A DNA stretch of 64,000 bases from a virus (lineage: Duplodnaviria > Caudoviricetes), in IMG/VR virus record IMGVR_UViG_3300031088_000758; one strand, given 5' to 3'. The position numbers and the translations under genes were made by a program. A model generated the notes under the pieces. The model worked only from the letters and a program-made list of their open reading frames with translations. It searched no databases and had not been told where the DNA came from. This document shows, piece by piece, positions 1 to 64,000 of this stretch (positions within the stretch are counted from its first letter, which is position 1; every line of letters begins with the position of its first letter).

Positions 1-816
1 TCATCCATTCCATACATCATCAGGGTCAGGCTCTAAACTACCGTATTTTTCGTTAAGTTTTTCTTCGTTTTCTTCATACTGTTTATTTTGTTGTCTCATT
101 CTTTCTTTGCGTTCTTCACGTAATCTTGCTATTTCTTCTTTGTCAGGAGCCACACGTAAGTGACCTAAGAAATCATCAGCAGCACCATTCAAATCATTCA
201 GATCAAAATCTGCTTCGGGAACACTATCTCTTAACATAGACAGTGTTATATCCATTTTACCTTTTGACTTTTTGAATTCTTTCACAAGACCAGAATCAGC
301 GGTAGGAAGTTTCTTGTATTTAACACCAGTAGCCGGATCTATCGCATATCCTTCTGGTAGATTAGTGTTTTCTTTCTTTTCTTGTATAGATCTGGCTTCA
401 GTTTTACTTTCGTTGTTTTGTTTCTGAGGTATTGATCTATTGTTTTCGTGTGTTGAAGAAGTGTTTTTATTGCTTGAAGATTTTTGAGCAACAGGCTTTC
501 TTCTATTTCCTTCTTCTTGAATGGCTATCTTTTCTGCTTTTTGTTCTGCTGCTTTTTTACGGCGCAATCTCTCACGTTTAATCTGTTCTACTTGCTCAGG
601 TGTATATTGGCGCTTTTGTTCGCTTTTTGGGGCATTTGAGCGCGTTTGAGGGGCAGGAGAGACTTCTCTTTGTTCTTGTGACAAGCGTTGTTGGCTTTGT
701 GGTGAACTTTGCTCTGATTTTTCCTTAGTATTCGGATTATTTTGAGGCTTAGACTGCAATGGTTGTTTTATCCCGTTGCTTCTGCCAGCTTCACCTAAAT
801 TTCTTGGAAGTGCCAT
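1..816 (-). CDS. Hypothetical protein, low-complexity Q/S/K-rich N-half and coiled-coil C-terminus
   Basis: 271-aa ORF, GAGG RBS upstream, GATATT motif at 855-860; no recognisable domain. Confidence 0.75.
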   Translation of the reverse strand: MALPRNLGEAGRSNGIKQPLQSKPQNNPNTKEKSEQSSPQSQQRLSQEQREVSPAPQTRSNAPKSEQKRQYTPEQVEQIKRERLRRKKAAEQKAEKIAIQEEGNRRKPVAQKSSSNKNTSSTHENNRSIPQKQNNESKTEARSIQEKKENTNLPEGYAIDPATGVKYKKLPTADSGLVKEFKKSKGKMDITLSMLRDSVPEADFDLNDLNGAADDFLGHLRVAPDKEEIARLREERKERMRQQNKQYEENEEKLNEKYGSLEPDPDDVWNG

Positions 817-864
817 AAATTACCTCTCGTATTTTGGAATACATAATATTTTATAATATCATTA

Positions 865-2262
865 TCACTTCAAAAATTTAATTAATTCGCTGACTGATGA
901 AATATATTCTACTCTTATGGTTAAGTCTTTTGGTAAGTGAAGATTTTTTTGAGAAGTTTTAGGAACAATTATTCTCTTAAAACCTAAACGTTGTGCTTCT
1001 CTAATTTTGTTTTCAACCATGAGACTTCCACGAACTTGACCTGTTAGGCTTAATTCTCCGATAAATGCAGTTGGTATAGCAATTGTTTTATCTTTTGCTG
1101 AAGAAATAATCGAAGCTGCGATTGATAAATCAGCCATAGGGTCTTTAACTTTAATGCCTGATACAGTGCTGACAAAAACATCATTGTCATATAATCGAGC
1201 ATTGCAGAATTTATCTAAAATAGCACATACAATTTGTCCACGATTGTAATCTACCCCGTTAAATTGCTTTCGAGGGTTAGGCATGTTAGAAGTTGTGACT
1301 AATGCTTGAACTTCAACAGGTATTTGTCGAACTCCTTCACTAATAAAGCTAGTAGCTGTTCCTGAAAGGTTTGCCGAATCTTCGTTATCTAAAAGAATTC
1401 CTGAAGGATCGGAAACTTCCATTAAACCCTTTTCTTGATGTTGAAATACTCCTACTTCAACAGTGTCACCAAAACGATTTTTTGTAGCACGCAAGAATTT
1501 AAGCGGCGTTTCATTATCAGATTCGAGATAAAGAATACAGTCAACAATATGAGCGATTTGGTTAGAACCTGCAAAATTAAGTTCGCCTTGTCCCTCTTTA
1601 GTGACTTGTGAGATAAGGAAAGTGATAATGTTGTTCTTCTTCGCAAATAATGTGAACACACTTGCTGCTTCTTTTGATTGAGATATAGAACCCATAGAGC
1701 CTGAAACTTCTGATGATGCCATGGTTTGTAAAGAATCTATAATAAGAAAATCAGGTTTCTCTTCTTCTACATGTCCTAAAACATTTTCAATGGTTGTTTC
1801 ATTGACTATTTTGATGTTTTCAGAGCTTACTTGCATTCTTTTTGCTCTTAGGGCTATCTGTTGTTCTGATTCTTCTCCTGAAATATACAGAACCTTTTTA
1901 CCCATATTAGCAAATTGATCTGAAATAGACATAGAAAGGGTAGATTTGCCAGACCCAGGTGACGCTGCAATCATCACTACTTCACCATTGACAAATCCGC
2001 CACCTAATACACGATCCAATTCTCCAATACCTGTAGCCGTTTTATGGATGGGTGTATTGTTCAATTCTTTTATTGTACTGGCTTTTTTGACAGGTCTCAC
2101 CGCACCTGATGTCTTTAATCCAGCGGAATTACCACCACTTGCGTTTTCTGAAACTTCTTCGAACTGCCCAAAGGCACCACAGTTTCTACATTTGCCAAAA
2201 GGTTCTTTATTATATTCGGCTCCGCAGCTTTTACATTTGAAAATAGTTTTGTTTTTATTCAT
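865..2262 (-). CDS. radA: DNA repair protein RadA/Sms
   Basis: N-terminal CxxC..CxxC zinc finger, ELDRVLGGG, Walker A SPGSGKS, IIDSLQT, KNRFG motif, Lon-like C-terminal domain (GELSLTGQVR); start placed at ATG 2262 (ORF track extends to 2295). Confidence 0.97.
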   Translation of the reverse strand: MNKNKTIFKCKSCGAEYNKEPFGKCRNCGAFGQFEEVSENASGGNSAGLKTSGAVRPVKKASTIKELNNTPIHKTATGIGELDRVLGGGFVNGEVVMIAASPGSGKSTLSMSISDQFANMGKKVLYISGEESEQQIALRAKRMQVSSENIKIVNETTIENVLGHVEEEKPDFLIIDSLQTMASSEVSGSMGSISQSKEAASVFTLFAKKNNIITFLISQVTKEGQGELNFAGSNQIAHIVDCILYLESDNETPLKFLRATKNRFGDTVEVGVFQHQEKGLMEVSDPSGILLDNEDSANLSGTATSFISEGVRQIPVEVQALVTTSNMPNPRKQFNGVDYNRGQIVCAILDKFCNARLYDNDVFVSTVSGIKVKDPMADLSIAASIISSAKDKTIAIPTAFIGELSLTGQVRGSLMVENKIREAQRLGFKRIIVPKTSQKNLHLPKDLTIRVEYISSVSELIKFLK

Positions 2263-2319
2263 GGTCCCCATCTTATCAAAGAGTATATACAACAATATTT
2301 GCTAATAGTTATTAATGAA

Positions 2320-2532
2320 TCAGTAGCCACGATACAAAGATGTAGCAACTTCTAAGGCTTTTTGTTTATCTGGTGATTCTTCAAGGATCTCTGCAAGCGG
2401 AACTAACGTATTTCTGATTGATGATCCAAAGTTTTCATAAAAAACTCCTCTGCTGCCGCTTCCTTCTTCTTTCATGAGGTTGATGATGTTATCAAATGTT
2501 TCTTGTTCTTCTGGTGTTAAGTCATTAATCAT
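2320..2532 (-). CDS. Small hypothetical protein
   Basis: Likely start MINDLTPEE at 2532; the longer ORF-track start runs into a hairpin. Confidence 0.55.
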   Translation of the reverse strand: MINDLTPEEQETFDNIINLMKEEGSGSRGVFYENFGSSIRNTLVPLAEILEESPDKQKALEVATSLYRGY

Positions 2533-2603
2533 GGATAGCCTTCTAATTTTGTTTCTGTGTTTTCTTTTGTAAGATTTTATCAATTTTTGAATAACAAAAG
2601 TAC

Positions 2604-2641
2604 AAAAAATCGGGATAAGCAACTAATTACTCATCCCGATT
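2604..2641 (-). terminator. Intrinsic terminator
   Basis: Inverted repeat AATCGGGAT..ATCCCGATT followed by a T-run on the minus strand. Confidence 0.75.
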
Positions 2642-2710
2642 AAAAACTGACCATAAACTCTATGAACTTCGAAAGTCCCTCGTTTGCTTTTATGTGCGTT
2701 TTTAAGTACT
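2604..2710 (-). ncRNA. Candidate ~100-nt small RNA
   Basis: ORF-less segment between a GATATT motif (2715-2720) and an intrinsic terminator; internal hairpin GGACTTTCGAAGTTC. Confidence 0.3.
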
Positions 2711-2740
2711 ATTTAATATCAGAAAAATGTGTTTCACATC

Positions 2741-3310
2741 TCAGTTATTAAAAAAACTATAGTTATTTTGGCGAATATTGTCTAAATCAATATCTTCTGT
2801 AAAATCTTCAAGAATAGTAACTTGGCTGACTTCACGATTATTGCTTGTTTTACTCTCTATGGGTATGTCATATACACTTTTTTCTTTGTTAACGGGTAAT
2901 CCACGAAGTATTAAGTGTGCTACGCTTTTCTTTGTGCTTTCAGTGAATCCTTCATCAGCAATTATCTTTCGAAAACTGTTGTATTTGTCTCTGTCACCAT
3001 TGAACCATTTTTGTATCATTTCTTTGACGTTAGATACTTCTTGTAGTTCTTTTTCTGATTTAACATTTCCGTATTCAACAAGTGCTTCACTGATGAATTT
3101 TTTGTTTCGTTTGAATTGAGGTGTTGGAGCTTTTGTTCGGCCTTCATTGATGTTGTGTTTTGAGGAGAGCAATTCTTCAACTTTACGATTGGCTGTTGCT
3201 TCATCTTCATAATGGTTGCTGTTGCCATTGTTGCCCCAAAAAGGACAGCGAGTTTCTTCGGTAGCGCCACATGGGCGAACCTCGTAGTCATTGTTAATAT
3301 GGTATTTCAT
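2741..3310 (-). CDS. Hypothetical protein with N-terminal HxN..C..C..NH motif
   Basis: Begins MKYHINNDYEVRPCGATEETRCPFWG..NHY; motif shared with ORFs starting at 21733 and 23095. Confidence 0.8.
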   Translation of the reverse strand: MKYHINNDYEVRPCGATEETRCPFWGNNGNSNHYEDEATANRKVEELLSSKHNINEGRTKAPTPQFKRNKKFISEALVEYGNVKSEKELQEVSNVKEMIQKWFNGDRDKYNSFRKIIADEGFTESTKKSVAHLILRGLPVNKEKSVYDIPIESKTSNNREVSQVTILEDFTEDIDLDNIRQNNYSFFNN

Positions 3311-3389
3311 CACAACACTCCCGCTTAAACTTTTATATTTTCAGTATTCTTTTCTAAAAGCTTTCTTAAAATATCGTTGTTTCCTGAAT

Positions 3390-3662
3390 TCAGAGATTAA
3401 GTTCTTTCATCAAATCTCGGTGAGAAATTGTTTCGTCTTCTTGACGTGCTTTTCTTGCTTCTTCAACGTCAATTTTATCTTCTTCTAATGCTGGACAATT
3501 ACTTTCAGCATGGGATTGTCTAATTGTTTTACCTGCCATTAATGAATGTTGTGGGCAGTCTGAGTTGATTTTGTCGAAATTTACTAATCCACATTCTTCT
3601 TGTTCACAGGGGCATTCATCTTCTAGCCAATGTCCTACCCATGATCTTCCTATATGAGACAT
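3390..3662 (-). CDS. Small Cys/His-rich protein with antitoxin-like C-terminal tail
   Basis: CPC..C..CPQH..H..C cluster; ends ISHRDLMKELNL; RBS GAAAGGAAG before ATG 3662. Confidence 0.6.
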   Translation of the reverse strand: MSHIGRSWVGHWLEDECPCEQEECGLVNFDKINSDCPQHSLMAGKTIRQSHAESNCPALEEDKIDVEEARKARQEDETISHRDLMKELNL

Positions 3663-4057
3663 TTCAGTACTTCCTTTCATTTTTAATTATTATTATAACG
3701 TATATGAAGTGAAAAGTTTAATAATTATTCTTTATAGTTCAAGTTTGAGAATTTTAACGTGAAATTCGTTGTTTTGGTTTATAAATATAGCAACGCTTCC
3801 AGAGCCACCTTCATCAATATAGTATAAATTTACGCAAACAATATTAATCAACATATGGAATCGGTATTGTTCTCGCTTCAGGTTAACAATTACTATAATA
3901 GCCTGTAATTAGATCATTTATTCTTCATCTTAAGGGGATCAGGAGTATATCCTTTTGAAAAACCGCGATTCCATGATTTGTTGCTTTTAATTATTTTATT
4001 ATATATTGATTTAACTTTGGAATTTCATACTGAAGAATATATAAGTTTTCTCATATT

Positions 4058-4399
4058 TTAAAACCTTGTTGTCTTTACAAACTCTAATATTCTTATTGTA
4101 CCTACTGGCTTGCCATAGTAACAATATAGAATAAAATCATGATTAAGTTGTAAATTATAAGTATGCAAATTTTTTATCAAAGTTGTTGCTGATACTTTGA
4201 TCTCTTTGTTGCTTTCTTCAAGTATTTTGAATTTAGCTATGCCTATACAGCCCCCGTCAAATACTTCAGAAAGTTCGGGTTTAAACATTAAAGCAATAAA
4301 TCCTTGAAATGATCCAGGTTTGTCAGCCTCAATAACCTCATCTCTCCATAGTTCAGTATTATCTATTTTTATTAATCCAATGAAATCAGAATATATCAT
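4058..4399 (-). CDS. Hypothetical protein, putative immunity-array member
   Basis: FIGLIKIDNTELW shared with adjacent ORF (FIGLIKVENNFLW); downstream of Rhs toxin. Confidence 0.6.
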   Translation of the reverse strand: MIYSDFIGLIKIDNTELWRDEVIEADKPGSFQGFIALMFKPELSEVFDGGCIGIAKFKILEESNKEIKVSATTLIKNLHTYNLQLNHDFILYCYYGKPVGTIRILEFVKTTRF

Positions 4400-4803
4400 T
4401 AAGTGGTCTCCAATAAGGTTATTTCGCCAATGTATAAACTTGTATCGAAAAAGATCAAATTATAAGGGTCATTCAGTCGGCATTCTGGTATTTCAGAGAA
4501 ACTTTTAACACACCAAGTTCCCCCTATAATTCCGTATGTATCTTGCTCCGTGTCAAGACCAGTTATTTCTCCCATAATAGGGCATAAAGTATGATCAAAA
4601 ATAATTCTTAAATGCCGCGCTTCTTTTTTAATACATTCTTCTGTCCAGAGAAAATTATTTTCAACTTTGATTAAACCTATGAAGTTTGCGCCTTTGCTGT
4701 ATCTTTCTCTTCTGTTTTGTAAAATCTGTTCTCGTGTAACCACTGCTTTTCTCCAATATTGTATATTTATTCTTTGTATATCGTTAAGAATGAAGAAACA
4801 CAT
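4399..4803 (-). CDS. Hypothetical protein, paralog of 4058-4399
   Basis: Shared FIGLIK motif and C-terminal G[TE]IxxLE; TAATG stop/start coupling; true start may be GTG near 4742. Confidence 0.6.
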   Translation of the reverse strand: MCFFILNDIQRINIQYWRKAVVTREQILQNRRERYSKGANFIGLIKVENNFLWTEECIKKEARHLRIIFDHTLCPIMGEITGLDTEQDTYGIIGGTWCVKSFSEIPECRLNDPYNLIFFDTSLYIGEITLLETT

Positions 4804-4849
4804 ATCTTATTTAATGTTACGTACATATTGGTGATTTTGATAAACAATT

Positions 4850-5140
4850 TTACATTTGATTTCCTAGTAATTCAAGTGTAAATTCCCAATTGAATTTATT
4901 ATCTGAAACTTCTAAATTGTCAACGTTTAAATCTCCACCAAAAAACAGTGGTTGAAGGATAGTAGCTACATGAGTTCTGCTAATAAAATTACCCGGTTCT
5001 TTTATCCACTCATCAAAAACATCTTTTTCTAATAATACTTGATTATCTTCTGTCAGAATAATATCATGCAAAAAATCGGAATTACCAGCAGCATTATAAA
5101 CACTTCTATAGTATTAAAGAACAATATTCTTGATCTCCAA
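4850..5140 (-). pseudogene. Probable small gene with in-frame premature stop
   Basis: AGGAG RBS, TTG at 5140, in-frame TAA at 5114-5116, then open through ORF 4850-5071. Confidence 0.35.
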
Positions 5141-5198
5141 AACATTTAATCTCCTTATACAATTTTACAATGAGAAGTTAATAGTAAGATTAAAAATT

Positions 5199-5588
5199 TT
5201 ATTTAATATGTAATTTTATATAATCTTTAGCGTCGTTTATCCAAAAATCCATTACTATATTCTTCGCTTTAGTGATGTTAAAATAATAATCATCATCTAA
5301 GCTTTCTAACCATCCCACCCGAAGTATACCACTCTTGTCGGTATCCATATTGATAGAACCAAGAAAGATAAAATTATTAATTGTTTCATCTTTTTCATTT
5401 AGCAACTCAATTGTTATTTCTTCGCCATCTTCATAGGATACTCTTGATTCTATACCTATTAAACCATCCATGAAAGTAATTCCATATGAATCAAAATTGA
5501 TATATTCTTTTTCGTCACAGTCATAATCGCAAGAGAACCATAATGTTCCTTCATCGCTATGTAGTTTTATAGTTTGATTATTATTCAT
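5199..5588 (-). CDS. Small acidic protein, candidate immunity protein
   Basis: 129 aa, acidic, ATGA overlap with upstream gene in the Rhs operon. Confidence 0.65.
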   Translation of the reverse strand: MNNNQTIKLHSDEGTLWFSCDYDCDEKEYINFDSYGITFMDGLIGIESRVSYEDGEEITIELLNEKDETINNFIFLGSINMDTDKSGILRVGWLESLDDDYYFNITKAKNIVMDFWINDAKDYIKLHIK

Positions 5589-6667
5589 TTTGACTCATTC
5601 CAGTAAACAAAGATTTCATCCTCTACAACTTTTAATGATATGTCAACTTTCGAATTTGACAAAATATATTTTGAATTTTCAATATTTATTGTTCCTTGTA
5701 TTTTCGATATCGCTAACATATTGCTTTCTTCCGCATCTAAAACATTTCTGTGCAATAAGTTTACCCTGTCTATATCACGCAATATAGAAATCTTATCTTT
5801 ATCTATTTTATATAATAAGTTCTGAAAAGCAATTGTACTTTCTGTGTTAATCTTTATCAGATGATTGAGTGGCTTTTTCTTCAATACAATAACTAAATCT
5901 TTCTTTTTGTTCTCCAGGTACTTTTTAAAAAATAAATTGTTGTAAAAATAATTCGGAAAGCTAAAATTTTTTTCAAGCTTATTTTCTATAATAGTAATTA
6001 AAAATAGGTATTCTATGTAAGCAGAACTTGAAATATTGTTTATCAAAAACTCATTGCTAAATGGTAAATTATTGTTTAACAATCTTCTTGATATTGTTTT
6101 TTGCTTTAATTCGGGGAGAGTTTGATTATTTAAGCTACAGGTTTTTAGCAGCTCAAAAAAACCTATATTGTCATTCCACAAATTAAACAATAACATACTA
6201 TTCTGTATCAAATTATTTATTTTAGAGTCATTCATAGCTGACAGGAATTTAAAAAATAGATCATATTCAAAATTAGAATAAGGGAAAAAATCGTTATTTA
6301 ATATTTTATAAATATTTACATAGTTATTGTTGCTACTTGTATTCTCCAAGAATTCAAACTCTTTTCGTAAAGTGTTAGGAATACTAGCAATAGCGGGGTC
6401 TAAAATGTTATGCTTTATTAAAAACACCCTAATATTTTGATCATATTTTAAATCTTGATTGTGATAAATTATTTCTTTAATTCGTTTGCTTTCTTCCTCT
6501 GAAAAGCCAGTGTTATTAAATTCATTAGATATTGCAAACCACCGTAGATAAAATTCGTCGTTATTCTTAATCTTTTCGTAAATTTCTTTTTCTGTTGCTT
6601 GATACCTAAAAAAATCATTAAGTTTTTCTGTTTTTTCTCCGTCAAATAACACGGTGTTTTTAGTCAT
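5585..6667 (-). CDS. Hypothetical protein directly downstream of Rhs toxin (candidate cognate immunity)
   Basis: 360 aa, very AT-rich, GGGAG RBS, 21 bp after the Rhs stop. Confidence 0.7.
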   Translation of the reverse strand: MTKNTVLFDGEKTEKLNDFFRYQATEKEIYEKIKNNDEFYLRWFAISNEFNNTGFSEEESKRIKEIIYHNQDLKYDQNIRVFLIKHNILDPAIASIPNTLRKEFEFLENTSSNNNYVNIYKILNNDFFPYSNFEYDLFFKFLSAMNDSKINNLIQNSMLLFNLWNDNIGFFELLKTCSLNNQTLPELKQKTISRRLLNNNLPFSNEFLINNISSSAYIEYLFLITIIENKLEKNFSFPNYFYNNLFFKKYLENKKKDLVIVLKKKPLNHLIKINTESTIAFQNLLYKIDKDKISILRDIDRVNLLHRNVLDAEESNMLAISKIQGTINIENSKYILSNSKVDISLKVVEDEIFVYWNESK

Positions 6668-6688
6668 TGTTGTAGCTCCCTGTGCATC

Positions 6689-9600
6689 TTATTTGAGTCT
6701 GACTATAAATTGGTCTCCAGGTTTCATTCCTGCTTTTCGATAGAATTGTTTCAAATCATTCCCATGATTATTATTCTCTTTTCTTAACACCATTTGGATT
6801 CTTGCGCCTAAGCCGCCCTCTTGGGTAGAAGCATAAGGAAATTCATCTCTTTCTAGACCTTTTTGTGTTGGAGTATTCTTAGTGGCATGATACCTATTTT
6901 TAGGTATTTTATCAGCTAATTCTTTTGTGAGGATCATTGAATCTCCTTTTCCTTGGGCTTTGAAATATTCAGCATGATTATCATAAACGCCATCATAAGA
7001 TCCTTTCTTTAGGTGAAATTCGCTCATTCCATTTTTGTTTATTATACCTATACTTCCGTTCTTAAACTGAATTTTTTCAACGTTTTTTGCCAAGAACCCT
7101 AACGATATATAACCATTGTCATTAAAATCAAGATTTTTCAATCTATGTTTAATAAATCCGTAAGCAGATTTGCCACCTTTGGCTAACAATCCGCCAGCCT
7201 TAACAAAACCTCCACCTGGTACAAACATTATACCAATTCCAGCTGCTGCACCAAGACCTGCATAAAGAAGCGAACAATTATCCACACTTCCCGGACTGAT
7301 ACGGTTCATCACAGAACCAGCAAGAGGAACCCCAATAGCCCCATCAATAACACCAGCTGCACCAGTAGCAAACTTATTCCATGCTGACAATCCAAGTGGA
7401 TCAATATTTGACAAAGGATTTCCCGAAGCATAACCATAAGCATCATTCGTCATTGCAAACAACGGATCAACACTCAGGAACGTTCCCGTAGAAGGCTCAT
7501 ACCAACGAGCGCGAAGATTATACAAGCCAGTATCAGAATCTTTATATTCACCCGCATAAGCAAAATTCGTGAAGAAATCTTTAACAGGTTTATCGTCAAT
7601 CGGAGCCTGATCTCCACCGCCGTCAGAAACAGCAGGAGTGTTTGAATCAGAATCGGTTTCAGGAGCATCAGAAACAGCCCCAGGAGCGTTTATATACTGT
7701 TCATCAAGTATTTGACCATACTCATCATACTCTCGCGTCAGAACAGCGTTTCCGTTGTTATCTGTAGCCAGAACAACACTATTACGCTCATCACCATGTA
7801 GATAATGAATTTCATCAGTATCTTTGTCAACTTGAGCAATAGGAGAACCGCGAATACCATAAATATATTCGTTCTTAGAATCTTCCAACAACAGCGGAAT
7901 ACTTGAAGAAACGTTATCCCACACATATTCATCAACTAATTGACCATCAACAGTTTTAGAATCTAATAAACCAGAATTCTCATATGAATAATCAATGTTT
8001 TTGTCATTGTTGTCATCAACCTGATCATCAATATTGACGTTCTTTAATGTTCCGTCAATATTCCACTCGTATGAACGATGAATATTTGAATCATTGTTAG
8101 TTAAACGATTACCTAACTCATCATATGAAACAGAATTTTCGCTACCCGCTATTTTCGATGATGTTAACCGATAATTTGACTCATAGTTAAATGTGTTTGA
8201 ACCAGATTTTGTCAAATTCTTGAATACATCATATGTTAAAGTAGTTTTTGCTTTTGTCGTGTTATTGAGAACAGTGGCAATAGTGTCTACTTTTGTATAT
8301 GTGTAAGTTTTGTCAATAGTTTTTGTGCCATTAAAGAAACTTTGTGAATTTAAAATGCGACTATCTTTGTCAAATGTTAAATTTCTCTGATACAAAGATT
8401 GACTAGAAGCGTTTTGAACATTAATGCTATTTAATCTGTTTAGCACATCAAATGAGTTGTTTTCAAGAATATTATTTCCATATTCTGTAGAAATATTATT
8501 GAAATTTTCGTCATAAGAATATTCAGCGATAGTTTCATTATTACTTGAAACATTTGTTAATTGATTTTCGCTATTATATGTATACTCTACTTCTTTTCCA
8601 GAAGGGTATGTTATTTTGTTGATTTCACCATAAGGCGTGTAAGAATATTGAACTTCTTTCCCAGGAGGTCCGCGAGAAGTGACATTTCCAATAGCATCAT
8701 AAGCATAATTAGTTATTTCACCGTCAGATGATTGAGACATAGTGATTTTTCCAGAATTATCGTATTCATAAATAACAGACTTATCATTGTTATACATTAT
8801 TTCAATAACATTACTCATAGAATCATAGGAATAATTCGTTGTTTTTGAATTATTAACTTTTGATTCTACAATGTTACCGTTTTCATCATACGTATAAGTT
8901 TTTAAACCATTGAATCTATCAAGATTACTGACAAGTATATTTTCTGAATTATATGTATAAACACTTAACAAGCCATTAGGATAAGTTGTGGTTATAAGAT
9001 TACCATTATCATCGTAACTATTTTTTGTTATATTCCCATCGGGATCAGTGATGGATAGCATATTTCCATTTTTATCATATTTGTAGCTATAAGAATTTCC
9101 TTGTGCTGTTCTTGAAGTTGTAATGTTATTAAGAACATCGTAACTATAGCTTACAGAACTGTTCACAGCGTCTTTGACAGACAAAACATTTCCAACTACG
9201 TCATAAGTATAAGTGGTTGTATTACCTTTTGCATCAGTTGTTGTGGCTAACAAACCATGTTTAGTATAAGTGTTTGTTGCTGTTGATCCATCATCGTAAA
9301 TGGTTTTTGTCAACATTCCCAAATTATTATATTCGTAATTAGTGATGCTTCCTTTTACGGAAGTTTCGGAAATAACTCTGTTATGAGAATCGTATGCGTA
9401 AGATGTTGTTCCATAAATTGTTTTTATAGTTAAAACATTGTCCATTAAATCATAGGTATATTCTATATTATTTCCATCAGTCCCAATTTCTTTAATAACT
9501 CTTCCTGCACCGTCATAAATAATTGTTTCTTCTGAACCATTTGGATATATAGTTTTAGTAGGAAGATTTGGATTATTGTTTAAGTATTGAATTTTTGTTA

Positions 9601-12600
9601 TATTGCCAGTTGGATCAATAATTTCGGATATATTTTGTTTATTATCGTAATTAAGTGCACTTTCGTTTCCTAGGGTGTCAACTGTTTTGTTGATTAATCC
9701 ACGATTACTATAATGATACGTAATTTTTGGTCCATTATTTGGAATTTGATTAGGTTCTTGAATAGATATTAATTTACCGTCTTTATCATTGTTAAACTTA
9801 GTTGGCTTACCTTCATAGTCAATTGTTTCAACAAGATTTCCATTGTCATCATATATATTCGTAAATATATCCCCTTTGGGGTTCGTTATTGTTGTTAAAA
9901 GATTTTGATCATTATAAGTAAATCTGTTGATTCTTCCTAATGGATCAACAGAATACATTAAGTTTCCATAACTATCATAGTTTTTTCGAGTAACTTTTTT
10001 ATTAGGGTCCGTATAGTAAATTACATTACCAGAAGAATCATGACTGTAAGAATAAGTTACTACGTTTGGTGTTCCTAATGCAAGTGTTCTTACTGTAAGC
10101 CATCCACGAGAATTATAAGTGTCTTTGTTAACTGTTCCGTCAGGTAGCGTAATAGTTCTTGTTAAATCATTATAAGCAAATGTTGTTGAATTACCTTTAG
10201 GGTCTTTTTGCTCAACTACTCTATTTTTAGAATCATAAAAAGTCTCATAAGTTCCACCATTAGGGTGTGTTATCTTATGAATTTTATGATCAGAATAATA
10301 TATGTAGTTTTTATCGTTGTCTATTTTTGAATCTTCCACTTTGGTAAGTTCATTTGATTCATTGTAGTAATAATTAACAGTATGAGTATTATCATTTGCT
10401 GATGTTATAAGGTTATTATTCCATTCTATATTGATTTCTTTATTCTGGTTATCAAATATTCTAATAATTTGGCCATCATTATTTCGCTCAAGAGAGAGAC
10501 TATTATTGTTTCTGTCTTTAATGTTATTTAATATTCCTTCATTGTTGAATATAAATTTATTTCCATCTTTTCTTTCAAATAAGTATGTTTGTGTTGAATT
10601 ATTGTACTTTAGCTCAGCTTTAACGCTTGAAGCAGTAATATACTCAATGTTTCCGTTTTCGTCTTCAATTTTAGAAAATGCAACCATCGAACCATTTTCT
10701 TGCGTTACACTAATATATTGTGATTCTATTAAAGAGTCCAAGTCTCCTTCAAGTTTCATATTAAAATTGTGTTCCCAACCATAGCCGAAAGAACCTTTAA
10801 CCTCTTTTTTAATGCTTGAATAGGATCTTGTTAATCCAAATGGTATTACTGATTCTATTGTTAAATCATTGCTGTTTTCAAAAAGTTCTCCGTTATATGA
10901 ATTTACAGGATCTCCATAGCATTGTTGTTGGCAATCTGCTGTTGATGGATTTCCACCACCAGCAAATCTTTCACTTGTGTGATAGTTTATATAGTTGTCA
11001 TTAATAAGTTCTGCGGGGAATCTTCCGCTGCTTATTGCTTGTATATCTTCGAATTGCGAGGAATTTGTTCTTGTTTTATGTTCAGCTATATATGCTAAGT
11101 AAATTCCATTCTGATCAACTGGGGCATAAAAACTAACAATTCCTTTGCTAACAGCATTATACGGACCATACATTACTTTTCCATCATCTTTATTAACCAT
11201 AAATAAAGCATATCCGGAGTTTCTTAATGTTTTGTTGGATTCAAAATTTACTCTAACAATTTTTCTTGTAGCATTATTTGGATCAGGTTCTTCTATGGCA
11301 TCCTTAACGGCAATATTCCACTGTGAAGGTCTGGCTGTTATTGTGTCGCTAATTGCTTGAATGTCTCTTAATTCACTAAAAAATTTTAGGTTGTCTTCGT
11401 CAAGAGCTAAAATAACTCGATATTTTGATCCGGGTTTATTTGGATTTATTTTGTAACTTCCTGAAATAGTTTTTCCAACTGCTCCAGGTGATATCCAATG
11501 TCTATAAATTTGGTTTGTTTCTACATCATGTATATACATAGCGTATTTAAAATTTGTACCATATAATCTAGTATGTCCATTGTATCCGTCATGTAGAAGC
11601 TGATTTCCACGCCAATTAATATAAGCTTCGTTGTTGTTGTTGTCGATATTGACAGTTTTATCGACATATATTTCCCATGGCGCTCTTTTGATCGTTATAA
11701 TATTGCTTTCGGCAACAATTTGATTGTTGCCATTTTCATCTTTTTCGTAAACAAAAGCTTGATATTGTTTACTTTTTTCTGTATAAAATCTTTTTATGCC
11801 ATGACTGCTTACAAAATAATCGGTATCTGTAGGTATGTATGTTGAATAAGTAGCATCGTTTTCGCCAATTTCTTTATAATAAACAGTTGTCATGTATCCA
11901 CTGTTTTTGATACGTCTAGGTTGATTTGTTTGAATAACTAGATTAGGTGTAGAGTCATCTGTGTAAAAAGAATAGTTATCAGAAGTTAGCAGTATTTCCC
12001 AGTCATTATGATCGGTTGTTACGATGTTGCTTTCTGCTTTAATATTGTTTAAATCATCCTTTTCTGTAGAAGTTTGCCCGTTTGGTGCTAGAGCTAATTG
12101 GTATTTTTTCACATTATTATCATATTTTGGATTTAAACTAAAAGTTCCTGTATCAGCGTTTCCTGTTGTTTTTAAAATAATTTTATTGGTTGATACATCT
12201 ATGACATAGACTCCATAAGATCCACCTAATTTTTGATTAATCTTCCAGGTAAAATTGAGTTTTTGATTTTCTGTTGAATAGTTTTCCGCATCTACAGAAC
12301 CTGTAATATTCCAAGATTCAATTTCTATTTTGATTTCGTTTGATTTAGCGTAAAAATTCCTCAAACCACTGACGTTTTTCAACGCATTTTGATAATTTCC
12401 AATATAAATTTCATAAGTTCTATGATCATCATAAAATAATTTAATAGGCAAAGAACCTGATTGCGTTCTTGTTGCCCCTATTACATTACCCGTCTCTGAC
12501 TCTACAAGATACACATAATGATTGCTATTTAATGTTTTGTCAACATTCCAGCTAATACGTGGCATAACCGCATCTGATGTTGAATAAATTGTTTTATCTA

Positions 12601-13039
12601 CGGTTGATGATACATTCCATCCGTCATTTACGTAAGGAAATACAGTAATATTACTAGACTGATTAGGTCCAACTGAAACATAGTATTCATAAAAATCTTC
12701 TGTGGGTTTAGGTGCAGTGAAAATTATACTGGTCCCAGAAGAAGTTTGATCAATAGGATTAGATTCGCCTTGTCTGTAAAGATATAAAGTCGTATTATCA
12801 ACAGTAAGGTTTTTATCTAATAAAACAGAAAACTTGACAGTATTTTCTAAATCTGCTGTTTTTTGAAAAGATCTTATTTTAGGGTAAATAATGTCATCAT
12901 CCACTGAAGATAAGGAAATGTCTTCTTGTTCCTCATTTCCTTCAGCGCGGGATGGCGATAAAGTTATCAACATACTAACGAAAGCTAAACTACAAATTAC
13001 AACAAAACTTATTGATTTTTTAAAAATAATATTAAGCAT
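6689..13039 (-). CDS. Sec-exported Rhs/YD-repeat polymorphic toxin (WapA-like) with C-terminal NucA/NucB-type DNase
   Basis: Signal peptide (..SPSRA|EG), repeated N-terminal modules, GDPVNSYNGE..FGYGW, many YD repeats, core end LYNLRARWYEP..NPLSNIDPLGL, tip ERDEFPYASTQEGG. Confidence 0.93.
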   Translation of the reverse strand: MLNIIFKKSISFVVICSLAFVSMLITLSPSRAEGNEEQEDISLSSVDDDIIYPKIRSFQKTADLENTVKFSVLLDKNLTVDNTTLYLYRQGESNPIDQTSSGTSIIFTAPKPTEDFYEYYVSVGPNQSSNITVFPYVNDGWNVSSTVDKTIYSTSDAVMPRISWNVDKTLNSNHYVYLVESETGNVIGATRTQSGSLPIKLFYDDHRTYEIYIGNYQNALKNVSGLRNFYAKSNEIKIEIESWNITGSVDAENYSTENQKLNFTWKINQKLGGSYGVYVIDVSTNKIILKTTGNADTGTFSLNPKYDNNVKKYQLALAPNGQTSTEKDDLNNIKAESNIVTTDHNDWEILLTSDNYSFYTDDSTPNLVIQTNQPRRIKNSGYMTTVYYKEIGENDATYSTYIPTDTDYFVSSHGIKRFYTEKSKQYQAFVYEKDENGNNQIVAESNIITIKRAPWEIYVDKTVNIDNNNNEAYINWRGNQLLHDGYNGHTRLYGTNFKYAMYIHDVETNQIYRHWISPGAVGKTISGSYKINPNKPGSKYRVILALDEDNLKFFSELRDIQAISDTITARPSQWNIAVKDAIEEPDPNNATRKIVRVNFESNKTLRNSGYALFMVNKDDGKVMYGPYNAVSKGIVSFYAPVDQNGIYLAYIAEHKTRTNSSQFEDIQAISSGRFPAELINDNYINYHTSERFAGGGNPSTADCQQQCYGDPVNSYNGELFENSNDLTIESVIPFGLTRSYSSIKKEVKGSFGYGWEHNFNMKLEGDLDSLIESQYISVTQENGSMVAFSKIEDENGNIEYITASSVKAELKYNNSTQTYLFERKDGNKFIFNNEGILNNIKDRNNNSLSLERNNDGQIIRIFDNQNKEINIEWNNNLITSANDNTHTVNYYYNESNELTKVEDSKIDNDKNYIYYSDHKIHKITHPNGGTYETFYDSKNRVVEQKDPKGNSTTFAYNDLTRTITLPDGTVNKDTYNSRGWLTVRTLALGTPNVVTYSYSHDSSGNVIYYTDPNKKVTRKNYDSYGNLMYSVDPLGRINRFTYNDQNLLTTITNPKGDIFTNIYDDNGNLVETIDYEGKPTKFNNDKDGKLISIQEPNQIPNNGPKITYHYSNRGLINKTVDTLGNESALNYDNKQNISEIIDPTGNITKIQYLNNNPNLPTKTIYPNGSEETIIYDGAGRVIKEIGTDGNNIEYTYDLMDNVLTIKTIYGTTSYAYDSHNRVISETSVKGSITNYEYNNLGMLTKTIYDDGSTATNTYTKHGLLATTTDAKGNTTTYTYDVVGNVLSVKDAVNSSVSYSYDVLNNITTSRTAQGNSYSYKYDKNGNMLSITDPDGNITKNSYDDNGNLITTTYPNGLLSVYTYNSENILVSNLDRFNGLKTYTYDENGNIVESKVNNSKTTNYSYDSMSNVIEIMYNNDKSVIYEYDNSGKITMSQSSDGEITNYAYDAIGNVTSRGPPGKEVQYSYTPYGEINKITYPSGKEVEYTYNSENQLTNVSSNNETIAEYSYDENFNNISTEYGNNILENNSFDVLNRLNSINVQNASSQSLYQRNLTFDKDSRILNSQSFFNGTKTIDKTYTYTKVDTIATVLNNTTKAKTTLTYDVFKNLTKSGSNTFNYESNYRLTSSKIAGSENSVSYDELGNRLTNNDSNIHRSYEWNIDGTLKNVNIDDQVDDNNDKNIDYSYENSGLLDSKTVDGQLVDEYVWDNVSSSIPLLLEDSKNEYIYGIRGSPIAQVDKDTDEIHYLHGDERNSVVLATDNNGNAVLTREYDEYGQILDEQYINAPGAVSDAPETDSDSNTPAVSDGGGDQAPIDDKPVKDFFTNFAYAGEYKDSDTGLYNLRARWYEPSTGTFLSVDPLFAMTNDAYGYASGNPLSNIDPLGLSAWNKFATGAAGVIDGAIGVPLAGSVMNRISPGSVDNCSLLYAGLGAAAGIGIMFVPGGGFVKAGGLLAKGGKSAYGFIKHRLKNLDFNDNGYISLGFLAKNVEKIQFKNGSIGIINKNGMSEFHLKKGSYDGVYDNHAEYFKAQGKGDSMILTKELADKIPKNRYHATKNTPTQKGLERDEFPYASTQEGGLGARIQMVLRKENNNHGNDLKQFYRKAGMKPGDQFIVRLK

Positions 13040-13126
13040 ATTCTTTTATGTTCCTTGTTATAGAGCTTGTAATTTAGCTCACAGATAAAAATAATATCAG
13101 AACATTTATTTAATATTATAAAAACA

Positions 13127-13173
13127 CAAAAGTGGTGGTACAACACCTATTGAACAGGCATTGTACCACCACT
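13127..13173 (-). terminator. Intrinsic terminator
   Basis: AGTGGTGGTACAA / TTGTACCACCACT inverted repeat after the RNA ligase gene. Confidence 0.75.
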
Positions 13174-13199
13174 AAAGTTTCCCAATAATTCACTAAATG

Positions 13200-13811
13200 T
13201 TAACTCAAATTATTAAACATTTTCTCATCATCACCACACTTATGCTTCAACTTGTCCAACCAAGCCTGATTCTTAACTTTGAACCTCACCTGTTGATTAC
13301 GAACAAGCTCCTGACTCTTACATACAACACCTTCAAAAGTCATATCTTCTAAAACACCTTCATTAACACTTTTGACAAAATCAGAATTAGCCTTGCCATA
13401 ATAAAGCAACTCAGCCGTAGGAACTACATCATCAAAAATCTTCATAAATTCTTTCGGCAACATAAAACCTTTTTTATACAAACTGACATCAAATAGAGTT
13501 AAAGAATGTTCCTCTTCCTCATGAAAACCAGCAAAACTATTCAATCCAGAAAATTCCATGAACAAAGTAGCACGCTCAACCTGAAGCTTCTTCAAAGGTT
13601 TAACAAGACTATCAGCCATAGTTTCTTCGAAAATACTAATAGCCTCACCAAGTGGCTTTTCATCACGAGAAAGCAAACGTTTACGTGAACCGAATTTAGT
13701 AAAACCGTTCTTGCGACTCCACTCAACTCGAATATTTGACCCATCTAATTTATCAAATGCATATATGGGTACATCAATAATATTTTTTGTAATACTTGGA
13801 TACTCTAACAA
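13200..13811 (-). CDS. RNA ligase-like nucleotidyltransferase (Rnl2-type adenylation domain only)
   Basis: Motif I KLDGSN, FGSR, motif III FMEF, LFDV, motif IV EGVVCK, motif V FKVKN. Confidence 0.8.
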   Translation of the reverse strand: MLEYPSITKNIIDVPIYAFDKLDGSNIRVEWSRKNGFTKFGSRKRLLSRDEKPLGEAISIFEETMADSLVKPLKKLQVERATLFMEFSGLNSFAGFHEEEEHSLTLFDVSLYKKGFMLPKEFMKIFDDVVPTAELLYYGKANSDFVKSVNEGVLEDMTFEGVVCKSQELVRNQQVRFKVKNQAWLDKLKHKCGDDEKMFNNLS

Positions 13812-13957
13812 AACTTACTCCTAAATTTAGAAAATGATACACAAAATCATTGGCACAACAACGTCATCAATGATAAATAACAATGACAATTAACGTGTGC
13901 GCTCTAAATTCAGACCTTCAGCATTATTTTTCTCCTAAAAAGTATTTGTTAAAATAT

Positions 13958-13986
13958 AGTCTAACAAATTAATTAAAAATTGTCAA
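13958..13986 (-). promoter_or_regulatory. Housekeeping sigma70-type promoter
   Basis: TTGACA-17 bp-TAGACT with extended TG on the minus strand. Confidence 0.65.
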
Positions 13987-14000
13987 ATCTTTAACACATA

Positions 14001-14819
14001 TTATTCAATATTTTCAAAGTACCTTGACTTAGATTCGGCTTTTTGAAGTAGCTGCTCATTTGAGAAATATTTTCTGTCAAACTTTTCCCATGGATACACT
14101 TTCATTCCCCATTCGCCGTTTTCTTGAACAGGATATCCTTTACGAACCCATTGAAGTTTCTTAGAAAGCTCTCCAGTCTCAGGGTCCACCCTAGTATAAT
14201 GAATCACAGTACAGTTATGGATTTTATAATTAGGATCTTTGTCAAACTGGATAAACTCTTCATCACTCCAACGTTGAAGAACCATTCTAGAAGCCCAAAT
14301 AAATTCACCATGTGTCACCATTAGAACATTGTCTTTTGAGTTTTCACGGTGAAGAGTGCTAAGAATGTTGCGCACACGATTTTCGGCAACATTAGCAATA
14401 GACTCACCACCAGGAGGAGACCAATAAAGAGGGTCTTTCTTCTTAAAAATAGCATTCAAAGGATACTTCTCTTGAAAATCTTTTCGTGAAATGCCATCAA
14501 TCTCACCCCAATTACGCTCACGAATAACACGGTTTTCTTCCCACTGTGCATCATCAATGTTCAAATGAGCAGCTGTTTCACAAGTCCTTACAAAAGGCGA
14601 GACAATATGACGATCAAAAGAGTCAATGTTTTCCTTAATCCACTTACCAGCAGTTTGCGCTTGTTGAACACCTAATGCGCTTAAACGCCAAGACCTATCA
14701 GGAATCATCATAGTTTCATCACTGAAGTATGAGTCATCTCCTTTTTTAGAAGCCTCAACCATAATATTAGCTTCACTCTGTCCATGTCGTACAAGAACTA
14801 AGTTATTTGGCATACCCAT
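14001..14819 (-). CDS. Histidine phosphatase (phosphoglycerate mutase superfamily)
   Basis: LVLVRHGQSEAN, SPFVRTCETA, IRERNWGE, PPGGES, LMVTHGE. Confidence 0.93.
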   Translation of the reverse strand: MGMPNNLVLVRHGQSEANIMVEASKKGDDSYFSDETMMIPDRSWRLSALGVQQAQTAGKWIKENIDSFDRHIVSPFVRTCETAAHLNIDDAQWEENRVIRERNWGEIDGISRKDFQEKYPLNAIFKKKDPLYWSPPGGESIANVAENRVRNILSTLHRENSKDNVLMVTHGEFIWASRMVLQRWSDEEFIQFDKDPNYKIHNCTVIHYTRVDPETGELSKKLQWVRKGYPVQENGEWGMKVYPWEKFDRKYFSNEQLLQKAESKSRYFENIE

Positions 14820-14857
14820 AAATAATCACATCCTTAATAAAAGTATTAATAAAAATT

Positions 14858-14886
14858 ATTATAGCATAATGTTTTCGAGTTATCAA
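14858..14886 (-). promoter_or_regulatory. Housekeeping sigma70-type promoter
   Basis: TTGATA-17 bp-TATAAT with extended TG. Confidence 0.75.
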
Positions 14887-14896
14887 TAAAAATAAA

Positions 14897-14938
14897 ATTA
14901 GCCCCCAAACTTGAATGAACAGTTTAGGGACTAACTCA
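14897..14938 (-). terminator. Probable terminator hairpin
   Basis: Imperfect inverted repeat TTAGCCCCCAAAC / GTTTAGGGACTAA after the BI-1 gene. Confidence 0.55.
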
Positions 14939-14954
14939 ATTATTTGAACTTTTA

Positions 14955-15635
14955 TCAATTACGTAGAATACCAAGAATATTCAACAAACTAACAAAAATG
15001 TTGTAAATGTTAAGGAATAAGTTCAAAGCATAATGAGCAGCTGGAATTTGATCATAAGGATCACGGTTCTTTAATCTCTGTATATCAATGAATGTGTACA
15101 GCGCCATAATGACAATTACAGCAGCAGATACGATAAGAGAAAGAATAGAAAGCTTAAATATAAAAGCATTCAAGAAACTCATTGCGATAAGACCTAATAG
15201 TATGAAGAATAATTTAGGTGCTAAGTGATCCAAGTTCTTCTTACTCGTCCATCCTAGAACAGCCATACCACCGAATATAACCGCTGTTCCACCTGCTGCC
15301 ATTCCCACAATTCCACCTGCACCTGTGCTGACATAATAGTTCAGTGTAGGATAAAGGATAATACCCAGTATGAAAGGCACAGTAACAGCAAATATTCCAG
15401 AAAGCTGCATAGCCTTACGAGAAAAACCAGCAACTAGTAGAGCCACAAAAGCCACGATATATAGCGGCATCATGAGAGCAGGTGGAACCAAAGGGCCAAC
15501 CAGTACCGCACCAATTGTAGCAGCTAGAAAGGAAACAGCTACCCAAGACATAACCTTAGAGTAAAAGCGTCCGTTATCCATGCTGTCAACTGTTCTAGCA
15601 TTATTGAAAGACGGGCTGAAATTACTAAAATTCAT
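14955..15635 (-). CDS. Bax inhibitor-1/YccA family membrane protein
   Basis: About 7 hydrophobic segments, FYSKVMSWV, YTFIDIQRL, ALNLFLNIYNIFVSLLNIL. Confidence 0.9.
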   Translation of the reverse strand: MNFSNFSPSFNNARTVDSMDNGRFYSKVMSWVAVSFLAATIGAVLVGPLVPPALMMPLYIVAFVALLVAGFSRKAMQLSGIFAVTVPFILGIILYPTLNYYVSTGAGGIVGMAAGGTAVIFGGMAVLGWTSKKNLDHLAPKLFFILLGLIAMSFLNAFIFKLSILSLIVSAAVIVIMALYTFIDIQRLKNRDPYDQIPAAHYALNLFLNIYNIFVSLLNILGILRN

Positions 15636-15722
15636 ATAAACTACCTACCTCATTAAAGTCTTATGTATTAAATAATATTATAAAAATACTTGAATTGAAC
15701 ATATGTTAAATCAACGATATTT

Positions 15723-16154
15723 TTATACTGAATATTCCGGTTGATCAAAAACATTTACCATCTTGACGAAATTAGCAATAATCTCTTGTTCCTCAACAGT
15801 AAACTTATTTCCAGCACGTAAACGATCAGTTGCTTGAACATTGGCTACCATGAACTCTCTGGGGCCTAATAATCCATCTTCACTTCTACCGTTCTTTTCC
15901 ATGTAAATTAAAGTCAAAGCCAGCATTGCTAATTCGTTTTTCTGAAAACCTGAATTATGCAAGAAATTACCAAGCAGTCTATCCGCTAAAAACCACTTTC
16001 CATCCTGATAAACAACCGCAAGGTCATCGTCAAAAATCAGTGCGTTTTCAATTATTGTTTTTTGATACTCTGTTTCTACTGGTGACACTATTTCTACTTC
16101 CCCAACAGAAAGTTCATGAGGATCATCTGAAACAGCTAAGGATTGGGCTATCAT
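15723..16154 (-). CDS. Hypothetical protein
   Basis: 143-aa ORF, AGGAG RBS, GATATT motif upstream. Confidence 0.75.
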   Translation of the reverse strand: MIAQSLAVSDDPHELSVGEVEIVSPVETEYQKTIIENALIFDDDLAVVYQDGKWFLADRLLGNFLHNSGFQKNELAMLALTLIYMEKNGRSEDGLLGPREFMVANVQATDRLRAGNKFTVEEQEIIANFVKMVNVFDQPEYSV

Positions 16155-16277
16155 AACAGCTCCTAAAAAGATTGCTTACTTACTAATATCTTCATTTTTG
16201 CTTACTTATAGAATATTATATCATTTATTTTCTTTAAAAGTGCAGCTAAACGCAAAACAATCAGTTAAACTCAAATA

Positions 16278-16306
16278 TTGACTACAATAGATATATATGT
16301 TAGACT
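16278..16306 (+). promoter_or_regulatory. Housekeeping sigma70-type promoter
   Basis: TTGACT-17 bp-TAGACT with extended TG. Confidence 0.6.
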
Positions 16307-16351
16307 GATAAAACTATTCTACTATTTTTGATCAGATGAAACGGGGATATA

Positions 16352-17104
16352 ATGGAAATAGAAACAATCTCACTAAAAAACCTCAGTGAAATCATGACAA
16401 ATTATCGTCCTGTCTATCCTTCACCTTACACTTGGGAATCAACAATAGCATACATGTTAAAAGAAGACACTGAACGAATTGTTGTTGAACAGCTTGTTGA
16501 AGAATTAAAAAATAGTGAACAAGGAACATTCAGAGAGCCAGTACGTCTAGATAAACAAGAAATAAGCCCTGATGAAATAAAAGAAGATGATTATTACACA
16601 GACATCTTGAATAATGGATATATTCGCACTGAGAATGACGGAAAGACATATTCATATACAATCGGTGACGGAACACATAGAATAGTTGCTGCTTACCTTT
16701 ACGGAGCCGAAGAAATTCTTACCACTAATAATTCTCTCAGTGAAGACATGTCATACTTCATAGTCACTTCTGTAAAATTTGCTGAAAAAGAATTAAATGA
16801 TGAAGAACAAGATCTTTTAGTGTCTTGTTCAAGATCATTAAAAATTTCCGAAAAGCTGTGGATTACAAGCAGTCTATCCACACAGGATATTAGAAGCACT
16901 TTTATTTATTGGGATATTTACTCACCCGAAATAGACTTAAACCTGATCACCAGCAAAGTTCAAAAAACAGTTCAGATTTTCATGCCGAATGTTGAATTTT
17001 CAGTAGATACTTTTCTTGAACCATGGGATGATGAGGAAGAAAAAGAAGAAGTTTGGGATAATTTTAACATTGAAAACAGCAGTGATGAACAACAAAAAGC
17101 TTGA
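16352..17104 (+). CDS. ParB/sulfiredoxin N-terminal-domain protein
   Basis: FREPV..IGDGTHRIVAAY resembles the ParB/Srx GxxR motif; no HTH evident. Confidence 0.65.
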   Translation: MEIETISLKNLSEIMTNYRPVYPSPYTWESTIAYMLKEDTERIVVEQLVEELKNSEQGTFREPVRLDKQEISPDEIKEDDYYTDILNNGYIRTENDGKTYSYTIGDGTHRIVAAYLYGAEEILTTNNSLSEDMSYFIVTSVKFAEKELNDEEQDLLVSCSRSLKISEKLWITSSLSTQDIRSTFIYWDIYSPEIDLNLITSKVQKTVQIFMPNVEFSVDTFLEPWDDEEEKEEVWDNFNIENSSDEQQKA

Positions 17105-17112
17105 ACAGATTG

Positions 17113-17760
17113 TCAATTATTGTTGTTACTGTTGCTTAAAGGTTTCATCACAGGGATATCAGCATCAGGTAGCTCAAGCAAATCTAAAGTTGTAATCACT
17201 TTTCCTACAATAAGTGGATATTTTTTGACAAATTTCTTTTTTCCTGTAAGGCTAAGAATTTGCTGTGCAAAACGTCTAGCATCATAGTGTCTTACATCAT
17301 TAACAGGATTAACATAAGTTTCACCTGTCATAAGATCTTGATATTGAGCCTTATTTTCTGAAACATGACCAATAGATTCTAATATTCTTTCCAAAAGATA
17401 AATCACAGGTCTATTATCCCAAGCATCTAACAGGTTCGTCATATCCATTAACGAAGTTTCGATCTCATCTTCAGAAACAGCAATTTCAAAAAGATTATTC
17501 ATCATTTCTTCGTTAAGTTGTTTGGAAAGCAATTGTTTTCCTTCACGACGACGCTCACGATGATACGAGTGATCAAAATCAGTTTCAATGTACCATAAAT
17601 GATTACCAGATGCTTTGATGGACTCGCCATTTTCTAACTCTATTTCAAACATTCGTTCAGGCACATGCTGATCATATGCTTCCCTCACTACAACTTCTTC
17701 ACCGTTAGGGCCACGTATGATATCACCTGGAACCAAATCACCAAATCTTTTTAAAGTCAT
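17113..17760 (-). CDS. Free-standing intein (Hint) middle fragment with ~130-aa insertion
   Basis: MTLKRFGDLVPGDIIRGPNGEEVVV..MFEIELENGESIKASGNHLW aligns with the CpaF intein (STMGEIKVGDEVFDRFGNVVKV..VYEVEFNTGEKVYCDAEHNW); lacks block A and blocks F/G; GGAAGG RBS before ATG 17760. Confidence 0.85.
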   Translation of the reverse strand: MTLKRFGDLVPGDIIRGPNGEEVVVREAYDQHVPERMFEIELENGESIKASGNHLWYIETDFDHSYHRERRREGKQLLSKQLNEEMMNNLFEIAVSEDEIETSLMDMTNLLDAWDNRPVIYLLERILESIGHVSENKAQYQDLMTGETYVNPVNDVRHYDARRFAQQILSLTGKKKFVKKYPLIVGKVITTLDLLELPDADIPVMKPLSNSNNNN

Positions 17761-17827
17761 AAAATTCTTACCTTCCAAAACATCTTCTATTATTCATGTT
17801 GTATACTTTATATATCTTATCACTAAC

Positions 17828-18673
17828 TTACTCGCCAGGATCCAAAGTCTGTAAAAACTTTTCGTACAGCTCATCCTCTTCTTTAAACCTGTTCTCCACT
17901 TCAAAATGAAAATCTGATGGTGTGAATTTCAAAGGGTGAAGTATACATATCTTAGGAAGCGTTTTATCAAACAATGATCCAATGACTTTTTGTTGACGAC
18001 TATAATAACTATCTTCTAAATCAGAATATAAATTATGTAGATAATCATCATTCTCGGATCCAAGATAAGCAGCCCAATCCAACTGTGTATGTAATTCGTC
18101 ATTAAATGTTCTACAAGAAGCTGTAATAGGAACAAAGCATATACGCTCCCAATTGCTGTCTACTATTAAGTTTTCTACTTTTTTAGATAATTCTTGATCT
18201 TCTAAATCATGAACTAATTGTTCATTCAAGTAAATGAGAATAAACTGAAGTTTTCTATCACTAGCTTCTATTTGACCTTTATCAATATTTTTTTTACGAA
18301 TGCTTTCTCTGAAATCAAGAACATCATCAACAAAAGTTTCAAAAGTATTCAAATAATTATGATAATTAAAGACTTTGTAATTATTCTCCAGTATTTCACC
18401 TAAATTTAATAATTCACCTGATAAGTCGTATAAGTCAATAGCTACACTTTCCTGGAATTTTTCTAATTGTTTCGCAAAATTTTCAAGAAAAATATCTCGT
18501 TGTGAAGTCAGGTTTCCATAAAAGAATGCCATGTTATTGTGACTGACAGCATCCCAGGCAACTTTTTTTCGATAAGTTCTAAAAAATTCACAGCGAACAG
18601 AATTTTTAAAAATAAGATTGCCAGCTTCAAACCCTTTGTCAAGCCTTAGTCTGTCCCAATCAAAATATTTCAT
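17828..18673 (-). CDS. Hypothetical protein, possibly a degenerate FtsK/P-loop fold
   Basis: Spacing of AFFYGNLTSQRD, IDLYDLSGE, FILIYLNE, RICFVPITAS parallels FtsK motifs, but catalytic residues are absent. Confidence 0.45.
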   Translation of the reverse strand: MKYFDWDRLRLDKGFEAGNLIFKNSVRCEFFRTYRKKVAWDAVSHNNMAFFYGNLTSQRDIFLENFAKQLEKFQESVAIDLYDLSGELLNLGEILENNYKVFNYHNYLNTFETFVDDVLDFRESIRKKNIDKGQIEASDRKLQFILIYLNEQLVHDLEDQELSKKVENLIVDSNWERICFVPITASCRTFNDELHTQLDWAAYLGSENDDYLHNLYSDLEDSYYSRQQKVIGSLFDKTLPKICILHPLKFTPSDFHFEVENRFKEEDELYEKFLQTLDPGE

Positions 18674-19169
18674 TTCTCTCCAACTTCATAAACTTAAACA
18701 TTCATAGACAAATATCTTATTCGTATGATTTTATCAAGGATAAAACATATTGAACTAACGTTATTACTGAACGTGCTAAAAGAGTATTATTAAAACAGAA
18801 ACATTTAGTGCTTAAAAACGATTCTACAACATACCTCAAATAACACTGATATACAGCCTTTTATTTAGGTTCTTTTTTGGCATTTTTCAAAGATTTTTTC
18901 AAAAACACCTTTTCTGATATGGGGATCAGTATAAAGTAGAAAATGCTGTACAAATCCTTTCTGACGTTTAACTCTTGTATTAAGTTTTTGATTAAATTTT
19001 GTTCTATCTATGTCGTAATCAACAGCAAGTTTTAAGAAGAACTGATTTTTATCTTCAAAATACAATGAGTTTGTATATTTTTCATTTTGATATGATATGT
19101 AATAAGAAAAATGTTTCAACTGTTTTTCTTGTTATTAAAGTGGATACAGAAACTGAAGCGAGGTTCATT

Positions 19170-20336
19170 ATGACAATATTAGAACATCCCAAAACAACAG
19201 AAACCACAGTTAAGGAGAATGTCGGAATACCCGTAGTAAAAAGACAAAAACTTACGAGAGATTGTCTTAAAGAATTTACTAAACTCAGCAATAAGCCCGT
19301 AGTCAGCATTTATATGGATACTTATAAGTTCGGTGAGGAACAATTATTAAATGCTAAACAGCTGGGAAGAGTAATATCTCACGTAGAAAAAGAACTCTTA
19401 AACGCAGACTTATCAACTGAAGAAGTTGAAGAGTACATTAAACCATTAAAAGATTTAGTCAATAACGAATCAGAATGGCTACATATGGATGAAGGTTTAG
19501 CTATATTTATTTCTGCTGAAAGAGCTGTTAGCTACACATTACATCATGACGTTGATTTCTCATGGACAGTTGATAAAAAACCTCGTTTAGAGCCTCTTAT
19601 CAAAGAATTAGGTTTAGACAAAAATTTCCTAATTCTTTCTGTCTCGCAAGATGATGTAAGATTATTAGAAGCTGATGAGCAAACTTTCAAAAAACTTGAT
19701 CTAGTAGATATACCTGGACGCATGAAAGATGTGGTAGCAGAAAACAACCTTGAAAAAACAAAACCTACACGAATAGACAATGGTGCTGGTTTTGCGGTTA
19801 GCTTTGGGCATGATAAAAGCATTATTCAAGATCAACAAATATACAGATTTTTAAAGGCAATTGCCGACAATCTTAAAACAGCTTTGCCTTTGAATGATAA
19901 TCGTCCAATTGTTATTCTTTGCCCACCTAATTATATGTCAGTTTTCCGTGAACATCATGCTCTTCAACACACAAGATTAGCATTCGTACACGGTGCTTGG
20001 TCAAGAGCTGCTGAGCATGAATTGTATGAAGCAGCTTTACCGGCGTTCAACGATGAATTAGACAATACAGAAACAATTGTTGAAAACATTATTGATAAGG
20101 GTGAGAGTCAAAAGCTTATTGAAAGAAGCACATCTGCTATTCATGAACTATCTTCTGAAATTGGAAGAATTGAAACATTGATTATTAAACCCATCAGAGT
20201 CAATGGAAGCCCAAAGAACGAAGATGAAATCACAATAGTTGATGAAATTTTAATTAACATTGTTGAAGGAAATGGGCAAATCATTTCTTATGAACTAGAT
20301 GATGTATTTCCCATGACAGCAACACTAAGATACTGA
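19170..20336 (+). CDS. Bacterial archaeo-eukaryotic release factor (baeRF) family protein
   Basis: PVVSIYMDT, W.HMDEGLAIFIS, FLILSVSQDDVRLLEA, GRIETLII, C-terminal ATLRY; GAGG RBS before ATG 19170. Confidence 0.8.
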   Translation: MTILEHPKTTETTVKENVGIPVVKRQKLTRDCLKEFTKLSNKPVVSIYMDTYKFGEEQLLNAKQLGRVISHVEKELLNADLSTEEVEEYIKPLKDLVNNESEWLHMDEGLAIFISAERAVSYTLHHDVDFSWTVDKKPRLEPLIKELGLDKNFLILSVSQDDVRLLEADEQTFKKLDLVDIPGRMKDVVAENNLEKTKPTRIDNGAGFAVSFGHDKSIIQDQQIYRFLKAIADNLKTALPLNDNRPIVILCPPNYMSVFREHHALQHTRLAFVHGAWSRAAEHELYEAALPAFNDELDNTETIVENIIDKGESQKLIERSTSAIHELSSEIGRIETLIIKPIRVNGSPKNEDEITIVDEILINIVEGNGQIISYELDDVFPMTATLRY

Positions 20337-20361
20337 TTTTTAAAAATAATTAAAATCAAAC

Positions 20362-20412
20362 ATAAATGTAGGGCCACAACAATATACTAAACTGTTGTGG
20401 CCCTACATTTAT
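20362..20412. terminator. Bidirectional terminator between convergent genes
   Basis: Perfect 20-bp inverted repeat ATAAATGTAGGGCCACAACA / TGTTGTGGCCCTACATTTAT. Confidence 0.85.
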
Positions 20413-20428
20413 TAAATTATATAATTAA

Positions 20429-21733
20429 TCAAGATCTCCATCCATAATCATAAAAATCTTCATCGCCTTTGACCTCGTTCTTTTCGATGATAACGTTAAA
20501 ATCAGAAGGTTTTTTAAATTTATCTCTATTGTCATCTAACCATTTCTCAGAGACATTTAAAGCCAGCTTACGATTAGACGTAAAATCAGGATGATAACGT
20601 GATAAATGATAGGCAAAAGCCTCTTCTTTGTATGCTAAATGCTTGTCTTTTGTTTCCTGCAGGTTTTTCTCCGCTTTAGCTATCTTTTCCTCAGAATCAG
20701 GTAAGTTTTTGAGAGCATTCTCTTTTTTAGAGATAGCTCTAGTCAAACCTTCGATTCTTTTTGAATACGTTGAAGATACACTATTAATGTCTTCATCACT
20801 AGAATTCAATTTATTAGCAAACTCAACAGCAAAACCTTCTCTTTTACTTTTAAGCATCTCAACTTCTTGCGCAACTTGTTTTTTCTTGTTTTTAGAAGAT
20901 TTAGCTTCGTCAAGAATGTATCTGGCATGTTTGACATCACCATCAGTTATTCTTTCATTTTTGTAATTATTACCGCTTTTATGAGCTTGTTTAGGAAGAA
21001 TAACCCAATGCGGAAGCTTCTCATCGGAAACTAATTTCATTTTATTATCAAGCAATTGTTTAACTTTAAAGTCCTTCAACTCTTTAATTTCTTTATCAGA
21101 AAGAGAATACCTTTCATAATCTGCTGAAATTGGAATTTCATCACCAGTTTCATCATCTACAACCCAATCATACGTTCTATATTCTCCACTGCTAATTTTT
21201 TCTCTATCTGTCAAGTCTAAAGTTTTCGTTTCTTGACTGTCATCATACTTAGTTCTTATGAATTCTACATATGGAGTGTCAGTGTTATCCTTGTTCACAA
21301 TAACGATTTCATATCCAGAATTAGGATATTGATTCTCAAGTTTTTCACGAAGATTCACAGCATAAGAAACATCATCATATTGCTTTATTAGATTATCACG
21401 AATATCTTGAACTGTTTCGCCCCGAAGATATCCCTCATTTAACATTTTTTCATCATAAGAATCATTAATAACATTATTTCTTAAAGAATCTAAATCTACT
21501 TTATCAACTATTGTGTCAGATTCAGAAAGATCCATTTTCATATTAGATTGTTTGCGTTTTTTCAAAGATTTCTGAGGTTTAGAAACATTCTCTTCAATAA
21601 TCTTTTCAGCATAACGTACAGCTTCCAAAGGATTATCAAAATGGTTGCTTTCACCAAATTGACATTCCTTAATCTTAGCAGTACATTTGCCCACATAACC
21701 TGTCTCTGGATTAACATGTAATTTTTGACTCAT
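20429..21733 (-). CDS. Hypothetical coiled-coil protein with N-terminal HxNPxTG..C..C..NH motif
   Basis: MSQKLHVNPETGYVGKCTAKIKECQFGESNHF; GAGGTG RBS. Confidence 0.85.
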   Translation of the reverse strand: MSQKLHVNPETGYVGKCTAKIKECQFGESNHFDNPLEAVRYAEKIIEENVSKPQKSLKKRKQSNMKMDLSESDTIVDKVDLDSLRNNVINDSYDEKMLNEGYLRGETVQDIRDNLIKQYDDVSYAVNLREKLENQYPNSGYEIVIVNKDNTDTPYVEFIRTKYDDSQETKTLDLTDREKISSGEYRTYDWVVDDETGDEIPISADYERYSLSDKEIKELKDFKVKQLLDNKMKLVSDEKLPHWVILPKQAHKSGNNYKNERITDGDVKHARYILDEAKSSKNKKKQVAQEVEMLKSKREGFAVEFANKLNSSDEDINSVSSTYSKRIEGLTRAISKKENALKNLPDSEEKIAKAEKNLQETKDKHLAYKEEAFAYHLSRYHPDFTSNRKLALNVSEKWLDDNRDKFKKPSDFNVIIEKNEVKGDEDFYDYGWRS

Positions 21734-21793
21734 AATGCAGCACCTCATTAGTTAATTTTATTAAATCCTTTTATCTCATTGTTTTCTAACTGT

Positions 21794-23095
21794 TTAAATT
21801 TTCACTCTAGCCAAAGCAAACATATCTAAACTATCTTTATTTTTTTTCGCCCATTGAGCTACATTAAATGAATTGATCCCTAAAGCATCCGCTCTTTGAT
21901 CCAACGCTGAAACAATGCTATCAAACTCATATTCTCTGTCATCTTCATTAGCAGACTCAGCAAAAAATTTTAAAGTATTTATATCATACTTAATTTTAGA
22001 TTCTTCTTTAATTCGTTCAATCCAATTATTCTTCGCATCAATATTACGTAAATTCTGTTCTTTCTGATCCGCAAGCCAAGATTGAAACTCCTCATCATCA
22101 ACATTAGAAATGACCTCATCAACATTTTTATTCAAACGTTCATATTTTCTGATCTCAGCCTTTTTCTCATTAATAGAAAACTCTTCTTCAGCAGCATATT
22201 TATCATAATTCTTTTTATAATCTTCAATTCTAGCTTGAGCACCTCGTGAATCTGAAGCCGAAATCTTGTAGCTAAAACTATCCTCTTTTAAAGGTAAAGC
22301 CACCCAATCAGGTAAAGAATCGTTCTCTAAAATCTTCCGTGAATTTTCTAATCCTTTCATAGCTACAAAAGAAGCATTATTTTTTTCAAACAATTCTGAA
22401 TTTTCAACGGAAGCTTCTAAAACAACAAACATGTTATTCTTGCTATCATTATTCACCTGAAGAACATTAGACAAATATGAATCACCATCACCAAATTTGA
22501 TAGGATTAAAACCATTAGGCAAATTAGAAAAAATTTCTTCATAATGACTTTGATCCGTTCTAATAAACAGATGCCTCTTATTCTTTTTCAATCTTTTATC
22601 TAACAAATCACTAAACGATTGAGTCTTATAAAAAGCGTCCCTCGTAAGCATGTTCTTATTGCTAGCTTCTGTAAAAGTTGTAACATTCACATACTTATCA
22701 GTATCTATTTCATGTGTAAAGATATAATAGTATTTTGCTGAAGAATGCTTTTCATAACCATTATCCAAAAGAAAGTCGTCTACTGTATATTCTTGAGCAT
22801 TCTTGTATGTTTCAACTTCTGTTCTGAGCTTAGTTAAAGCTTCACCAAAAGTTTTTGACCTATATTTTTTATCAATCTTGCTGGACATAGGAATTTTTTG
22901 ATCTTCCCACAAAGCATTTCTTTTAAGAACTTTACCAGAAGATGATTCTACCATACGTTTTTCGTAGGCATTGTGAGCGTCAAATTGGTTATCAAAATGA
23001 TTATCTTCACCAAACCTACATTCACGAATATTTGCAGTACATTTACTGACATCACCAGTATCAGGATTAAGATGAATTTTTTGTGAATTAACCAT
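21794..23095 (-). CDS. Hypothetical coiled-coil protein with N-terminal HxNPxTG..C..C..NH motif
   Basis: MVNSQKIHLNPDTGDVSKCTANIRECRFGEDNHF; also shares LP[HD]WV.LP with the neighbouring ORF. Confidence 0.85.
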   Translation of the reverse strand: MVNSQKIHLNPDTGDVSKCTANIRECRFGEDNHFDNQFDAHNAYEKRMVESSSGKVLKRNALWEDQKIPMSSKIDKKYRSKTFGEALTKLRTEVETYKNAQEYTVDDFLLDNGYEKHSSAKYYYIFTHEIDTDKYVNVTTFTEASNKNMLTRDAFYKTQSFSDLLDKRLKKNKRHLFIRTDQSHYEEIFSNLPNGFNPIKFGDGDSYLSNVLQVNNDSKNNMFVVLEASVENSELFEKNNASFVAMKGLENSRKILENDSLPDWVALPLKEDSFSYKISASDSRGAQARIEDYKKNYDKYAAEEEFSINEKKAEIRKYERLNKNVDEVISNVDDEEFQSWLADQKEQNLRNIDAKNNWIERIKEESKIKYDINTLKFFAESANEDDREYEFDSIVSALDQRADALGINSFNVAQWAKKNKDSLDMFALARVKI

Positions 23096-23148
23096 GAATA
23101 GATATACCTCATTACATGTTGATCGAATATAGTTTTTTCTAAAAAAGA

Positions 23149-23313
23149 TTAGAACTCTCTAACCCATTTAATCTTACCACTATCGTAGATTCTATACAAC
23201 CCATTTAAATCAGCTAATTCACGTTCAGTCAAACCTTCTTTATACCTTAAATTAGGGTTATTCTTAAAACGTTCTTTTCTCAATACACCGTTTTTGTTAA
23301 AATAGCTGTTTTT
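23149..23313 (-). pseudogene. Out-of-frame C-terminal remnant of the endonuclease gene
   Basis: -1 frame reads KNSYFNKNGVLRKERFKNNPNLRYKEGLTERELADLNGLYRIYDSGKIKWVREF*, resembling the TE.E..G..RIYD.G..KW terminus of phage Hef-like endonucleases. Confidence 0.65.
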
Positions 23314-24515
23314 TTACCAGTTGTAAAATATTTTTCCAAAGATTTAATTATTAGATTCGAGCTTTCATACCAATCATATTCCCATACGAATAACAACTCG
23401 ATATTTTTCTCTTTGCACATTAGAACTTTCATAGTATGATACTCATCTGAAGTCATATTATGGTTAGGAATCAAAAATTTATCTGAGTGCCAATAATTGC
23501 CGTTAAATTCAATTGCAACATTAATTGAGGGGATGTAAATATCTAATTGGTAGGGAGCAATTACTTTCCAATTATTAAACTCTAATGACTTTTCAGGTAA
23601 TAGGATTTCTATTTCTTTTTGGAATTCTTTTTCAACTCTTGAAACACCTTTTAATCTGTCTTCTGATAAGAATGGATCTAAATGTCTTCCGAGCCATCGT
23701 ACTGTAAAAAAATCCTCACTAATTGATGCGTTTAATTCTTGAATAAGCTTTTGCTTTGTAAGATTCTTATTTTCTTCGTAATATTTAGCCAAATCTTCTC
23801 TGCTGTCAAAACCAGCAGTTTTCAACTTTTCAAGGTTCTTTATTAATTCACTACGTGATTTCTTGCCTTGTTGATAAGCAATACTGTCCATAGGCTTGAC
23901 AATGTTTAAATGTTTCAAAAGTCTATATGTAGAAGTATCAGAAACATTGTATCCGATTTCTCTGGAAATTATTTTTTTAAAATCAGCGAAAGATCTATTT
24001 TTATCTAAGTATTCAGTTGAAATTTTTTCTTTATTAAAACCTTTTGCTAACAAAATTTCTATAATTTCTTTGTAATTTTTAATTTCTTTTTTGTCAATCT
24101 TGAAGTGTTCCAAAATTAGATTACAATAATAGACTGACACTCCAGTAGCATAAGACAATCCAGCTAGAGAAGATTCCTGATAAATTTTAGCAATTTCGTT
24201 TGAAGAAAATTTTTGTTCAACATTTTTCAAAACAAGAGAGAATTCTTCGTCCGCTTTTACTTTTTTTGCCATTGTTCCAAGCTTCTTTTTAGATTCTCTG
24301 ATAAGATTTGGATCTCTTTCGGATAATTGTAAGTAGTTCATCAACTTTGTAATCCCTCTACGGTCAGTGTGTAAGGACGTTGAAGAACTTATATTAGTAG
24401 CAAGGATTTCTTTACTGAGTGAGGGGTCTATTAAATAATTTTGAAAAAGGTTTTTAATGTATTCTTTCTCAACTTCATTTAAATTATCGTATAAGATGGT
24501 TAATTTTACAGACAT
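23280..24515 (-). CDS. Free-standing Vsr/Hef-like (PD-(D/E)xK-related) homing endonuclease, truncated
   Basis: SRVEKE..YQLDIYIPSINVAIEFNGNYWHS..K..CKEKNIELLFVWEYDW; helical N-terminal region. Confidence 0.8.
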   Translation of the reverse strand: MSVKLTILYDNLNEVEKEYIKNLFQNYLIDPSLSKEILATNISSSTSLHTDRRGITKLMNYLQLSERDPNLIRESKKKLGTMAKKVKADEEFSLVLKNVEQKFSSNEIAKIYQESSLAGLSYATGVSVYYCNLILEHFKIDKKEIKNYKEIIEILLAKGFNKEKISTEYLDKNRSFADFKKIISREIGYNVSDTSTYRLLKHLNIVKPMDSIAYQQGKKSRSELIKNLEKLKTAGFDSREDLAKYYEENKNLTKQKLIQELNASISEDFFTVRWLGRHLDPFLSEDRLKGVSRVEKEFQKEIEILLPEKSLEFNNWKVIAPYQLDIYIPSINVAIEFNGNYWHSDKFLIPNHNMTSDEYHTMKVLMCKEKNIELLFVWEYDWYESSNLIIKSLEKYFTTGKKTAILTKTVY

Positions 24516-24609
24516 ATTATCTCCTTTGGGTTAACTATCTTATTATATCAACAAAAAACCAAAGGTATTTGTTAAAAAAGAAAAAATTTTAAAACAAATT
24601 AAAGTTGAT

Positions 24610-26070
24610 TTAAGCTGCTTCTTTAATCACTTCTACTAAGGTGTTTATTGCGAGAGATTTTCCTCCACCCGTGCCTCCACCCACGAAACAATTGCTGGTC
24701 ACAAGACCTTTTTTACTGCTTTTGTCTGGTAAAATGACAAAGTTATGAGTTTTTTCAACCTCACCATCATAAACATCAGCGAATCCTGCATTTTTTACGT
24801 TAATGACTTTACGATCAGTTTGAGAGAAACCTTTAACATAAAGATTTAAAAGATCTTGCGCTTCAACATAAGTTCCATAAGATAATAGCCACTTATGATC
24901 TGGAGTACATCTAACTTGTGAACCATCATCAAAAGTAAGCTCCACAATCTGAGAGTTACTTCGTGTCTTCTTCGTTCCAAACATTTTGTTCCAAACGAAT
25001 TCGAAATTACTGTTCATAGATTTAACCATAATTGGTTTTTTAAACTCAGCAATTTCTTTTATAGATAAAGGTCCGTTTTCTGTCAAAACCAATGTTTCAC
25101 CTGTTATACACATCGGACTTGTTGTTATTTCAGGACCAACTTTTAATCCAGCTTTGCTTCCCTCTTTTGATTGCAATCCAGAAAGATCAAACCCTAGAAT
25201 ATTTTCCATTTTTCCGCTTTCTGGGTTTTGCATCTCGACACCGTTCTCCACGCCTAACGCAATTGGGAAAAAAGACCAGGCAATTCCGGGGGAAAGCACA
25301 TACCGTTCGCTCCAAGGTGCCATGGTGGGTAGTGGTGGTACTGCGTAAAATGTTGCTAAACCTTCTTCGTAATCCCATCCTGGTCTTTTATTCTCTACGT
25401 CATCAAAAGGAACCCATGTTGTTTCTGTTCCAAAAACTTGATTAAATTGACGAAGGAACCCTTCTTCGCCTTCTGCACCGAATGTAGTGGGTATCTCGAA
25501 TTGTACTTTTTGTGGTTTTAGTGGAGCAGACCATTCTAAAATTTTAATCACATTAGCTGGATTATCTTGATGTTCTATGCTTATGCCAAGTTTTGAATTT
25601 GCGATTTCGAACATTTTTTTCATCAATCTTTTTTGAGCTTCGATCATATCCTTAGAAGCTGTTATAGCAAATCCAGCTGCGAAGAAGAAAACAATAAAAC
25701 CTGCTGCTATTACATAGAAGTTCATTAAATAAGTTCCAACACCTACGGTTAGTAATCCTGCTAACCATATAATAAGAAGCATCTGACGGTTTTGTATTTT
25801 ACTTGTTTGTGGCTCACCGCTCTTGTTCTTTTTCTTTTTGCCACTGAGGCTGAAATCTCTTTTATCTTTCATTGTATAAGATATGCGTTCTTTCCAGATA
25901 GGCCATAATAGGTTAGGTTTATACCTTGCTCTGTCTGGTCCACTCATCTTTTGCATTTTACGGTCTATGACAAGTTTTTTATGAATGACTGGAATTATTC
26001 TAAAAAGAATTGGCATGACTATTAGGTAAACACCCATCATGATAAGCGGTATTTGAAGTGTTTCCATCAT
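24610..26070 (-). CDS. N-terminal half of a membrane-anchored FtsK/SpoIIIE-like (coupling) ATPase; has a mini-intein and ends in a split-intein N-fragment
   Basis: TM segments; spliced sequence TSPM|CFVGGGTGGGK is Walker A; ORF ends 15 aa later with no Walker B. Confidence 0.85.
   Translation of the reverse strand: MMETLQIPLIMMGVYLIVMPILFRIIPVIHKKLVIDRKMQKMSGPDRARYKPNLLWPIWKERISYTMKDKRDFSLSGKKKKNKSGEPQTSKIQNRQMLLIIWLAGLLTVGVGTYLMNFYVIAAGFIVFFFAAGFAITASKDMIEAQKRLMKKMFEIANSKLGISIEHQDNPANVIKILEWSAPLKPQKVQFEIPTTFGAEGEEGFLRQFNQVFGTETTWVPFDDVENKRPGWDYEEGLATFYAVPPLPTMAPWSERYVLSPGIAWSFFPIALGVENGVEMQNPESGKMENILGFDLSGLQSKEGSKAGLKVGPEITTSPMCITGETLVLTENGPLSIKEIAEFKKPIMVKSMNSNFEFVWNKMFGTKKTRSNSQIVELTFDDGSQVRCTPDHKWLLSYGTYVEAQDLLNLYVKGFSQTDRKVINVKNAGFADVYDGEVEKTHNFVILPDKSSKKGLVTSNCFVGGGTGGGKSLAINTLVEVIKEAA
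24613..24657 (-). mobile_element. 15-aa split intein N-fragment (SLAINTLVEVIKEAA)
   Basis: Block-A-like S-L-x-x-x-T-x-V directly after the Walker A Lys, same site and Ser1 as the CpaF intein (GK|SVTLDTKI), followed by a stop. Confidence 0.75.
24691..25110 (-). mobile_element. 140-aa mini-intein without endonuclease
   Basis: CITGETLVLT (block A), RCTPDHKW (block B), VYDGEVEKTHNFV (block F), VTSN|C (block G, penultimate Ser). Confidence 0.93.
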
Positions 26071-26105
26071 TTTAAAATTCTCCTTAAACGTCTTTGAATA
26101 ACATG

Positions 26106-26891
26106 TCAGTTAGTTGAAGTTATTGCTTCTTCTAGTGCTGTTATGCTTTCAGGTGTATTATCAGCAGATACAAACATTAAGCCGGAGCCTGTGTTTTGTG
26201 CCATGACTAATACGGGTGTTGATTCACCGTTCAGTGTGCTTATTGTCATTTTAGCAGCTGCTCCGTTTGTTGTTTCCAGTGCTTCAAAATTTTCAGGATT
26301 TTCGAAGAATTTAGAGTTTACAGCATCTTTGAGAAAGTAAGCGTAGTATGTTTTGTCATTATTCTCGGAGGTGATTTCTGCAACGTTACAGAAGTCTGCT
26401 GGTTTTTCTACGATACATTCATTAAGTGTTGCTGTTATAATAAGGTTGTTTAAGGTGAAGTTATCTCCATCACTGGTTTGAATAGTGTTATTTTCTACGA
26501 AAGCTGTGGTTTTTCCTTTAACTGGTTGTGTTTCGGGGAGAAGTTCTGTCATAGGGTTTTCAGGTGCTACATATTCAGGTGTATATTCTTTTGGTTCTTC
26601 AACTTGTTCAGTAGATGTTGTAGGAGTTGGCTGAGAAGGTGTTTCTTCTGGATTGTCAATAATGAACTTTTTTCCTAATATGGCTAATCCGATGATCAAA
26701 GCAATGGAGAGAATGATTGTTACTGTAACGACAACTTTTTTACGATTTTTTGCTTCTTGTACTACATCAGTATAGTATGTTCCGTCTTGTAGGATGTCTT
26801 TTCCTTTAACTTCTTCCCCGTAGAATTCTGTGCCTTCGTTATTTTCGAATTCAAGGTGTTTATCATCAAAATTTTTTCTTTCATCTGCCAT
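26106..26891 (-). CDS. Bitopic membrane protein
   Basis: Single TM, Pro/Thr linker, extracytoplasmic domain with Cys pair; start MADERK after AAGGGG. Confidence 0.75.
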   Translation of the reverse strand: MADERKNFDDKHLEFENNEGTEFYGEEVKGKDILQDGTYYTDVVQEAKNRKKVVVTVTIILSIALIIGLAILGKKFIIDNPEETPSQPTPTTSTEQVEEPKEYTPEYVAPENPMTELLPETQPVKGKTTAFVENNTIQTSDGDNFTLNNLIITATLNECIVEKPADFCNVAEITSENNDKTYYAYFLKDAVNSKFFENPENFEALETTNGAAAKMTISTLNGESTPVLVMAQNTGSGLMFVSADNTPESITALEEAITSTN

Positions 26892-26994
26892 TTCAGTGTA
26901 GCCCCTTTTCAAGCTTTATGTCTTTATTAATATCATTTATGCTTCATTTTATCAAACTTTTTTAAGTGTTGAGTTTTTAAAAGAATATATAAAT

Positions 26995-27039
26995 ATAAAT
27001 ATAGCACCCTACCTTTTTTGTGTAGGGTGCTATATTTAT
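26995..27039 (-). terminator. Terminator hairpin after ssb
   Basis: ATAAATATAGCACCCTAC / GTAGGGTGCTATATTTAT 18-bp inverted repeat. Confidence 0.8.
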
Positions 27040-27109
27040 TGTCTGCTTGAGGTATTGATACTATTTTGTTAACAATATTTGAGAACTTTTACTTATCAAT
27101 ACTTGCCGA

Positions 27110-27637
27110 TCAGAATGGGTCATCAAGATCGAAATCGTCAAGATCATCTAAATCGTCATTTGTTTTCTTGACAGCTGGCTTTTTAGGAGCTGGCTTGCTT
27201 TCAGATCGTGATGGAGCACTGTTTTTGTTTCCATTAGAGGACTTACGTGCTTCACGGTCTGAGTGTGCTGGTGCGAAGGTAAGTTCAATACCAATGTAAT
27301 CAACATTGACATAATCTTTTGCTGGAATAACACTTCCGTCATCCTTGGTGAACTCAGGCTTTGTTCTTACGCGACCAATGACAATTACTCGGTCTCCTCG
27401 TTTGACATTGCCATCACTATCTTTGAAAGATGCTTCAATGTTTTCTGCTTGACGATCCCAGGCGGTACAATTAACCCATGTAGTTTCGCCATCTTCCCAG
27501 TTGTCGCCGTTTCGAACTCGGGGAGTCACAGCAACGCTGAAGTCTACTACTGCACGGTTGTCTTTTCCAACACGGCGTAGTTCGTAAACATTACCAATGT
27601 TACCAATTACTGTTTGTTCATTTTTTACTGAAGCCAT
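27110..27637 (-). CDS. ssb: Single-stranded DNA-binding protein
   Basis: TVIGN..FSVAVTPR..WEDGETTWVNCTAWDRQAEN..GDRVIVIGR; acidic tail DDPF. Confidence 0.95.
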   Translation of the reverse strand: MASVKNEQTVIGNIGNVYELRRVGKDNRAVVDFSVAVTPRVRNGDNWEDGETTWVNCTAWDRQAENIEASFKDSDGNVKRGDRVIVIGRVRTKPEFTKDDGSVIPAKDYVNVDYIGIELTFAPAHSDREARKSSNGNKNSAPSRSESKPAPKKPAVKKTNDDLDDLDDFDLDDPF

Positions 27638-27955
27638 TTTTTTATCCTTTTCTCGAATTAACTTACATTATCTTTATCTACTCACTCAATGGCTTTGAGT
27701 ACAGCATAATCAATTTTAACAAATAAAATATCTAATATTCAGATTATTCTAATATGTTTTTTGATTATTAACATCTTACCAAAGAGTTTCAGAAAAATTA
27801 CTATTTTTTGAATTTTTTTTAAATATTTAATTATTGTTATCGTTCTGTTACAAACGATTAAGTACTACTTGCTTCTGTCAATCTAATTCCCGATTGTTTA
27901 TAAGATGCTTTGAAACATAAATATTTCTAAACATTTTAAACCTTCAATCTTTGGC

Positions 27956-29626
27956 TCATGGTTTTTCCCAAGAGTCAGGAATTGTTACACCTTCAGGAAT
28001 TTCTGGTGCTTGAGGCTCTGCTGGTTTTTCTTGGTCAACTATTGCTGGTCTTTCAGGAAAAGCAGAACATCCTTCAGGCTTAGCGGGAATGTCAACAGGT
28101 TCTTCGGTCTCGGGAGCCTCTGTGGGGGCTTCTGAGGGTGTTTCAGTGGGATTGCTAGGGTCTGTTGGGTTTTCAGGGTTTTCGGTTGGTGTAGGGGTTT
28201 CTGGCTCTTCTGGAAGAGGGTTGTTCTTAGCGGCTTCTTGCTCAGCCCAAAGCTCTCCCCATTGTTCTTCCCATTCCAGTAATTCATCTTGTTTGTCAAT
28301 ACACTTTTGAAGTTCCTCATTATAAGATTCTGTAGCTTCTGCTTTTCTTCCATCGAAGCTTGACCAATTCCTATAATCTTCTACATACCTGTTCCAAGGT
28401 TCTCTAAGCTTTTCTCTTTCTTCATTAAGCCAGTTCCACTTATCGTGTGTTTCGTTCACATTTTTAGCGTAAACATTCCAATCATCAATCTTAGGCATAA
28501 CAAGAGCGTTTTGCCATGCCCAATCTTTCTGTGATTCCACATAATTCTGAGCTTCTGTGTCAATAGAGTCTTGAGTGTCTACTACTGTTTTATTCTTACC
28601 TGATTCTAAATCAACTAAGTTGTAAACAGGTGCTACTTGTCCTGACCATTTCCATCCACAACCAGGTCCATTAGGATCGGCAATTTGATATACAGCATCT
28701 TTGACAAATTCTTCTTTAGACTCCACTGGATTTGGCAAAGAAGGCTTACTTACTTCGTTTTCAGGAAGTGTAGGGAATCCTTCAGGTAGAGGTGATTCAG
28801 GTCGTGTCAAATTAGGATATTGAATTTCATCTAATGCCAAAGATTGAGGTTGGGGTAAATCATTGATCTCAACTTGTGTTTCAATTTGTGAAGTTTCTTG
28901 AAGTCCAGTGTATGAGTCAGGGTTGTAGAAAAAGCTTCTATTAGCATCGTTAGAATTGACAGTCAAATCAAAGCATCCTGATTCTCTCAAAGTTTCAGGA
29001 ATTTTTGTAGAGTAATTCTTCAACAACTCATTTCGAATTTCGTTATTTGGTGTATTTACGCTAATAATTGTGTCACCCATAGTAATGAAGAAACCATTGT
29101 CATACAAAGCTGAGCTACCATCATCATTTGTTGCTGTTTCAATGTTAGCTCTTTTGCTTAATATTTCCACAAATCTATTGAAGTCAGAAGCAGCTTGACC
29201 ACTTCCGTAAACATGAATTCTAGTTTCAATTCCACTTCCGGTTCCTACATAAGTGGATAGCATAGTTGTAGAAACATTTTCACTACTTATGTTTAAATCT
29301 TTTGGAACTACAATATTCTGAGGTTTAGTTGTTTCAGCTACTGCCCATGATTCTATGTTTGATGGTTTTTCTTGAATAAGACTTGAAGCCCAAGCTTGAC
29401 CTGGTGAATCAATTGCCTCAATAGACATGTAGGGAGAGTTTTCAACTGGCTCAGTATTTATACGTTCTAATGCCGCTACTCCTCTTGAGAAGATAACTGC
29501 TAAAGCGAAAACTGCTACTGAGGCAAATGCTATGTAAATCATTGACCTATCACTTAGCCATGCTAAAAGAGGCGTCTTTACAGTAGGATCTTTTTTGTAA
29601 TCCCCGTATTTACGCTTACTACTCAT
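27956..29626 (-). CDS. Membrane-anchored surface protein with coiled coil and Pro/Glu/Thr-rich stalk
   Basis: N-terminal TM; PEEPETPTPTENPENPTDP tract. Confidence 0.8.
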   Translation of the reverse strand: MSSKRKYGDYKKDPTVKTPLLAWLSDRSMIYIAFASVAVFALAVIFSRGVAALERINTEPVENSPYMSIEAIDSPGQAWASSLIQEKPSNIESWAVAETTKPQNIVVPKDLNISSENVSTTMLSTYVGTGSGIETRIHVYGSGQAASDFNRFVEILSKRANIETATNDDGSSALYDNGFFITMGDTIISVNTPNNEIRNELLKNYSTKIPETLRESGCFDLTVNSNDANRSFFYNPDSYTGLQETSQIETQVEINDLPQPQSLALDEIQYPNLTRPESPLPEGFPTLPENEVSKPSLPNPVESKEEFVKDAVYQIADPNGPGCGWKWSGQVAPVYNLVDLESGKNKTVVDTQDSIDTEAQNYVESQKDWAWQNALVMPKIDDWNVYAKNVNETHDKWNWLNEEREKLREPWNRYVEDYRNWSSFDGRKAEATESYNEELQKCIDKQDELLEWEEQWGELWAEQEAAKNNPLPEEPETPTPTENPENPTDPSNPTETPSEAPTEAPETEEPVDIPAKPEGCSAFPERPAIVDQEKPAEPQAPEIPEGVTIPDSWEKP

Positions 29627-29681
29627 AATAACTAATCTCCCTCATTCAATTCGTGAAACCTGAAGTGCTTAATAGCTTAAC

Positions 29682-29730
29682 AAATATTGATCATAAAACT
29701 CTAAAAATAACCGCTTTATGATCAATATTT
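29682..29730 (-). terminator. Hairpin / probable terminator
   Basis: AAATATTGATCATAAA / TTTATGATCAATATTT. Confidence 0.6.
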
Positions 29731-29776
29731 AGGTTTGTATAACTGATTTTATCAAACTCTTTATAAAATTGATGGA

Positions 29777-30901
29777 TTAATTAGCAGCAGAATCATTGCT
29801 AGTTTGACTATTGTCCTGAGAAGTAGTGTTGGTACTGTTGTTTCCTTTTTCAAGTTCATCAATTTGTTCTTGTAGTATGCGCATCTGTTCTTCTAAATCT
29901 TCAACTGAAGTTTCTGAGTTTGATTCATTCTCAGTAGGAGAAGTAGTTTCTGAATTTTTTTCCAGGGTTTCTATTTTTTCTTGCAGAGTTTGATTATCTT
30001 CTTCTAGTTGTTCAATTCGATTTATCAATGTTTGCATTTCTTCTGCTGTATACGTATTCTCGTTATTCTGTGTAGAAGTTGTTTCATTTTGAGAAGTAGG
30101 TTCTTGTATAGGTGCTTGTGTTGGTTCAGAGCTTTGACTTTCTTCTTCAACAGTAACTTCTTTTTCTACAACGGTGATTGGAGGTGAAGACTTTTTTGAT
30201 TCTTCTACTGCTTCATCAATTATTTCTTGTTTTTCACTCTCTGTAATTTTTTCTTCTGTTTTTTCAGTCTTATATACTGTTGTGAATACGCTATCTGTAT
30301 TTTGATTGTTTTCAGAAACTAAATAGCTTGTAGTAGTTGTCAATATGGCTATACCAGCGAATAGTAGGACAAATCGCATAAAAGGATTGTTTTTGAAATA
30401 GCGAGATATTTTTTGTTTTGTCAAAAGAAGAACAAGTTTTGCTTGTCCTGTTCTTGTTCCCGAGCTTTCTTCTTGTAATGTTTTCGTGTTCTCTTGATCT
30501 TCTAATATTTGGTCAATTTTAGAAATATCTTCTGTAATAATAGGCTGTTCTTCGGTAATGATTCTTGTGGTGCCGTTTTTGTCTTTAACTGTTTTCGTGT
30601 ATATGACTGGGGCAACAACTTTTTTGGCACCCAAGGAGGTAACAGAAAGAATTATTTTGTAGAATTCGCTGATTACAGCAGTTCCAATGGAAATGAGAGC
30701 AACTAGTATTAAACTATTTATGATTCCTGTAAGGTTAGCTGAAATCAAAGACATAGATACGGCTGTCAAAGCAGTAGCAGTTATTTTGAGCAAAGTTAAG
30801 CCAGAAGAGCTTTCTTTAACTATTTCTTTAAATTTAGTTTTAGTATCATTCTCTTCTATATTTTTGTTTGCGTCTTCAATATTTTTTGAATCTTGATTCA
30901 T
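29777..30901 (-). CDS. Membrane protein with C-terminal coiled coil
   Basis: 3 hydrophobic segments; E/Q-rich heptads. Confidence 0.8.
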   Translation of the reverse strand: MNQDSKNIEDANKNIEENDTKTKFKEIVKESSSGLTLLKITATALTAVSMSLISANLTGIINSLILVALISIGTAVISEFYKIILSVTSLGAKKVVAPVIYTKTVKDKNGTTRIITEEQPIITEDISKIDQILEDQENTKTLQEESSGTRTGQAKLVLLLTKQKISRYFKNNPFMRFVLLFAGIAILTTTTSYLVSENNQNTDSVFTTVYKTEKTEEKITESEKQEIIDEAVEESKKSSPPITVVEKEVTVEEESQSSEPTQAPIQEPTSQNETTSTQNNENTYTAEEMQTLINRIEQLEEDNQTLQEKIETLEKNSETTSPTENESNSETSVEDLEEQMRILQEQIDELEKGNNSTNTTSQDNSQTSNDSAAN

Positions 30902-30923
30902 TCAAAATCCTCCGGGAGTCAAA

Positions 30924-30959
30924 GGGGCAAGAACACTATTTATTAAGCGCTCTTGCCCC
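30924..30959 (-). terminator. Hairpin in leader / terminator
   Basis: GGGGCAAGA / TCTTGCCCC. Confidence 0.55.
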
Positions 30960-31058
30960 GTTGGTTTAGATCATATAATATCTAAATTTTAACTCATTGT
31001 TTATGTAATTTTTATATATTATATGATTAATTGCCAGGTTTAGGTGATAGATTTCTCA

Positions 31059-33236
31059 TCATTCAGCTGTTGCTCTCACAAATCTTACAATAAGGTTTGT
31101 CTTCTGCTGACTGTTTCCTGGACCTTCAAGAAGTTTTCCATCAAGATTATTAGATGTTCCACTTCCTGTGTTATCATGGAATGCTTTAGTAGTATCTACG
31201 CTATCTCCATTGCTATAGTTTACATAACATTTACCGTCAATAGCAGTAGCAACAGTGTCTACCGAACCTAGTCTTTGAACACTCTTTCCTGATTTAGTTT
31301 CAAATCCTACACCTCTGCCATAGAATGATGTGTCAACAGTAGGGGCATATTCGTATTTAACGTTCATCTGTTGTGGACGATCTTTTTCAGATGCCCATGT
31401 TGATTGAACAGTAAATTCGTTATGCAAACCTGGAAGAGAAGTTGAATTCTGTGAACTGAATGTAGATGTGTCCCAGTTTCTTTGGTTAGTAGGATTCTTG
31501 TCTTTTCCATTAAACAATGTTTCACCACTGGCTGTTTTCATCGTGAACTTACCACCATTAGCATTAGTTGTTCCTGGTGTTCCTTCAGACCATCTTGTAA
31601 CAGTTGTGGTTTTAGGAGCATGTCCGTCATAATGAACACCCGCACCATTAGCTGGGTACCATACGTCAACTTTAATGTTCTTCTGTTTGTTATCACGGAA
31701 GAAATCAAAGCTATTGTTGTTTAGTCCGTCTGATGTTGCACCAGGTTTTTCATTACCACGTTTTCCTGTTGTGGTTGTGTTGTCAGTAGCACCATTAGAT
31801 GTTGAAGCACCTTTTGATGTAGCTGAATTTGGTGTACAGTTAAATGGACATTCTTTGTCGTAGAATCCAAGTTGAGAAGTAGCAGCTCTTGCAGCATTGC
31901 TGTTCTTCTCACCCTTTGAATTGAAATTATGTGCGAAATCAACAATACCAGGTCGTTGAGTGTATGTTTTAGTATTAGCAGCAGCTGCTATGTTTTCTAC
32001 AACACTTCCTTGGTTGATTTTGATTATGCCATTACCACTACCTGTCAAAGCACTAAATCCTTCAGCATTACAGTGAACAGTAAGCATCTGCCAGAATCCT
32101 GTATTGCGAGGAGTAGGAAGAGTTTTATTGACAACTGGCTTTCCTTTAGTTTCTGTCTTCTTCCAAGCAGAACATTCTACTACAGGAGCATTGTATTTTC
32201 CAAGCTTAGAGTTCCAAGTTTGAGTGCTTGTGCAATTTCTGTTGTAAGTAGTTGTATCGCTTCTTGTAAGGGTAATTTTCGCTAGTTGTGTTTGCTCTTG
32301 AACGTTAAGAACTCCACCTTCAGCCATTGCTGCCTTATTGTTATTGTTCAAATTAATGGTAGCATTTTTAGGGTTTTGCTTGTCCTTCTTTATGGCTGCA
32401 TCAATATCTTTGATAATTGCATCCATGTTTTTGTTATTTTGTCCCTTTGAAATGCTGTCAATAAGCACACCGTAAGAAGTTCTTGAAGCACCTGTACTTT
32501 GTGCATTTAAATTATTTTTACCAATAGGATCTACAAGCTTTCCAGCTTCGTTAAAGTTAACTGTTTGAGGAACAAGGTCTGTTTTGTAGCTATGTGGTTC
32601 AGTATAAGTTTTAGTCACAACATTGCTATCACTCTTCTCTTCAGGCCAAGAAGTTTTGATAGGTGGTTTATTCACTTGTTCATCAAAGGCACCTGAACAG
32701 ATAATAACATAACCTGGAGCCTTATTGATTAAGTATCCATTGTTCTTTCGGTCCCAGTTTTTGAAAGCATCAATTTCGCCCTGTGAAGGTGCTCTATCAC
32801 CACGAACTTCTGATGGTTTTTCAATGGTGCTTTTTTGTTTGTTAGTAGTATAGTTATTCCAAGCATCACCATGAGTTTCGCGGCTGTAGTTGTACACCCA
32901 TCTTCCTGAACGGTCATGTTCTAAGTACCATACAACACGAGAATTCTGACAAACACTATTGCTTTTTACTCGATTAACAACTTGACCTTCTACCCAAGAT
33001 TGTCCACGACCAGTCATTTGTTCAAATTTCAAAAAGTCTTGATAAGCTTTTCCTTTTTGATCATAGGCAATAGAAGTCCAGTGCACTGAACCTCTAAGGT
33101 TACCATTTGAGCCACCACCACCGATTCCACCACCAGTTTCAGCGGAAGCTGACGGAATAGCAACAATTACGCCTACTCCTACAAGGAGAGAAACCGCAAT
33201 CTTTTTCCAGAATTGTTTGTTCATTTTTATCATCAT
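31059..33236 (-). CDS. Large secreted protein (putative adhesin or transfer surface protein)
   Basis: Signal peptide ..PSASA|E, Gly-rich mature start, N/T/G-rich with paired Cys. Confidence 0.75.
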   Translation of the reverse strand: MMIKMNKQFWKKIAVSLLVGVGVIVAIPSASAETGGGIGGGGSNGNLRGSVHWTSIAYDQKGKAYQDFLKFEQMTGRGQSWVEGQVVNRVKSNSVCQNSRVVWYLEHDRSGRWVYNYSRETHGDAWNNYTTNKQKSTIEKPSEVRGDRAPSQGEIDAFKNWDRKNNGYLINKAPGYVIICSGAFDEQVNKPPIKTSWPEEKSDSNVVTKTYTEPHSYKTDLVPQTVNFNEAGKLVDPIGKNNLNAQSTGASRTSYGVLIDSISKGQNNKNMDAIIKDIDAAIKKDKQNPKNATINLNNNNKAAMAEGGVLNVQEQTQLAKITLTRSDTTTYNRNCTSTQTWNSKLGKYNAPVVECSAWKKTETKGKPVVNKTLPTPRNTGFWQMLTVHCNAEGFSALTGSGNGIIKINQGSVVENIAAAANTKTYTQRPGIVDFAHNFNSKGEKNSNAARAATSQLGFYDKECPFNCTPNSATSKGASTSNGATDNTTTTGKRGNEKPGATSDGLNNNSFDFFRDNKQKNIKVDVWYPANGAGVHYDGHAPKTTTVTRWSEGTPGTTNANGGKFTMKTASGETLFNGKDKNPTNQRNWDTSTFSSQNSTSLPGLHNEFTVQSTWASEKDRPQQMNVKYEYAPTVDTSFYGRGVGFETKSGKSVQRLGSVDTVATAIDGKCYVNYSNGDSVDTTKAFHDNTGSGTSNNLDGKLLEGPGNSQQKTNLIVRFVRATAE

Positions 33237-34330
33237 TCCACCTTCAGGCTAGCGCTATCAATAAGAACTTTATGATCGCTTTCACCTGCTCCATTTGCAT
33301 TGGCTACAAATTTAATTGTTAAGTTTCCATTCTTTTCTAACTTACTTTGATCTTTTGCCCAAGCTGTGTATTTTACTTCAGCAGTCATGTTTACAACATA
33401 TGAACTGGTTTCTTCATCATACACAAATTCGTAATTACTACTTGTGATTTCACCATACCAACGTGGTCCTGTTTCTAACAAATTATCCATTCCACCATAA
33501 TTATCCCCATTCCAATCAGCATAAATTGGAATGTATTCTGAATAAGCTTTTTCGCTGTTTTCCTGTAAATAACGAGTAGTGAATAAATCTTCTAATGTTG
33601 AAGGATCATAAGATTTATTTCCCGCATAACCAGGATATTGAATAAGAGACCATTCACCGAAAGTTGGATTAAGTAGTCTTTCTTGAATTACTGACACTTC
33701 TGAAATAAATCCTTCAGCCGTCCAATAACTATATTCAGGATTAATTGTTCCGTCTTCTAGAAGCGCTTTACTGTCATCAGAAGTATATCCTGCAGCTTCA
33801 AAAGGAAGAGTGCTTGCTGTATCTTTTAAGCTTGTTCCATTTGAACTGTAAAGAATTGGTCCACGTTGTTCAGTTGAAATTTCTGATGTATAAACTGACT
33901 GTTGCCATTCTTCTTTTTCTATTGGGAAAAACTTACCCTGTTGCAAATAGAAATCTTCATCATTGTTAACTAGAGCTGCAACATCATTTTCATCTTCTTC
34001 TGTGAAATCCTTATCCATGTCGTATTCATCATTAGGATTTTCCCCTCCACCATCAGAAGTATTAACCACTGTACCAGGTTCTTTCTCCCCCACAGTTTGA
34101 TCTCCACCAAGAGGATTGAACAAGAAAGCAGCAGTAACAATTCCTGCTGTGGCTAATGCACCTACCCCAGCAAAAACAATTTTCTTAGTGCGCCCGTTTC
34201 CTTTTTCAGAATTAAGGATATCATCTTCAGCTTCAGCAGCTTCTCTATCCTCACGAATCAAATCTTCAATAGATCTGTCATCCTCATTTCCAAAAGGATC
34301 ATCAGGCAATTTATCATCATCAATGTTCAT
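33233..34330 (-). CDS. Bitopic membrane protein, possibly a VirB8/TcpC-like transfer component
   Basis: Acidic N-terminus, single TM, beta-rich C-terminus; GGAG RBS before ATG 34330; family assignment is inference. Confidence 0.6.
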   Translation of the reverse strand: MNIDDDKLPDDPFGNEDDRSIEDLIREDREAAEAEDDILNSEKGNGRTKKIVFAGVGALATAGIVTAAFLFNPLGGDQTVGEKEPGTVVNTSDGGGENPNDEYDMDKDFTEEDENDVAALVNNDEDFYLQQGKFFPIEKEEWQQSVYTSEISTEQRGPILYSSNGTSLKDTASTLPFEAAGYTSDDSKALLEDGTINPEYSYWTAEGFISEVSVIQERLLNPTFGEWSLIQYPGYAGNKSYDPSTLEDLFTTRYLQENSEKAYSEYIPIYADWNGDNYGGMDNLLETGPRWYGEITSSNYEFVYDEETSSYVVNMTAEVKYTAWAKDQSKLEKNGNLTIKFVANANGAGESDHKVLIDSASLKVE

Positions 34331-34450
34331 AATTCTCCACAATCCAAAAATACATATACAATGTTCAGTTAACACTATTAAATATCGTTTTCAGAAAAAA
34401 GATAACAATATTGATGAAATTAAACAAATATATATTAGTATTGTCGAAAT

Positions 34451-34996
34451 TCATGCTCCCATTAAGAAAAGGCTCAAGCCAAGACCTATAATCATAGGAA
34501 TTGCAAAAACAATGTTTGAACGTTTTTGAAAAGTTTCAAATTCTTCTTCTTTCATCTTCTTTTTTGCTACTGATAGACTAATATATCTTGGATGCCCTAC
34601 ACTCTTAAAAGCCCATGTCTGAAGAGACAAAGCGTAAACAGCAGAAACAAAAATAGTTACTAAGAAAATTAAAATTGACTCTTTCCAGCCTAAATACCAT
34701 GGAGTTAATCCGACAAAAGCCATAATGCTAGAGTAATTCAAATTATTTATTCCAGTTCCTATGAAACCTACTAACAAAATAGTAGCGATAAAACCTACCA
34801 AACCTATGACAATAGTAGGTATCAAATACTCCCCTGGCGCAACTAATTCATGTATTGTTACATTTAAAGCAATCATGACAAAGTATAAGCCTGTGAACTT
34901 GTTTAATGAAAGCTTAGCGATTTTCACAAGTAGCAAAGTCAATAATAAAATAGAACCATGTAGAAAAAATAATTCATCAAAGGGGATATTGGTCAT
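34451..34996 (-). CDS. Polytopic membrane protein, weakly prepilin-peptidase (A24)-like
   Basis: GLTPWYLGW..IFLVTIFVSAVY and C-terminal IVFAIPMIIG resemble A24; the GxGD aspartate is absent. Confidence 0.45.
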   Translation of the reverse strand: MTNIPFDELFFLHGSILLLTLLLVKIAKLSLNKFTGLYFVMIALNVTIHELVAPGEYLIPTIVIGLVGFIATILLVGFIGTGINNLNYSSIMAFVGLTPWYLGWKESILIFLVTIFVSAVYALSLQTWAFKSVGHPRYISLSVAKKKMKEEEFETFQKRSNIVFAIPMIIGLGLSLFLMGA

Positions 34997-36438
34997 TGAT
35001 TGTTGCTCCAGTTCTGCAATCTTTCTATCTCATCTTCTTCATCATCTGGATCGTAGTAAGTTCCAATTTTTCCGGCATTCTGAACACGACCATTATCATC
35101 TAGAACTTCAATTGCACTGTTAAAGTTTTCTGAAGTATTATTTACATTTTCAAAAGACAGGCCAGAAAGCTCTTCCTCATCAAATACAAAATCAAGACTA
35201 TCATTTTCAACTGATTCGTTGGATTCAGGTTGCTGCTCATACAGGTTGTTGTTTAAGGTTTCTTCTTCTGGATTGTAAAACTCTTCTGGTTCAAAGCTTG
35301 GCAGAGAAAACTCTGATTCATTATTATTTATTTCATCATAATAATTTGGTTCTGCTTCCAAAGCTGGCTCATTGATGTTTTCAGAAGCATCAACATAAGC
35401 ACTTATAGAATCTGTATACTGGGTTGAATCGCTAAAATCAAAAGCACTTTGCTCAGATTCATCATTAGTGTTTTCAAATTCAAAGTCAGGCTCAGAATCT
35501 TCGTCCTTTAATGCTAATTTACTTTTTAGCTCATATACTTCATCTTCTAAATCTTTGATGTCTCTGTTTTTCAGAGAAAGCTCATCTTGAAGTTTTTCAT
35601 AAGTTTCTCTTTCTTCTGAACTAAGAGTATCATCAACTCCGTTTTGATTATCTAACTGCTCTTCTAATCTTTTAATAATCAACTTTAATTCAAGATTTTC
35701 TTGTTCGTAATCCTCATCATCATTAGTTGGCATAATATTAATTCCATTAGCAATCTCTGATTGGAATTTAATGTTACTAACATCAACTTGTAATCTATCT
35801 ACTACTGTGGCAAGTTTAGCTACATGTTCATTTCGAAGTCTGAGAAGTTCAACATACTTTTTAACAGTTACTTCTACTCTTGAAACAAAAGTATCCACTT
35901 CACCCATTTCGTAACCCTGCGGAACTTGAATGTCAAAGCCTACTTCTTCCAGATCTTCAGGAAGGAATATATCATTGTCAATTTCAAAAGTTGCTGGAAT
36001 ATTTAAAATTTCAAGAACATCCTGGATTTTTCCTTCATCGGGAACGGGAACGGGAACCGATTCATACTCTTTCATTTTCTTCTTATGTTTGAGTGTCATG
36101 TTTCTCATGAAGCTTTTTGTGCCATCTTCATCTTCAAGCTCAAAAGCTGAGGATTCATCACTAGCAGGTATTTCTGTGGATTCCTCTTCAACGAAAACTT
36201 CTTCTTCAAAAACAGGTTCTTCTTCTACTGCTTTTGGGCGTTCTACAATCCTATTTTTAACAGGCTTTTTCTTTAGAGCAGTATTTTGGACTCTTTTTAC
36301 TGGACTCTTTTTTTGTTTTTCAGGTCGTTGTTTTTCTTCAGGTTCATCTTTGACAGCATCCATAACACGAACAGTCTCTTCACCTATACCTTTTAATCTT
36401 TCTTGTAATTGGCTTTTTGCTTTGTCAAGAATACCCAT
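34993..36438 (-). CDS. DivIVA-domain coiled-coil protein with acidic tails
   Basis: FLPEDLEEVGFDIQVPQGYEMGEVDTFVSRV matches the DivIVA signature (LTPxDI..F..GY...EVD.FL). Confidence 0.75.
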   Translation of the reverse strand: MGILDKAKSQLQERLKGIGEETVRVMDAVKDEPEEKQRPEKQKKSPVKRVQNTALKKKPVKNRIVERPKAVEEEPVFEEEVFVEEESTEIPASDESSAFELEDEDGTKSFMRNMTLKHKKKMKEYESVPVPVPDEGKIQDVLEILNIPATFEIDNDIFLPEDLEEVGFDIQVPQGYEMGEVDTFVSRVEVTVKKYVELLRLRNEHVAKLATVVDRLQVDVSNIKFQSEIANGINIMPTNDDEDYEQENLELKLIIKRLEEQLDNQNGVDDTLSSEERETYEKLQDELSLKNRDIKDLEDEVYELKSKLALKDEDSEPDFEFENTNDESEQSAFDFSDSTQYTDSISAYVDASENINEPALEAEPNYYDEINNNESEFSLPSFEPEEFYNPEEETLNNNLYEQQPESNESVENDSLDFVFDEEELSGLSFENVNNTSENFNSAIEVLDDNGRVQNAGKIGTYYDPDDEEDEIERLQNWSNNQ

Positions 36439-36517
36439 TTTTGTTCCTTTGCCACATAATAAAATACTTAAAATTGTTCAATAAATATACATATATAAAT
36501 ATCAGCGCATATCTATT

Positions 36518-36847
36518 TTATTCGTTTAGCTCTCTTTGCGCAGTTCCATCAAGAAAATCTTCTAATGTAAAGTACACTGGCTCACCAGCAATACTTTCCA
36601 CATAAATAATCCAAGCTTTAACATATTCTTCTCTTATGAATTCATATTCTAGATTAGCCCAAGCATCATTTATTCCAGAAAAATTCAAGTATTGAATAAT
36701 TTCTTTCGGATAGTAAGGGATTGACTTTTCTGTTTTTTGAAGAATTTTTGTATGATTATCAAATATCCTATTTAAACCAGAAATGAAATTGACTACTTCA
36801 AGGTCAGCTCTAGACGGGTAAAAAGATTCAGATTCATACTCACTCAT
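36518..36847 (-). CDS. Hypothetical protein
   Basis: 109-aa ORF in operon orientation. Confidence 0.7.
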   Translation of the reverse strand: MSEYESESFYPSRADLEVVNFISGLNRIFDNHTKILQKTEKSIPYYPKEIIQYLNFSGINDAWANLEYEFIREEYVKAWIIYVESIAGEPVYFTLEDFLDGTAQRELNE

Positions 36848-36892
36848 TTATACCATCTCTTTCTTTTTCCTTAGTGTAAATTACATGTACTA

Positions 36893-39800
36893 TCATTCTG
36901 AATCTTTTTCTTTCTCTGTGGTTTCAGTGTTTTGTTTATTAAGTGGTGCTCTATTAGCCACTTCTTTATTTTTGAAAGCCACAAAGAATTCTTCCCAATC
37001 CATGTTCAAATCTCCACCAACTGCTTCTTTGTACCATACGAAGACAGCTGCAGCATATACTGATTCAATGAATTCATATTCTTCATTAACCCAAGCAAGG
37101 GCAAGAAGATCTTCTCGATTTACATATGGTTTCAAGAATTCAGGTACCTTAGCACTTGCAGGAGCTGAAGCATCTTTTTGGGTTTTGAATTTTTCAAGAT
37201 TTTCTTTGTAGTCTCGAATATCGAAATGAACTGTGTTAGCTAGTCCAAGAAGATCTTTTTGTCTTCTTTCTACAAGTTGTTTCTTATCTAATACAGGTTC
37301 CCCATTCTTATAGAAGTAGCTTCCGTTTTCAAGTCTTTCTTTTTGTTGACCAGCTATCTTAAGAGATTTCTCTTCAGTAATGAAACTTGATTTACCTTTA
37401 AGAGCAAGTCTGTTGAGCTGTTCAACTCTTTCTTTTTCTTTCTTATCAAGTTCTTCTTCTTCCTTGCGAAGGTAGACAAGTTCAACTTCATCTGAACCAG
37501 GTCGCATTCCGTCTGCTTGGCAATCGTAACATAGAAGGTTTCCTTCAATAGTTCTACCACCACGGAAAATACCTGTTCCATTACTGTTCATGTCAAACTC
37601 AATGTTTTCACCACAAGAGGCACATTGTACCAATCCGTTATTGATTTTCTCTTCTTCTGAGATATCACCTTTCAAACGTCTTGTGTTTTCATAAGTAATT
37701 CGAGCATGATTCAAAGATTGCTTACGGTAGGTCAAGTTCTTTATTTCTCTCTTCACACCATAAGCAGCTCCTTCTTTGAATGTTCCACCAGCTCTCTTAG
37801 AGCCAACAGCACCAGCTACAACGCTACCAGTCATTCTTGAAGCATCCTTACTTGCTGTCTTAGCTCTTCCGATAGTTTGCTGTTGAATAACACCACTCAT
37901 TCTATTAGCAGTTCCACTTAAATCAGCACCAGCAAATCGTATATTTGCCATCATGTCAACTAATTTCTTTCTACTGTTCAAAATCAAGATAGACAATAGA
38001 AGGAGAACAATCATACCTTGGAACCAACCTACATTATCAATGATACCAATAGCGGTAGTTATGAATGACATACTCAAAGCTAGTAGTAATCCAATGATAA
38101 TTCTCTTCAAAGTAGTGTTAATTACTAGTTCAGCCCAGCCTTTAAATATTTCCCATCCTTTTCCGCTCCAACATCCTAACAATAAGAATATAGGAGCAAA
38201 AGCCATGATAAGCGCTGTTCCGATAGAATATACTGCTGCCATAGATGCTAATACAAGCGGAGCAGACAGACCAATGAGAGCAATGAGGATACTGGACATG
38301 CTTGTCCAAATTCTTCCGAAACTATTGTTGCCCACCCAAGTGTCCCAATATGGTGTTACAGGATTGTTCTTTGGGACACCATATTCATAAGGTTGTGTTG
38401 TTGTAGTTCCAGACGAAGGTGCTGAACCTTGTGCTGTTCCTGCTCCACTACCGTTTTCAGGGTTAAATCCCATGGCTGTTAAACGCTGGTTAGTGTCAAT
38501 TTTGTTTCCACCTGGGTCAACAGTTTCAAAGTGAAGGTGAGCACCTGTAACACGACCTGTGGCTCCTACTTTACCTACTTCTTGACCTGCTTGTACTGTT
38601 TGTCCGTTGCTTACGCTATAGCCTGATAAATGAAGATAACGATAAGTCCATCCGTCAGCACCTTTAAGTTCAATAATGTTTCCACCAGTACTTGATGAAC
38701 TAGTAGAAATAGTTCCATTCGCAACAGCATACAAAGGTGTTCCAGTAGGTGCGGAATAATCATTTCCAGCGTGAAGTTTTCTCTCACCAGTTACAGGGTG
38801 AGTTCTCATTCCATAGTTAGAGCTTTTACTTGCATTAGCAATAGGGAACACATACTCACCTGATACAGAGACTTCACCAGTACCGGGCACTCCAGAAGAA
38901 ATAACTAAATCAGCAGTTTTTGTTTCTTCTTCGTAATTTGACAAAGCATCAACAATTCTCCACCAATCATTGGACACTCCAGATGTATATTTAGCTTTTT
39001 GTCCTTGATTATCTTCGCCTGTTGCCGCATGAACATTAGTTTGAGTGCTTAAATGATAAATAGCCCAATTATTGATGAATTCACCATCACCAATCGGAAC
39101 AGCTGCATCACCAACCATCTCACCATTTAAGTTTCGTAAATCTGATGATTCGCTTTTCTCGCTCCATTTAGGGATTTCATCGTTAGCCCACAACATTTTC
39201 CAATCAGTTCCAAACTGTCCTTGAGCCCAAGGGCGGAATAAGAAAGCTTGCCAGAACTGACAACTTACTGCTGAGCGCATATTTTCAGAAGCTTGTGTAA
39301 GTAGATTTACATTTTCTTCAATAGTTCCTGATTTTCCATCACCTAGCTTATAACTACCTATATCTGTGTCACATAAACCCGAACTGTTAGGAAGGTTGCC
39401 ACTTAATGTTGTCAATACAACGCTCTGTCCGACTATGGCAACGTTATTGGGAAGAGACATCCAGAAAGAAGGATTAGCAGCAATTATAAACGCCATCAGG
39501 AACATAAACAAAGAACGCAATAAACCTATAAGGGAAGTTCTATACTGTCGTTTAACAATAGCATCCCAGAATAATTTAAAAGCTGTTGCTAAGAATGCCA
39601 AGAAGACTAATGGTTGGAAAATACCTGCAAATAAGGTATCAAACATTCCGCCTTCACTGCCTATGAATTCGTCAATTCCAAACATTCCCACAATATCTGA
39701 TAGGGACAGACCAATGAGAGAGATGGTTACCACAACTATTACTTTAGTTACCCAGAATAAAGCATTCGCTACAACATTTACGATAGAAGTCCAATAATGA

Positions 39801-40465
39801 ACAAGAATACCACGATCAAATTGAATAGTTCTTGGGTCGGGTGAGCTAGATACGTATTCCCATGTAGAACGAGGTTCTAATCTTTCCTCATAGTATAAAC
39901 CTGCACGAGGATCTTTCGGATCAGCATCAGGATTACAAGCATCTACTAGAATGTATTTCCACTCACCTTGATAAGAGCTGAAACTCATGCCTGCTACACC
40001 GAATCGGTCATAGACATTTACTTTTGTTCCACCGTTAAAGGCTTTTTCTGTTTCAGCATCACTTTCATTAGGGATAGCTTCAAGATCATAGCCTAGAATT
40101 TTCTCATTAGTCTCTTTAAATCCAGGGCCAAAAAGATTTAACAACCAATTCAAACCTTGATCAACTTCGGCTATATCACCATTCATAGTGCTTTTCGAGC
40201 GAATTTCATACCAAAAGTCAGAAGTTTGTGAATATTGGTAAAGCTGTTTAGAAGGATCAGGAGCAACATTACATAAAATCCATTGAGTCCAATCAACAGC
40301 TTCAGCTTCCTTTGCTTGTTGAGCTGCTACAGCACTGCCCAAGAAAAATGTGCCTAAAATTACAGCAATCATCATAGAAGCGAATAGTTTGACTCCGCTT
40401 ACAGCGCTTCTTTTTGAATATGTTGTTGAAGGATTCAAGTATGTACTTGAAGCATATTTCTTCAT
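36893..40465 (-). CDS. VirB6/TrbL-like polytopic conjugation protein with inserted M23 peptidase domain
   Basis: Multiple TM blocks; M23 motifs HAGND, YLHLS, TGAHLHFE; C-terminal CxxC..CxxC. Confidence 0.8.
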   Translation of the reverse strand: MKKYASSTYLNPSTTYSKRSAVSGVKLFASMMIAVILGTFFLGSAVAAQQAKEAEAVDWTQWILCNVAPDPSKQLYQYSQTSDFWYEIRSKSTMNGDIAEVDQGLNWLLNLFGPGFKETNEKILGYDLEAIPNESDAETEKAFNGGTKVNVYDRFGVAGMSFSSYQGEWKYILVDACNPDADPKDPRAGLYYEERLEPRSTWEYVSSSPDPRTIQFDRGILVHYWTSIVNVVANALFWVTKVIVVVTISLIGLSLSDIVGMFGIDEFIGSEGGMFDTLFAGIFQPLVFLAFLATAFKLFWDAIVKRQYRTSLIGLLRSLFMFLMAFIIAANPSFWMSLPNNVAIVGQSVVLTTLSGNLPNSSGLCDTDIGSYKLGDGKSGTIEENVNLLTQASENMRSAVSCQFWQAFLFRPWAQGQFGTDWKMLWANDEIPKWSEKSESSDLRNLNGEMVGDAAVPIGDGEFINNWAIYHLSTQTNVHAATGEDNQGQKAKYTSGVSNDWWRIVDALSNYEEETKTADLVISSGVPGTGEVSVSGEYVFPIANASKSSNYGMRTHPVTGERKLHAGNDYSAPTGTPLYAVANGTISTSSSSTGGNIIELKGADGWTYRYLHLSGYSVSNGQTVQAGQEVGKVGATGRVTGAHLHFETVDPGGNKIDTNQRLTAMGFNPENGSGAGTAQGSAPSSGTTTTQPYEYGVPKNNPVTPYWDTWVGNNSFGRIWTSMSSILIALIGLSAPLVLASMAAVYSIGTALIMAFAPIFLLLGCWSGKGWEIFKGWAELVINTTLKRIIIGLLLALSMSFITTAIGIIDNVGWFQGMIVLLLLSILILNSRKKLVDMMANIRFAGADLSGTANRMSGVIQQQTIGRAKTASKDASRMTGSVVAGAVGSKRAGGTFKEGAAYGVKREIKNLTYRKQSLNHARITYENTRRLKGDISEEEKINNGLVQCASCGENIEFDMNSNGTGIFRGGRTIEGNLLCYDCQADGMRPGSDEVELVYLRKEEEELDKKEKERVEQLNRLALKGKSSFITEEKSLKIAGQQKERLENGSYFYKNGEPVLDKKQLVERRQKDLLGLANTVHFDIRDYKENLEKFKTQKDASAPASAKVPEFLKPYVNREDLLALAWVNEEYEFIESVYAAAVFVWYKEAVGGDLNMDWEEFFVAFKNKEVANRAPLNKQNTETTEKEKDSE

Positions 40466-40480
40466 ACTTTTACTCCTCCA

Positions 40481-43400
40481 TCAATCTTTCTTTGCACGAT
40501 GAACAAGACCATGAACCAGATTTCGCATCTCTTCGATTCTTTCTTGATTCATCTGTTGTTTATCCGTTATGTTAGCTAGCTTTTCAGAATCTTTATCTAA
40601 TGATTTCGACAACTCTTCATTGTTCCTATCATTCATACTTCTAATATCTTCTTGGGCTTGTAAAGTGACACTTGAAGAAGCTATGGTATCTTCATACTTC
40701 TTTTCTAATTCTTTCAGAGTTTGATTATAGTTGCTAATCTGTCGTTTTATGTATGCAACAGTTTTATCTCTTGTGTCTTTATCTTTGATATCTTTACTTT
40801 CCGCTAGTGCTCTTCTACGTTCTTGGCGCTTTACCTTCACTTCTTCAATCTCATCTCTTATCGGTTTGACAAGAGCGGATTCTTCCAAATGACTAATAGA
40901 TGATAGTTCATCTTCTGACAACTCAGTTTGATCAGTATTAACATCAGAGTTTTTTGCATCATTATAGTTATTGACAAAACTTCTACTGTCTTGATTCATA
41001 GAGCGAATTTCTTCAAGATTCTGTTTATTAATTTCTTCTTGAACTTTATTCATCTTTTCACGTGTATTTATTTGACGTGAAAGTCTTCTAGAGGCAATTG
41101 CACCAGTTGCCATGTTAGACATAACAGGAGGTTCAGGCTTGACAACTTTGGTTCCATCAGCATCAATCTTGAATTTCTCATCTGATTTAGTCACAGGGTT
41201 TTGCTCAACTGTTTCCTCTGCTTTGAGAGATTCATACTTCTGTAATTCGCTTTCATACTGACGATGTTTTTCAGTTTTCTCATGGGCAGATTTACGAATG
41301 TCTTTAGCAAGGCCATGTTCATTCAATCTTTGTTCTGTTTGTTGCTCAGCAGCTATTCTTGATTCAATCATAGTCTGAGCAAGTCCAAATCCACGATGAC
41401 GTTGACGATTCTTCAAGCGAGCAACAGCTTGCTGACTGCTCTTAGAAGCTTCACCTTTAATGTTATCCCAAGCAGCTTTTCCACGTGCACCTTTTCCGCC
41501 TGACATGTATCCACCAATAGCGCCACCAGCAAAAGCAGTAGCACCTACCTGTGCTCTCTTAATATTGTTTCCAAGAAGAGAACCAGAAGTATGCTTATCC
41601 CTAATGTTCTGATCAATCCATTCTTTAGGCTTATCCATGAACTGTTGTCCAATAGGTTGTCCAAATCCACTACTAATTGTCTCAAATACAAATCTGAGTA
41701 TACTTTTACGTGCTCCTATGAAGAATAGAAGAATAGCCACTGTAAACACTATAGACAATAGGTAGTTTTCTGATAGTGTTCCTAGTTGAGCAACAATTCT
41801 AAAAAGAACAGCCAGTATAGTTACAAGAACAATTCTTTGTACCATCAAGCCAATAATACTTCCTATGTATCCTTTAAGTTTTAAACGTCCCATAGTTGGG
41901 TGGATACCGAATAAGAACATGAAAGGAAGCAATATGAGCATCATAGTCATAACAAAAGCAATTTGAATTTTTGCTAAGGAGTAAGAGATTACTGTAATAG
42001 CCCCTATAATCGCTACAATAGCCGATAAAGGCCCGATTAAGGCACGTTCAAGAGTTTGTCCACTCCATGCCTCAAAGTATCTAGAATCGGTTCCAGCGCC
42101 GTTGTTTGGACCTGCTTGAAGATCTACTATTCTGTATAAGTCAGTATCTAAACGACCTGTTGGTGTCTCTAAATCTTTAAAGTAAGCAGTTCCTGATGAC
42201 ATTGTATCTAGTTGGTACAATGCCCAGTTTCTTTCGTTAAATCCTCCGCCCATGTTAACAGAAGCATTTCCGACCAAAGCTTGATTAGTATTAGTCATAG
42301 TGTTTTCGTTGCCACTATTCGCTGCATAAAGGTTACTGTAATCCGTTCCCCATTGACCCCTAACCCAAGGATTAAAAGCAAATGTTCTCCAGTTTTCGCA
42401 CATCAACACACGTGTACCTTCATTGGTTCCAATACCAATAGCATTTCCATCAAGATCAACAAAATTAGAACCCGCTATTGATCCTGTAGCATGACACAAA
42501 TTATCATCAGATCTATTACCAAGGCTGAAAACGCTTCCCATTATGGCTGTTTCAACCATTGATGGAACCTCATCAACAGCGTTAACTACCATGGCAGGCT
42601 TGAACATTAGAATAGTTCCAGCAATTATTGTCAAACAAAGCATCAATATGCTTCCCGCTTGTGTTTGGTAATTCTTATTACGTCCAACATTCCACATAAT
42701 TTGCACACCGGCTAAACCAATGAACAAAGTAATCAAAGGGAAGAAAAGGCTCTCACGGAATCTTTCAATAAGTTCTACTACTAACTTGTCAATACCCAAA
42801 GTTTTCAAAACAGGTTCATAAGATAGGCTGATAACAGTGTTTGAAATCCTAGTAGCGAAAGAAGCAATAGTTAAACCTACGTTTCCTATTGAAGAAACAA
42901 TTCGGTCTATTGGAAATATAATACTTAGGAAGTTATCGCTTGAGTTTTTGTATCTTGTGTCAATTCCTGGTTGTTTTTGACTACTCTCATAGCCGTTTCC
43001 GAAAAATCCATTTTGAATAGGAGGTCTTACAGGTTTACAGCCCTCGTTTAGATCACCATTATAATCATACAATGGAACTAATTGTCCATTAGAGTCTAAG
43101 ATATCATTACCTTTTGAATCAACACAAACATATCTATTCCAAGGTGCATTAAAGTTTTCTTTATGGTTTCCAGTTATCCAATTGCTGATGTTAGCCGGAT
43201 TGAACAAATTAGTCAACCATTCCACATTGGAATCATATTGCTCTTGATTTTCAACGTTTTTCACAACAATGCTATAATTTGTGTTCCAGCATATACGGAA
43301 GCTAGCAAGAGTATCTTTACGTGCTGATTCATTTGTGTTTATATCACACTGTAGATTATACTTATCAGCGGTTTTAAACATTTCGGAATTATTTGACTTC

Positions 43401-44764
43401 CATTGAGCCATTGTTTCTAGCTTCTGATTACCTTCAGCATCCCAAGTGTATTTTGCTTTATCGTTTGATTCAGGATCATTTCCACGATCTCTTATTTCAA
43501 AAGCTACCTGAGCAGCTTTCGCACATTCAGGCTCAGTAACTCCAGGCGCTATTTTACCGTTTCCGTACTTTATCTCTTCGTTTCTGCCGCTTTCATTGAC
43601 AATAACACACTTTGATATGGCTTCTTTGGGATCAGGTGGACCTTCTTTAATTTGTCTTAACTCACCTGGAATAGTGGCTAAATCAGGTGAAGATGAGGTA
43701 AGCATTGAAATAATCGTATTTTGTGTTCTTGCAGCCATTTCTGTTTCAGTTAACTCACGAGCATTATATAGAGTTCCACCATAAGATACACGATACCAAG
43801 CATTAGTTGCAAAAACATTATGATCTGAAGTGTCTAATATGGAATTTATACTTGATGATGCAGCACCTGACCAGAATCCAGAGAATCCACCACCTACGGC
43901 TGAGAAAAAGTTTCCTGTTGATAATCCATCCATGAAACCTTGAGCACTGCCTGAAACACCACCAGCAACACCTTGTGCAACAGAAGTGACTCCCATTTTA
44001 AAATCATCCATGAAACCAAAGTTAGACATTGCACGAGCTGTTGTCATGACTTTTATATGGTCCCATTCACCATTGTACGTAGTGTAGCTTAGGTTATATC
44101 CATATAATTCTAAGGCTGTGTATTTAACAGCTCTTTCATTGGGATTAACAGGAGCACCATCTGCGGGGATTCCTTGTGGCAAACCAAAAACAGAAGCATC
44201 CAATGTTGCACTTGTTGTGTTGCCACCAATAATTCCTTGCTGAGAACCAACGGATAAGAAATCTTGAATAAGTTCAGTAAGAATATTCGGGATATCGCAA
44301 TTATGGTATACTGGAGTCCCTGAATGAGGATTATCAGCACTACATTGGAGTCCTACTGGAACGCTGTTATCGGAGCTATAGCCTTTAGAAGTATCATTAA
44401 TATAGTGAATGCTGAATAAACGTGATAGAACATATCCGAACGAATCTTTGTCCTCTTTTGCACTTTCGGCTTTTTCTAAGGCTGGAAAAAGCGCCGACCT
44501 TTCTTCACCTTCTTTTGAATCTTCTAAAAATTTGTCAGCTGCTTCTTGAATTTTTTCTTTTGCTTCATCTTCTTTTTCAGCGTGAGCTAATAAACTTCCT
44601 GAGGAAAAGATTGTTGTTGTTAAACTAGTTCCCGCAAAAACAAAGGCTAGGATTATACATATAATAGCGTATGAAGCAGTAGGTAGGCGCGAGAATCTAA
44701 CAGTATCTTGTGTTCCGTCAAGATACTGGTTGCTTAGATTAATCCTCTTTTTTTTAAAAAGCAT
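40481..44764 (-). CDS. Giant VirB6/TrbL-like polytopic conjugation protein (paralog of 36893-40465)
   Basis: Shared blocks CENWRTFAFNPWVRGQWGTD / CQFWQAFLFRPWAQGQFGTD and NWALYQL / NWAIYHL; C-terminal coiled coil. Confidence 0.75.
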   Translation of the reverse strand: MLFKKKRINLSNQYLDGTQDTVRFSRLPTASYAIICIILAFVFAGTSLTTTIFSSGSLLAHAEKEDEAKEKIQEAADKFLEDSKEGEERSALFPALEKAESAKEDKDSFGYVLSRLFSIHYINDTSKGYSSDNSVPVGLQCSADNPHSGTPVYHNCDIPNILTELIQDFLSVGSQQGIIGGNTTSATLDASVFGLPQGIPADGAPVNPNERAVKYTALELYGYNLSYTTYNGEWDHIKVMTTARAMSNFGFMDDFKMGVTSVAQGVAGGVSGSAQGFMDGLSTGNFFSAVGGGFSGFWSGAASSSINSILDTSDHNVFATNAWYRVSYGGTLYNARELTETEMAARTQNTIISMLTSSSPDLATIPGELRQIKEGPPDPKEAISKCVIVNESGRNEEIKYGNGKIAPGVTEPECAKAAQVAFEIRDRGNDPESNDKAKYTWDAEGNQKLETMAQWKSNNSEMFKTADKYNLQCDINTNESARKDTLASFRICWNTNYSIVVKNVENQEQYDSNVEWLTNLFNPANISNWITGNHKENFNAPWNRYVCVDSKGNDILDSNGQLVPLYDYNGDLNEGCKPVRPPIQNGFFGNGYESSQKQPGIDTRYKNSSDNFLSIIFPIDRIVSSIGNVGLTIASFATRISNTVISLSYEPVLKTLGIDKLVVELIERFRESLFFPLITLFIGLAGVQIMWNVGRNKNYQTQAGSILMLCLTIIAGTILMFKPAMVVNAVDEVPSMVETAIMGSVFSLGNRSDDNLCHATGSIAGSNFVDLDGNAIGIGTNEGTRVLMCENWRTFAFNPWVRGQWGTDYSNLYAANSGNENTMTNTNQALVGNASVNMGGGFNERNWALYQLDTMSSGTAYFKDLETPTGRLDTDLYRIVDLQAGPNNGAGTDSRYFEAWSGQTLERALIGPLSAIVAIIGAITVISYSLAKIQIAFVMTMMLILLPFMFLFGIHPTMGRLKLKGYIGSIIGLMVQRIVLVTILAVLFRIVAQLGTLSENYLLSIVFTVAILLFFIGARKSILRFVFETISSGFGQPIGQQFMDKPKEWIDQNIRDKHTSGSLLGNNIKRAQVGATAFAGGAIGGYMSGGKGARGKAAWDNIKGEASKSSQQAVARLKNRQRHRGFGLAQTMIESRIAAEQQTEQRLNEHGLAKDIRKSAHEKTEKHRQYESELQKYESLKAEETVEQNPVTKSDEKFKIDADGTKVVKPEPPVMSNMATGAIASRRLSRQINTREKMNKVQEEINKQNLEEIRSMNQDSRSFVNNYNDAKNSDVNTDQTELSEDELSSISHLEESALVKPIRDEIEEVKVKRQERRRALAESKDIKDKDTRDKTVAYIKRQISNYNQTLKELEKKYEDTIASSSVTLQAQEDIRSMNDRNNEELSKSLDKDSEKLANITDKQQMNQERIEEMRNLVHGLVHRAKKD

Positions 44765-44912
44765 CTACAACTTCTCCAAAGTAATACCATATTGATTCAA
44801 GATTCATATGTTCTTTTATCTTTTATTTTCTAAAAATTTTTAATATTTTCCACATTAAATCATCAATATGAATATCTACTACGCTTCTTTAAATGTATTG
44901 AAAAAATAATTA

Positions 44913-45467
44913 TTATTTTTCAGTGTTATCTCTGTCGTTTATTGCATATAAGACCGCTTTGCATGTATCTGGTCTATTACCGCAAAATCTACAATCGTAT
45001 CCATACTTGCGAGACTTCTGAACATAATGATTTTCATAAACTTTAACTTTTCGAAAGCCGAGACAGAACAACAAATCTTCGCTTCCAATAAGAGGAACAC
45101 CTGGTTCACCATCTCTATCGTCAATACCAGGTGTTTTTAACATTAATTCTACTCTGTCTACTCCGTATGCTGACATTTTTCGTAAAACACCAAATGTTAA
45201 TAATGTTCCGAAACCTTCTTTTCGATAAGGAGTAGCTACACAAACTGCATCAACTATTCCCGTAACATATGTTCTGCCATTTCCTAATCTTGTGTTTTCA
45301 AAATGGTATAAAGCAAAACCAATAAAAATTCCATCAGAAATTTTAATCATTAGATGGTAAGTGTGAGAATAGCTGAACAAAGATTTAAGTACACCAAGAC
45401 CTAGTGCATCATTGGCAATATGTTTAATCTCCAAAGGGAGTGAAGCATAAGTTAATTTGGAGCTCAT
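44913..45467 (-). CDS. GNAT family acetyltransferase
   Basis: VCVATPYRKEGFGTLL (motif A), LGF; C-terminal CxxC..C. Confidence 0.85.
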   Translation of the reverse strand: MSSKLTYASLPLEIKHIANDALGLGVLKSLFSYSHTYHLMIKISDGIFIGFALYHFENTRLGNGRTYVTGIVDAVCVATPYRKEGFGTLLTFGVLRKMSAYGVDRVELMLKTPGIDDRDGEPGVPLIGSEDLLFCLGFRKVKVYENHYVQKSRKYGYDCRFCGNRPDTCKAVLYAINDRDNTEK

Positions 45468-45569
45468 TAAATCCTCTTTCTTAGTTAAAAACTACAAGCA
45501 TAATTATAATATCATTTATACAACTGTATTTCTAAGCAAGATAAAAAGAAAACGCACACTTTTAGAGTC

Positions 45570-46034
45570 TCAGTATTCTTCTTCATCATCATGCAAAAAC
45601 GGATTATACGGATCTGTTTTTTCAGTAGGTTCATTATTGCTTTTTTCAGAAGTCAATTGGTTATCCTTAGATTTTCTATTTCTAGGTTTAAGCCCGTATT
45701 CTTTGTAAATATCGCGCCAATTATTGCGATCTATAACATCTTTCTCGCCATTAAATTGATTGAACCTGATCTTCCACAATTCTTTTAAATGTTTAGACAA
45801 AGATATGGTTAACCTTTGATGGTTGTCAATCTTTTGTCCTTTACCAAAAGAATAACCTTTCCATTCTTTTGATTTGATATGAATCAAGCCTAAGAAAGAA
45901 AACTTGCCTTCATTGATGATTTCTTCTACCATGACATCTAACATGGAATTGACAATCATTTCTACTACATCTTGACGGATATTAGAGTGTTCAGAAATTT
46001 TTTTGATAAATAAGTATTTTTTAGAGTATGCCAT
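45570..46034 (-). CDS. HU/IHF-like DNA-binding protein (divergent)
   Basis: SKKYLFIKKISEHSNIRQDVVEMIVNSMLDVMVEEIINEGKFSFLGL follows the HU/IHF pattern. Confidence 0.7.
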   Translation of the reverse strand: MAYSKKYLFIKKISEHSNIRQDVVEMIVNSMLDVMVEEIINEGKFSFLGLIHIKSKEWKGYSFGKGQKIDNHQRLTISLSKHLKELWKIRFNQFNGEKDVIDRNNWRDIYKEYGLKPRNRKSKDNQLTSEKSNNEPTEKTDPYNPFLHDDEEEY

Positions 46035-46059
46035 AGTGTTTTTAAAACCTTATCAGTAA

Positions 46060-46530
46060 TCAGCTAGAATATGAGCCAACACCATAAAATACGGCTGTTC
46101 TTGCCCATGTTTTAATTTTTGATTGAATAAAATCCGCAAAATGAGACAGTTCTATGGATTCTTCATTCTTTTCTTGATCCAGTTCCCACCCATCACGTGT
46201 GTAAAAAAGTCTAGCACTTGGCAATTTTACATCTTCAGGTGCGGGAAGAGTTATCTCAATACCTCTTTTGTGTGAGTTAGCTCGAATAGTGAGCTGATCT
46301 GAAAAATCCCAATTATTTTTAGCATGATCCGAAGTTTTCATTCTTACTTGCTCTTTGGCATAATTAAAAATAGTCTCTTTTTGTTTGTAATTAATATAAA
46401 CTCCCCATTTTTTGCTTGATTTTTCTAATTCTTTTTCCATCTCATCTGATAGAATCTCAGCAAAATTTTCGGGTAGATTTATATGTATAATCATCTTAGT
46501 ATCAGTTCTCACAGTATTTATGCCTCTCAT
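46060..46530 (-). CDS. Hypothetical protein
   Basis: 156-aa ORF. Confidence 0.7.
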   Translation of the reverse strand: MRGINTVRTDTKMIIHINLPENFAEILSDEMEKELEKSSKKWGVYINYKQKETIFNYAKEQVRMKTSDHAKNNWDFSDQLTIRANSHKRGIEITLPAPEDVKLPSARLFYTRDGWELDQEKNEESIELSHFADFIQSKIKTWARTAVFYGVGSYSS

Positions 46531-46570
46531 TTTATTAATGTTAAGAAATTACAATAATATCTTATCAATA

Positions 46571-46608
46571 AAATAATGACCCAACCAAAAATAGTTGGGT
46601 CATTATTT
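46571..46608 (-). terminator. Terminator after HU gene
   Basis: AAATAATGACCCAAC / GTTGGGTCATTATTT. Confidence 0.8.
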
Positions 46609-46621
46609 ATGAAATTTTATT

Positions 46622-46921
46622 TCATTCAGATTCTGCTTCTCCAGCAACAACATCTCTGAAGTGCCTGAAAATACGAACTTTTACAGCATTACGCTCAGGA
46701 ACAGTAATTTCTTCACCAGAAATAGGTGAGATTGCTTTACGCTCTGAACGAACAACAGGTGTGAATGCTACGAATCCGCTAATCTTCACTTCTACTTTGC
46801 CTACAACTGACTCTTCAACAGTCTCTTGGAACGCTGTTAAGAAACGATCAGTTGCCGCTTTGCTCTCGCCTGTTTTTTCTGCAATTTTTGCTACTAACTC
46901 GGGTCTATTCATAACTGACAT
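46622..46921 (-). CDS. hup: HU family DNA-binding protein
   Basis: MNRPELVAKIAEKTG..VKISGFVAF..RSERKAISPISGEEITVP. Confidence 0.92.
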   Translation of the reverse strand: MSVMNRPELVAKIAEKTGESKAATDRFLTAFQETVEESVVGKVEVKISGFVAFTPVVRSERKAISPISGEEITVPERNAVKVRIFRHFRDVVAGEAESE

Positions 46922-47117
46922 ACTTTATCTCCAATCTAATTTAACTTACATTTACTCTAAAAATAGTCCGATAAAATCCTGACTTTTTATTAATTTTAAT
47001 ATCAGAACAATCTTTTTAAGAAAAATATCTAAAAAATAATCTAACTATTTGAAGCCTATATTATTATAACATTTTATTAATGAAAAACACAGAATAAGTT
47101 GAGCATTCTGTAATTTA

Positions 47118-47417
47118 TTATTTTCTGTCTAAGAAACTTTCTACATTCAAATTATTTTCTTCATCCTCGTAGAACAAAGATGAAGCTTCGCCTTCTTCTA
47201 GTACTTCTGTTGGTTCTTCTTCAACTTCAGAAGTATCTAGCCCTAACTCCGACAAAGAAGGAAGAATTTCGCTTTTTTGTTCATCACGAGAAGCTTTTAT
47301 CTTTAGAGCAAGGATAATAAGCAGAAAAACTGCCAACAATCCAATTACTCCAGTAAAACCATAAATGATTAGTTGACGTTCTTGAATCGTCATAGCGTTC
47401 AATAGTAAATTGATCAT
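47118..47417 (-). CDS. Small bitopic membrane protein
   Basis: One TM, acidic tail; ATGA overlap with upstream gene. Confidence 0.7.
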   Translation of the reverse strand: MINLLLNAMTIQERQLIIYGFTGVIGLLAVFLLIILALKIKASRDEQKSEILPSLSELGLDTSEVEEEPTEVLEEGEASSLFYEDEENNLNVESFLDRK

Positions 47418-48517
47418 CTTTTTGCTATCCTTTTTCCTTCAAATAATGAAATGTATCTAGTTGGCTTAATTATTTTATTGTGTGACTCAATGTTTTTTAT
47501 TGTTTCATATATATCGAAACTGCCTGATGTTGAACCTTCGTAGTTCTTTAAAAACTCATAAAATGGACCATTAACATCTCGCATTAGATCTTTCCACTTA
47601 GCCGAAATTTGCTTGTATTCAGTGTTCTCCAAGCCTTCTATTATAGCGTTTATTGCTTCGGATATATTGTTCATTTTTAAATCAGATAACAAAACTGCTA
47701 TTGCTTCGGGTGTAAAATTATAAGCAGAAACAAAAGTTCCAATCAAAGTCTCTTCAAAAATAGGAGTGCTTGTCTCTGAAAGTTTGATTTCAGCACTATA
47801 ATCTTCTAATGGGTCCAGTAGATTAGTATGGTTAAGGTTCTGTTCAAAGTTTTCTTGTTCTTCAATAATACTGATAGTCATGTTTTGATTAACCGCATAA
47901 GGCTTATCTTCTTTTTCAAGTTTTCCGTTCATAGTCTTTAAATCGGCTTTACCTGAAATAAAGAAATCAAGAACTTCTTCATTTGTAGCATAACGACCAA
48001 TTGATTCGGAAAGTTTTTTACGCACAGCGGAAATTTTTTTGTATCTTTGAAAGCGCGAAGGAGCAATCCCAAATGGTGCTTCTAGAACATTCAATTCTTT
48101 TTTCGCATAAGTAACTATCCATTGGAACAAATAATTAGTAGAAGACTTGTTCAACTTATCTACGTCAAAATGACGGAGACCTTTAATCATTCCGTTTATA
48201 CCAGCATAGTATAGTATGTCAAATAAGTCCTCTCTACCATTCAAATGAGAACCTTTTATTATCTTATTTAATTCTCTTGTAATAAGAGGCCCTGCTAAGG
48301 AAGAAATTTTTTCTACTGCTAAATCTTTTAATCGTGCTTCAGTTTCCAGAAGATTTTTCTCAGCAGGTGATAAGTTTTCTGGCTCTTCTAAAAGTCTTTC
48401 AGCAGCTTCATCCCCACGTTGAAAGAAAGGAACATAATAGCGCAAAGCTTCTACTGTGATTCTGTCATTCGTATTCTTTCGAATGATCTTTGTAGGATTG
48501 ACTAAAGTTTCACTCAT
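47414..48517 (-). CDS. Divergent sigma70-family factor
   Basis: Region-2-like DILYYAGINGMIKGLRHFD..STNYLFQWI; region-3-like LSESIGRYATNEEV. Confidence 0.65.
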   Translation of the reverse strand: MSETLVNPTKIIRKNTNDRITVEALRYYVPFFQRGDEAAERLLEEPENLSPAEKNLLETEARLKDLAVEKISSLAGPLITRELNKIIKGSHLNGREDLFDILYYAGINGMIKGLRHFDVDKLNKSSTNYLFQWIVTYAKKELNVLEAPFGIAPSRFQRYKKISAVRKKLSESIGRYATNEEVLDFFISGKADLKTMNGKLEKEDKPYAVNQNMTISIIEEQENFEQNLNHTNLLDPLEDYSAEIKLSETSTPIFEETLIGTFVSAYNFTPEAIAVLLSDLKMNNISEAINAIIEGLENTEYKQISAKWKDLMRDVNGPFYEFLKNYEGSTSGSFDIYETIKNIESHNKIIKPTRYISLFEGKRIAKR

Positions 48518-50904
48518 ATACTTCTTCTTCCTTGTGAGTTGTTAAATGGATTAGTAGGTAATCTTCGAGGATTATTCACCGGAATACCAGGAGAACCAAT
48601 TTCACGAAGATTGCTCTCATCAGCATCAGTCCTAATATGACCAATCGAAGGAACCTTCTTTCGTGTTTCGCTTTTCAAGAATTCATTGACATCTTGACCA
48701 CGAATTTTACAATACTCTCTAAGGCTATCAGACATGTTTCCTTCTTTGTAAAAACTGTCAGTAGCTCTATCATAAAGATAAAGTGGCTGTGTTGATATCT
48801 GAGCGTCATCATTATTGCTCAAAGTTGTAGTTATTTCTTCAATATGGCTCACTCTGTGCTTTCCGCCAGGAAGAATTATTAACTGCACAATTAATTTAAC
48901 AGCAGAGGCAATGTCTGTATTGATAGATCGAATAGGAACCCCAGGTCTTGCTTCAGATGTAAAACCTGTCATCTTTCTCAAACATGCAGAAGGTGTTTCA
49001 GCGTGGATAGTAGTCATTCCACCTTCCATTCCTGAATTAGCAGCAATTAAATATCCTCCAAATTCTTTACCTCTTACTTCTCCAATAATCAGCCTATCAC
49101 ATCTGTTACGCATAAACTGAGCAACTACCCAATCCAATGTAGCAACTTCATTAGGATTCATACCAGGAGACCAAGGTGTGGAGTTTAGATACGTTGTATT
49201 AGGTAAATCAAATTTTAGTTCGGGAGTGTCCTCGGCAATTCCTAAACGTGTTTCCTTGGGAATGAATTTACCAAGAGCCTCAAGCATTGTAGTGTTATGA
49301 GTAGGTATAAAAGATTCTGTGATCAAATAAGTTGAATCAACTCCATCTACTGTTATACATGCCATTTCTTCACGTCTGTCTGTGATAGAAATAGATTTAA
49401 TGATTCTGTTTCTATCACGTGGTTTTTGATTTTCAACTAATTTAATATATTTCTCATACTTATCTTTTTTCCTAGGCAACATAGATAAAGTAATGCCACC
49501 AGACACATATAATCGCCATATAGGTTGATAATATTCATCAGTTGTTTTCTCTCGTTTTTTGAGATAAGGTTCTTGACTGATGGAAGTTCTTAGCCCCAAG
49601 CTTGAAGAAATTTCTCTTACATCATTTATTAAATCAAGATTTGAATTACAGAAAATAAACAAACGTTTATGGACAGTTCCATCACTATCCATAAGACCTG
49701 CTAAAAGGAGTCTACGTGCTTCAACAGAAGATTTTTTGTAAATTTCTGGAATGCTTTTTTTACTTCCTTTTTCTTGCTTTCCTACAAAGATGTCTAATTT
49801 TTGTAGATTCTTTTGCATATCCTTGATATCAAACTTCCAGCGTCTACCATTGCTTCCAACAGGCTCAAGTTTTGAATCAATTCCAAGTTGTTCAAAGATT
49901 TTGACGTATTCTTTTCTGTCATCAGGATGGGCAGTCAGTCGTACAGAATTTGAATCTCCGTCTCCAAGCCATAATCCCAAGACGTAAGGATGAATAGGAA
50001 GTTCCTCTATATCCAAAGAGTCAAAGTATTCGACAGGTTTTTCTAAAATTGGAACATTGAAAGATCTTATCCCATAGTGCTTAATGTTTTTGGACTCTTG
50101 AAGCATTTCATCTGTTGTTTTAACTACATGTAAAGGGTTATCTTTCAATCTTGAATCAGAAACATATTTATCAAATTCATTAATTTTTCTGCTTTTTTGC
50201 GTGCTTACTAACCAATTATGCTCAGCATCACAATATACTTTTTCACCCGTGTTGAATTCGACTTCATATACTTGTCTAGCTGGTTGTGGGAATTTATGAG
50301 TGACTTTAACTACGTTGCCAAAACGATCAAAAACCTCATCACCAACTTTAATCTCACCCATTGTGGACCATCCTGATGGTGTAGGTATTTTGGTGTCTAG
50401 TGTCACGCTTTTACCAGCTCCGGTGGCACCTGAAATTACCATTGTGATGTTAGCTTCAACAGCCATCCTAAGGAATTTACGCATCTCATCACTCATGGAA
50501 CCAGCTGCAGCAATAGCATCTAAACTTAGCAAAGATGTAGTCTTCTTAGCAATAGTAACTTGAGGATAATCAGAAGCAGGTGGAAGTACAATATGACAAC
50601 GACCTCTAACTTCTACTTCTCCTACTTCGTATTCTAATCTTCCTTCGAAAATAAAGCTCTCTCGACTAAAAACGTTCTGACTTTTTACAAAAGGAACCAA
50701 CCCGTGTTGTATACCATTAAAATATGTTTCTTCAGTCATACGCGGAATATTGCTAATAGCTATTCTTTTTCCTGCTCGCTTCATGAAAAACTGATCAGGT
50801 CCATTAGCTGCAATCTCTGAAACTTTTGGATCTAAAAGTAGATTGAAAATAACATTCCACTCAGGGGAACGAGTTATTTGATAATTTTGCTCCAAGATAA
50901 TCAA
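48514..50904 (-). CDS. CpaF/TadA/VirB11-family secretion ATPase with intein
   Basis: VSEIAANGP, ISGATGAGK|TTML, IAEDTPEL, RCDRLIIGEVRG, GGMTTIHA. Confidence 0.93.
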   Translation of the reverse strand: MIILEQNYQITRSPEWNVIFNLLLDPKVSEIAANGPDQFFMKRAGKRIAISNIPRMTEETYFNGIQHGLVPFVKSQNVFSRESFIFEGRLEYEVGEVEVRGRCHIVLPPASDYPQVTIAKKTTSLLSLDAIAAAGSMSDEMRKFLRMAVEANITMVISGATGAGKSVTLDTKIPTPSGWSTMGEIKVGDEVFDRFGNVVKVTHKFPQPARQVYEVEFNTGEKVYCDAEHNWLVSTQKSRKINEFDKYVSDSRLKDNPLHVVKTTDEMLQESKNIKHYGIRSFNVPILEKPVEYFDSLDIEELPIHPYVLGLWLGDGDSNSVRLTAHPDDRKEYVKIFEQLGIDSKLEPVGSNGRRWKFDIKDMQKNLQKLDIFVGKQEKGSKKSIPEIYKKSSVEARRLLLAGLMDSDGTVHKRLFIFCNSNLDLINDVREISSSLGLRTSISQEPYLKKREKTTDEYYQPIWRLYVSGGITLSMLPRKKDKYEKYIKLVENQKPRDRNRIIKSISITDRREEMACITVDGVDSTYLITESFIPTHNTTMLEALGKFIPKETRLGIAEDTPELKFDLPNTTYLNSTPWSPGMNPNEVATLDWVVAQFMRNRCDRLIIGEVRGKEFGGYLIAANSGMEGGMTTIHAETPSACLRKMTGFTSEARPGVPIRSINTDIASAVKLIVQLIILPGGKHRVSHIEEITTTLSNNDDAQISTQPLYLYDRATDSFYKEGNMSDSLREYCKIRGQDVNEFLKSETRKKVPSIGHIRTDADESNLREIGSPGIPVNNPRRLPTNPFNNSQGRRSI
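49294..50409 (-). mobile_element. 372-aa intein with LAGLIDADG homing endonuclease, inserted in Walker A
   Basis: SVTLDTKIPTPSGW..CDAEHNW..LGLWLGDG..LAGLMDSDG..CITVD..IPTHN|T. Confidence 0.95.
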
Positions 50905-50964
50905 TCTCCTATCAAGATTAAACTAAGATTATTTATACATATACTAATATCTTTTAACTACATT

Positions 50965-53247
50965 TCAGGACAATTCAACCACTTTATCCGCTATCGAATC
51001 CAAAGATTCGTTATGAGCAATCATAATAACCTGCCCTTGACACACTTCTTTAATAGTAGAAATGCTCAAATCAGCACGATTAGAGTCTTGTGAAACGAAC
51101 ACCTCATCAAGAATAATAGGGTTTTTTGAACCGGACCCATTTAACAGCATTGAAATAGAAATTAAAAGAGCAATAGAAGATAAGGATAGTTCTCCACCAG
51201 ACAAAGAGCCTACAGAACGGGTTTTTCCATTTGATAGAACAACTTTGGTGTTAAATTTGTCGTCCATTTTAATTCCTGTGAACTTTCCTTCTGTAAATCT
51301 TGTTATTAAATCAGAAGCGTAAGATTCTATAATAGGGACAGAATTATTAATTCTATCCTTTTTGAATTCTTCAATAACTTGTACAGTAGCTTTAGCAATC
51401 TCACGACTATTAAGAAGTGCTTTGTAGCTCTTTACTTCTTTTTCTAAGTTTTCAATGTTTTGCTCAAGATTATTGATCTTTTCTTTGAAAACTTTTAAAT
51501 CGCCTGATGATTCAGTGTAAGCAATAGAATCAGAATTATATGAGTCATGAGCTGATGCCATTTTTTTGCGCACAGATTCTAAAGCTGATTCACTAATAGC
51601 ACCTGATTGTTTTATTGAATCCTGTATACTATTGAGTTCACCTTTCATAGTGTTGATGGCTTCAGCTAGCTTCTTAATTCGTGTAACCAAATTATCATAA
51701 GATTCTTTTTTGTCCGCTTGTTTCTTTGCTTCATCGTAAACTTTTGTGAGAGCATCTATTTCAGCTTCAGAAGCAACAATAGTAGCTTTAAGCTTGTCCC
51801 TTTTATCACTGTTATCTTTTATTTCGCTGTTAAGTGTTTCTGTTTCTTCTAATGCTTCGACAAGTAGAGTGAATTTTTCTACAAGATTTTCTGTTTTATC
51901 ACATGTTTCACTTAATGAAGAGATTTCTGAATCATTGCTATCAATCTTTTCATTGATTTCTTCTTTTTGTTTGTTAAGCATTTCTACTGCTGCTTTAGCA
52001 TCTTCAACATCTTGCAAACAAGTAGGGCATGTTCCTTTATCACTTGAAAGAACACGAATAGCTCTTTCAAGTTTTTTGATTTCAGAATTTAAAGAAATAT
52101 TTGAATCATGATGGTCATTAATTTTGTTTTTTAACTGTTCAACTTTTGCTTCTGCTTTGTACTGAGAGTTAGAAGCGTCCTGTAGTGTTTTGACAGTAGA
52201 TTTTTCCAATAAACTTTTATGTTGAGTAATCTTGTCTTCCGATTTTTTAATGTCTCTAATAAGTTCATTATATTGGACTTGCTTAGAGTTTAAATCACGT
52301 CTAAGTGTTTTTATTTGCGTCTCTAATTCTTCAACATTACTTCCTGCAACAACTAAGGACAATTGTTTTTTCTGAATGTCTTTTTCTTTTACTAATTCTT
52401 CTAAATTTTCTTCGTATGTTTCAATTTTAGCATTTAAAAAGTTTTCTCTCTTGCGGTTATTGTCGTTATCCTGTATTTTTTGGTATTCTTCTTCAACCTG
52501 TGTAGACAGTTTCGTGTACAAAGCCTTGCTTTTTTGAGATTTGAGCTGCAAATCTTCTACTTTTTTAGTTTCCTTCGCTAAATCAGCTACAAGTTTTGAA
52601 TATTCTTTTTTCTTTTCGACTACTTCTTTTTCGTCTACGTCTAATGCATTGACTGTTTTATTGATTACATTATACTCTTGCCTTGCTTCGGTTAATGCAT
52701 TACTAATAGAAGATATTCCAGTCAGTTTCTCAATAACCGCAGCTCTTTCTCTGGCCGTTGCTGAAATCAACTTATCAACTTCTTTTTGCTGTATTAAAAT
52801 AGCCGTAAGAAACCCTTTTTCATCCATTCTTAAAATTTTTCGAATGTAAATTTCAGCATGAGATACTGCTGGTCCAGCTTGGTGTCTGTCTTCTGACTCT
52901 TTTGTTTCTTCGTCCACAAAATGTTCAACTACATTACATTCAGTTTTTCCTTTTTTGTCAAGCATTTTTCGTTCAACCGTAAAATGTCTTCCATCCACGG
53001 TTAACTCTACTTTGACGAAACATTTGTCTTTCGGGAACGAAGCCTCTTCATTATATAAGTCTATTGCTTTTGACACACCTGGTGGTTTAGTTCCATATAA
53101 TGCCCATGCAATGCTGTCTACAATTGTAGATTTACCTGTACCATTAGCTCCACGAATAGCAGTCACACCTTCGCTATTAGGGATAAAAACAAAATGCTTA
53201 TGCGCTTGAATATTCGAAATTTCTACTTGTTTAATATTTATACTCAT
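50965..53247 (-). CDS. sbcC: SbcC/Rad50-like SMC ATPase
   Basis: GANGTGKS, long coiled coil with CPTC zinc hook, LSGGE, IILDEVF, IAH. Confidence 0.9.
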   Translation of the reverse strand: MSINIKQVEISNIQAHKHFVFIPNSEGVTAIRGANGTGKSTIVDSIAWALYGTKPPGVSKAIDLYNEEASFPKDKCFVKVELTVDGRHFTVERKMLDKKGKTECNVVEHFVDEETKESEDRHQAGPAVSHAEIYIRKILRMDEKGFLTAILIQQKEVDKLISATARERAAVIEKLTGISSISNALTEARQEYNVINKTVNALDVDEKEVVEKKKEYSKLVADLAKETKKVEDLQLKSQKSKALYTKLSTQVEEEYQKIQDNDNNRKRENFLNAKIETYEENLEELVKEKDIQKKQLSLVVAGSNVEELETQIKTLRRDLNSKQVQYNELIRDIKKSEDKITQHKSLLEKSTVKTLQDASNSQYKAEAKVEQLKNKINDHHDSNISLNSEIKKLERAIRVLSSDKGTCPTCLQDVEDAKAAVEMLNKQKEEINEKIDSNDSEISSLSETCDKTENLVEKFTLLVEALEETETLNSEIKDNSDKRDKLKATIVASEAEIDALTKVYDEAKKQADKKESYDNLVTRIKKLAEAINTMKGELNSIQDSIKQSGAISESALESVRKKMASAHDSYNSDSIAYTESSGDLKVFKEKINNLEQNIENLEKEVKSYKALLNSREIAKATVQVIEEFKKDRINNSVPIIESYASDLITRFTEGKFTGIKMDDKFNTKVVLSNGKTRSVGSLSGGELSLSSIALLISISMLLNGSGSKNPIILDEVFVSQDSNRADLSISTIKEVCQGQVIMIAHNESLDSIADKVVELS

Positions 53248-53439
53248 CTAACCCTCTTGCTTCTTGACACAGATACATGTTTCAACTTTTATTTTAACAA
53301 TTAATGAGTTAATTTATTCAAAATAGTCTGACTTAAAATCCAGATATTAAAATCGTTCTAATGAATTCTAAGATGAATTATTAACGTAAACAATCCCAGG
53401 ATACGTAAATAGGGTTTTTCGAAAAAACCTTTGAATATA

Positions 53440-53496
53440 AGAATTCTATGCCTAAAAAAGAGCCAATTTTAAAGGGTTTTTTAGGCATAGAATTCT
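53440..53496. terminator. Long hairpin / terminator
   Basis: 20-bp inverted repeat AGAATTCTATGCCTAAAAAA / TTTTTTAGGCATAGAATTCT. Confidence 0.7.
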
Positions 53497-53535
53497 AAGG
53501 CATTTTAAAGAATATATAATTAATCGTTTTTGCTT

Positions 53536-54357
53536 TTATTCAGTGGGTACAGAAGGAACTATCGACTCACCGTTTTGTTGTTGTTGAATTGTTGCTGAAA
53601 GATTAATTATATTCAATAATGAGTATGGTGAAAGTTTCCACTCTCCATCAGTGTATACTAGCTCTAAACTAAAAGAAGCACCAGGTGAGTAAAAAGCGGA
53701 TATAGGAACATATGCTACACCTATCTCCTGATCCAAATAAACCTCTTGCCACACTTCTTCATTAACTGGGTTAAAATCTTCTTCCTCAAGATAAGATGAT
53801 AGGATTATCAAAGCTTGATAGGTTGTATTTTGCAGACTAGGGTCACTTTCAAAATCATCTTTAAATCTCATCTTATTTTTCAAATCATCTGAAACAACAG
53901 AATTGTCCCCATCTTCTAAAGCTTCAACTCGTTCTTCAGGAGATAATCCATCAGGGCTTTTTGAAGCTTCTTCTAAAATTAATTGAGCAGAAGATAACGC
54001 ATCTTTTTTATCTTGCTCTATTGTTTTTCCAGAAATAGAATATTCAACCTGTTCAACTTTGACATCAGAGCTAGGTTCATTTAACTGAGATGTATTATTC
54101 TTAGAAGTAGCATAATATACAACCCAAAGTCCTGAAATTACTAACAACATACTTAAAACCAAAACTATCCCAAGCGTTTTTTTCTTAATACTTACAGAAG
54201 AAGAGTTTCCAGGCACTATTTTCTCTTGATCAAAAGTTTTATCTTCTAAAGAGGATTCTAATTCTTGTATTTTACTATAGCTTGAAGAAGATTTTTTATT
54301 TTTTGTGTTTTTAGAATTACTTTTTGTCATCATTATCTTCCTCAGGTGTAGTCTCAC
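53536..54357 (-). CDS. Bitopic membrane protein
   Basis: Single TM; extracytoplasmic domain ending LVYTDGEWKL; true start probably near 54330. Confidence 0.75.
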   Translation of the reverse strand: MRLHLRKIMMTKSNSKNTKNKKSSSSYSKIQELESSLEDKTFDQEKIVPGNSSSVSIKKKTLGIVLVLSMLLVISGLWVVYYATSKNNTSQLNEPSSDVKVEQVEYSISGKTIEQDKKDALSSAQLILEEASKSPDGLSPEERVEALEDGDNSVVSDDLKNKMRFKDDFESDPSLQNTTYQALIILSSYLEEEDFNPVNEEVWQEVYLDQEIGVAYVPISAFYSPGASFSLELVYTDGEWKLSPYSLLNIINLSATIQQQQNGESIVPSVPTE

Positions 54358-54895
54358 TATTTAGGTTCTTATTTAGTCTTTTGTTCTTTCTTTTATTTTT
54401 GACTAATTTTTTATTTCTTTTCCATTGAGCAATTTTTACAGAAAAGAAATTATCGTACAAGATTACTAACATAGCGATAAAGAAAAATAGGGTAAATATT
54501 GCTGCTACTATCAACCATCTGTTGTCATATATAGTAGCAACAGTAGCCACCCATTCGAACCCCATGCCAGCTGCTGCATCTTTTACTTCTTTTCCTGTAG
54601 GATCATTTGCTAACCATTCTAATGTTCCTGAACCGAACATGGCTTCAACCCTAAATAAAAGAAACATTAGTAGAGCACTGAACAAAATTGGAGCTACCAT
54701 AAAAGCAGCTGCCCAATGAGCCGGGTTTTTGTAAGCCGGGACTCTATGTTTTTGTTTTTTTATGGGTGCTGAGACTGTTTTAACTTTATAGTCAGAAGAA
54801 TCATTTTTATTCAAATCTTTTGATAGCTCAAGATTATCTTGGTATTCTAATGTATCTTCTATAAAAGCAATCTCTTCATTTGTTAAATCTTTCAT
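54317..54895 (-). CDS. Membrane protein (2 TM)
   Basis: Two hydrophobic segments, basic C-tail. Confidence 0.75.
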   Translation of the reverse strand: MKDLTNEEIAFIEDTLEYQDNLELSKDLNKNDSSDYKVKTVSAPIKKQKHRVPAYKNPAHWAAAFMVAPILFSALLMFLLFRVEAMFGSGTLEWLANDPTGKEVKDAAAGMGFEWVATVATIYDNRWLIVAAIFTLFFFIAMLVILYDNFFSVKIAQWKRNKKLVKNKRKNKRLNKNLNSETTPEEDNDDKK

Positions 54896-54905
54896 AATCT
54901 TACAC

Positions 54906-56189
54906 TCACTCTACGCCAAAATTTGCGCCTAATTCTTGAATGAAAACTTCTGAAACTGTATCTAACTGAGCCATATTAATTTCAGCAACATCAATCTGAG
55001 ACAGAATACTGAACGCATCTTCATATAAACCTGTTGAACATGCAGTTTCAACAACTGCTCGACTTATTTTATGTGCCAATGCTATATTTGTTGACGTAGA
55101 TAATTCTTCAACTGTCAGCTCTGGTGCTTTTTCATCGCTGTTTTCATCCCATGTCAAACTTGTAGGCTTGCGAGACTTGCTCCATACTTTATGTTTTTCT
55201 TCCAAATCGTTGAAATGATACTGGTCCATCTCCATAGCCTGAGCTAATTCAATGTTCGTAAAGTTTTTTTCATCTCCATGCTTTTCTTTTAGTCTCTCCA
55301 CAGCTTTTGAACGTTGGCGCTGGAATTGACTTAAATCTTTGCCCAAGTGTGCAGGTGGAAGGTCATAAGGCCAACGTTTTAGAACAGAATTTAAATAACC
55401 ACTGAAAGGAACCGCTGTTGATTCATCAAATTTTTCAATAGCTGCTAGAACCCACAGAGTAATTTGTGATTCTTGATCTTCTGGATCAGGCAAGAATATT
55501 TGAATAGTTTCCATCTCTTTTTTCACTAATGTTCTAGCGAAAGATTTATAGAACATCACTAAATCATTAGCAAACTGATCACTAAAGTCTACTATTTCTC
55601 GTCTTTTAGCTTCAGCCCTTGAGTAAGTTTTCCTATTTAACCCTTTTAGCATGTCTTTGTATTCGTCTTCTTGTTCAAGGGTTTTAAGAGTATCTTCAAT
55701 GATTTTTTTGACAGTAGCTGCATGTAGGCAGTAAGCTTTGTATCTTCCAGGTTCGAACTCTCGGATTTTTGCTATTCCTCGTAAAGCTTCGCTTACTCTA
55801 GTGGCTATTTTACTATTAGCAGAAAAAGATACAATTCCTATTTCACGAAGTGGAGCATCCATGAATCCTTCGGCTTCTGTCATATCATCCCAAATTCGAG
55901 GGGGAAAGATAGAATCTATTAGTTGGACACCAATTTCTAGATTATGATCTTTATACCATTTTTGAATAGATTCATGTGGGAAACGATACGATTTAGCTCC
56001 TGTTTCGGATTGGATTAAAGAACCATCAGCTAAATGTTTTTCAATCCAATCATTAATCTCTTCTTCTGAAACTTTAGCTATTTTTCGCCATTTCGTTAAA
56101 GAATACCACATTCCATCTGAAACTACTGCACCAATACGAAAGTCTACAGGTTGGTGTTTTAACGTTGTCTTAGTAAAAAGTGCGCTCAT
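54906..56189 (-). CDS. Divergent sigma70-family protein with long N-terminal extension
   Basis: WVLAAIEKFDESTAVPFSGYL (region 2), FTNIELAQAMEMD (region 3), PTSLTWD. Confidence 0.65.
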   Translation of the reverse strand: MSALFTKTTLKHQPVDFRIGAVVSDGMWYSLTKWRKIAKVSEEEINDWIEKHLADGSLIQSETGAKSYRFPHESIQKWYKDHNLEIGVQLIDSIFPPRIWDDMTEAEGFMDAPLREIGIVSFSANSKIATRVSEALRGIAKIREFEPGRYKAYCLHAATVKKIIEDTLKTLEQEDEYKDMLKGLNRKTYSRAEAKRREIVDFSDQFANDLVMFYKSFARTLVKKEMETIQIFLPDPEDQESQITLWVLAAIEKFDESTAVPFSGYLNSVLKRWPYDLPPAHLGKDLSQFQRQRSKAVERLKEKHGDEKNFTNIELAQAMEMDQYHFNDLEEKHKVWSKSRKPTSLTWDENSDEKAPELTVEELSTSTNIALAHKISRAVVETACSTGLYEDAFSILSQIDVAEINMAQLDTVSEVFIQELGANFGVE

Positions 56190-56569
56190 TTATTTACTCC
56201 ATCTTTGTTGCTAACTTTAACAGTTGAACCGAGATTGTGTTTTCTGGACTCAATGATGTTATCCAATTCTTCGCTATCCACCTGTGTAAAGTGTGGTAGC
56301 ATTTCACTTGTTTTTTCAAATAATTTATGTAATTTATTAAAAAATGTTTCATTATCTTTGTCATTAGACACAAGAAGTGGTTGCTGTATCTTATATATTA
56401 TTTCAAACCCATTATCATTTTCGCTTTTTACCAAACGATTACTCTCATTCTTGAATAATTCATACATAGAAGTTTCTACAATTTTTTGAGATAGCTCAGT
56501 AGAACTATCGTTTGAAATATGAAAAGCAACAAAAATAGATAAATCATTGTGAGTACTGTTTTGTTTCAT
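56186..56569 (-). CDS. Hypothetical protein
   Basis: 127 aa, ATGA overlap with downstream sigma-like gene. Confidence 0.7.
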   Translation of the reverse strand: MKQNSTHNDLSIFVAFHISNDSSTELSQKIVETSMYELFKNESNRLVKSENDNGFEIIYKIQQPLLVSNDKDNETFFNKLHKLFEKTSEMLPHFTQVDSEELDNIIESRKHNLGSTVKVSNKDGVNK

Positions 56570-56636
56570 ATAGGCTCCGTCTATTCATTGTTAATTCTTA
56601 GTGGTCTAAACAAATTATAACAATAAAAATATAAAA

Positions 56637-56672
56637 TAGTAGGAACCTGCGAAAATAAGCAGGTTCCTACTA
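56637..56672 (-). terminator. Intrinsic terminator
   Basis: TAGTAGGAACCTGC / GCAGGTTCCTACTA plus T-run. Confidence 0.8.
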
Positions 56673-56693
56673 AGTTTTTTTAAAAATTTATTA

Positions 56694-57593
56694 TCAAGAA
56701 GATATAAAATCTTCAAAACTTAAATCAAGCTCTTTCATGTCTCTATTTATCTCTGATAATGCTAAAGTTAATATTCGTTTATACTTAGAAGCTGAAAGGT
56801 TATACTTTTCTTTGACTTTCTTAGGAGTGGTAGGTTCATATCCTGGAATGTTGTCCATAGAAAATTGTGAGAGAACTACTTCTCTTTCAATGTCTTTCAT
56901 TTCGTTTAATTTATCTACTAATATTTGGAAAGTTGCGTCCATAACAACTACTGACTCTGCTGAATCAGCTGTATCATCAAGAACAAGTTCAATTAGTTCT
57001 TTATTAGATTCTTCATCTACTGTTCGGTTTAAGCTGGCTGGTATAGAAGCTGCTCCATTGATGAAGAACATGTCATCACGAGATAGTTTAAGCTCTTCCA
57101 TGATTCTTTCGTCAATGTCAAGCTTGTTCATGCCTTCTTCTTTGTACTGATTGCGAAGTCTTGAGATTTTTGTATAATCAGTTACTCGGTTTTCAGGAAG
57201 TTTTACTAATCGACCAGTTTTATTTGTCCATCGTGTAATACTTTGGAAAATCCAATAAGTTGCGACGGTGGAAAGTTTGTTGCCACGTTCAGGTGCGTAT
57301 CTCATAATGGCTGTTACTAGACCTGCCATTCCTTCTTGGACTAAATCTTCCATAGCTGGTGCACTAGGGTATTTAGACTTAAAATTACGCGCTATGTTCC
57401 ACACTAAGCCTGTGTTAGACTCTACTAGTTTTGCTACTGCTTCTTCGCCATGAAAAATTTGTTCTTTGTAGCTTCTTAATTCTCTTTTTGTAAGACCAGG
57501 TTCTTTAATTTGTTCTTTTGCTTTGACCATAGATTGAACAATTGAACCTAAACGAAGTTCTTCTTCTTTTGACAAATGTTGCGCTTTACTCAT
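56694..57593 (-). CDS. RNA polymerase sigma70-family factor (RpoD/SigB-like)
   Basis: LSKEEELRL (1.2), LVESNTGLVWNIA, EDLVQEGMAGL, RGNKLSTVATYWIFQSI, RLVKLP, ASLN, region 4 helix. Confidence 0.92.
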   Translation of the reverse strand: MSKAQHLSKEEELRLGSIVQSMVKAKEQIKEPGLTKRELRSYKEQIFHGEEAVAKLVESNTGLVWNIARNFKSKYPSAPAMEDLVQEGMAGLVTAIMRYAPERGNKLSTVATYWIFQSITRWTNKTGRLVKLPENRVTDYTKISRLRNQYKEEGMNKLDIDERIMEELKLSRDDMFFINGAASIPASLNRTVDEESNKELIELVLDDTADSAESVVVMDATFQILVDKLNEMKDIEREVVLSQFSMDNIPGYEPTTPKKVKEKYNLSASKYKRILTLALSEINRDMKELDLSFEDFISS

Positions 57594-57929
57594 CTCTTAC
57601 CACCTTTTTTATCTACTTACTCAGAATATTTTTTGTGCAGCTTTTCTTCTAACTTTAGCCACACCATATTTATTTCACTTTTAGGAGAGATCAAGCCAAC
57701 ATATTAAGAAAATTAGCTTTATCTACTCATATAAATATCAGTAAAACCTCAAAATCTGAAATCTTAAAAATACTTATTTTTAAAAGAGAACAAGGGACAT
57801 TATATTATTAATACTTTTAAAAAGTCAAATTCAAATGGGGCTTTATTCAAATATTTACCATTTCGTTATAATGATGATAAAATAAAAGAATGACGAATAT
57901 TACATTATGGTTTATAGTAATTTAATAAA

Positions 57930-58367
57930 TTAGTACAACTCGTCATCATCATCATAATTACTTGTCAGATTGAGAAGCTGATCATTAAACGATTGTAAAT
58001 CATCATCGAAAACAATATTTTCTTCGTGAATATCCAGCTCTTTATACAATCCCTCATCAAAGTAAACGTCACCATGGAAATCCTTTTCATTTTTAGCATG
58101 TGAGTTAACTTCTTCAAATAATTCAATCAAAGAATCCGCATCATCATCAGTGAGAGTGTCTTGCTCATTCTCTTCAGATGTTTCATAATTTATAACACCT
58201 GATTCTATAAACTCTTGTTTTAATTGTTGAACCAACATTTCATCTGTTTTTCGAATAGGTTTAGGGTTAACAAAAACTGGAACCACAAATTCACTAAGAT
58301 CAGGCTCTTTTAATGTTCTATCTTCAGTATGATCTTTGTTTCTTTTCATAAAATCCCAGAAACCCAT
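57930..58367 (-). CDS. Acidic hypothetical protein
   Basis: 145-aa ORF with AGGAAG RBS. Confidence 0.7.
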   Translation of the reverse strand: MGFWDFMKRNKDHTEDRTLKEPDLSEFVVPVFVNPKPIRKTDEMLVQQLKQEFIESGVINYETSEENEQDTLTDDDADSLIELFEEVNSHAKNEKDFHGDVYFDEGLYKELDIHEENIVFDDDLQSFNDQLLNLTSNYDDDDELY

Positions 58368-58386
58368 GACAACACTTCCTTATTTT

Positions 58387-58794
58387 TCAATCATCAGTTC
58401 GATGTTGCATCGTATTTATACAAATATCATTAACTAATATTTCTAGGTTTCGTTTAGAGATTTCATCTACAATTTTAAAAAGCAAAGCTTCTTCTAAGTT
58501 TTCTTCAGTGCTTTCAAAATCTTGAAGAAAAGAAATACGAAGTGAGATCTTTTTCAATCCATCTTTGTCAGTGTAAGGTACAGCATTTAATTCATAAAAT
58601 TCACTACTGGATATTTTAGTAAATGTGTCTGAGAAGCTCAACGATATACGCTCTATAATAGGCATCAAAAAACTATTCGCTTGACTATCATCTTCTACAA
58701 TTCGACTGCTTGCCATTTTTGATAATTCTTTTTTATCACTATCTGACCCAACATTATGTAGCTCATTAACAATTGCGATTAAGCTTTTCGACAT
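58387..58794 (-). CDS. Hypothetical protein
   Basis: 135-aa ORF in operon. Confidence 0.7.
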   Translation of the reverse strand: MSKSLIAIVNELHNVGSDSDKKELSKMASSRIVEDDSQANSFLMPIIERISLSFSDTFTKISSSEFYELNAVPYTDKDGLKKISLRISFLQDFESTEENLEEALLFKIVDEISKRNLEILVNDICINTMQHRTDD

Positions 58795-58815
58795 ATTATT
58801 TCATTCACCGTTCTG

Positions 58816-59049
58816 TCATCCGTTGACGTAAAGGTTAAAACCTAAGTAGCTTACATAAACAATTCCAGCGACAATAATAATTGCACCGAGAACACCCAGG
58901 ATAGTTAAAGTTGTATTAACTGTCCTTAAAGAAACAGAGCTAAACTTGCTTTTCTTCTTTTTTGGCTTAGAAACACGCTTAATATCCTCAGCACGACGTT
59001 CTTCAGGCTCTTCTAATCTTCTATTTTTGCCTAATTCTTCAAATAACAT
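58816..59049 (-). CDS. Small C-terminally anchored membrane protein
   Basis: 77 aa, one TM, GGAGGG RBS. Confidence 0.7.
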   Translation of the reverse strand: MLFEELGKNRRLEEPEERRAEDIKRVSKPKKKKSKFSSVSLRTVNTTLTILGVLGAIIIVAGIVYVSYLGFNLYVNG

Positions 59050-59062
59050 TATTAACCCCTCC

Positions 59063-59680
59063 TTATTCTATATCAGTTCTTGTTAAAACACTGCCATAAA
59101 TATGTTCTTTATCAATAATAAAAGCCTCACCAACATTGCAATCACCAGAAATACAAACAACAACATACTGGTTCTTCAAGAAAGGGTCTTCACTATTAAT
59201 AGGTGATTTGCCTTCACTATCAGCGGGAAAAGGATATCCTATCGGTTCACCATTAACAGTTAGTATTTCCGGTGAAGCCCATGTCATCTCTCCATAAGGA
59301 CCAGCAACAACTTCAACTACAGCAGCATTACTACGAGGAGTAAAAGATTGTTTTAATCTGTCAAGAACATTTGTTCCCTGTGCTTCTTCTGTATCTACTA
59401 AAATCTGTGCACCCGGAGGAAGAATGCCACCCTCATAAGTAACATTTTTAATGGGGACTAATCCTGAACCCGATGTAGTGGGAACAATTCTCAACCAAGT
59501 AGCAGCAAAGCATAGATAAAGAATGATAATAGCTAATCCGGCAAAAGATAGAATCTGAAAAATACGACGCGAAATTAAGCGCCCATACATACCCTTAGTG
59601 ATACGAACTTCGGGTTCCTTGGGCAACGTTTCTTCTTCGAGTTCTGCTTGATTATTAGACTTCTTTAAGAATGAGGGCAT
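59063..59680 (-). CDS. Signal peptidase I (S26)-like fold protein, apparently lacking the catalytic Lys
   Basis: TM then LPPGAQILV..VVEVVAGPYG..LTVNGEP..QYVVVC..FIIDKEHIYGSV parallels S26 boxes. Confidence 0.5.
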   Translation of the reverse strand: MPSFLKKSNNQAELEEETLPKEPEVRITKGMYGRLISRRIFQILSFAGLAIIILYLCFAATWLRIVPTTSGSGLVPIKNVTYEGGILPPGAQILVDTEEAQGTNVLDRLKQSFTPRSNAAVVEVVAGPYGEMTWASPEILTVNGEPIGYPFPADSEGKSPINSEDPFLKNQYVVVCISGDCNVGEAFIIDKEHIYGSVLTRTDIE

Positions 59681-59764
59681 TTCAAACCTTCCACAATACC
59701 AATAAAATATCTGACATAATTAATATCAGGAGGATAAAATATTCGCTTTATAAGTTATATATTC

Positions 59765-60316
59765 TCAAATAGAGATAAGAATAGTGTAGCCAATAAACAT
59801 TGCTACCATGACACCTAAGAATATTGATTTCACCTTATTCGTCTTTGCCCAATTTACAACTCTGTCAAAAGTATTATGGATTTCTTCTTGATCCACTTTT
59901 TTCTTCTTAGCTGAAGGAATTCCAAGATAAGATTTTTCTACTGTCTTCAAAGTGTCGGCAATACTCTTCGTGAAATTCTGAGTAAGAACAAAATCAGCGG
60001 ATTGACCATCACTAGAGCTTATATGAAGGACAGGAGGGTCATTCCTCAAAGACATCCTGTTTCTAGGCTTTCCCTTTTCGTCATAAAAATTGAGGATTTC
60101 GCAAGAGACTACATTATCAGATTGCTTAAAAAGACTTAATACATCTTTTTCAACGATAACGCTATCATCACCTTTTAAAAACTGCTCATCATCATCAAAA
60201 TAATCTTTTTGCGTAATGTTTTCCTCATACGGTTCTTCATAATCATATATTTCCTCAGGTTCTTCCTGAGACGAAGGATTAGTTTGCGTGTTCATTTTGT
60301 CTCTTATCTTTCTCAT
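59765..60316 (-). CDS. C-terminally anchored membrane protein
   Basis: 183 aa, C-terminal TM. Confidence 0.7.
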   Translation of the reverse strand: MRKIRDKMNTQTNPSSQEEPEEIYDYEEPYEENITQKDYFDDDEQFLKGDDSVIVEKDVLSLFKQSDNVVSCEILNFYDEKGKPRNRMSLRNDPPVLHISSSDGQSADFVLTQNFTKSIADTLKTVEKSYLGIPSAKKKKVDQEEIHNTFDRVVNWAKTNKVKSIFLGVMVAMFIGYTILISI

Positions 60317-61155
60317 TCAGTAGGTTCTATATCTTGGTCTTGATTCGGTGGAGTAATTTTATCAATTTCTTGTAAATCAAATTGAGTCTCTGAGAAAGCA
60401 TCAGACCTAGGATTGTCCCAAGTAGCCAATAAAAACTCATTTTCTAGATCACGGATATCGTATAATTTCCATTCATTATCTGAGTCTATTACAAAAACTA
60501 AAGTAGCAGTTGTATTGTTAAAGTTTTTAGAGCGAACAGAATAAGAACGCTCAGCTCCAAATTCACTTCCTACTTCTACAAACATTGTTTCATTACTGTT
60601 AAAAGAAACTCTAACGCTAGCTGATCGTAATTGCGTACCATCAATATCTACATAACTGCCTTTCTCATACGCAGAGGCTTCAACAGATTCAATAGAAAAA
60701 CTATTCCTGAACAAAGTTTCAAAATCGTTAGACCAAGAATTTACTTCGGTCTCATTATAATCAATTGGAGAGCCTTCCATAATATAATCGTCAATACTGT
60801 TATAAGCTGTAGAACGTGAAGTAAAGTAGTAATCTGCTGAGTTAACATCAATTTCCAGTAAAGTTGCTAACTCATCAATATTTTCAGGAGTAATTACATC
60901 TTTTTTTACTCCAAATTCTCCCGTTTGATTAATAATCGTCTCAGAAATTCCTTCTAATTTAACCTGCTCTGATTCAGAAATTTCTACGGTGCTTGAAACT
61001 ATTGGTTGGTTAGTTTCTTCATTGTTCGTATTTCCTGGAAAAACTACGAAAAAGAGAATCAAGAAAATAGCAACTGCAACAACTGGCAAAACAACCACAA
61101 CTATTGCTTTCTTGTTTAAAGGAGCTTCTTCGTTAGTGTTTTCTGATTGTGTCAT
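60313..61155 (-). CDS. Bitopic membrane protein
   Basis: N-terminal TM, acidic extracytoplasmic domain. Confidence 0.75.
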   Translation of the reverse strand: MTQSENTNEEAPLNKKAIVVVVLPVVAVAIFLILFFVVFPGNTNNEETNQPIVSSTVEISESEQVKLEGISETIINQTGEFGVKKDVITPENIDELATLLEIDVNSADYYFTSRSTAYNSIDDYIMEGSPIDYNETEVNSWSNDFETLFRNSFSIESVEASAYEKGSYVDIDGTQLRSASVRVSFNSNETMFVEVGSEFGAERSYSVRSKNFNNTTATLVFVIDSDNEWKLYDIRDLENEFLLATWDNPRSDAFSETQFDLQEIDKITPPNQDQDIEPTE

Positions 61156-61276
61156 AATAAATCTTCCGCATTTAGATGTGTTATTTACATAAAAATATAT
61201 TAATAATATGCTTTATACTAATATCTGTTTATAGTGTACTTATGGGAATTTTATTAGAAATACCATGAGTTTTTAA

Positions 61277-62989
61277 TCATCCACCAACATAGCTAAACCC
61301 ATAATAACCTCTACCACTTTTATCAGTCATAGCATCACTAATATAACTAGCACGCGGTTGAAGAGCTGCTACACGGCTGTTTCCACGTTGACTATATGAA
61401 GCATGCATGATCATGTCTTGTCCATTTATCGTTCCCAGATACATTACTGTATGTCCACCACCATCATGCCCCGGTTTAGTAATCCATACATCACCTGGCT
61501 TTGCTTCTGACAAATTACTGTATTTTTTCCATTTATTCGGATTACTCTCAGCATATTTTCTTTGAGTAACAATGTTTCCCCAAGGATAGTTAGGGTCCAT
61601 AGTGTTTATAACAACTGTTGCTACTGCTCGGTCGCAAGAGGCATAAAGACTAGGCATTCCGTCTTTACTGCCTATTTGTTGTGCTTTATCTTTTGCTGTT
61701 ACATACTCAGGCTTAGCTTTAGATGTTCCCATCTGATCTCCACCAGTTCTTGATTCATCCACAGTAGGGTAAGCAATTTGTATAGCAAGATTTACTGAAT
61801 CACTTGTATCCACAGCACCAGACATAGAACCAGAGGTCAAGCAACTACCACCTGAAGATGAAGATGAAAAAGCTGCGCCAGAGCCAGGTGAATATGCTGA
61901 ATTAAAAGAATTAGCATAATTAATTCTCTGATTCATCATAGGTTGTCCAGCTCTTGTGAACCCTTTCTCCCAAGCCTCTGTGTAATGTTCAATACTTTCA
62001 CCTGTATCTCCAAATCCTTTTTGAAGAACTAAATCACGATTATATGTTGCTCCAGGATAAGGCGCTGTACCTTCAAACTCCATTTTTAAAAATTCAAGCT
62101 GAACACCTAAATCAGACCAAGGCTTACCTTTTGATTCAGCATATTGTGCTAGATAGAATCTTCTTTCGGAATCCCATTGGATAAGACCAATAGCTCTTCC
62201 TCCATTACCTTTACCAAGGTTCATAACCTCTGAATTTGAAGAACTTGAAGATATTGAACTACTTTGACTTGCCGCAGGATTAACAGTAGACTCTTGCCAC
62301 ATGTTTCCAATAAGACCCGCTGCTTGTTCACGGTTCATTGGTTTGTTTCCTAATGAGGTAAAGTTAGTTGTCATAGCCCAATCCGCAATGGTGCTAGCGT
62401 TAGCCATAGAATCAGCTGAGGTAGGAACGTTAATTGATAATGAGCCTCCTGATCCTGTCTGCCCGTACATTCCTATACCATAGCATCCATCAGCATTATC
62501 CGTTTTACCGAAAACTTGAACACCAGCTATAATTCCTATTACTAATACAATGATAACAGCAATAACCGCAATAACGATCCATGTAATAGGGTCTACTAAA
62601 AGTGCCACAGCAGCTGAAGCCCACTGAGATATAGAAGCAACTGCACCTTTAACCATAATTGCAGTACTACCAAGTTTTGTAACTTTCTCTGTTGCTTCAC
62701 CTACTTTTTCAGCAGCCTCAGGGTTTGCCTCTCCAATTGTTTTTTGAGCAGTATCTTTCGCAGTCCCAGCAATAGCATCTGTTGCTGCACCTTTAAGATT
62801 AGTGCCGTTTTTTTGAAGGGCATTTTTGGAATTTTTTAAAGCATCTTGACCTATTTCCCCAGCTTTTTGAGCAACACCTTTTTGTGGAGAGCCATTATCA
62901 GATAAGTTTTCACCATTATCTAAATTTTGCTGTCCACTGTTTTTGTCATTTGGATCAGACCCATCTAAAGGTATCTCAAATTTAGCCAT
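61277..62989 (-). CDS. Membrane-anchored conjugative cell-wall hydrolase (phage-tail-lysozyme domain plus NlpC/P60-CHAP-like domain)
   Basis: AAGLIGNMWQES..GLIQWD..QLEFLKME..RINYA; SCDRAV..PGDVW..GHTVMY. Confidence 0.85.
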   Translation of the reverse strand: MAKFEIPLDGSDPNDKNSGQQNLDNGENLSDNGSPQKGVAQKAGEIGQDALKNSKNALQKNGTNLKGAATDAIAGTAKDTAQKTIGEANPEAAEKVGEATEKVTKLGSTAIMVKGAVASISQWASAAVALLVDPITWIVIAVIAVIIVLVIGIIAGVQVFGKTDNADGCYGIGMYGQTGSGGSLSINVPTSADSMANASTIADWAMTTNFTSLGNKPMNREQAAGLIGNMWQESTVNPAASQSSSISSSSSNSEVMNLGKGNGGRAIGLIQWDSERRFYLAQYAESKGKPWSDLGVQLEFLKMEFEGTAPYPGATYNRDLVLQKGFGDTGESIEHYTEAWEKGFTRAGQPMMNQRINYANSFNSAYSPGSGAAFSSSSSGGSCLTSGSMSGAVDTSDSVNLAIQIAYPTVDESRTGGDQMGTSKAKPEYVTAKDKAQQIGSKDGMPSLYASCDRAVATVVINTMDPNYPWGNIVTQRKYAESNPNKWKKYSNLSEAKPGDVWITKPGHDGGGHTVMYLGTINGQDMIMHASYSQRGNSRVAALQPRASYISDAMTDKSGRGYYGFSYVGG

Positions 62990-63064
62990 TCATCAAATCC
63001 TCTAAAGAAATTAGTTCATTAAATTTGTTCTACTTTTAATAAACATTACACTTACTAATATCAC

Positions 63065-63119
63065 AATCATAGAGTATAAATACAAAATTAAAACGAGATT
63101 GTATTTATACTCTATGATT
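63065..63119 (-). terminator. Long hairpin / terminator
   Basis: 21-bp perfect inverted repeat AATCATAGAGTATAAATACAA / TTGTATTTATACTCTATGATT. Confidence 0.75.
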
Positions 63120-63150
63120 ATTTCTATCTAATTATTTAAGACGTTTCTCA

Positions 63151-64000
63151 TCAACTTTCGTCTTTATCATCCTTTGGACGCAATACTCTACCTCTACGTC
63201 CTTGATTACGTCCTAATCCTCTGTAAGGGTCATCTGGTGAATTAAATAGTTTTCCTTGTGGATTACCAGGTTTTCCACTTACCCTAGGAGCATTATTTGA
63301 AGTATCATTGCTTTCATCCATTGCTTCATTTTGCATATTCTGATCATTCTCTTCCATAGAGTCCCATATTAATTGTTCCCCATTTTGGTTTTCAGAAGAT
63401 CGCTTTATTCTTCTTTCAGAAGCTTTTCTATTCATTGCTTCACGACGATCATTCTTATTATCTTTTTGAATCATCTCTTCTTCTTCAACAGACAAAGGTG
63501 GTTCATCAGATACAGAACTGGTTCTACTTCTAAAACCTGAATTGTTGTTTGGTTGATTGCGCAATTGTTGTTCTACAGATTTCTTTATCTTTTCTTCATT
63601 CCCTTGCTCAGCTCTTGTTAATCTGTCATCAATTTCACGTTCATGTTGTTCACGTTCTGATTCTCTCTGTTTCTTCAAAGTTGCATTTTGTTCTTCTTGA
63701 ACCCTACGAGAATCAACAGATGCATTTTGGATTTCTGATGCACGTTTATTGACATCATTATTCAAGTTTTTAATATTATTTTGCAAACTTTCTGCTTCTC
63801 TTCTAGCTCTGTTAACTTCGTTCTTTAGCTCATTTTCTGAATTATTCTTATGCTCACTTGATGGAGATACAGGAGCAGGTGAAGAAGGTCTAGAAGTTGG
63901 AATAGGTGTTGCCTGAGATACAGAAGGAACATTGCTATTTATATTTTGTTGTTTAGCTTGTTCAGCTGCAAATTCCTCTTCATCTCTTGCTCTCTGTTCG
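63151..64000 (-). CDS. C-terminal part of a coiled-coil/low-complexity protein (5' end outside window)
   Basis: Frame of ORF 63151-63786 stays open to the window edge. Confidence 0.75.
   Translation of the reverse strand, partial: EQRARDEEEFAAEQAKQQNINSNVPSVSQATPIPTSRPSSPAPVSPSSEHKNNSENELKNEVNRARREAESLQNNIKNLNNDVNKRASEIQNASVDSRRVQEEQNATLKKQRESEREQHEREIDDRLTRAEQGNEEKIKKSVEQQLRNQPNNNSGFRSRTSSVSDEPPLSVEEEEMIQKDNKNDRREAMNRKASERRIKRSSENQNGEQLIWDSMEENDQNMQNEAMDESNDTSNNAPRVSGKPGNPQGKLFNSPDDPYRGLGRNQGRRGRVLRPKDDKDES

Follow-up and report, generated by a model that had tools for sequence, protein, structure and literature searches.

Most gene groups of this element and of ten diverged relatives are preceded by the hexamer GATATT (on the coding strand, here the minus strand), which most likely forms a promoter core recognised through a sigma factor that the element itself encodes, beside a second, ordinary promoter type. 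In its specific form, as the -10 core of an element-specific, -35-free promoter class read by an element-encoded sigma factor, we give this reading a probability of about 0.6. The hexamer is enriched, strand-biased, exact and conserved in position, and it occurs together with sigma genes, in the window (the whole 64,000-nt stretch analysed here; Table 1) and in its relatives.

Results

A sense-strand hexamer between genes

The 5.7 kb of intergenic DNA in the window contain 24 sense copies of GATATT against 6.0-6.2 expected from an order-2 Markov model (z 6.8-7.4, Poisson P 2.5e-8) and 2 antisense copies; no other hexamer is as over-represented there. Spacers have 4.2 copies per kb, coding DNA 0.29; over the entire window, both strands together, there is no enrichment (62 observed, 62.0 expected). 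The initial annotation had listed 19 of these sites as AATATC on the plus strand, all of which exist and are intergenic, and had rightly proposed an enrichment over a chance rate of about 1 per kb, which agrees with our expected number; its list lacked 3370, 47024, 59706 and the doubtful 5060. The fourfold recurrence of GATATTAGT (16185, 50946, 61220, 63057) is likewise borne out. A further site, at 58981, falls within a conserved, unlisted gene of 77 aa (58816-59049).

The signal is exact, as none of its one-mismatch variants is enriched between the genes of the window (GATATA 4 observed, 6.3 expected; GATAAT 4 and 5.8; TATATT 15 and 13.5; CATATT 3 and 3.2). A stands second and T sixth in each copy, and variants that break either (GCTATT, GATATA, GATATC, GATATG) are not enriched. 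In -10 elements of the sigma-70 type, A-11 and T-7 are the two flipped-out bases, and GATATT placed at -12 to -7 retains both; it departs from the housekeeping consensus in having an invariant G instead of T at -12, TATATT being near expectation. A reading as an extended -10 box in a shifted register, already discounted in the initial annotation, was rejected: no base but A is tolerated after the G, GNTATT variants showing no enrichment, and in the position that would become -7 a T occurs at background level (10/24 sites in the window, 11/39 in relatives). The base preceding GATATT may be T, A or C, with T in 11 of the 24 window sites and favoured in relatives (24/39).

Distances to the start codon peak at 30-46 nt (22 of 61 sites). 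Several sites follow terminators, such as the one at 13093, which lies about 32 nt past a terminator with a 20-bp stem (13131-13173), and some junctions are only 36-55 bp long, with GATATT 0-10 nt past the preceding stop codon; such arrangements leave no room for another promoter. Between -42 and -16, a comparison of 62 sites showed neither a conserved column nor any enriched 4- or 5-mer, in agreement with the earlier claim that a shared -35 is absent, and no second box was found at a fixed distance upstream or downstream, which argues that GATATT itself is the core signal. A preference for TATG 3-5 nt downstream is weak (9/62 sites). In the loci examined, GATATT never stands 6-9 nt ahead of a start codon that lacks a Shine-Dalgarno (SD) site, an arrangement that would have pinned down where transcription begins.

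Table 1. Promoter-like sites and sigma-like genes of the window, from high to low coordinates
Position	Strand	Feature	Context
63057-63062	-	GATATT	67 nt before lysozyme-like gene 61277-62989; directly behind hairpin
61220-61225	-	GATATT	64 nt before 280-aa gene 60313-61155
59706-59727	-	two GATATT (59722, 59706)	41 and 25 nt before 205-aa gene 59063-59680
57799-57828	-	canonical TTGACT-18-TATAAT, promoter-like	upstream of 299-aa sigma gene, in tandem with GATATT
57734-57739	-	GATATT	140 nt before sigma gene (299 aa)
56694-57593	-	299-aa protein of sigma-70 family	spans regions 1.2 to 4.2; may read GATATT
56614-56622	-	extended -10 TGTTATAAT	before operon 56186-56569 + 427-aa sigma-like gene
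54906-56189	-	427-aa protein	weak sigma region-2 likeness; doubtful sigma
53291-53299	-	TGTTAAAAT (TGnTAnnAT)	before Rad50-like gene
50946-50951	-	GATATT	41 nt before VirB11/CpaF-like ATPase gene 48514-50904
47414-48517	-	divergent sigma-family protein, 367 aa	co-transcribed with ATPase from GATATT site
47063-47071		TGTTATAAT	upstream of paired GATATT sites of HU gene
46998-47029	-	two GATATT (47024, 46998)	102 and 76 nt before HU gene 46622-46921
46556-46561	-	GATATT	25 nt before 156-aa gene
45508-45513	-	GATATT (TGATATTAT)	40 nt before GNAT-like gene
44871-44876	-	GATATT	106 nt before 1427-aa gene, then TrbL/VirB6-M23 gene
36498-36503	-	GATATT	59 nt before 481-aa gene
34381-34386	-	GATATT	5 nt before called GTG start of 33233-34375; start call doubtful
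30977-30982	-	GATATT	75 nt before 374-aa gene
29746-29754	-	TGATAAAAT (TGnTAnnAT)	before 556-aa gene
27727-27732	-	GATATT	89 nt before SSB gene; TGGTAAGAT (27773) and TGTTAAAAT (27713) on either side
26929-26954	-	tandem TGATAAAAT + 11 nt + GATATT	before 268-aa gene
24542-24550	-	TGATATAAT (TGnTAnnAT)	before 411-aa gene
23171-23179	-	TGGTAAGAT (TGnTAnnAT)	before 433-aa gene
18711-18736	-	tandem TGATAAAAT + 11 nt + GATATT	before 281-aa gene
17814-17822	-	TGATAAGAT (TGnTAnnAT)	before 17113-17778
16185-16223	-	TGATATAAT (16215) + GATATT (16185)	before 143-aa gene
14858-14886	-	canonical TTGATA-17-TGCTATAAT	before histidine-phosphatase gene
13958-13986	-	canonical TTGACA-17-(TG)TTAGACT	before RNA-ligase gene
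13093-13098	-	GATATT (TGATATTAT)	53 nt before Rhs-DNase toxin gene
5060-5065	-	GATATT, doubtful	probably within 33-codon ORF having its own SD
3370-3375	-	GATATT	56 nt before 190-aa gene
2715-2720	-	GATATT	92 nt before 100-aa gene and RadA-like gene
855-860	-	GATATT (TGATATTAT)	38 nt before 271-aa gene

Conservation in relatives

The source of the window is a giant uncultured plasmid- or phage-like element of 727 kb. Ten diverged syntenic relatives with GC contents of 30-51% have the same strand bias, which strengthens the case for a promoter a lot. In eight of them (11.3 kb of intergenic DNA), GATATT is again the top hexamer, with 39 sense copies against 11.5 expected and 2 antisense; for the window and these relatives, z is about 7-8 even though the order-2 Markov models already include the motif. 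One relative, L057 (51% GC), has 4 sense copies within 617 bp of intergenic DNA, where 0.1-0.2 are expected (P 4e-5), all of them 37-74 nt ahead of starts; its genes, 11.3 kb in total, have no sense-strand copy. Individual junctions are shared as well. GATATT precedes the 205-aa gene in 9/9 loci, as the sole invariant block of the alignment, the ATPase gene in 7/9, the large TrbL-like gene in 5/5 and the lysozyme-like gene (63057 site) in 4/6. Within the relatives' genes it is depleted, to 0.47 and 0.50 times the number expected from codon shuffling on the two strands; because both are affected, this lends weak support.

A second promoter class

The same intergenic DNA is enriched in TGnTAnnAT, an extended -10 box (19 observed, 4.9 expected in the window; 28 and 7.3 in relatives), which occupies most junctions without GATATT and in the relatives sits 6-9 nt ahead of ATG codons that lack an SD site. 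Two sites at 24544 and 17811, initially taken for GATATA variants, are better read as boxes of this class, the latter overlapping its box. GATATT is absent from the junction of the Rad50-like gene in all nine loci (0/9), and from that at 56614 in the first nine loci (0/9), L057 having one there. Canonical promoters are present at 13958, 14858 and 16278, as first annotated. The canonical site upstream of the 299-aa sigma gene has a counterpart 155-205 nt upstream in L001 (12/12), L002, L003 and L006, so that the tandem of canonical promoter and GATATT ahead of this gene is found in 5 loci.

The initial annotation had assigned GATATT to transfer genes and canonical promoters to accessory genes. 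A separate canonical class does coexist with GATATT; the division does not run along those lines, since GATATT also precedes the genes for the Rhs-DNase toxin, SSB, HU, the GNAT-like protein and the sigma factor itself, and conserved core units, namely the Rad50-like gene, the 427-aa sigma-like operon and the operon holding an FtsK-like piece, have TGnTAnnAT instead.

Sigma-family proteins

Of the three sigma factors originally proposed, one is clear, one is recovered by fold and the third is doubtful. The 299-aa protein matches Pfam Sigma70_r2 above cut-off (1e-11), PHROG 351 (1e-37) and SigA chains across residues 38-283, from region 1.2 through 4.2 (E 3e-22). It scores far under the cut-offs of every NCBIfam equivalog, and so forms a family of its own (39 relatives). 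Relative to SigA, this family has the invariant changes Y430V, W433Y, R436F, H455N, E458T and RERIRQ to SKYKRI (E. coli numbering), at residues making contact with the -12 region, extended -10 and -35. Q437, T440 and R441, which read T at -12 in sigma-70, are retained, so that these residues do not explain the G at -12.

The 367-aa protein has no Pfam match and is linked to the sigma family by HMM (E 4e-7) and hhalign (E 5e-5). With its predicted model, Foldseek matched 57 PDB entries at E <= 0.001; the matches listed are sigma chains throughout, with SigA chains at the top (best E 6e-6, about 320 columns). TM-scores are low, at 0.29-0.35, and the model has a pLDDT of 70. The predicted fold thus confirms a second sigma-family member with domains 2 to 4. 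The 427-aa protein is a doubtful third: hhalign gives E 8e-5 at 61% probability and NCBIfam SigBFG E 0.014, and no sigma match was obtained by fold from a model whose pLDDT is < 50 in the region-2 part. Its N-terminal domain is possibly a winged-helix, Lrp-like one (weak, E about 0.01).

Discussion

How might such a promoter class be used? GATATT would be recognised at the level of DNA by core RNA polymerase together with a sigma-70-family factor that the element encodes. Transcription would begin a few bases downstream, so that the mRNAs would have 5' leaders of about 25-40 nt with an SD site. Judged by gene layout, the 299-aa sigma is the most likely reader. The order of sites before its gene, canonical and then GATATT, suggests a start by host RNA polymerase followed by self-amplification. 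The host housekeeping sigma would read the other class, TGnTAnnAT or TTGACA/TATAAT, and thereby drive early or independent units such as the Rad50-like gene, the 427-aa operon and accessory genes. With only about 12 bits, the six bases of GATATT cannot by themselves give enough specificity in an element of 727 kb; there must be a further contribution, be it from DNA context, an activator or the low copy count inside genes.

Alternatively, GATATT could be a -10 element read by a host sigma factor, either the housekeeping one with a relaxed -12 or an alternative one, with the element's sigmas serving other promoters. We consider this unlikely. The retained A-11 and T-7 would suit such a factor, but the hexamer is exact, and TATATT and GATAAT, acceptable to a housekeeping sigma, are not enriched. 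Four window sites reading TGATATTAT also fit TGnTAnnAT, relatives prefer T before the G, and one of them has TTGATA-18-GATATT; against these stands the distinct canonical class, found in the same elements at different junctions. On the side of a host factor, no relative of the element was found among 185,579 species genomes; against it, the motif stays the same over a GC range of 30-51%, in elements that probably live in different hosts, and these elements always bring members of a sigma family of their own, in which DNA-contact residues are altered.

Less probable still is that GATATT is a regulator site (an activator box or operator) or a processing or stabilising signal in the 5' leader RNA rather than a -10 element. 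Activator boxes occur in T4 middle promoters, and a strand-specific, usually single element some 40 nt ahead of the start codon would suit a leader; the possible winged-helix domain of the 427-aa protein and the two HU-like proteins encoded nearby also speak for this reading. However, neither a -10-like box at a fixed distance downstream nor one upstream was found; at several sites behind terminators or just past stop codons no other promoter fits, Rfam gives no match, and the hexamer itself has the A-11/T-7 pattern. A compositional accident of AT-rich spacers, which the unremarkable count over the whole window might suggest, is rejected as next to impossible by the sense:antisense ratios (24:2 in the window, 39:2 in relatives), the z-scores, the shared junctions and the copies in L057 at 51% GC.

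Comparison with known systems

The proposed element-specific -10 core, read by an own sigma, can be set beside several known promoter types. Extended -10 promoters (TGnTATAAT) are likewise strong promoters centred on the -10 that can dispense with a -35 box; this housekeeping class is itself enriched in the same elements, separate from GATATT. The -10 elements of B. subtilis sigma-E/K are of the CATA type and those of sigma-D/sigma-28 of the GCCGATAT type; they resemble GATATT in having G or C first, then ATA, and in being read by sigma-70-family factors. They differ in owning defined -35 partners, where GATATT has none, and in GCC before the G, where the element has T, A or C and CATATT is not enriched. 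T4 late promoters (TATAAATA) are recognised by gp55 together with gp33 and the sliding clamp. They share with GATATT a very exact -10-type element, the lack of a -35 box and the service of a mobile element's private programme, but their sequence is different, with 8 fixed bases instead of 6, and gp55 is truncated (region 2), whereas the 299-aa sigma extends through region 4.2.

At the late promoters of the Bacillus phage SPO1, host core RNA polymerase works with the sigma factor gp34 and the accessory protein gp33. Their consensus is CGTTAGA-N17-19-GATATT (PMC3601020), the -10 hexamer being identical to that of the element and the CGTTAGA -35, at 17-19 nt, having no counterpart at its GATATT sites. 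Compared with gp34, the three sigma-like proteins show no detectable relationship beyond generic region 2 (E 0.12 by BLASTP, 0.16 and 0.23 by hhalign), and the element, with its type IV secretion-like genes, is not a recognisable SPO1-like phage. Still, both are mobile elements that encode HU-like proteins (TF1 in SPO1) and have a sigma factor of their own, with a private promoter class beside host-type promoters.

Placement of GATATT in the window

What sets GATATT apart? Counted on both strands of the whole window it occurs 62 times, exactly at expectation (62.0), and its signal is one of placement, not of overall abundance. On the coding strand between genes we find 24 copies against 6.0-6.2 expected under an order-2 Markov model (z 6.8-7.4), and 2 copies of the reverse complement; it reaches 4.2 copies per kb of intergenic DNA, against 0.29 per kb in genes. 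GATATT is the top hexamer of all in this compartment, bearing out the enrichment that the initial annotation had proposed, and the 19 sites listed there all exist and all lie between genes; three others, at 3370, 47024 and 59706, had been overlooked. The copy at 5060 probably lies inside a 33-codon ORF, and that at 58981 falls within a conserved 77-aa gene, too short for a plain ORF list that stops at 80 aa. Its product has a hydrophobic stretch at the C terminus, and the gene is kept in all relatives (77-83 aa), always between the 205-aa and 135-aa genes. As none of the 18 one-mismatch variants of GATATT is enriched, the hexamer is strikingly exact; the flanks are little constrained, with A/C and then A/T preceding the G and A/T following the last T.

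Inside genes of the window, GATATT occurs 17 times in sense and 19 times in antisense orientation, against 43.8 and 26.1 expected from codon shuffles; in the relatives the counts are 53 against 113.8 and 23 against 46, and among 60 hexamers of the same composition it is the second most depleted. With both strands about halved in the relatives, in-gene avoidance was rejected as a strand-specific test, and the rarity is suggestive only, not clean evidence that internal promoters are avoided. One in-gene copy, at the 3' end of the 135-aa gene, is also present in the orthologues of L001, L002, L003, L005 and L007, lies 46-74 nt upstream of the next gene's start in most relatives and encodes part of the conserved peptide LDILVNDI; it may be kept there by constraint on the protein or as an internal promoter.

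Of the window's 53 larger ORFs, nearly all are on the minus strand, with 5.7 kb of intergenic DNA and Shine-Dalgarno-like sites before most genes. The only two plus-strand genes both lack GATATT on their own strand. One of them encodes a release-factor-like protein; in a relative, L006, a PCRF/RF-1 gene on the opposite strand adjoins the sigma gene. At the Rhs-repeat gene the GATATT site immediately follows a strong terminator, and this polymorphic toxin is part of the element's candidate private programme, putatively driven by GATATT.

Features of the window and of syntenic loci (L numbers) discussed in the text
Feature	Coordinates	Strand
Rhs toxin with DNase tip (2116-aa Rhs-repeat protein, C-terminal NucA/NucB DNase domain)	6689-13039	-
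Gene preceded by promoter TTGACT-17-(TG)TTAGACT	16352-17104	+
baeRF (release-factor-like) family protein	18999-20336	+
367-aa protein	47414-48517	-
VirB11/CpaF-like ATPase with intein	48514-50904	
Spacer at Rad50-like gene	53248-53535	
427-aa protein	54906-56189	-
299-aa sigma	56694-57593	-
299-aa sigma gene with leader	56694-57640	
GATATT within 135-aa gene	58423-58428	
77-aa gene	58816-59049	-
205-aa gene	59063-59680	
Phage-tail-lysozyme-like protein	61277-62989	
TrbL/VirB6-M23 fusion		
Rad50-like ATPase		
RadA-like protein		
SSB		
HU-like proteins (two)		
Sigma-70 region-2 protein (the 299-aa sigma)		
Both promoter classes in tandem	26946/26929, 18728/18711, 16215/16185, 47063/47024	
Tandem of common form	26929-26954, 18711-18736	
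TrbL-junction hairpin, same contig directly past the window end	L055:5266-5399	
TrbL-junction hairpin, relatives	L001 ~480-540; L002 ~430-480	

Conservation among relatives

The 299-aa sigma protein, encoded on a contig of 727,572 bp, has 39 close relatives with 41-80% identity, followed by a wide gap and then ordinary sigmas at ~30%. We compared ten syntenic loci around these relatives, together with a further 9 kb of the window's own contig. Near-identical DNA to the window was found in neither plasmid nor phage collections, and our search of the literature brought up no publication dealing with this family of elements or with its promoters.

In the first eight loci (11.3 kb intergenic, GC 30-45%), GATATT is again the top hexamer, with 39 copies against 11.5 expected and 2 antisense; TGATAT and TTGATA rank next, so that the relatives favour T/C-T before the G. 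In the 51% GC locus L057, all four sense copies in 12 kb are confined to the 617 bp of spacer, at 37-74 nt upstream of starts, where 0.1-0.2 are expected and 0 of 2000 shuffles reached four; the genes of this locus hold no sense and one antisense copy. The hexamer precedes the 205-aa gene in 9/9 loci, the ATPase gene in 7/9, the large TrbL-like gene in 5/5, the lysozyme-like gene in 4/6 and the sigma gene in ~5/9. When the 205-aa-gene junctions are aligned, the six bases of GATATT are the only invariant columns. Most often GATATT stands 30-46 nt from the start codon: 22 of 61 sites fall in this range, the mode of the distribution. In neither the window nor the 11 loci is there a copy exactly 8 nt before a start that lacks a Shine-Dalgarno site.

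Before the large TrbL-like gene, GATATT lies inside a terminator-like hairpin that follows a PhoH/PIN gene. The outer stem shows compensating changes between relatives (GACCTGATTGATA... versus AGCGCGTTTGATA...) around a constant TTGATA/TATCAA, and since promoter and terminator overlap here, the junction may act as a switch.

Architecture of the GATATT sites

The initial annotation had seen no shared -35 box, and indeed none of the columns between -50 and -7 carries information. Among the 4- and 5-mers between -42 and -16, none remains significant after correction for multiple testing; the best 4-mer in the search for a -35 partner or downstream box reached P 1.5e-3 over 256 tests, and TATG downstream of GATATT is borderline. 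That the motif is no TGn extended -10 was likewise correct: the 'G-n-TAT' register is rejected because the A would be free there, yet GNTATT variants stand at expectation, and because the would-be -7 T is at background level (10/24 and 11/39).

A second promoter class

Window junctions without GATATT mostly carry extended -10 boxes of the form TGnTAnnAT, which are enriched and strand-biased in the window (19 against 4.9 expected, 3 antisense) and number 28 against 7.3 expected in the relatives. Five of the 19 window boxes overlap GATATT, as TGATATTAT or similar. Such boxes stand at two long conserved junctions, those of the Rad50-like gene and of the small gene heading the operon of the 427-aa protein, where GATATT is absent in all nine loci examined first; L057 has one GATATT copy at the latter junction. 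Six boxes in the relatives lie 6-9 nt before an ATG lacking a Shine-Dalgarno (SD) site, and because this is the layout of leaderless mRNAs, they are predicted to act as true -10 elements.

The spacer at the Rad50-like gene (225-288 bp) shares its layout with L001-L005, L007 and L008, which includes a CCTAAAAA...TTTTTAGG-type hairpin, a repeated box CTTAAAA(T/C) and one TGnTAnAAT box. The last of these precedes an SD-less ATG by 6-9 nt in four relatives, the leaderless layout; in the window it is followed by a leader of 43 nt that contains an SD.

Canonical two-box promoters are present before the RNA-ligase and histidine-phosphatase genes and also before plus-strand genes; overall, the count of sigma-70-type two-box matches is not above that of shuffles. 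A division between GATATT for transfer genes and canonical promoters for accessory genes, as originally proposed, does not hold, for GATATT also precedes the genes of the Rhs toxin, SSB, HU, a GNAT protein and the sigma. At four junctions both classes occur in tandem, twice in a common form consisting of TTGATAAAAT, 11 nt and then GATATT. With such fixed-spacing dual promoters, a single unit could be transcribed under both programmes.

Candidate sigma factors

The alignment of the 299-aa protein with SigA chains of solved structure (E 3e-22) spans regions 1.2 to 4.2, and its score stays well under the cut-offs of all NCBIfam equivalogs. Invariant differences between its family and primary sigmas are Y430V, W433Y and R436F in region 2.3/2.4, H455N and E458T at the contacts to the TG of extended -10 elements, and SKYKRI in place of RERIRQ in the -35 recognition helix (E. 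coli numbering); Q437, T440 and R441 are unchanged. These changes fit a sigma that has ceased to recognise TGn or TTGACA; alone, they do not explain the G at -12.

Upstream of the 299-aa gene lie TTGACT-18-TATAAT at ~205 nt and GATATT at 140 nt, and the same or a close tandem is found in L001 (12/12 match), L002, L003 and L006. This layout would be expected if the host enzyme starts sigma synthesis and the sigma then amplifies itself. The last ~40 nt of the leader before the start codon are conserved (AGTAAGTAG..AAAAAGGnGGTAAGAG-ATG) and may form a translational control element; GATATTAGTAAGT is also present at 16185 and 63057. In the relatives' spacers GTAAGT occurs 12 times against 3.4 expected and GGTAAG 11 times against 2.6, with 0 antisense.

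Two further proteins resemble sigmas. The 367-aa protein, whose gene would share a GATATT-driven transcript with the ATPase gene, matches a sigma profile at E 4e-7 among the window's ORFs and at E 5e-5 by hhalign; for its model (pLDDT 70), the top of the PDB list holds sigma chains only (E 6e-6, ~320 columns). The 427-aa protein is conserved throughout the relatives (52-84% identity). Its N-terminal ~190 aa weakly match winged-helix/Lrp-AsnC-like folds (E ~0.01) and are joined to a weak sigma region-2-like part (hhalign E 8e-5); in its poor, low-confidence model no sigma fold was found.

Discussion

GATATT is real and strand-specific, keeps its position in relatives whose GC spans 30-51%, and has the make-up of a -10 element. 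We put the probability that it forms the core of a promoter class at about 75%. A sigma of the element is, by a smaller measure of confidence, its probable reader, with the 299-aa sigma as first candidate, followed by the 427-aa and then the 367-aa protein. That a host sigma reads it instead we consider unlikely. Relatives of the element sigma are absent from viral_contigs, and 185,579 species genomes yielded only ordinary sigmas at up to 37% identity, which therefore give no clue to the host. Still less probable is a regulator site or RNA-level signal: the window's Rfam scan, which speaks against the latter, gave no matches, as did the tRNA scan. A T4 MotA-type upstream activator box is unlikely, because no -10-like box was found at a fixed distance downstream. 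Because six bases give too little specificity in 727 kb, a further determinant of the GATATT promoters is missing.

Tentatively, we can envisage a phage-style cascade of several sigmas in this family of uncultured, giant plasmid- or phage-like elements, serving to drive an apparatus of the type IV secretion/conjugation-like kind. Host-type promoters would turn on the new sigma-70 subfamily, in which the usual contacts to the -35 and the extended -10 would be gone; this sigma would read the bare, -10-only GATATT and amplify itself, and a further divergent sigma, made from a GATATT promoter, would serve a third stage. A sigma cascade for a secretion or transfer apparatus instead of virion genes would be unusual. 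If GATATT is a private promoter, it provides a ready map of transcription units for very large uncultured elements, sorts their genes, mostly of unknown function, into at least two regulatory classes, and offers a testable pair, in which a new subfamily of sigmas is matched with a six-base promoter lacking a -35 box. It is also a simple marker with which to find and orient genes of this element family in metagenomes.

How does this class compare with known systems? To our knowledge, it is mainly in T4 that work to date has addressed how a sigma-70-family protein draws specificity from a signal this short. The GATATT class works like the T4 late promoters in that a very exact -10-type element is all it has, and differs in that its candidate sigma is full-length. 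Searching the literature for GATATT with sigma or promoter gave a single relevant match, the consensus of the SPO1 late promoters, CGTTAGA-N17-19-GATATT, which require gp34 and gp33 (PMC3601020). Between the element's sigma-like proteins and SPO1 gp34 we found no homology. The -10 hexamer is the same in both, whereas the SPO1 promoters have a -35 half that the element's class lacks. Private sigma-directed promoters of mobile elements are a known kind, of which the GATATT class is probably a variant.

Follow-up and report, generated by a model that had tools for sequence, protein, structure and literature searches.

Whether a complete motor can be made from an FtsK-like ATPase gene that stops a few codons past its Walker A lysine is the question raised by gene 24610-26070(-) of the viral DNA analysed here (64,000 nucleotides, referred to as the window). 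According to the original prediction, this ATPase is assembled by a natural split intein in three pieces: a 15-aa N-intein (IntN) at the end of this gene, a free-standing middle piece encoded by 17113-17760(-), and a C-intein (IntC) encoded outside the window. That reading is supported in outline by an IntC gene in relatives, by the restriction of this IntC to intein blocks F and G, and by a conserved middle piece (M-intein) that co-occurs with the other two. We consider it probable, from sequence comparison, that a single FtsK/TcpA-like translocase ATPase is divided among separate genes and that its Walker A motif would be completed by a three-piece class 3 split intein; splicing itself is predicted.

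N-terminal part of the ATPase and its tail

Gene 24610-26070(-) encodes the N-terminal portion of an FtsK/TcpA-like ATPase, and its product ends in ...CFVGGGTGGGK followed by SLAINTLVEVIKEAA and a TAA stop codon. It is divided as follows (a slash marks an intein-extein border, here and below).

25111-26070 (-): N-extein aa 1-320, with N-terminal membrane helices, a conserved soluble domain and the start of the motor domain (..LGFDLSG..ITTSPM)
24691-25110 (-): contiguous cis mini-intein of 140 aa (CITGETL...THNFV...VTSN/C); Pfam Intein_splicing E 4e-7 and alignment against intein-less homologs
24658-24690 (-): micro-extein CFVGGGTGGGK, 11 aa, Walker A up to its Lys
24625-24657 (-): putative N-intein SLAINTLVEVI, 11 aa, block-A-like first strand of a class 3 split intein
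24610-24624 (-): non-conserved KEAA tail, 4 aa, and the TAA stop

ESM Atlas neighbours of the N-extein (by features and structure) bear the FtsK_SpoIIIE domain PF01580, which the FtsK-N proteins cover only up to about position 61. The family has at least 160 homologs, and the tail statistics come from 117 of them. Of 120 homologs examined, 117 stop 11-60 aa past the Walker A Lys, with a median of 17. The cis mini-intein sits immediately before strand beta1 and the P-loop, and 19 of the 117 homologs have one.

Position 1 of the tail is Ser in 64% and Ala in 35% of the 117 homologs; conservation continues with L2 (86%), D5 (68%), T6 (93%), V/I8 (97%), V10 (74%) and a hydrophobic position 11, and ends there. 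The resulting consensus, [S/A]L[S/A][V/I]DT.V.V., fits the intein block A pattern [C/S/A]-h-x-x-D/G-T-x-h, and residues 1-11 align without gaps to residues 1-11 of related class 3 inteins. Since conservation ends at residue 11, the functional IntN would be 11 aa long rather than 15, with KEAA as a variable tail. Thus, the stop and the block A likeness past the Walker A Lys stand as originally described, whereas the length of 15 aa does not.

The tail could instead be the native helix that comes after GKS in FtsK, with the motor completed non-covalently by the neighbouring protein p281, and with 17113-17760 as an intein-derived protein of unrelated role, e.g., DNA binding by its helical domain. 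The tail of the window (SLAIN...) has Asn at position 5, like FtsK. However, the tail pattern is strand-like, conservation is over after 11 residues, and a P-loop helix fits poorly because position 7 is Pro in 19% of the 117 homologs and position 1 is Ala in 35%. We regard this explanation as very unlikely, and the genes described next bear on it too.

Genes between the tail and the middle piece

23280-24515 (-): gene for a free-standing homing endonuclease of 411 aa (..LDIYIPSINVAIEFNGNYWHSD..); PHROG 3339 'homing endonuclease' E 8e-25
18865-23283 (no single strand): variable inserted region with a 44-aa ORF, two paralogs (433 and 439 aa, both with an N-terminal Cys motif), a baeRF-family gene (+) and an 84-aa ORF
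17828-18673 (-): p281, a pseudo-ATPase of FtsK/EssC/TcpA fold without Walker A or B (AF2, Foldseek)

The endonuclease gene begins 95 nt past the IntN stop, and paralogous endonuclease genes occupy the same spot in relatives; none was found at this position in the clade G007-G009. Gene content of the region 18865-23283 varies among relatives, and the region is missing in the same clade. The p281 gene lies between the tail and the middle piece, always directly upstream of the M-intein gene. Its AF2 model (pLDDT 96.6) matches EssC D2/D3, EccC, TcpA and FtsK in Foldseek at E 1e-7 to 1e-5, and its family (130 representatives) has a dN/dS of 0.07. A complete FtsK-like fold in the same operon would suit a motor completed by p281 behind a native helix, but p281 has a beta1/loop/alpha1 of its own and no Walker B acids, its profile shows no similarity to that of either partner family, and the true alpha1 (SV.QRNI.F) is found in the third gene, directly after IntC.

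The middle piece

17581-17760 (-): M-intein aa 1-60, strands of the Hint N-lobe equivalent to intein residues ~12-70, including block B S-G-N-H-L-W (profile match, AF2, alignment)
17221-17580 (-): M-intein aa 61-180, conserved helical insertion of ~120 aa (AF2)
17113-17220 (-): M-intein aa 181-215 and stop, last N-lobe strand(s) (..PLIVGKVITTLDLL..DIPV..), up to the canonical split/endonuclease-insertion site (structural alignments)

The features first noted for this gene were all recovered: a ribosome-binding site of its own (GGAAGG, 10 nt 5' of the ATG), block B, and a convergent ORF, 16352-17104(+), adjoining the stop codon. Blocks A, F and G and any extein are absent from its product. The family profile matches the solved inteins MchDnaB-1, gp41-1 and Msm DnaB at E 2e-7 to 1e-5; M-intein residues 5-57 align with intein residues 15-67, and the best sequence match among solved structures is MchDnaB-1. 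Residues ~36-207 of the AF2 model (pLDDT 87.8) superpose on many intein N-lobes over 44-52 residues with an rmsd of 1.7-2.6 A and Z of 3.2-4.9, a modest Z for what is half a domain. The superposition stops where inteins are naturally split (in Npu DnaE, for example, it takes in residues 54-99), and VidaL (6vgw) is among the matches. Against class 3 inteins, the match of the M-intein runs from residue ~12 up to the canonical split site.

The family (69 members) is conserved and under purifying selection (dN/dS 0.04-0.14), and the block B motif SGNH[L/M]WY is present in 69/69 members. The divergent clade G007-G009 does not retain the Trp of block B and has a longer tail, which counts against three-piece splicing. 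The helical insertion gave weak fold matches only (MarR-like wHTH, generic helical proteins and a region of an intein-bearing DnaB); the likeness to wHTH is in favour of the DNA-binding role considered above.

An M-intein without extein might also act with the tail as a device for N-terminal cleavage or transfer, the Lys-Ser bond being activated for cleavage or, in a Hedgehog-like manner, for transfer to another nucleophile, while the IntC gene has a different partner. Class 3 inteins do cut the N-junction without terminal nucleophiles (PMC2807308), and the extra conserved domain of the M-intein could bind a substrate. Such a device would nevertheless have no nucleophile without IntC, because the M-intein family is mostly Cys-free (39/69 members contain no Cys) and 35% of the tails lack Ser1. 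No other IntC partner was found in the complete records, and the two extein halves are exactly complementary (see below). We therefore hold a cleavage device to be highly improbable.

The C-terminal piece in relatives

The three-piece reading calls for a further gene carrying IntC and the remainder of the ATPase. As originally stated, no such ORF was found inside the window (tblastn with the IntC gene of relatives gave nothing below E=6). The predicted type of gene, an FtsK ORF led by blocks F and G, with Walker B and without Walker A, is present in ten related long contigs. It encodes 351-382 aa, beginning with a 40-aa IntC (..RCIEVDS..[T/S]HN/S). The part past IntC covers only positions 53-219 of the FtsK_SpoIIIE model (PF01580), all after Walker A, and from residue 42 on it is assigned to FtsK/SpoIIIE (PHROG E 2e-34); its extein includes helix alpha1, Walker B and ATQRP. 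All ~27 full-length intact IntC sequences (from the distinct tblastn matches) retain Cys at block F position 4, [T/S]-H-N and Ser+1, and R/K-C-I/F is seen at block F in every IntC sequence recovered.

The IntC of relatives comprises blocks F and G only. Because it has no block B, the system is not an ordinary atypical two-piece split intein, one of the outcomes against which the original prediction had been weighed. The IntC locus is 16 kb from the other pieces in one relative and about 58-116 kb in others, and endonuclease genes border it as well. In the window's own genome, a look-alike of the IntC gene lies about 150 kb beyond the window end; it is known from a sequence word-index match, and the block F/G and [T/S]HN/S reading comes from the relatives. 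Relatives also carry a second, ordinary two-piece class 3 split intein (IntN2/IntC2), which would join a further extein past Walker B.

Collinearity and co-occurrence of the pieces

49294-50409 (-): comparator, a contiguous class-3-signature intein with a LAGLIDADG domain in the P-loop of a CpaF/VirB11-like ATPase (S1, HNW, ACITVD, PTHN/T)

Placed end to end, the 11-residue tail, the M-intein and IntC align gap-free at the junction with IntN2/IntC2 (a relative in two pieces) and with the contiguous CpaF intein, whose earlier description (GATGAGK/SVTLDTKIPTP ... PTHN/T) holds. All three genes occur together in 10/10 sufficiently long related records (G002, G003, G005-G009, G011 and contigs of 697,643 bp and 436,870 bp), and no other FtsK N-part or full-length IntN was found in these ten. 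The exteins are complementary: FtsK-N accounts for PF01580 as far as Walker A, positions 53-219 fall in the IntC gene, and joining the two would restore GGGTGGGK-S. As encoded, Walker A is on the first piece and Walker B on the IntC gene, which is not the organisation of a single-polypeptide FtsK/SpoIIIE-HerA motor; a protein with both is obtainable only by splicing. Neither is this a canonical two-piece split intein, as there are three genes, the middle one is extein-less and IntC has no block B.

Many free-standing endonuclease genes stand beside both loci, and gene content between the pieces is highly variable, as would be expected if homing endonucleases had shattered a contiguous intein-bearing gene and the pieces were relics being lost. 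This decay reading is largely refuted, and we give it almost no weight: in dozens to >100 lineages every piece is an intact ORF whose length does not vary, dN/dS is low (0.04-0.14 for the M-intein, which accompanies tail and IntC gene in every record above), catalytic residues are conserved, and the arrangement is common to clades whose FtsK-N proteins are about 40-55% identical.

Predicted chemistry and assembly

The three pieces together bear the WCT signature of class 3 inteins, as defined in PMC2807308: Trp two residues past the block B His (block B position 12), a Cys in block F (position 4) and a Thr or Ser in block G (position 5), with Ser+1. Three WCT inteins with Ser1/Cys1 were known before (PMC2807308). 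The signature, together with 35% Ala at position 1, indicates class 3 chemistry. Given this proportion of Ala, the nucleophile is probably not Ser1, and mutating this residue would not be informative; since position 1 is Ser in 64% of homologs, a class 1 first step may be conceivable for those tails.

From gene arrangement, homology, collinearity, conservation and co-occurrence, we propose the following course. The first piece (24610-26070) would give the membrane anchor, the motor up to GGGTGGGK and the 11-aa N-intein strand. The second (17113-17760), the extein-less M-intein, would supply the remainder of the Hint N-lobe, with the His and Trp of block B. The third, about 150 kb away outside the window, would contribute the ~40-aa C-intein, which has the block F Cys and ends in [T/S]HN, and then Ser+1 and the remaining motor. 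The fragments would form one Hint horseshoe, in which the Lys-Ser/Ala1 bond would be activated by block B of the M-intein and attacked by the block F Cys; the N-extein would pass to Ser+1, Asn would cyclise, and an O-to-N shift would yield ...GGGTGGGK-SV.QRN..., a normal GK[S] P-loop. In the lineage of the window, the cis mini-intein 11 residues upstream would have to splice too.

Assembly of three bodies should be kinetically unfavourable, which counts against this course, as does the fact that it leaves the ~120-aa insertion of the M-intein and the interposed p281 unexplained. Split-intein fragments bind each other very tightly. The Hint fragments could be a non-splicing docking module that assembles without ligation, the N part, the C part and the M protein, possibly along with p281, being only tethered to one another as a non-covalent translocase. 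The variation between Ser and Ala at tail position 1 agrees with this, and p281 and the helical insertion suggest extra protein-protein functions. Residues needed for chemistry only are kept all the same (block B His/Trp in 69/69; block F Cys, His-Asn and Ser+1 in all ~27 IntC), and without ligation no normal nucleotide site would form, because a Hint domain of >250 aa would set the P-loop Lys apart from its Ser. In our view, pure docking is unlikely.

Within the three-piece reading, the M-intein is covalently attached to neither extein and so would be releasable after each reaction and could mature many ATPase molecules. That it is a trans-acting splicing factor, possibly reusable and regulated, and that its insertion or p281 could gate translocase assembly, is a speculative proposal that we hold with considerable doubt. 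The 'AND gate on DNA transfer' of the original prediction is pure inference.

Comparison with known inteins

Three-piece inteins have been engineered, reportedly first from a DnaB intein. The engineered forms (Ssp/Rma DnaB, Npu DnaE, gp41-1) share the topology of the present one: the N-intein is very short (about 11 aa, 'S1' site), the M-intein bears no extein and extends as far as the canonical split site, and the C-intein measures ~35-40 aa. With cuts at these two positions they do splice, and trans-splicing needs all three parts; according to the same source, no natural intein in more than two fragments has been demonstrated (bioRxiv 10.1101/2023.01.30.526203). In the literature that we searched, three-piece inteins appear as engineered constructs only. 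These are laboratory constructs of class 1, whereas the pieces described here, known from sequence, are natural, separate and conserved genes with a class-3 signature and a ~120-aa insertion in the M piece.

The natural atypical split inteins AceL-TerL and VidaL are likewise broken near the N terminus, with an N-intein of about 11-25 aa. Their partner is one long C-intein with blocks B, F and G fused to the C-extein, while here this long partner is divided between two genes, one for a protein without extein and one that begins with the 40-aa IntC.

Fractured genes (Dassa et al. 2009, PMC2677866) also combine a nucleic-acid enzyme gene broken at an intein with a free-standing homing endonuclease in a metagenomic phage-like or small genome. 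They are two-piece, with the break at the canonical site and halves 1-2 kb apart, in contrast to the three genes, first break after residue 11, distant C piece and interposed genes (p281) found here. With class 3 inteins such as MP-Be DnaB and MchDnaB-1, our system shares the Trp/Cys/Thr triplet, Ser+1, frequent Ala1 and insertion at an ATPase P-loop (PMC2807308; for MchDnaB-1 as class 3, PMC7664689). It differs from them in that 64% of the N-inteins begin with Ser and the intein is in three pieces. Class 3 inteins are almost all contiguous: a survey found 0/1701 split, and the first split one (two-piece, AceL NrdHF) was reported in 2020 (PMC7891396).

Natural inteins are known as one-gene or two-gene forms, more fragmented ones being a stated open question, and three-piece inteins have been built only for synthetic AND gates and labelling. 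A conserved natural example in dozens of lineages, with all three genes identified, would be directly testable by co-expression. It would add split members to the rare class 3, and the natural pair of an 11-aa N-intein and a 40-aa C-intein may be of use in peptide ligation. For the virus lineage, it would mean that an essential-looking motor gene can survive being broken up by homing endonucleases, here into up to three exteins with a cis intein and two split inteins. If the M-intein were indeed reusable, it would be the first natural multi-turnover or conditional cofactor of protein splicing.

Gene organization of the split ATPase locus

The genes of interest in the window are all located on the minus strand, with an ORF of opposite orientation converging on the last of them.

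Genes of the split ATPase locus in the window
27110-27637 (-), SSB
between SSB and the 486-aa ORF (-), membrane protein of 268 aa
24610-26070 (-), 486-aa ORF, N-terminal part of an FtsK-like ATPase (FtsK-N)
23280-24515 (-), endonuclease gene, 411 aa
between the endonuclease gene and p281, variable stretch with a 44-aa ORF, two paralogs (433 and 439 aa), a baeRF-family gene on the plus strand, and an 84-aa ORF
17828-18673 (-), 281-aa ORF (p281)
17113-17760 (-), 215-aa ORF without extein (M-intein)
ending at 17104 (+), convergent ORF beside the M-intein gene

The rest of the window encodes TrbL/VirB6-like giant proteins with an M23 peptidase, an ATPase of the CpaF/VirB11 type that contains a LAGLIDADG intein, an SMC/Rad50-like ATPase, RadA, HU, a sigma-factor-like protein, an Rhs toxin, and a lysozyme. 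The GC content is ~34%, and the source contig, obtained from a phyllosphere sample, has a length of 727,572 bp. No Pfam match was obtained for most neighbor genes, and the 411-aa endonuclease had no match among solved structures. Related contigs of 300–440 kb carrying the system (IMG/VR records G002–G009) were classified as viruses or proviruses; terminal repeats were present in some of them, and one was a palindromic assembly containing the locus twice. The record G002 comes from a metagenome contig of 681,631 bp. The host genome may be that of a small bacterium or of a huge phage-like element.

N-terminal fragment and its 11-residue tail

FtsK-N consists of N-terminal membrane helices, a conserved soluble domain, and the start of an FtsK-type motor (..LGFDLSG..ITTSPM). 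Homologs (at least 160) were 319–396 aa long without and 426–487 aa long with a mini-intein, and 117 of the 120 examined ended shortly past the Walker A lysine. The ESM Atlas neighbors of an intein-less homolog carry PF01580 (FtsK_SpoIIIE); a tblastn search of plasmid and phage collections with FtsK-N gave no match. In the window, the motif CFVGGGTGGGK is followed by 15 residues and a TAA stop codon.

The profile of 117 tails confirmed the originally noted early stop with a block A-like peptide after the Walker A lysine. Position 1 was Ser (64%) or Ala (35%), followed by conserved L2 (86%), D5 (68%), T6 (93%), V/I8 (97%), V10 (74%), and a hydrophobic residue at position 11; Pro occupied position 7 in 19% of the tails. 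No conservation was observed from position 12 on, and the shortest tails had exactly 11 residues; the conserved N-intein is thus 11 and not, as originally noted, 15 residues long. This pattern is that of intein block A, as in SVTLDTKIPTP of the CpaF intein in the same window, and neither Pro7 nor an Ala where the P-loop has Ser fits the helix following Walker A. A group I or group II intron was also considered as the cause of the stop and rejected: neither an Rfam family nor a tRNA was found in the window.

FtsK-N of the window additionally holds a complete cis mini-intein of 140 aa (Pfam Intein_splicing; 24691-25110, minus strand), carried by only 19 of 117 homologs. Since it is located 11 residues upstream of the split-intein junction, Walker A forms an 11-aa micro-extein. 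The mini-intein ends with ..VTSN|C, with Ser instead of His at the penultimate position.

Middle fragment

The 215-aa ORF, preceded by a plausible ribosome-binding site as originally noted, is one of a family of 69 proteins, all stand-alone and 203–314 aa long (median 212). The family profile matched the solved inteins MchDnaB-1, gp41-1, and Msm DnaB (E 2e-7 to 1e-5), the first of which is a class 3 intein (PMC7664689). Residues 5–57 of the protein align to intein residues 15–67, so that the protein lacks the initial ~11 residues of an intein. The block B motif S-G-N-H-[L/M]-W-Y was found in 69/69 members, in agreement with the proposed extein-less middle piece; the protein lacks blocks A, F, and G as well as any extein, and the Pfam search gave one weak, sub-threshold match only.

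The AF2 model (pLDDT 87.8) contains N-terminal strands, a helical domain (residues ~61–180), and a final strand. In VIA-align comparisons, residues ~36–60 together with ~183–207 of the model superposed on the N-lobes of Npu DnaE, gp41-1, NrdJ-1, PI-PfuI, KlbA, VidaL, and others; these superpositions were modest (rmsd about 2 Å, Z 3.2–4.9), and we gave more weight to the sequence evidence. The structural match of the model stops where natural split inteins are cut.

The dN/dS ratio of the M-intein gene was 0.04–0.14 against two close relatives (0.07 for FtsK-N), with dS near saturation but a clear purifying direction; the gene is maintained and not, as the decay scenario would have it, degenerating. 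Among GTDB species genomes scanned with the M-intein profile, a single locus was detected (L005), in a genome without FtsK-N.

Pseudo-ATPase p281 and variable genes

The gene directly upstream of the M-intein gene always encodes p281, and the stop and start codons of the two overlap in the loci L003, L007, and L008. Its very confident model (pLDDT 96.6) had EssC D2/D3, EccC, TcpA, FtsK, and HerA as the best Foldseek matches (E 1e-7 to 1e-5), and no Pfam model matched. About 130 family representatives lack Walker A (..LFYG.L.SQ..) and the Walker B acids and share a conserved C-terminal FL.SLDDG. Judging from the model, p281 represents a stand-alone pseudo-ATPase family of the FtsK/EssC/TcpA fold. 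It was rejected both as the carrier of an N-terminal C-intein and as the C-extein: a conserved Asn followed by a nucleophile is absent, the FtsK fold is complete with its own β1/α1, and profile comparison revealed no similarity to FtsK-N or the C-extein. The extra length of longer p281 homologs was due to insertions, not inteins.

The divergent clade G007–G009 has the order FtsK-N, p281-like, M-intein-like, with no endonuclease between them. In the clade of the window, the endonuclease and other variable genes were inserted after FtsK-N. The baeRF (bacterial archaeo-eukaryotic release factor) family 3 gene lies inside this variable insert on the opposite strand (18999-20336, plus strand) and occupies the same position in the close relative L104. 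One relative encodes, between FtsK-N and p281, an accessory FtsK/HerA-like ATPase of 543 aa whose Walker A (..GKTNSGKT..) is intact (L006, 4129-5760, on the same contig as L001); the window lacks a counterpart. Otherwise unrelated proteins of the variable regions adjoining the split gene start with a module of ~35 aa, H[L/I]NP.TG.V..C.A....C.FG...HF, and one of them has an RNA-ligase domain. This module may serve as a Cys-rich tag common to mobile cassette genes.

Occurrence of the N-terminal Cys module
window, 21794-23095 and 20429-21748 (-)
L001, 14411-15184
L006, 6346-7446 and 7555-8763
L007, 7944-9068
L003, from 19896

C-terminal fragment in related genomes

As originally noted, the window contains no ORF with a C-intein and the rest of the ATPase: tblastn with the corresponding gene of relatives found none. 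Regular-expression scans of the window and of the first loci for blocks F/G gave no match, with an initial pattern so strict that known inteins escaped it. The gene was sought in whole related records, the relatives of FtsK-N being located in IMG/VR contigs of 89–438 kb. A Pfam FtsK_SpoIIIE search revealed an ORF of 351–382 aa in all four larger records (G002, G003, G005, G006), matching only model positions 53–219, that is, everything past Walker A. These ORFs start with M[K/R]IK....P..[S/A]RCI.VDS..RLF..GG......[V/I/L][T/S]HN|SV.QRNI..., and downstream contain ..WRFLGIDLK.VEL.., Walker B (..VMVDE.GELL..), and ..HLV.ATQRPD... The N-terminus is a C-intein of 40 aa that carries Cys at block F position 4 and Thr/Ser at block G position 5 and ends in His-Asn, before Ser+1; it is followed by FtsK helix α1 and the rest of the motor. 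A PHROG 'FtsK/SpoIIIE-like' match begins at residue 42 (E 2e-34). The block F/G peptide fused to an FtsK part without Walker A, anticipated by the original prediction, is thus present in relatives.

Relatives of this IntC gene were encoded at 58 metagenomic and 9 IMG/VR loci, and the Cys, H-N, and Ser+1 were kept in all ~27 full-length intact sequences among distinct tblastn matches. In the window's own genome, a word-index look-alike (16/88 words) was found 120,771 bases past the window end. The contigs of the source run, compared with the IntC gene of one relative, yielded that relative itself and, on a contig of 50 kb, a piece of 77 nt with 82% likeness, flanked by ..RYAEMESLGV and SGVK|ALVSS. 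This piece represents a second homolog in the sample, not assignable to the genome of the window.

In L061–L066 and L100, ~0.7 kb upstream of the IntC gene, the extein start recurs in a degenerate second copy (..VTGNN..FVYQ.IM.P..WEFLGIDLKKVE..) that lacks His-Asn|Ser and is possibly a duplicate in decay or one more fragment.

Collinearity and co-occurrence of the three fragments

The 11-aa tail joined to the M-intein was aligned with a two-piece relative (IntN2/IntC2, described below) and the contiguous CpaF intein. The initial Met of the M-intein corresponds to intein residue 12, and the alignment is gapless across the junction. The C-intein aligns with the C-terminal blocks only of the same inteins (RCIEVDS / YCISVDS / ACITVDG; THN|S / THN|T), which argues against an ordinary two-piece split with block B on the C-intein.

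Tori et al. defined class 3 inteins by Trp at block B His+2, block F Cys, block G Thr, Ser+1, frequent Ala1, and insertion into a P-loop (PMC2807308). The three pieces show these features, with Ala1 in 35% of the tails, and the splicing nucleophile is therefore likely to be the Cys of the C-terminal piece, not Ser1.

Tail-bearing FtsK-N, the M-intein, and the IntC gene occurred together in all ten long related records listed, as expected for a three-gene system: G002, G003, G005, G006, G007, G008, G009, G011, a 697,643-bp contig (L001, L006, L084), and a 436,870-bp contig (L007, L065). The incomplete fragments G004 (31% complete) and G010 (65%) contained only FtsK-N and only the IntC gene, respectively. 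The C-terminal piece was located 16 kb downstream of the M-intein gene in one relative and about 58–116 kb away in others. In the co-occurrence records, we found neither another N-part of FtsK nor a full-length N-intein able to serve the C-intein; the remaining matches of the M-intein profile there were inside large ORFs with contiguous inteins.

Second split intein

In two relatives (697,643 bp and 436,870 bp), a further cut past Walker B divides the IntC gene, giving IntC-extein(~104 aa)-IntN2. IntN2 is ~116 aa long, starts with Ala1, and contains ..TLIPTP.G.. and ..GSEH.W..; downstream of it are an endonuclease gene and then the IntC2 gene (..YCISVDS..PTHN|T) with the rest of the motor. IntN2/IntC2 is a class 3 intein of the ordinary, canonical kind split into two pieces. 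No split member of class 3 was known before 2020 (PMC7891396).

IntN2/IntC2 genes
L084, 6001-6783
L065, 3974-4795 and 5893-6741

Comparison with known systems

The topology is the same as in engineered three-piece inteins. According to a 2023 preprint (10.1101/2023.01.30.526203), no natural intein made up of more than two fragments had been demonstrated, and we found no natural three-piece intein in the literature searched, with incomplete journal coverage. The 'fractured genes' described by Dassa et al. (PMC2677866) have a similar setting; they are compact, consist of two pieces, and have their cut at the canonical site. Overall, the original observation was borne out by the tail profile, the M-intein family, and the IntC gene in relatives, and the three-piece split-intein reading passes every computational test able to refute it. 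The assembly of the ATPase from three fragments, the class 3 chemistry, and any regulation that such an assembly may impose are inferred.
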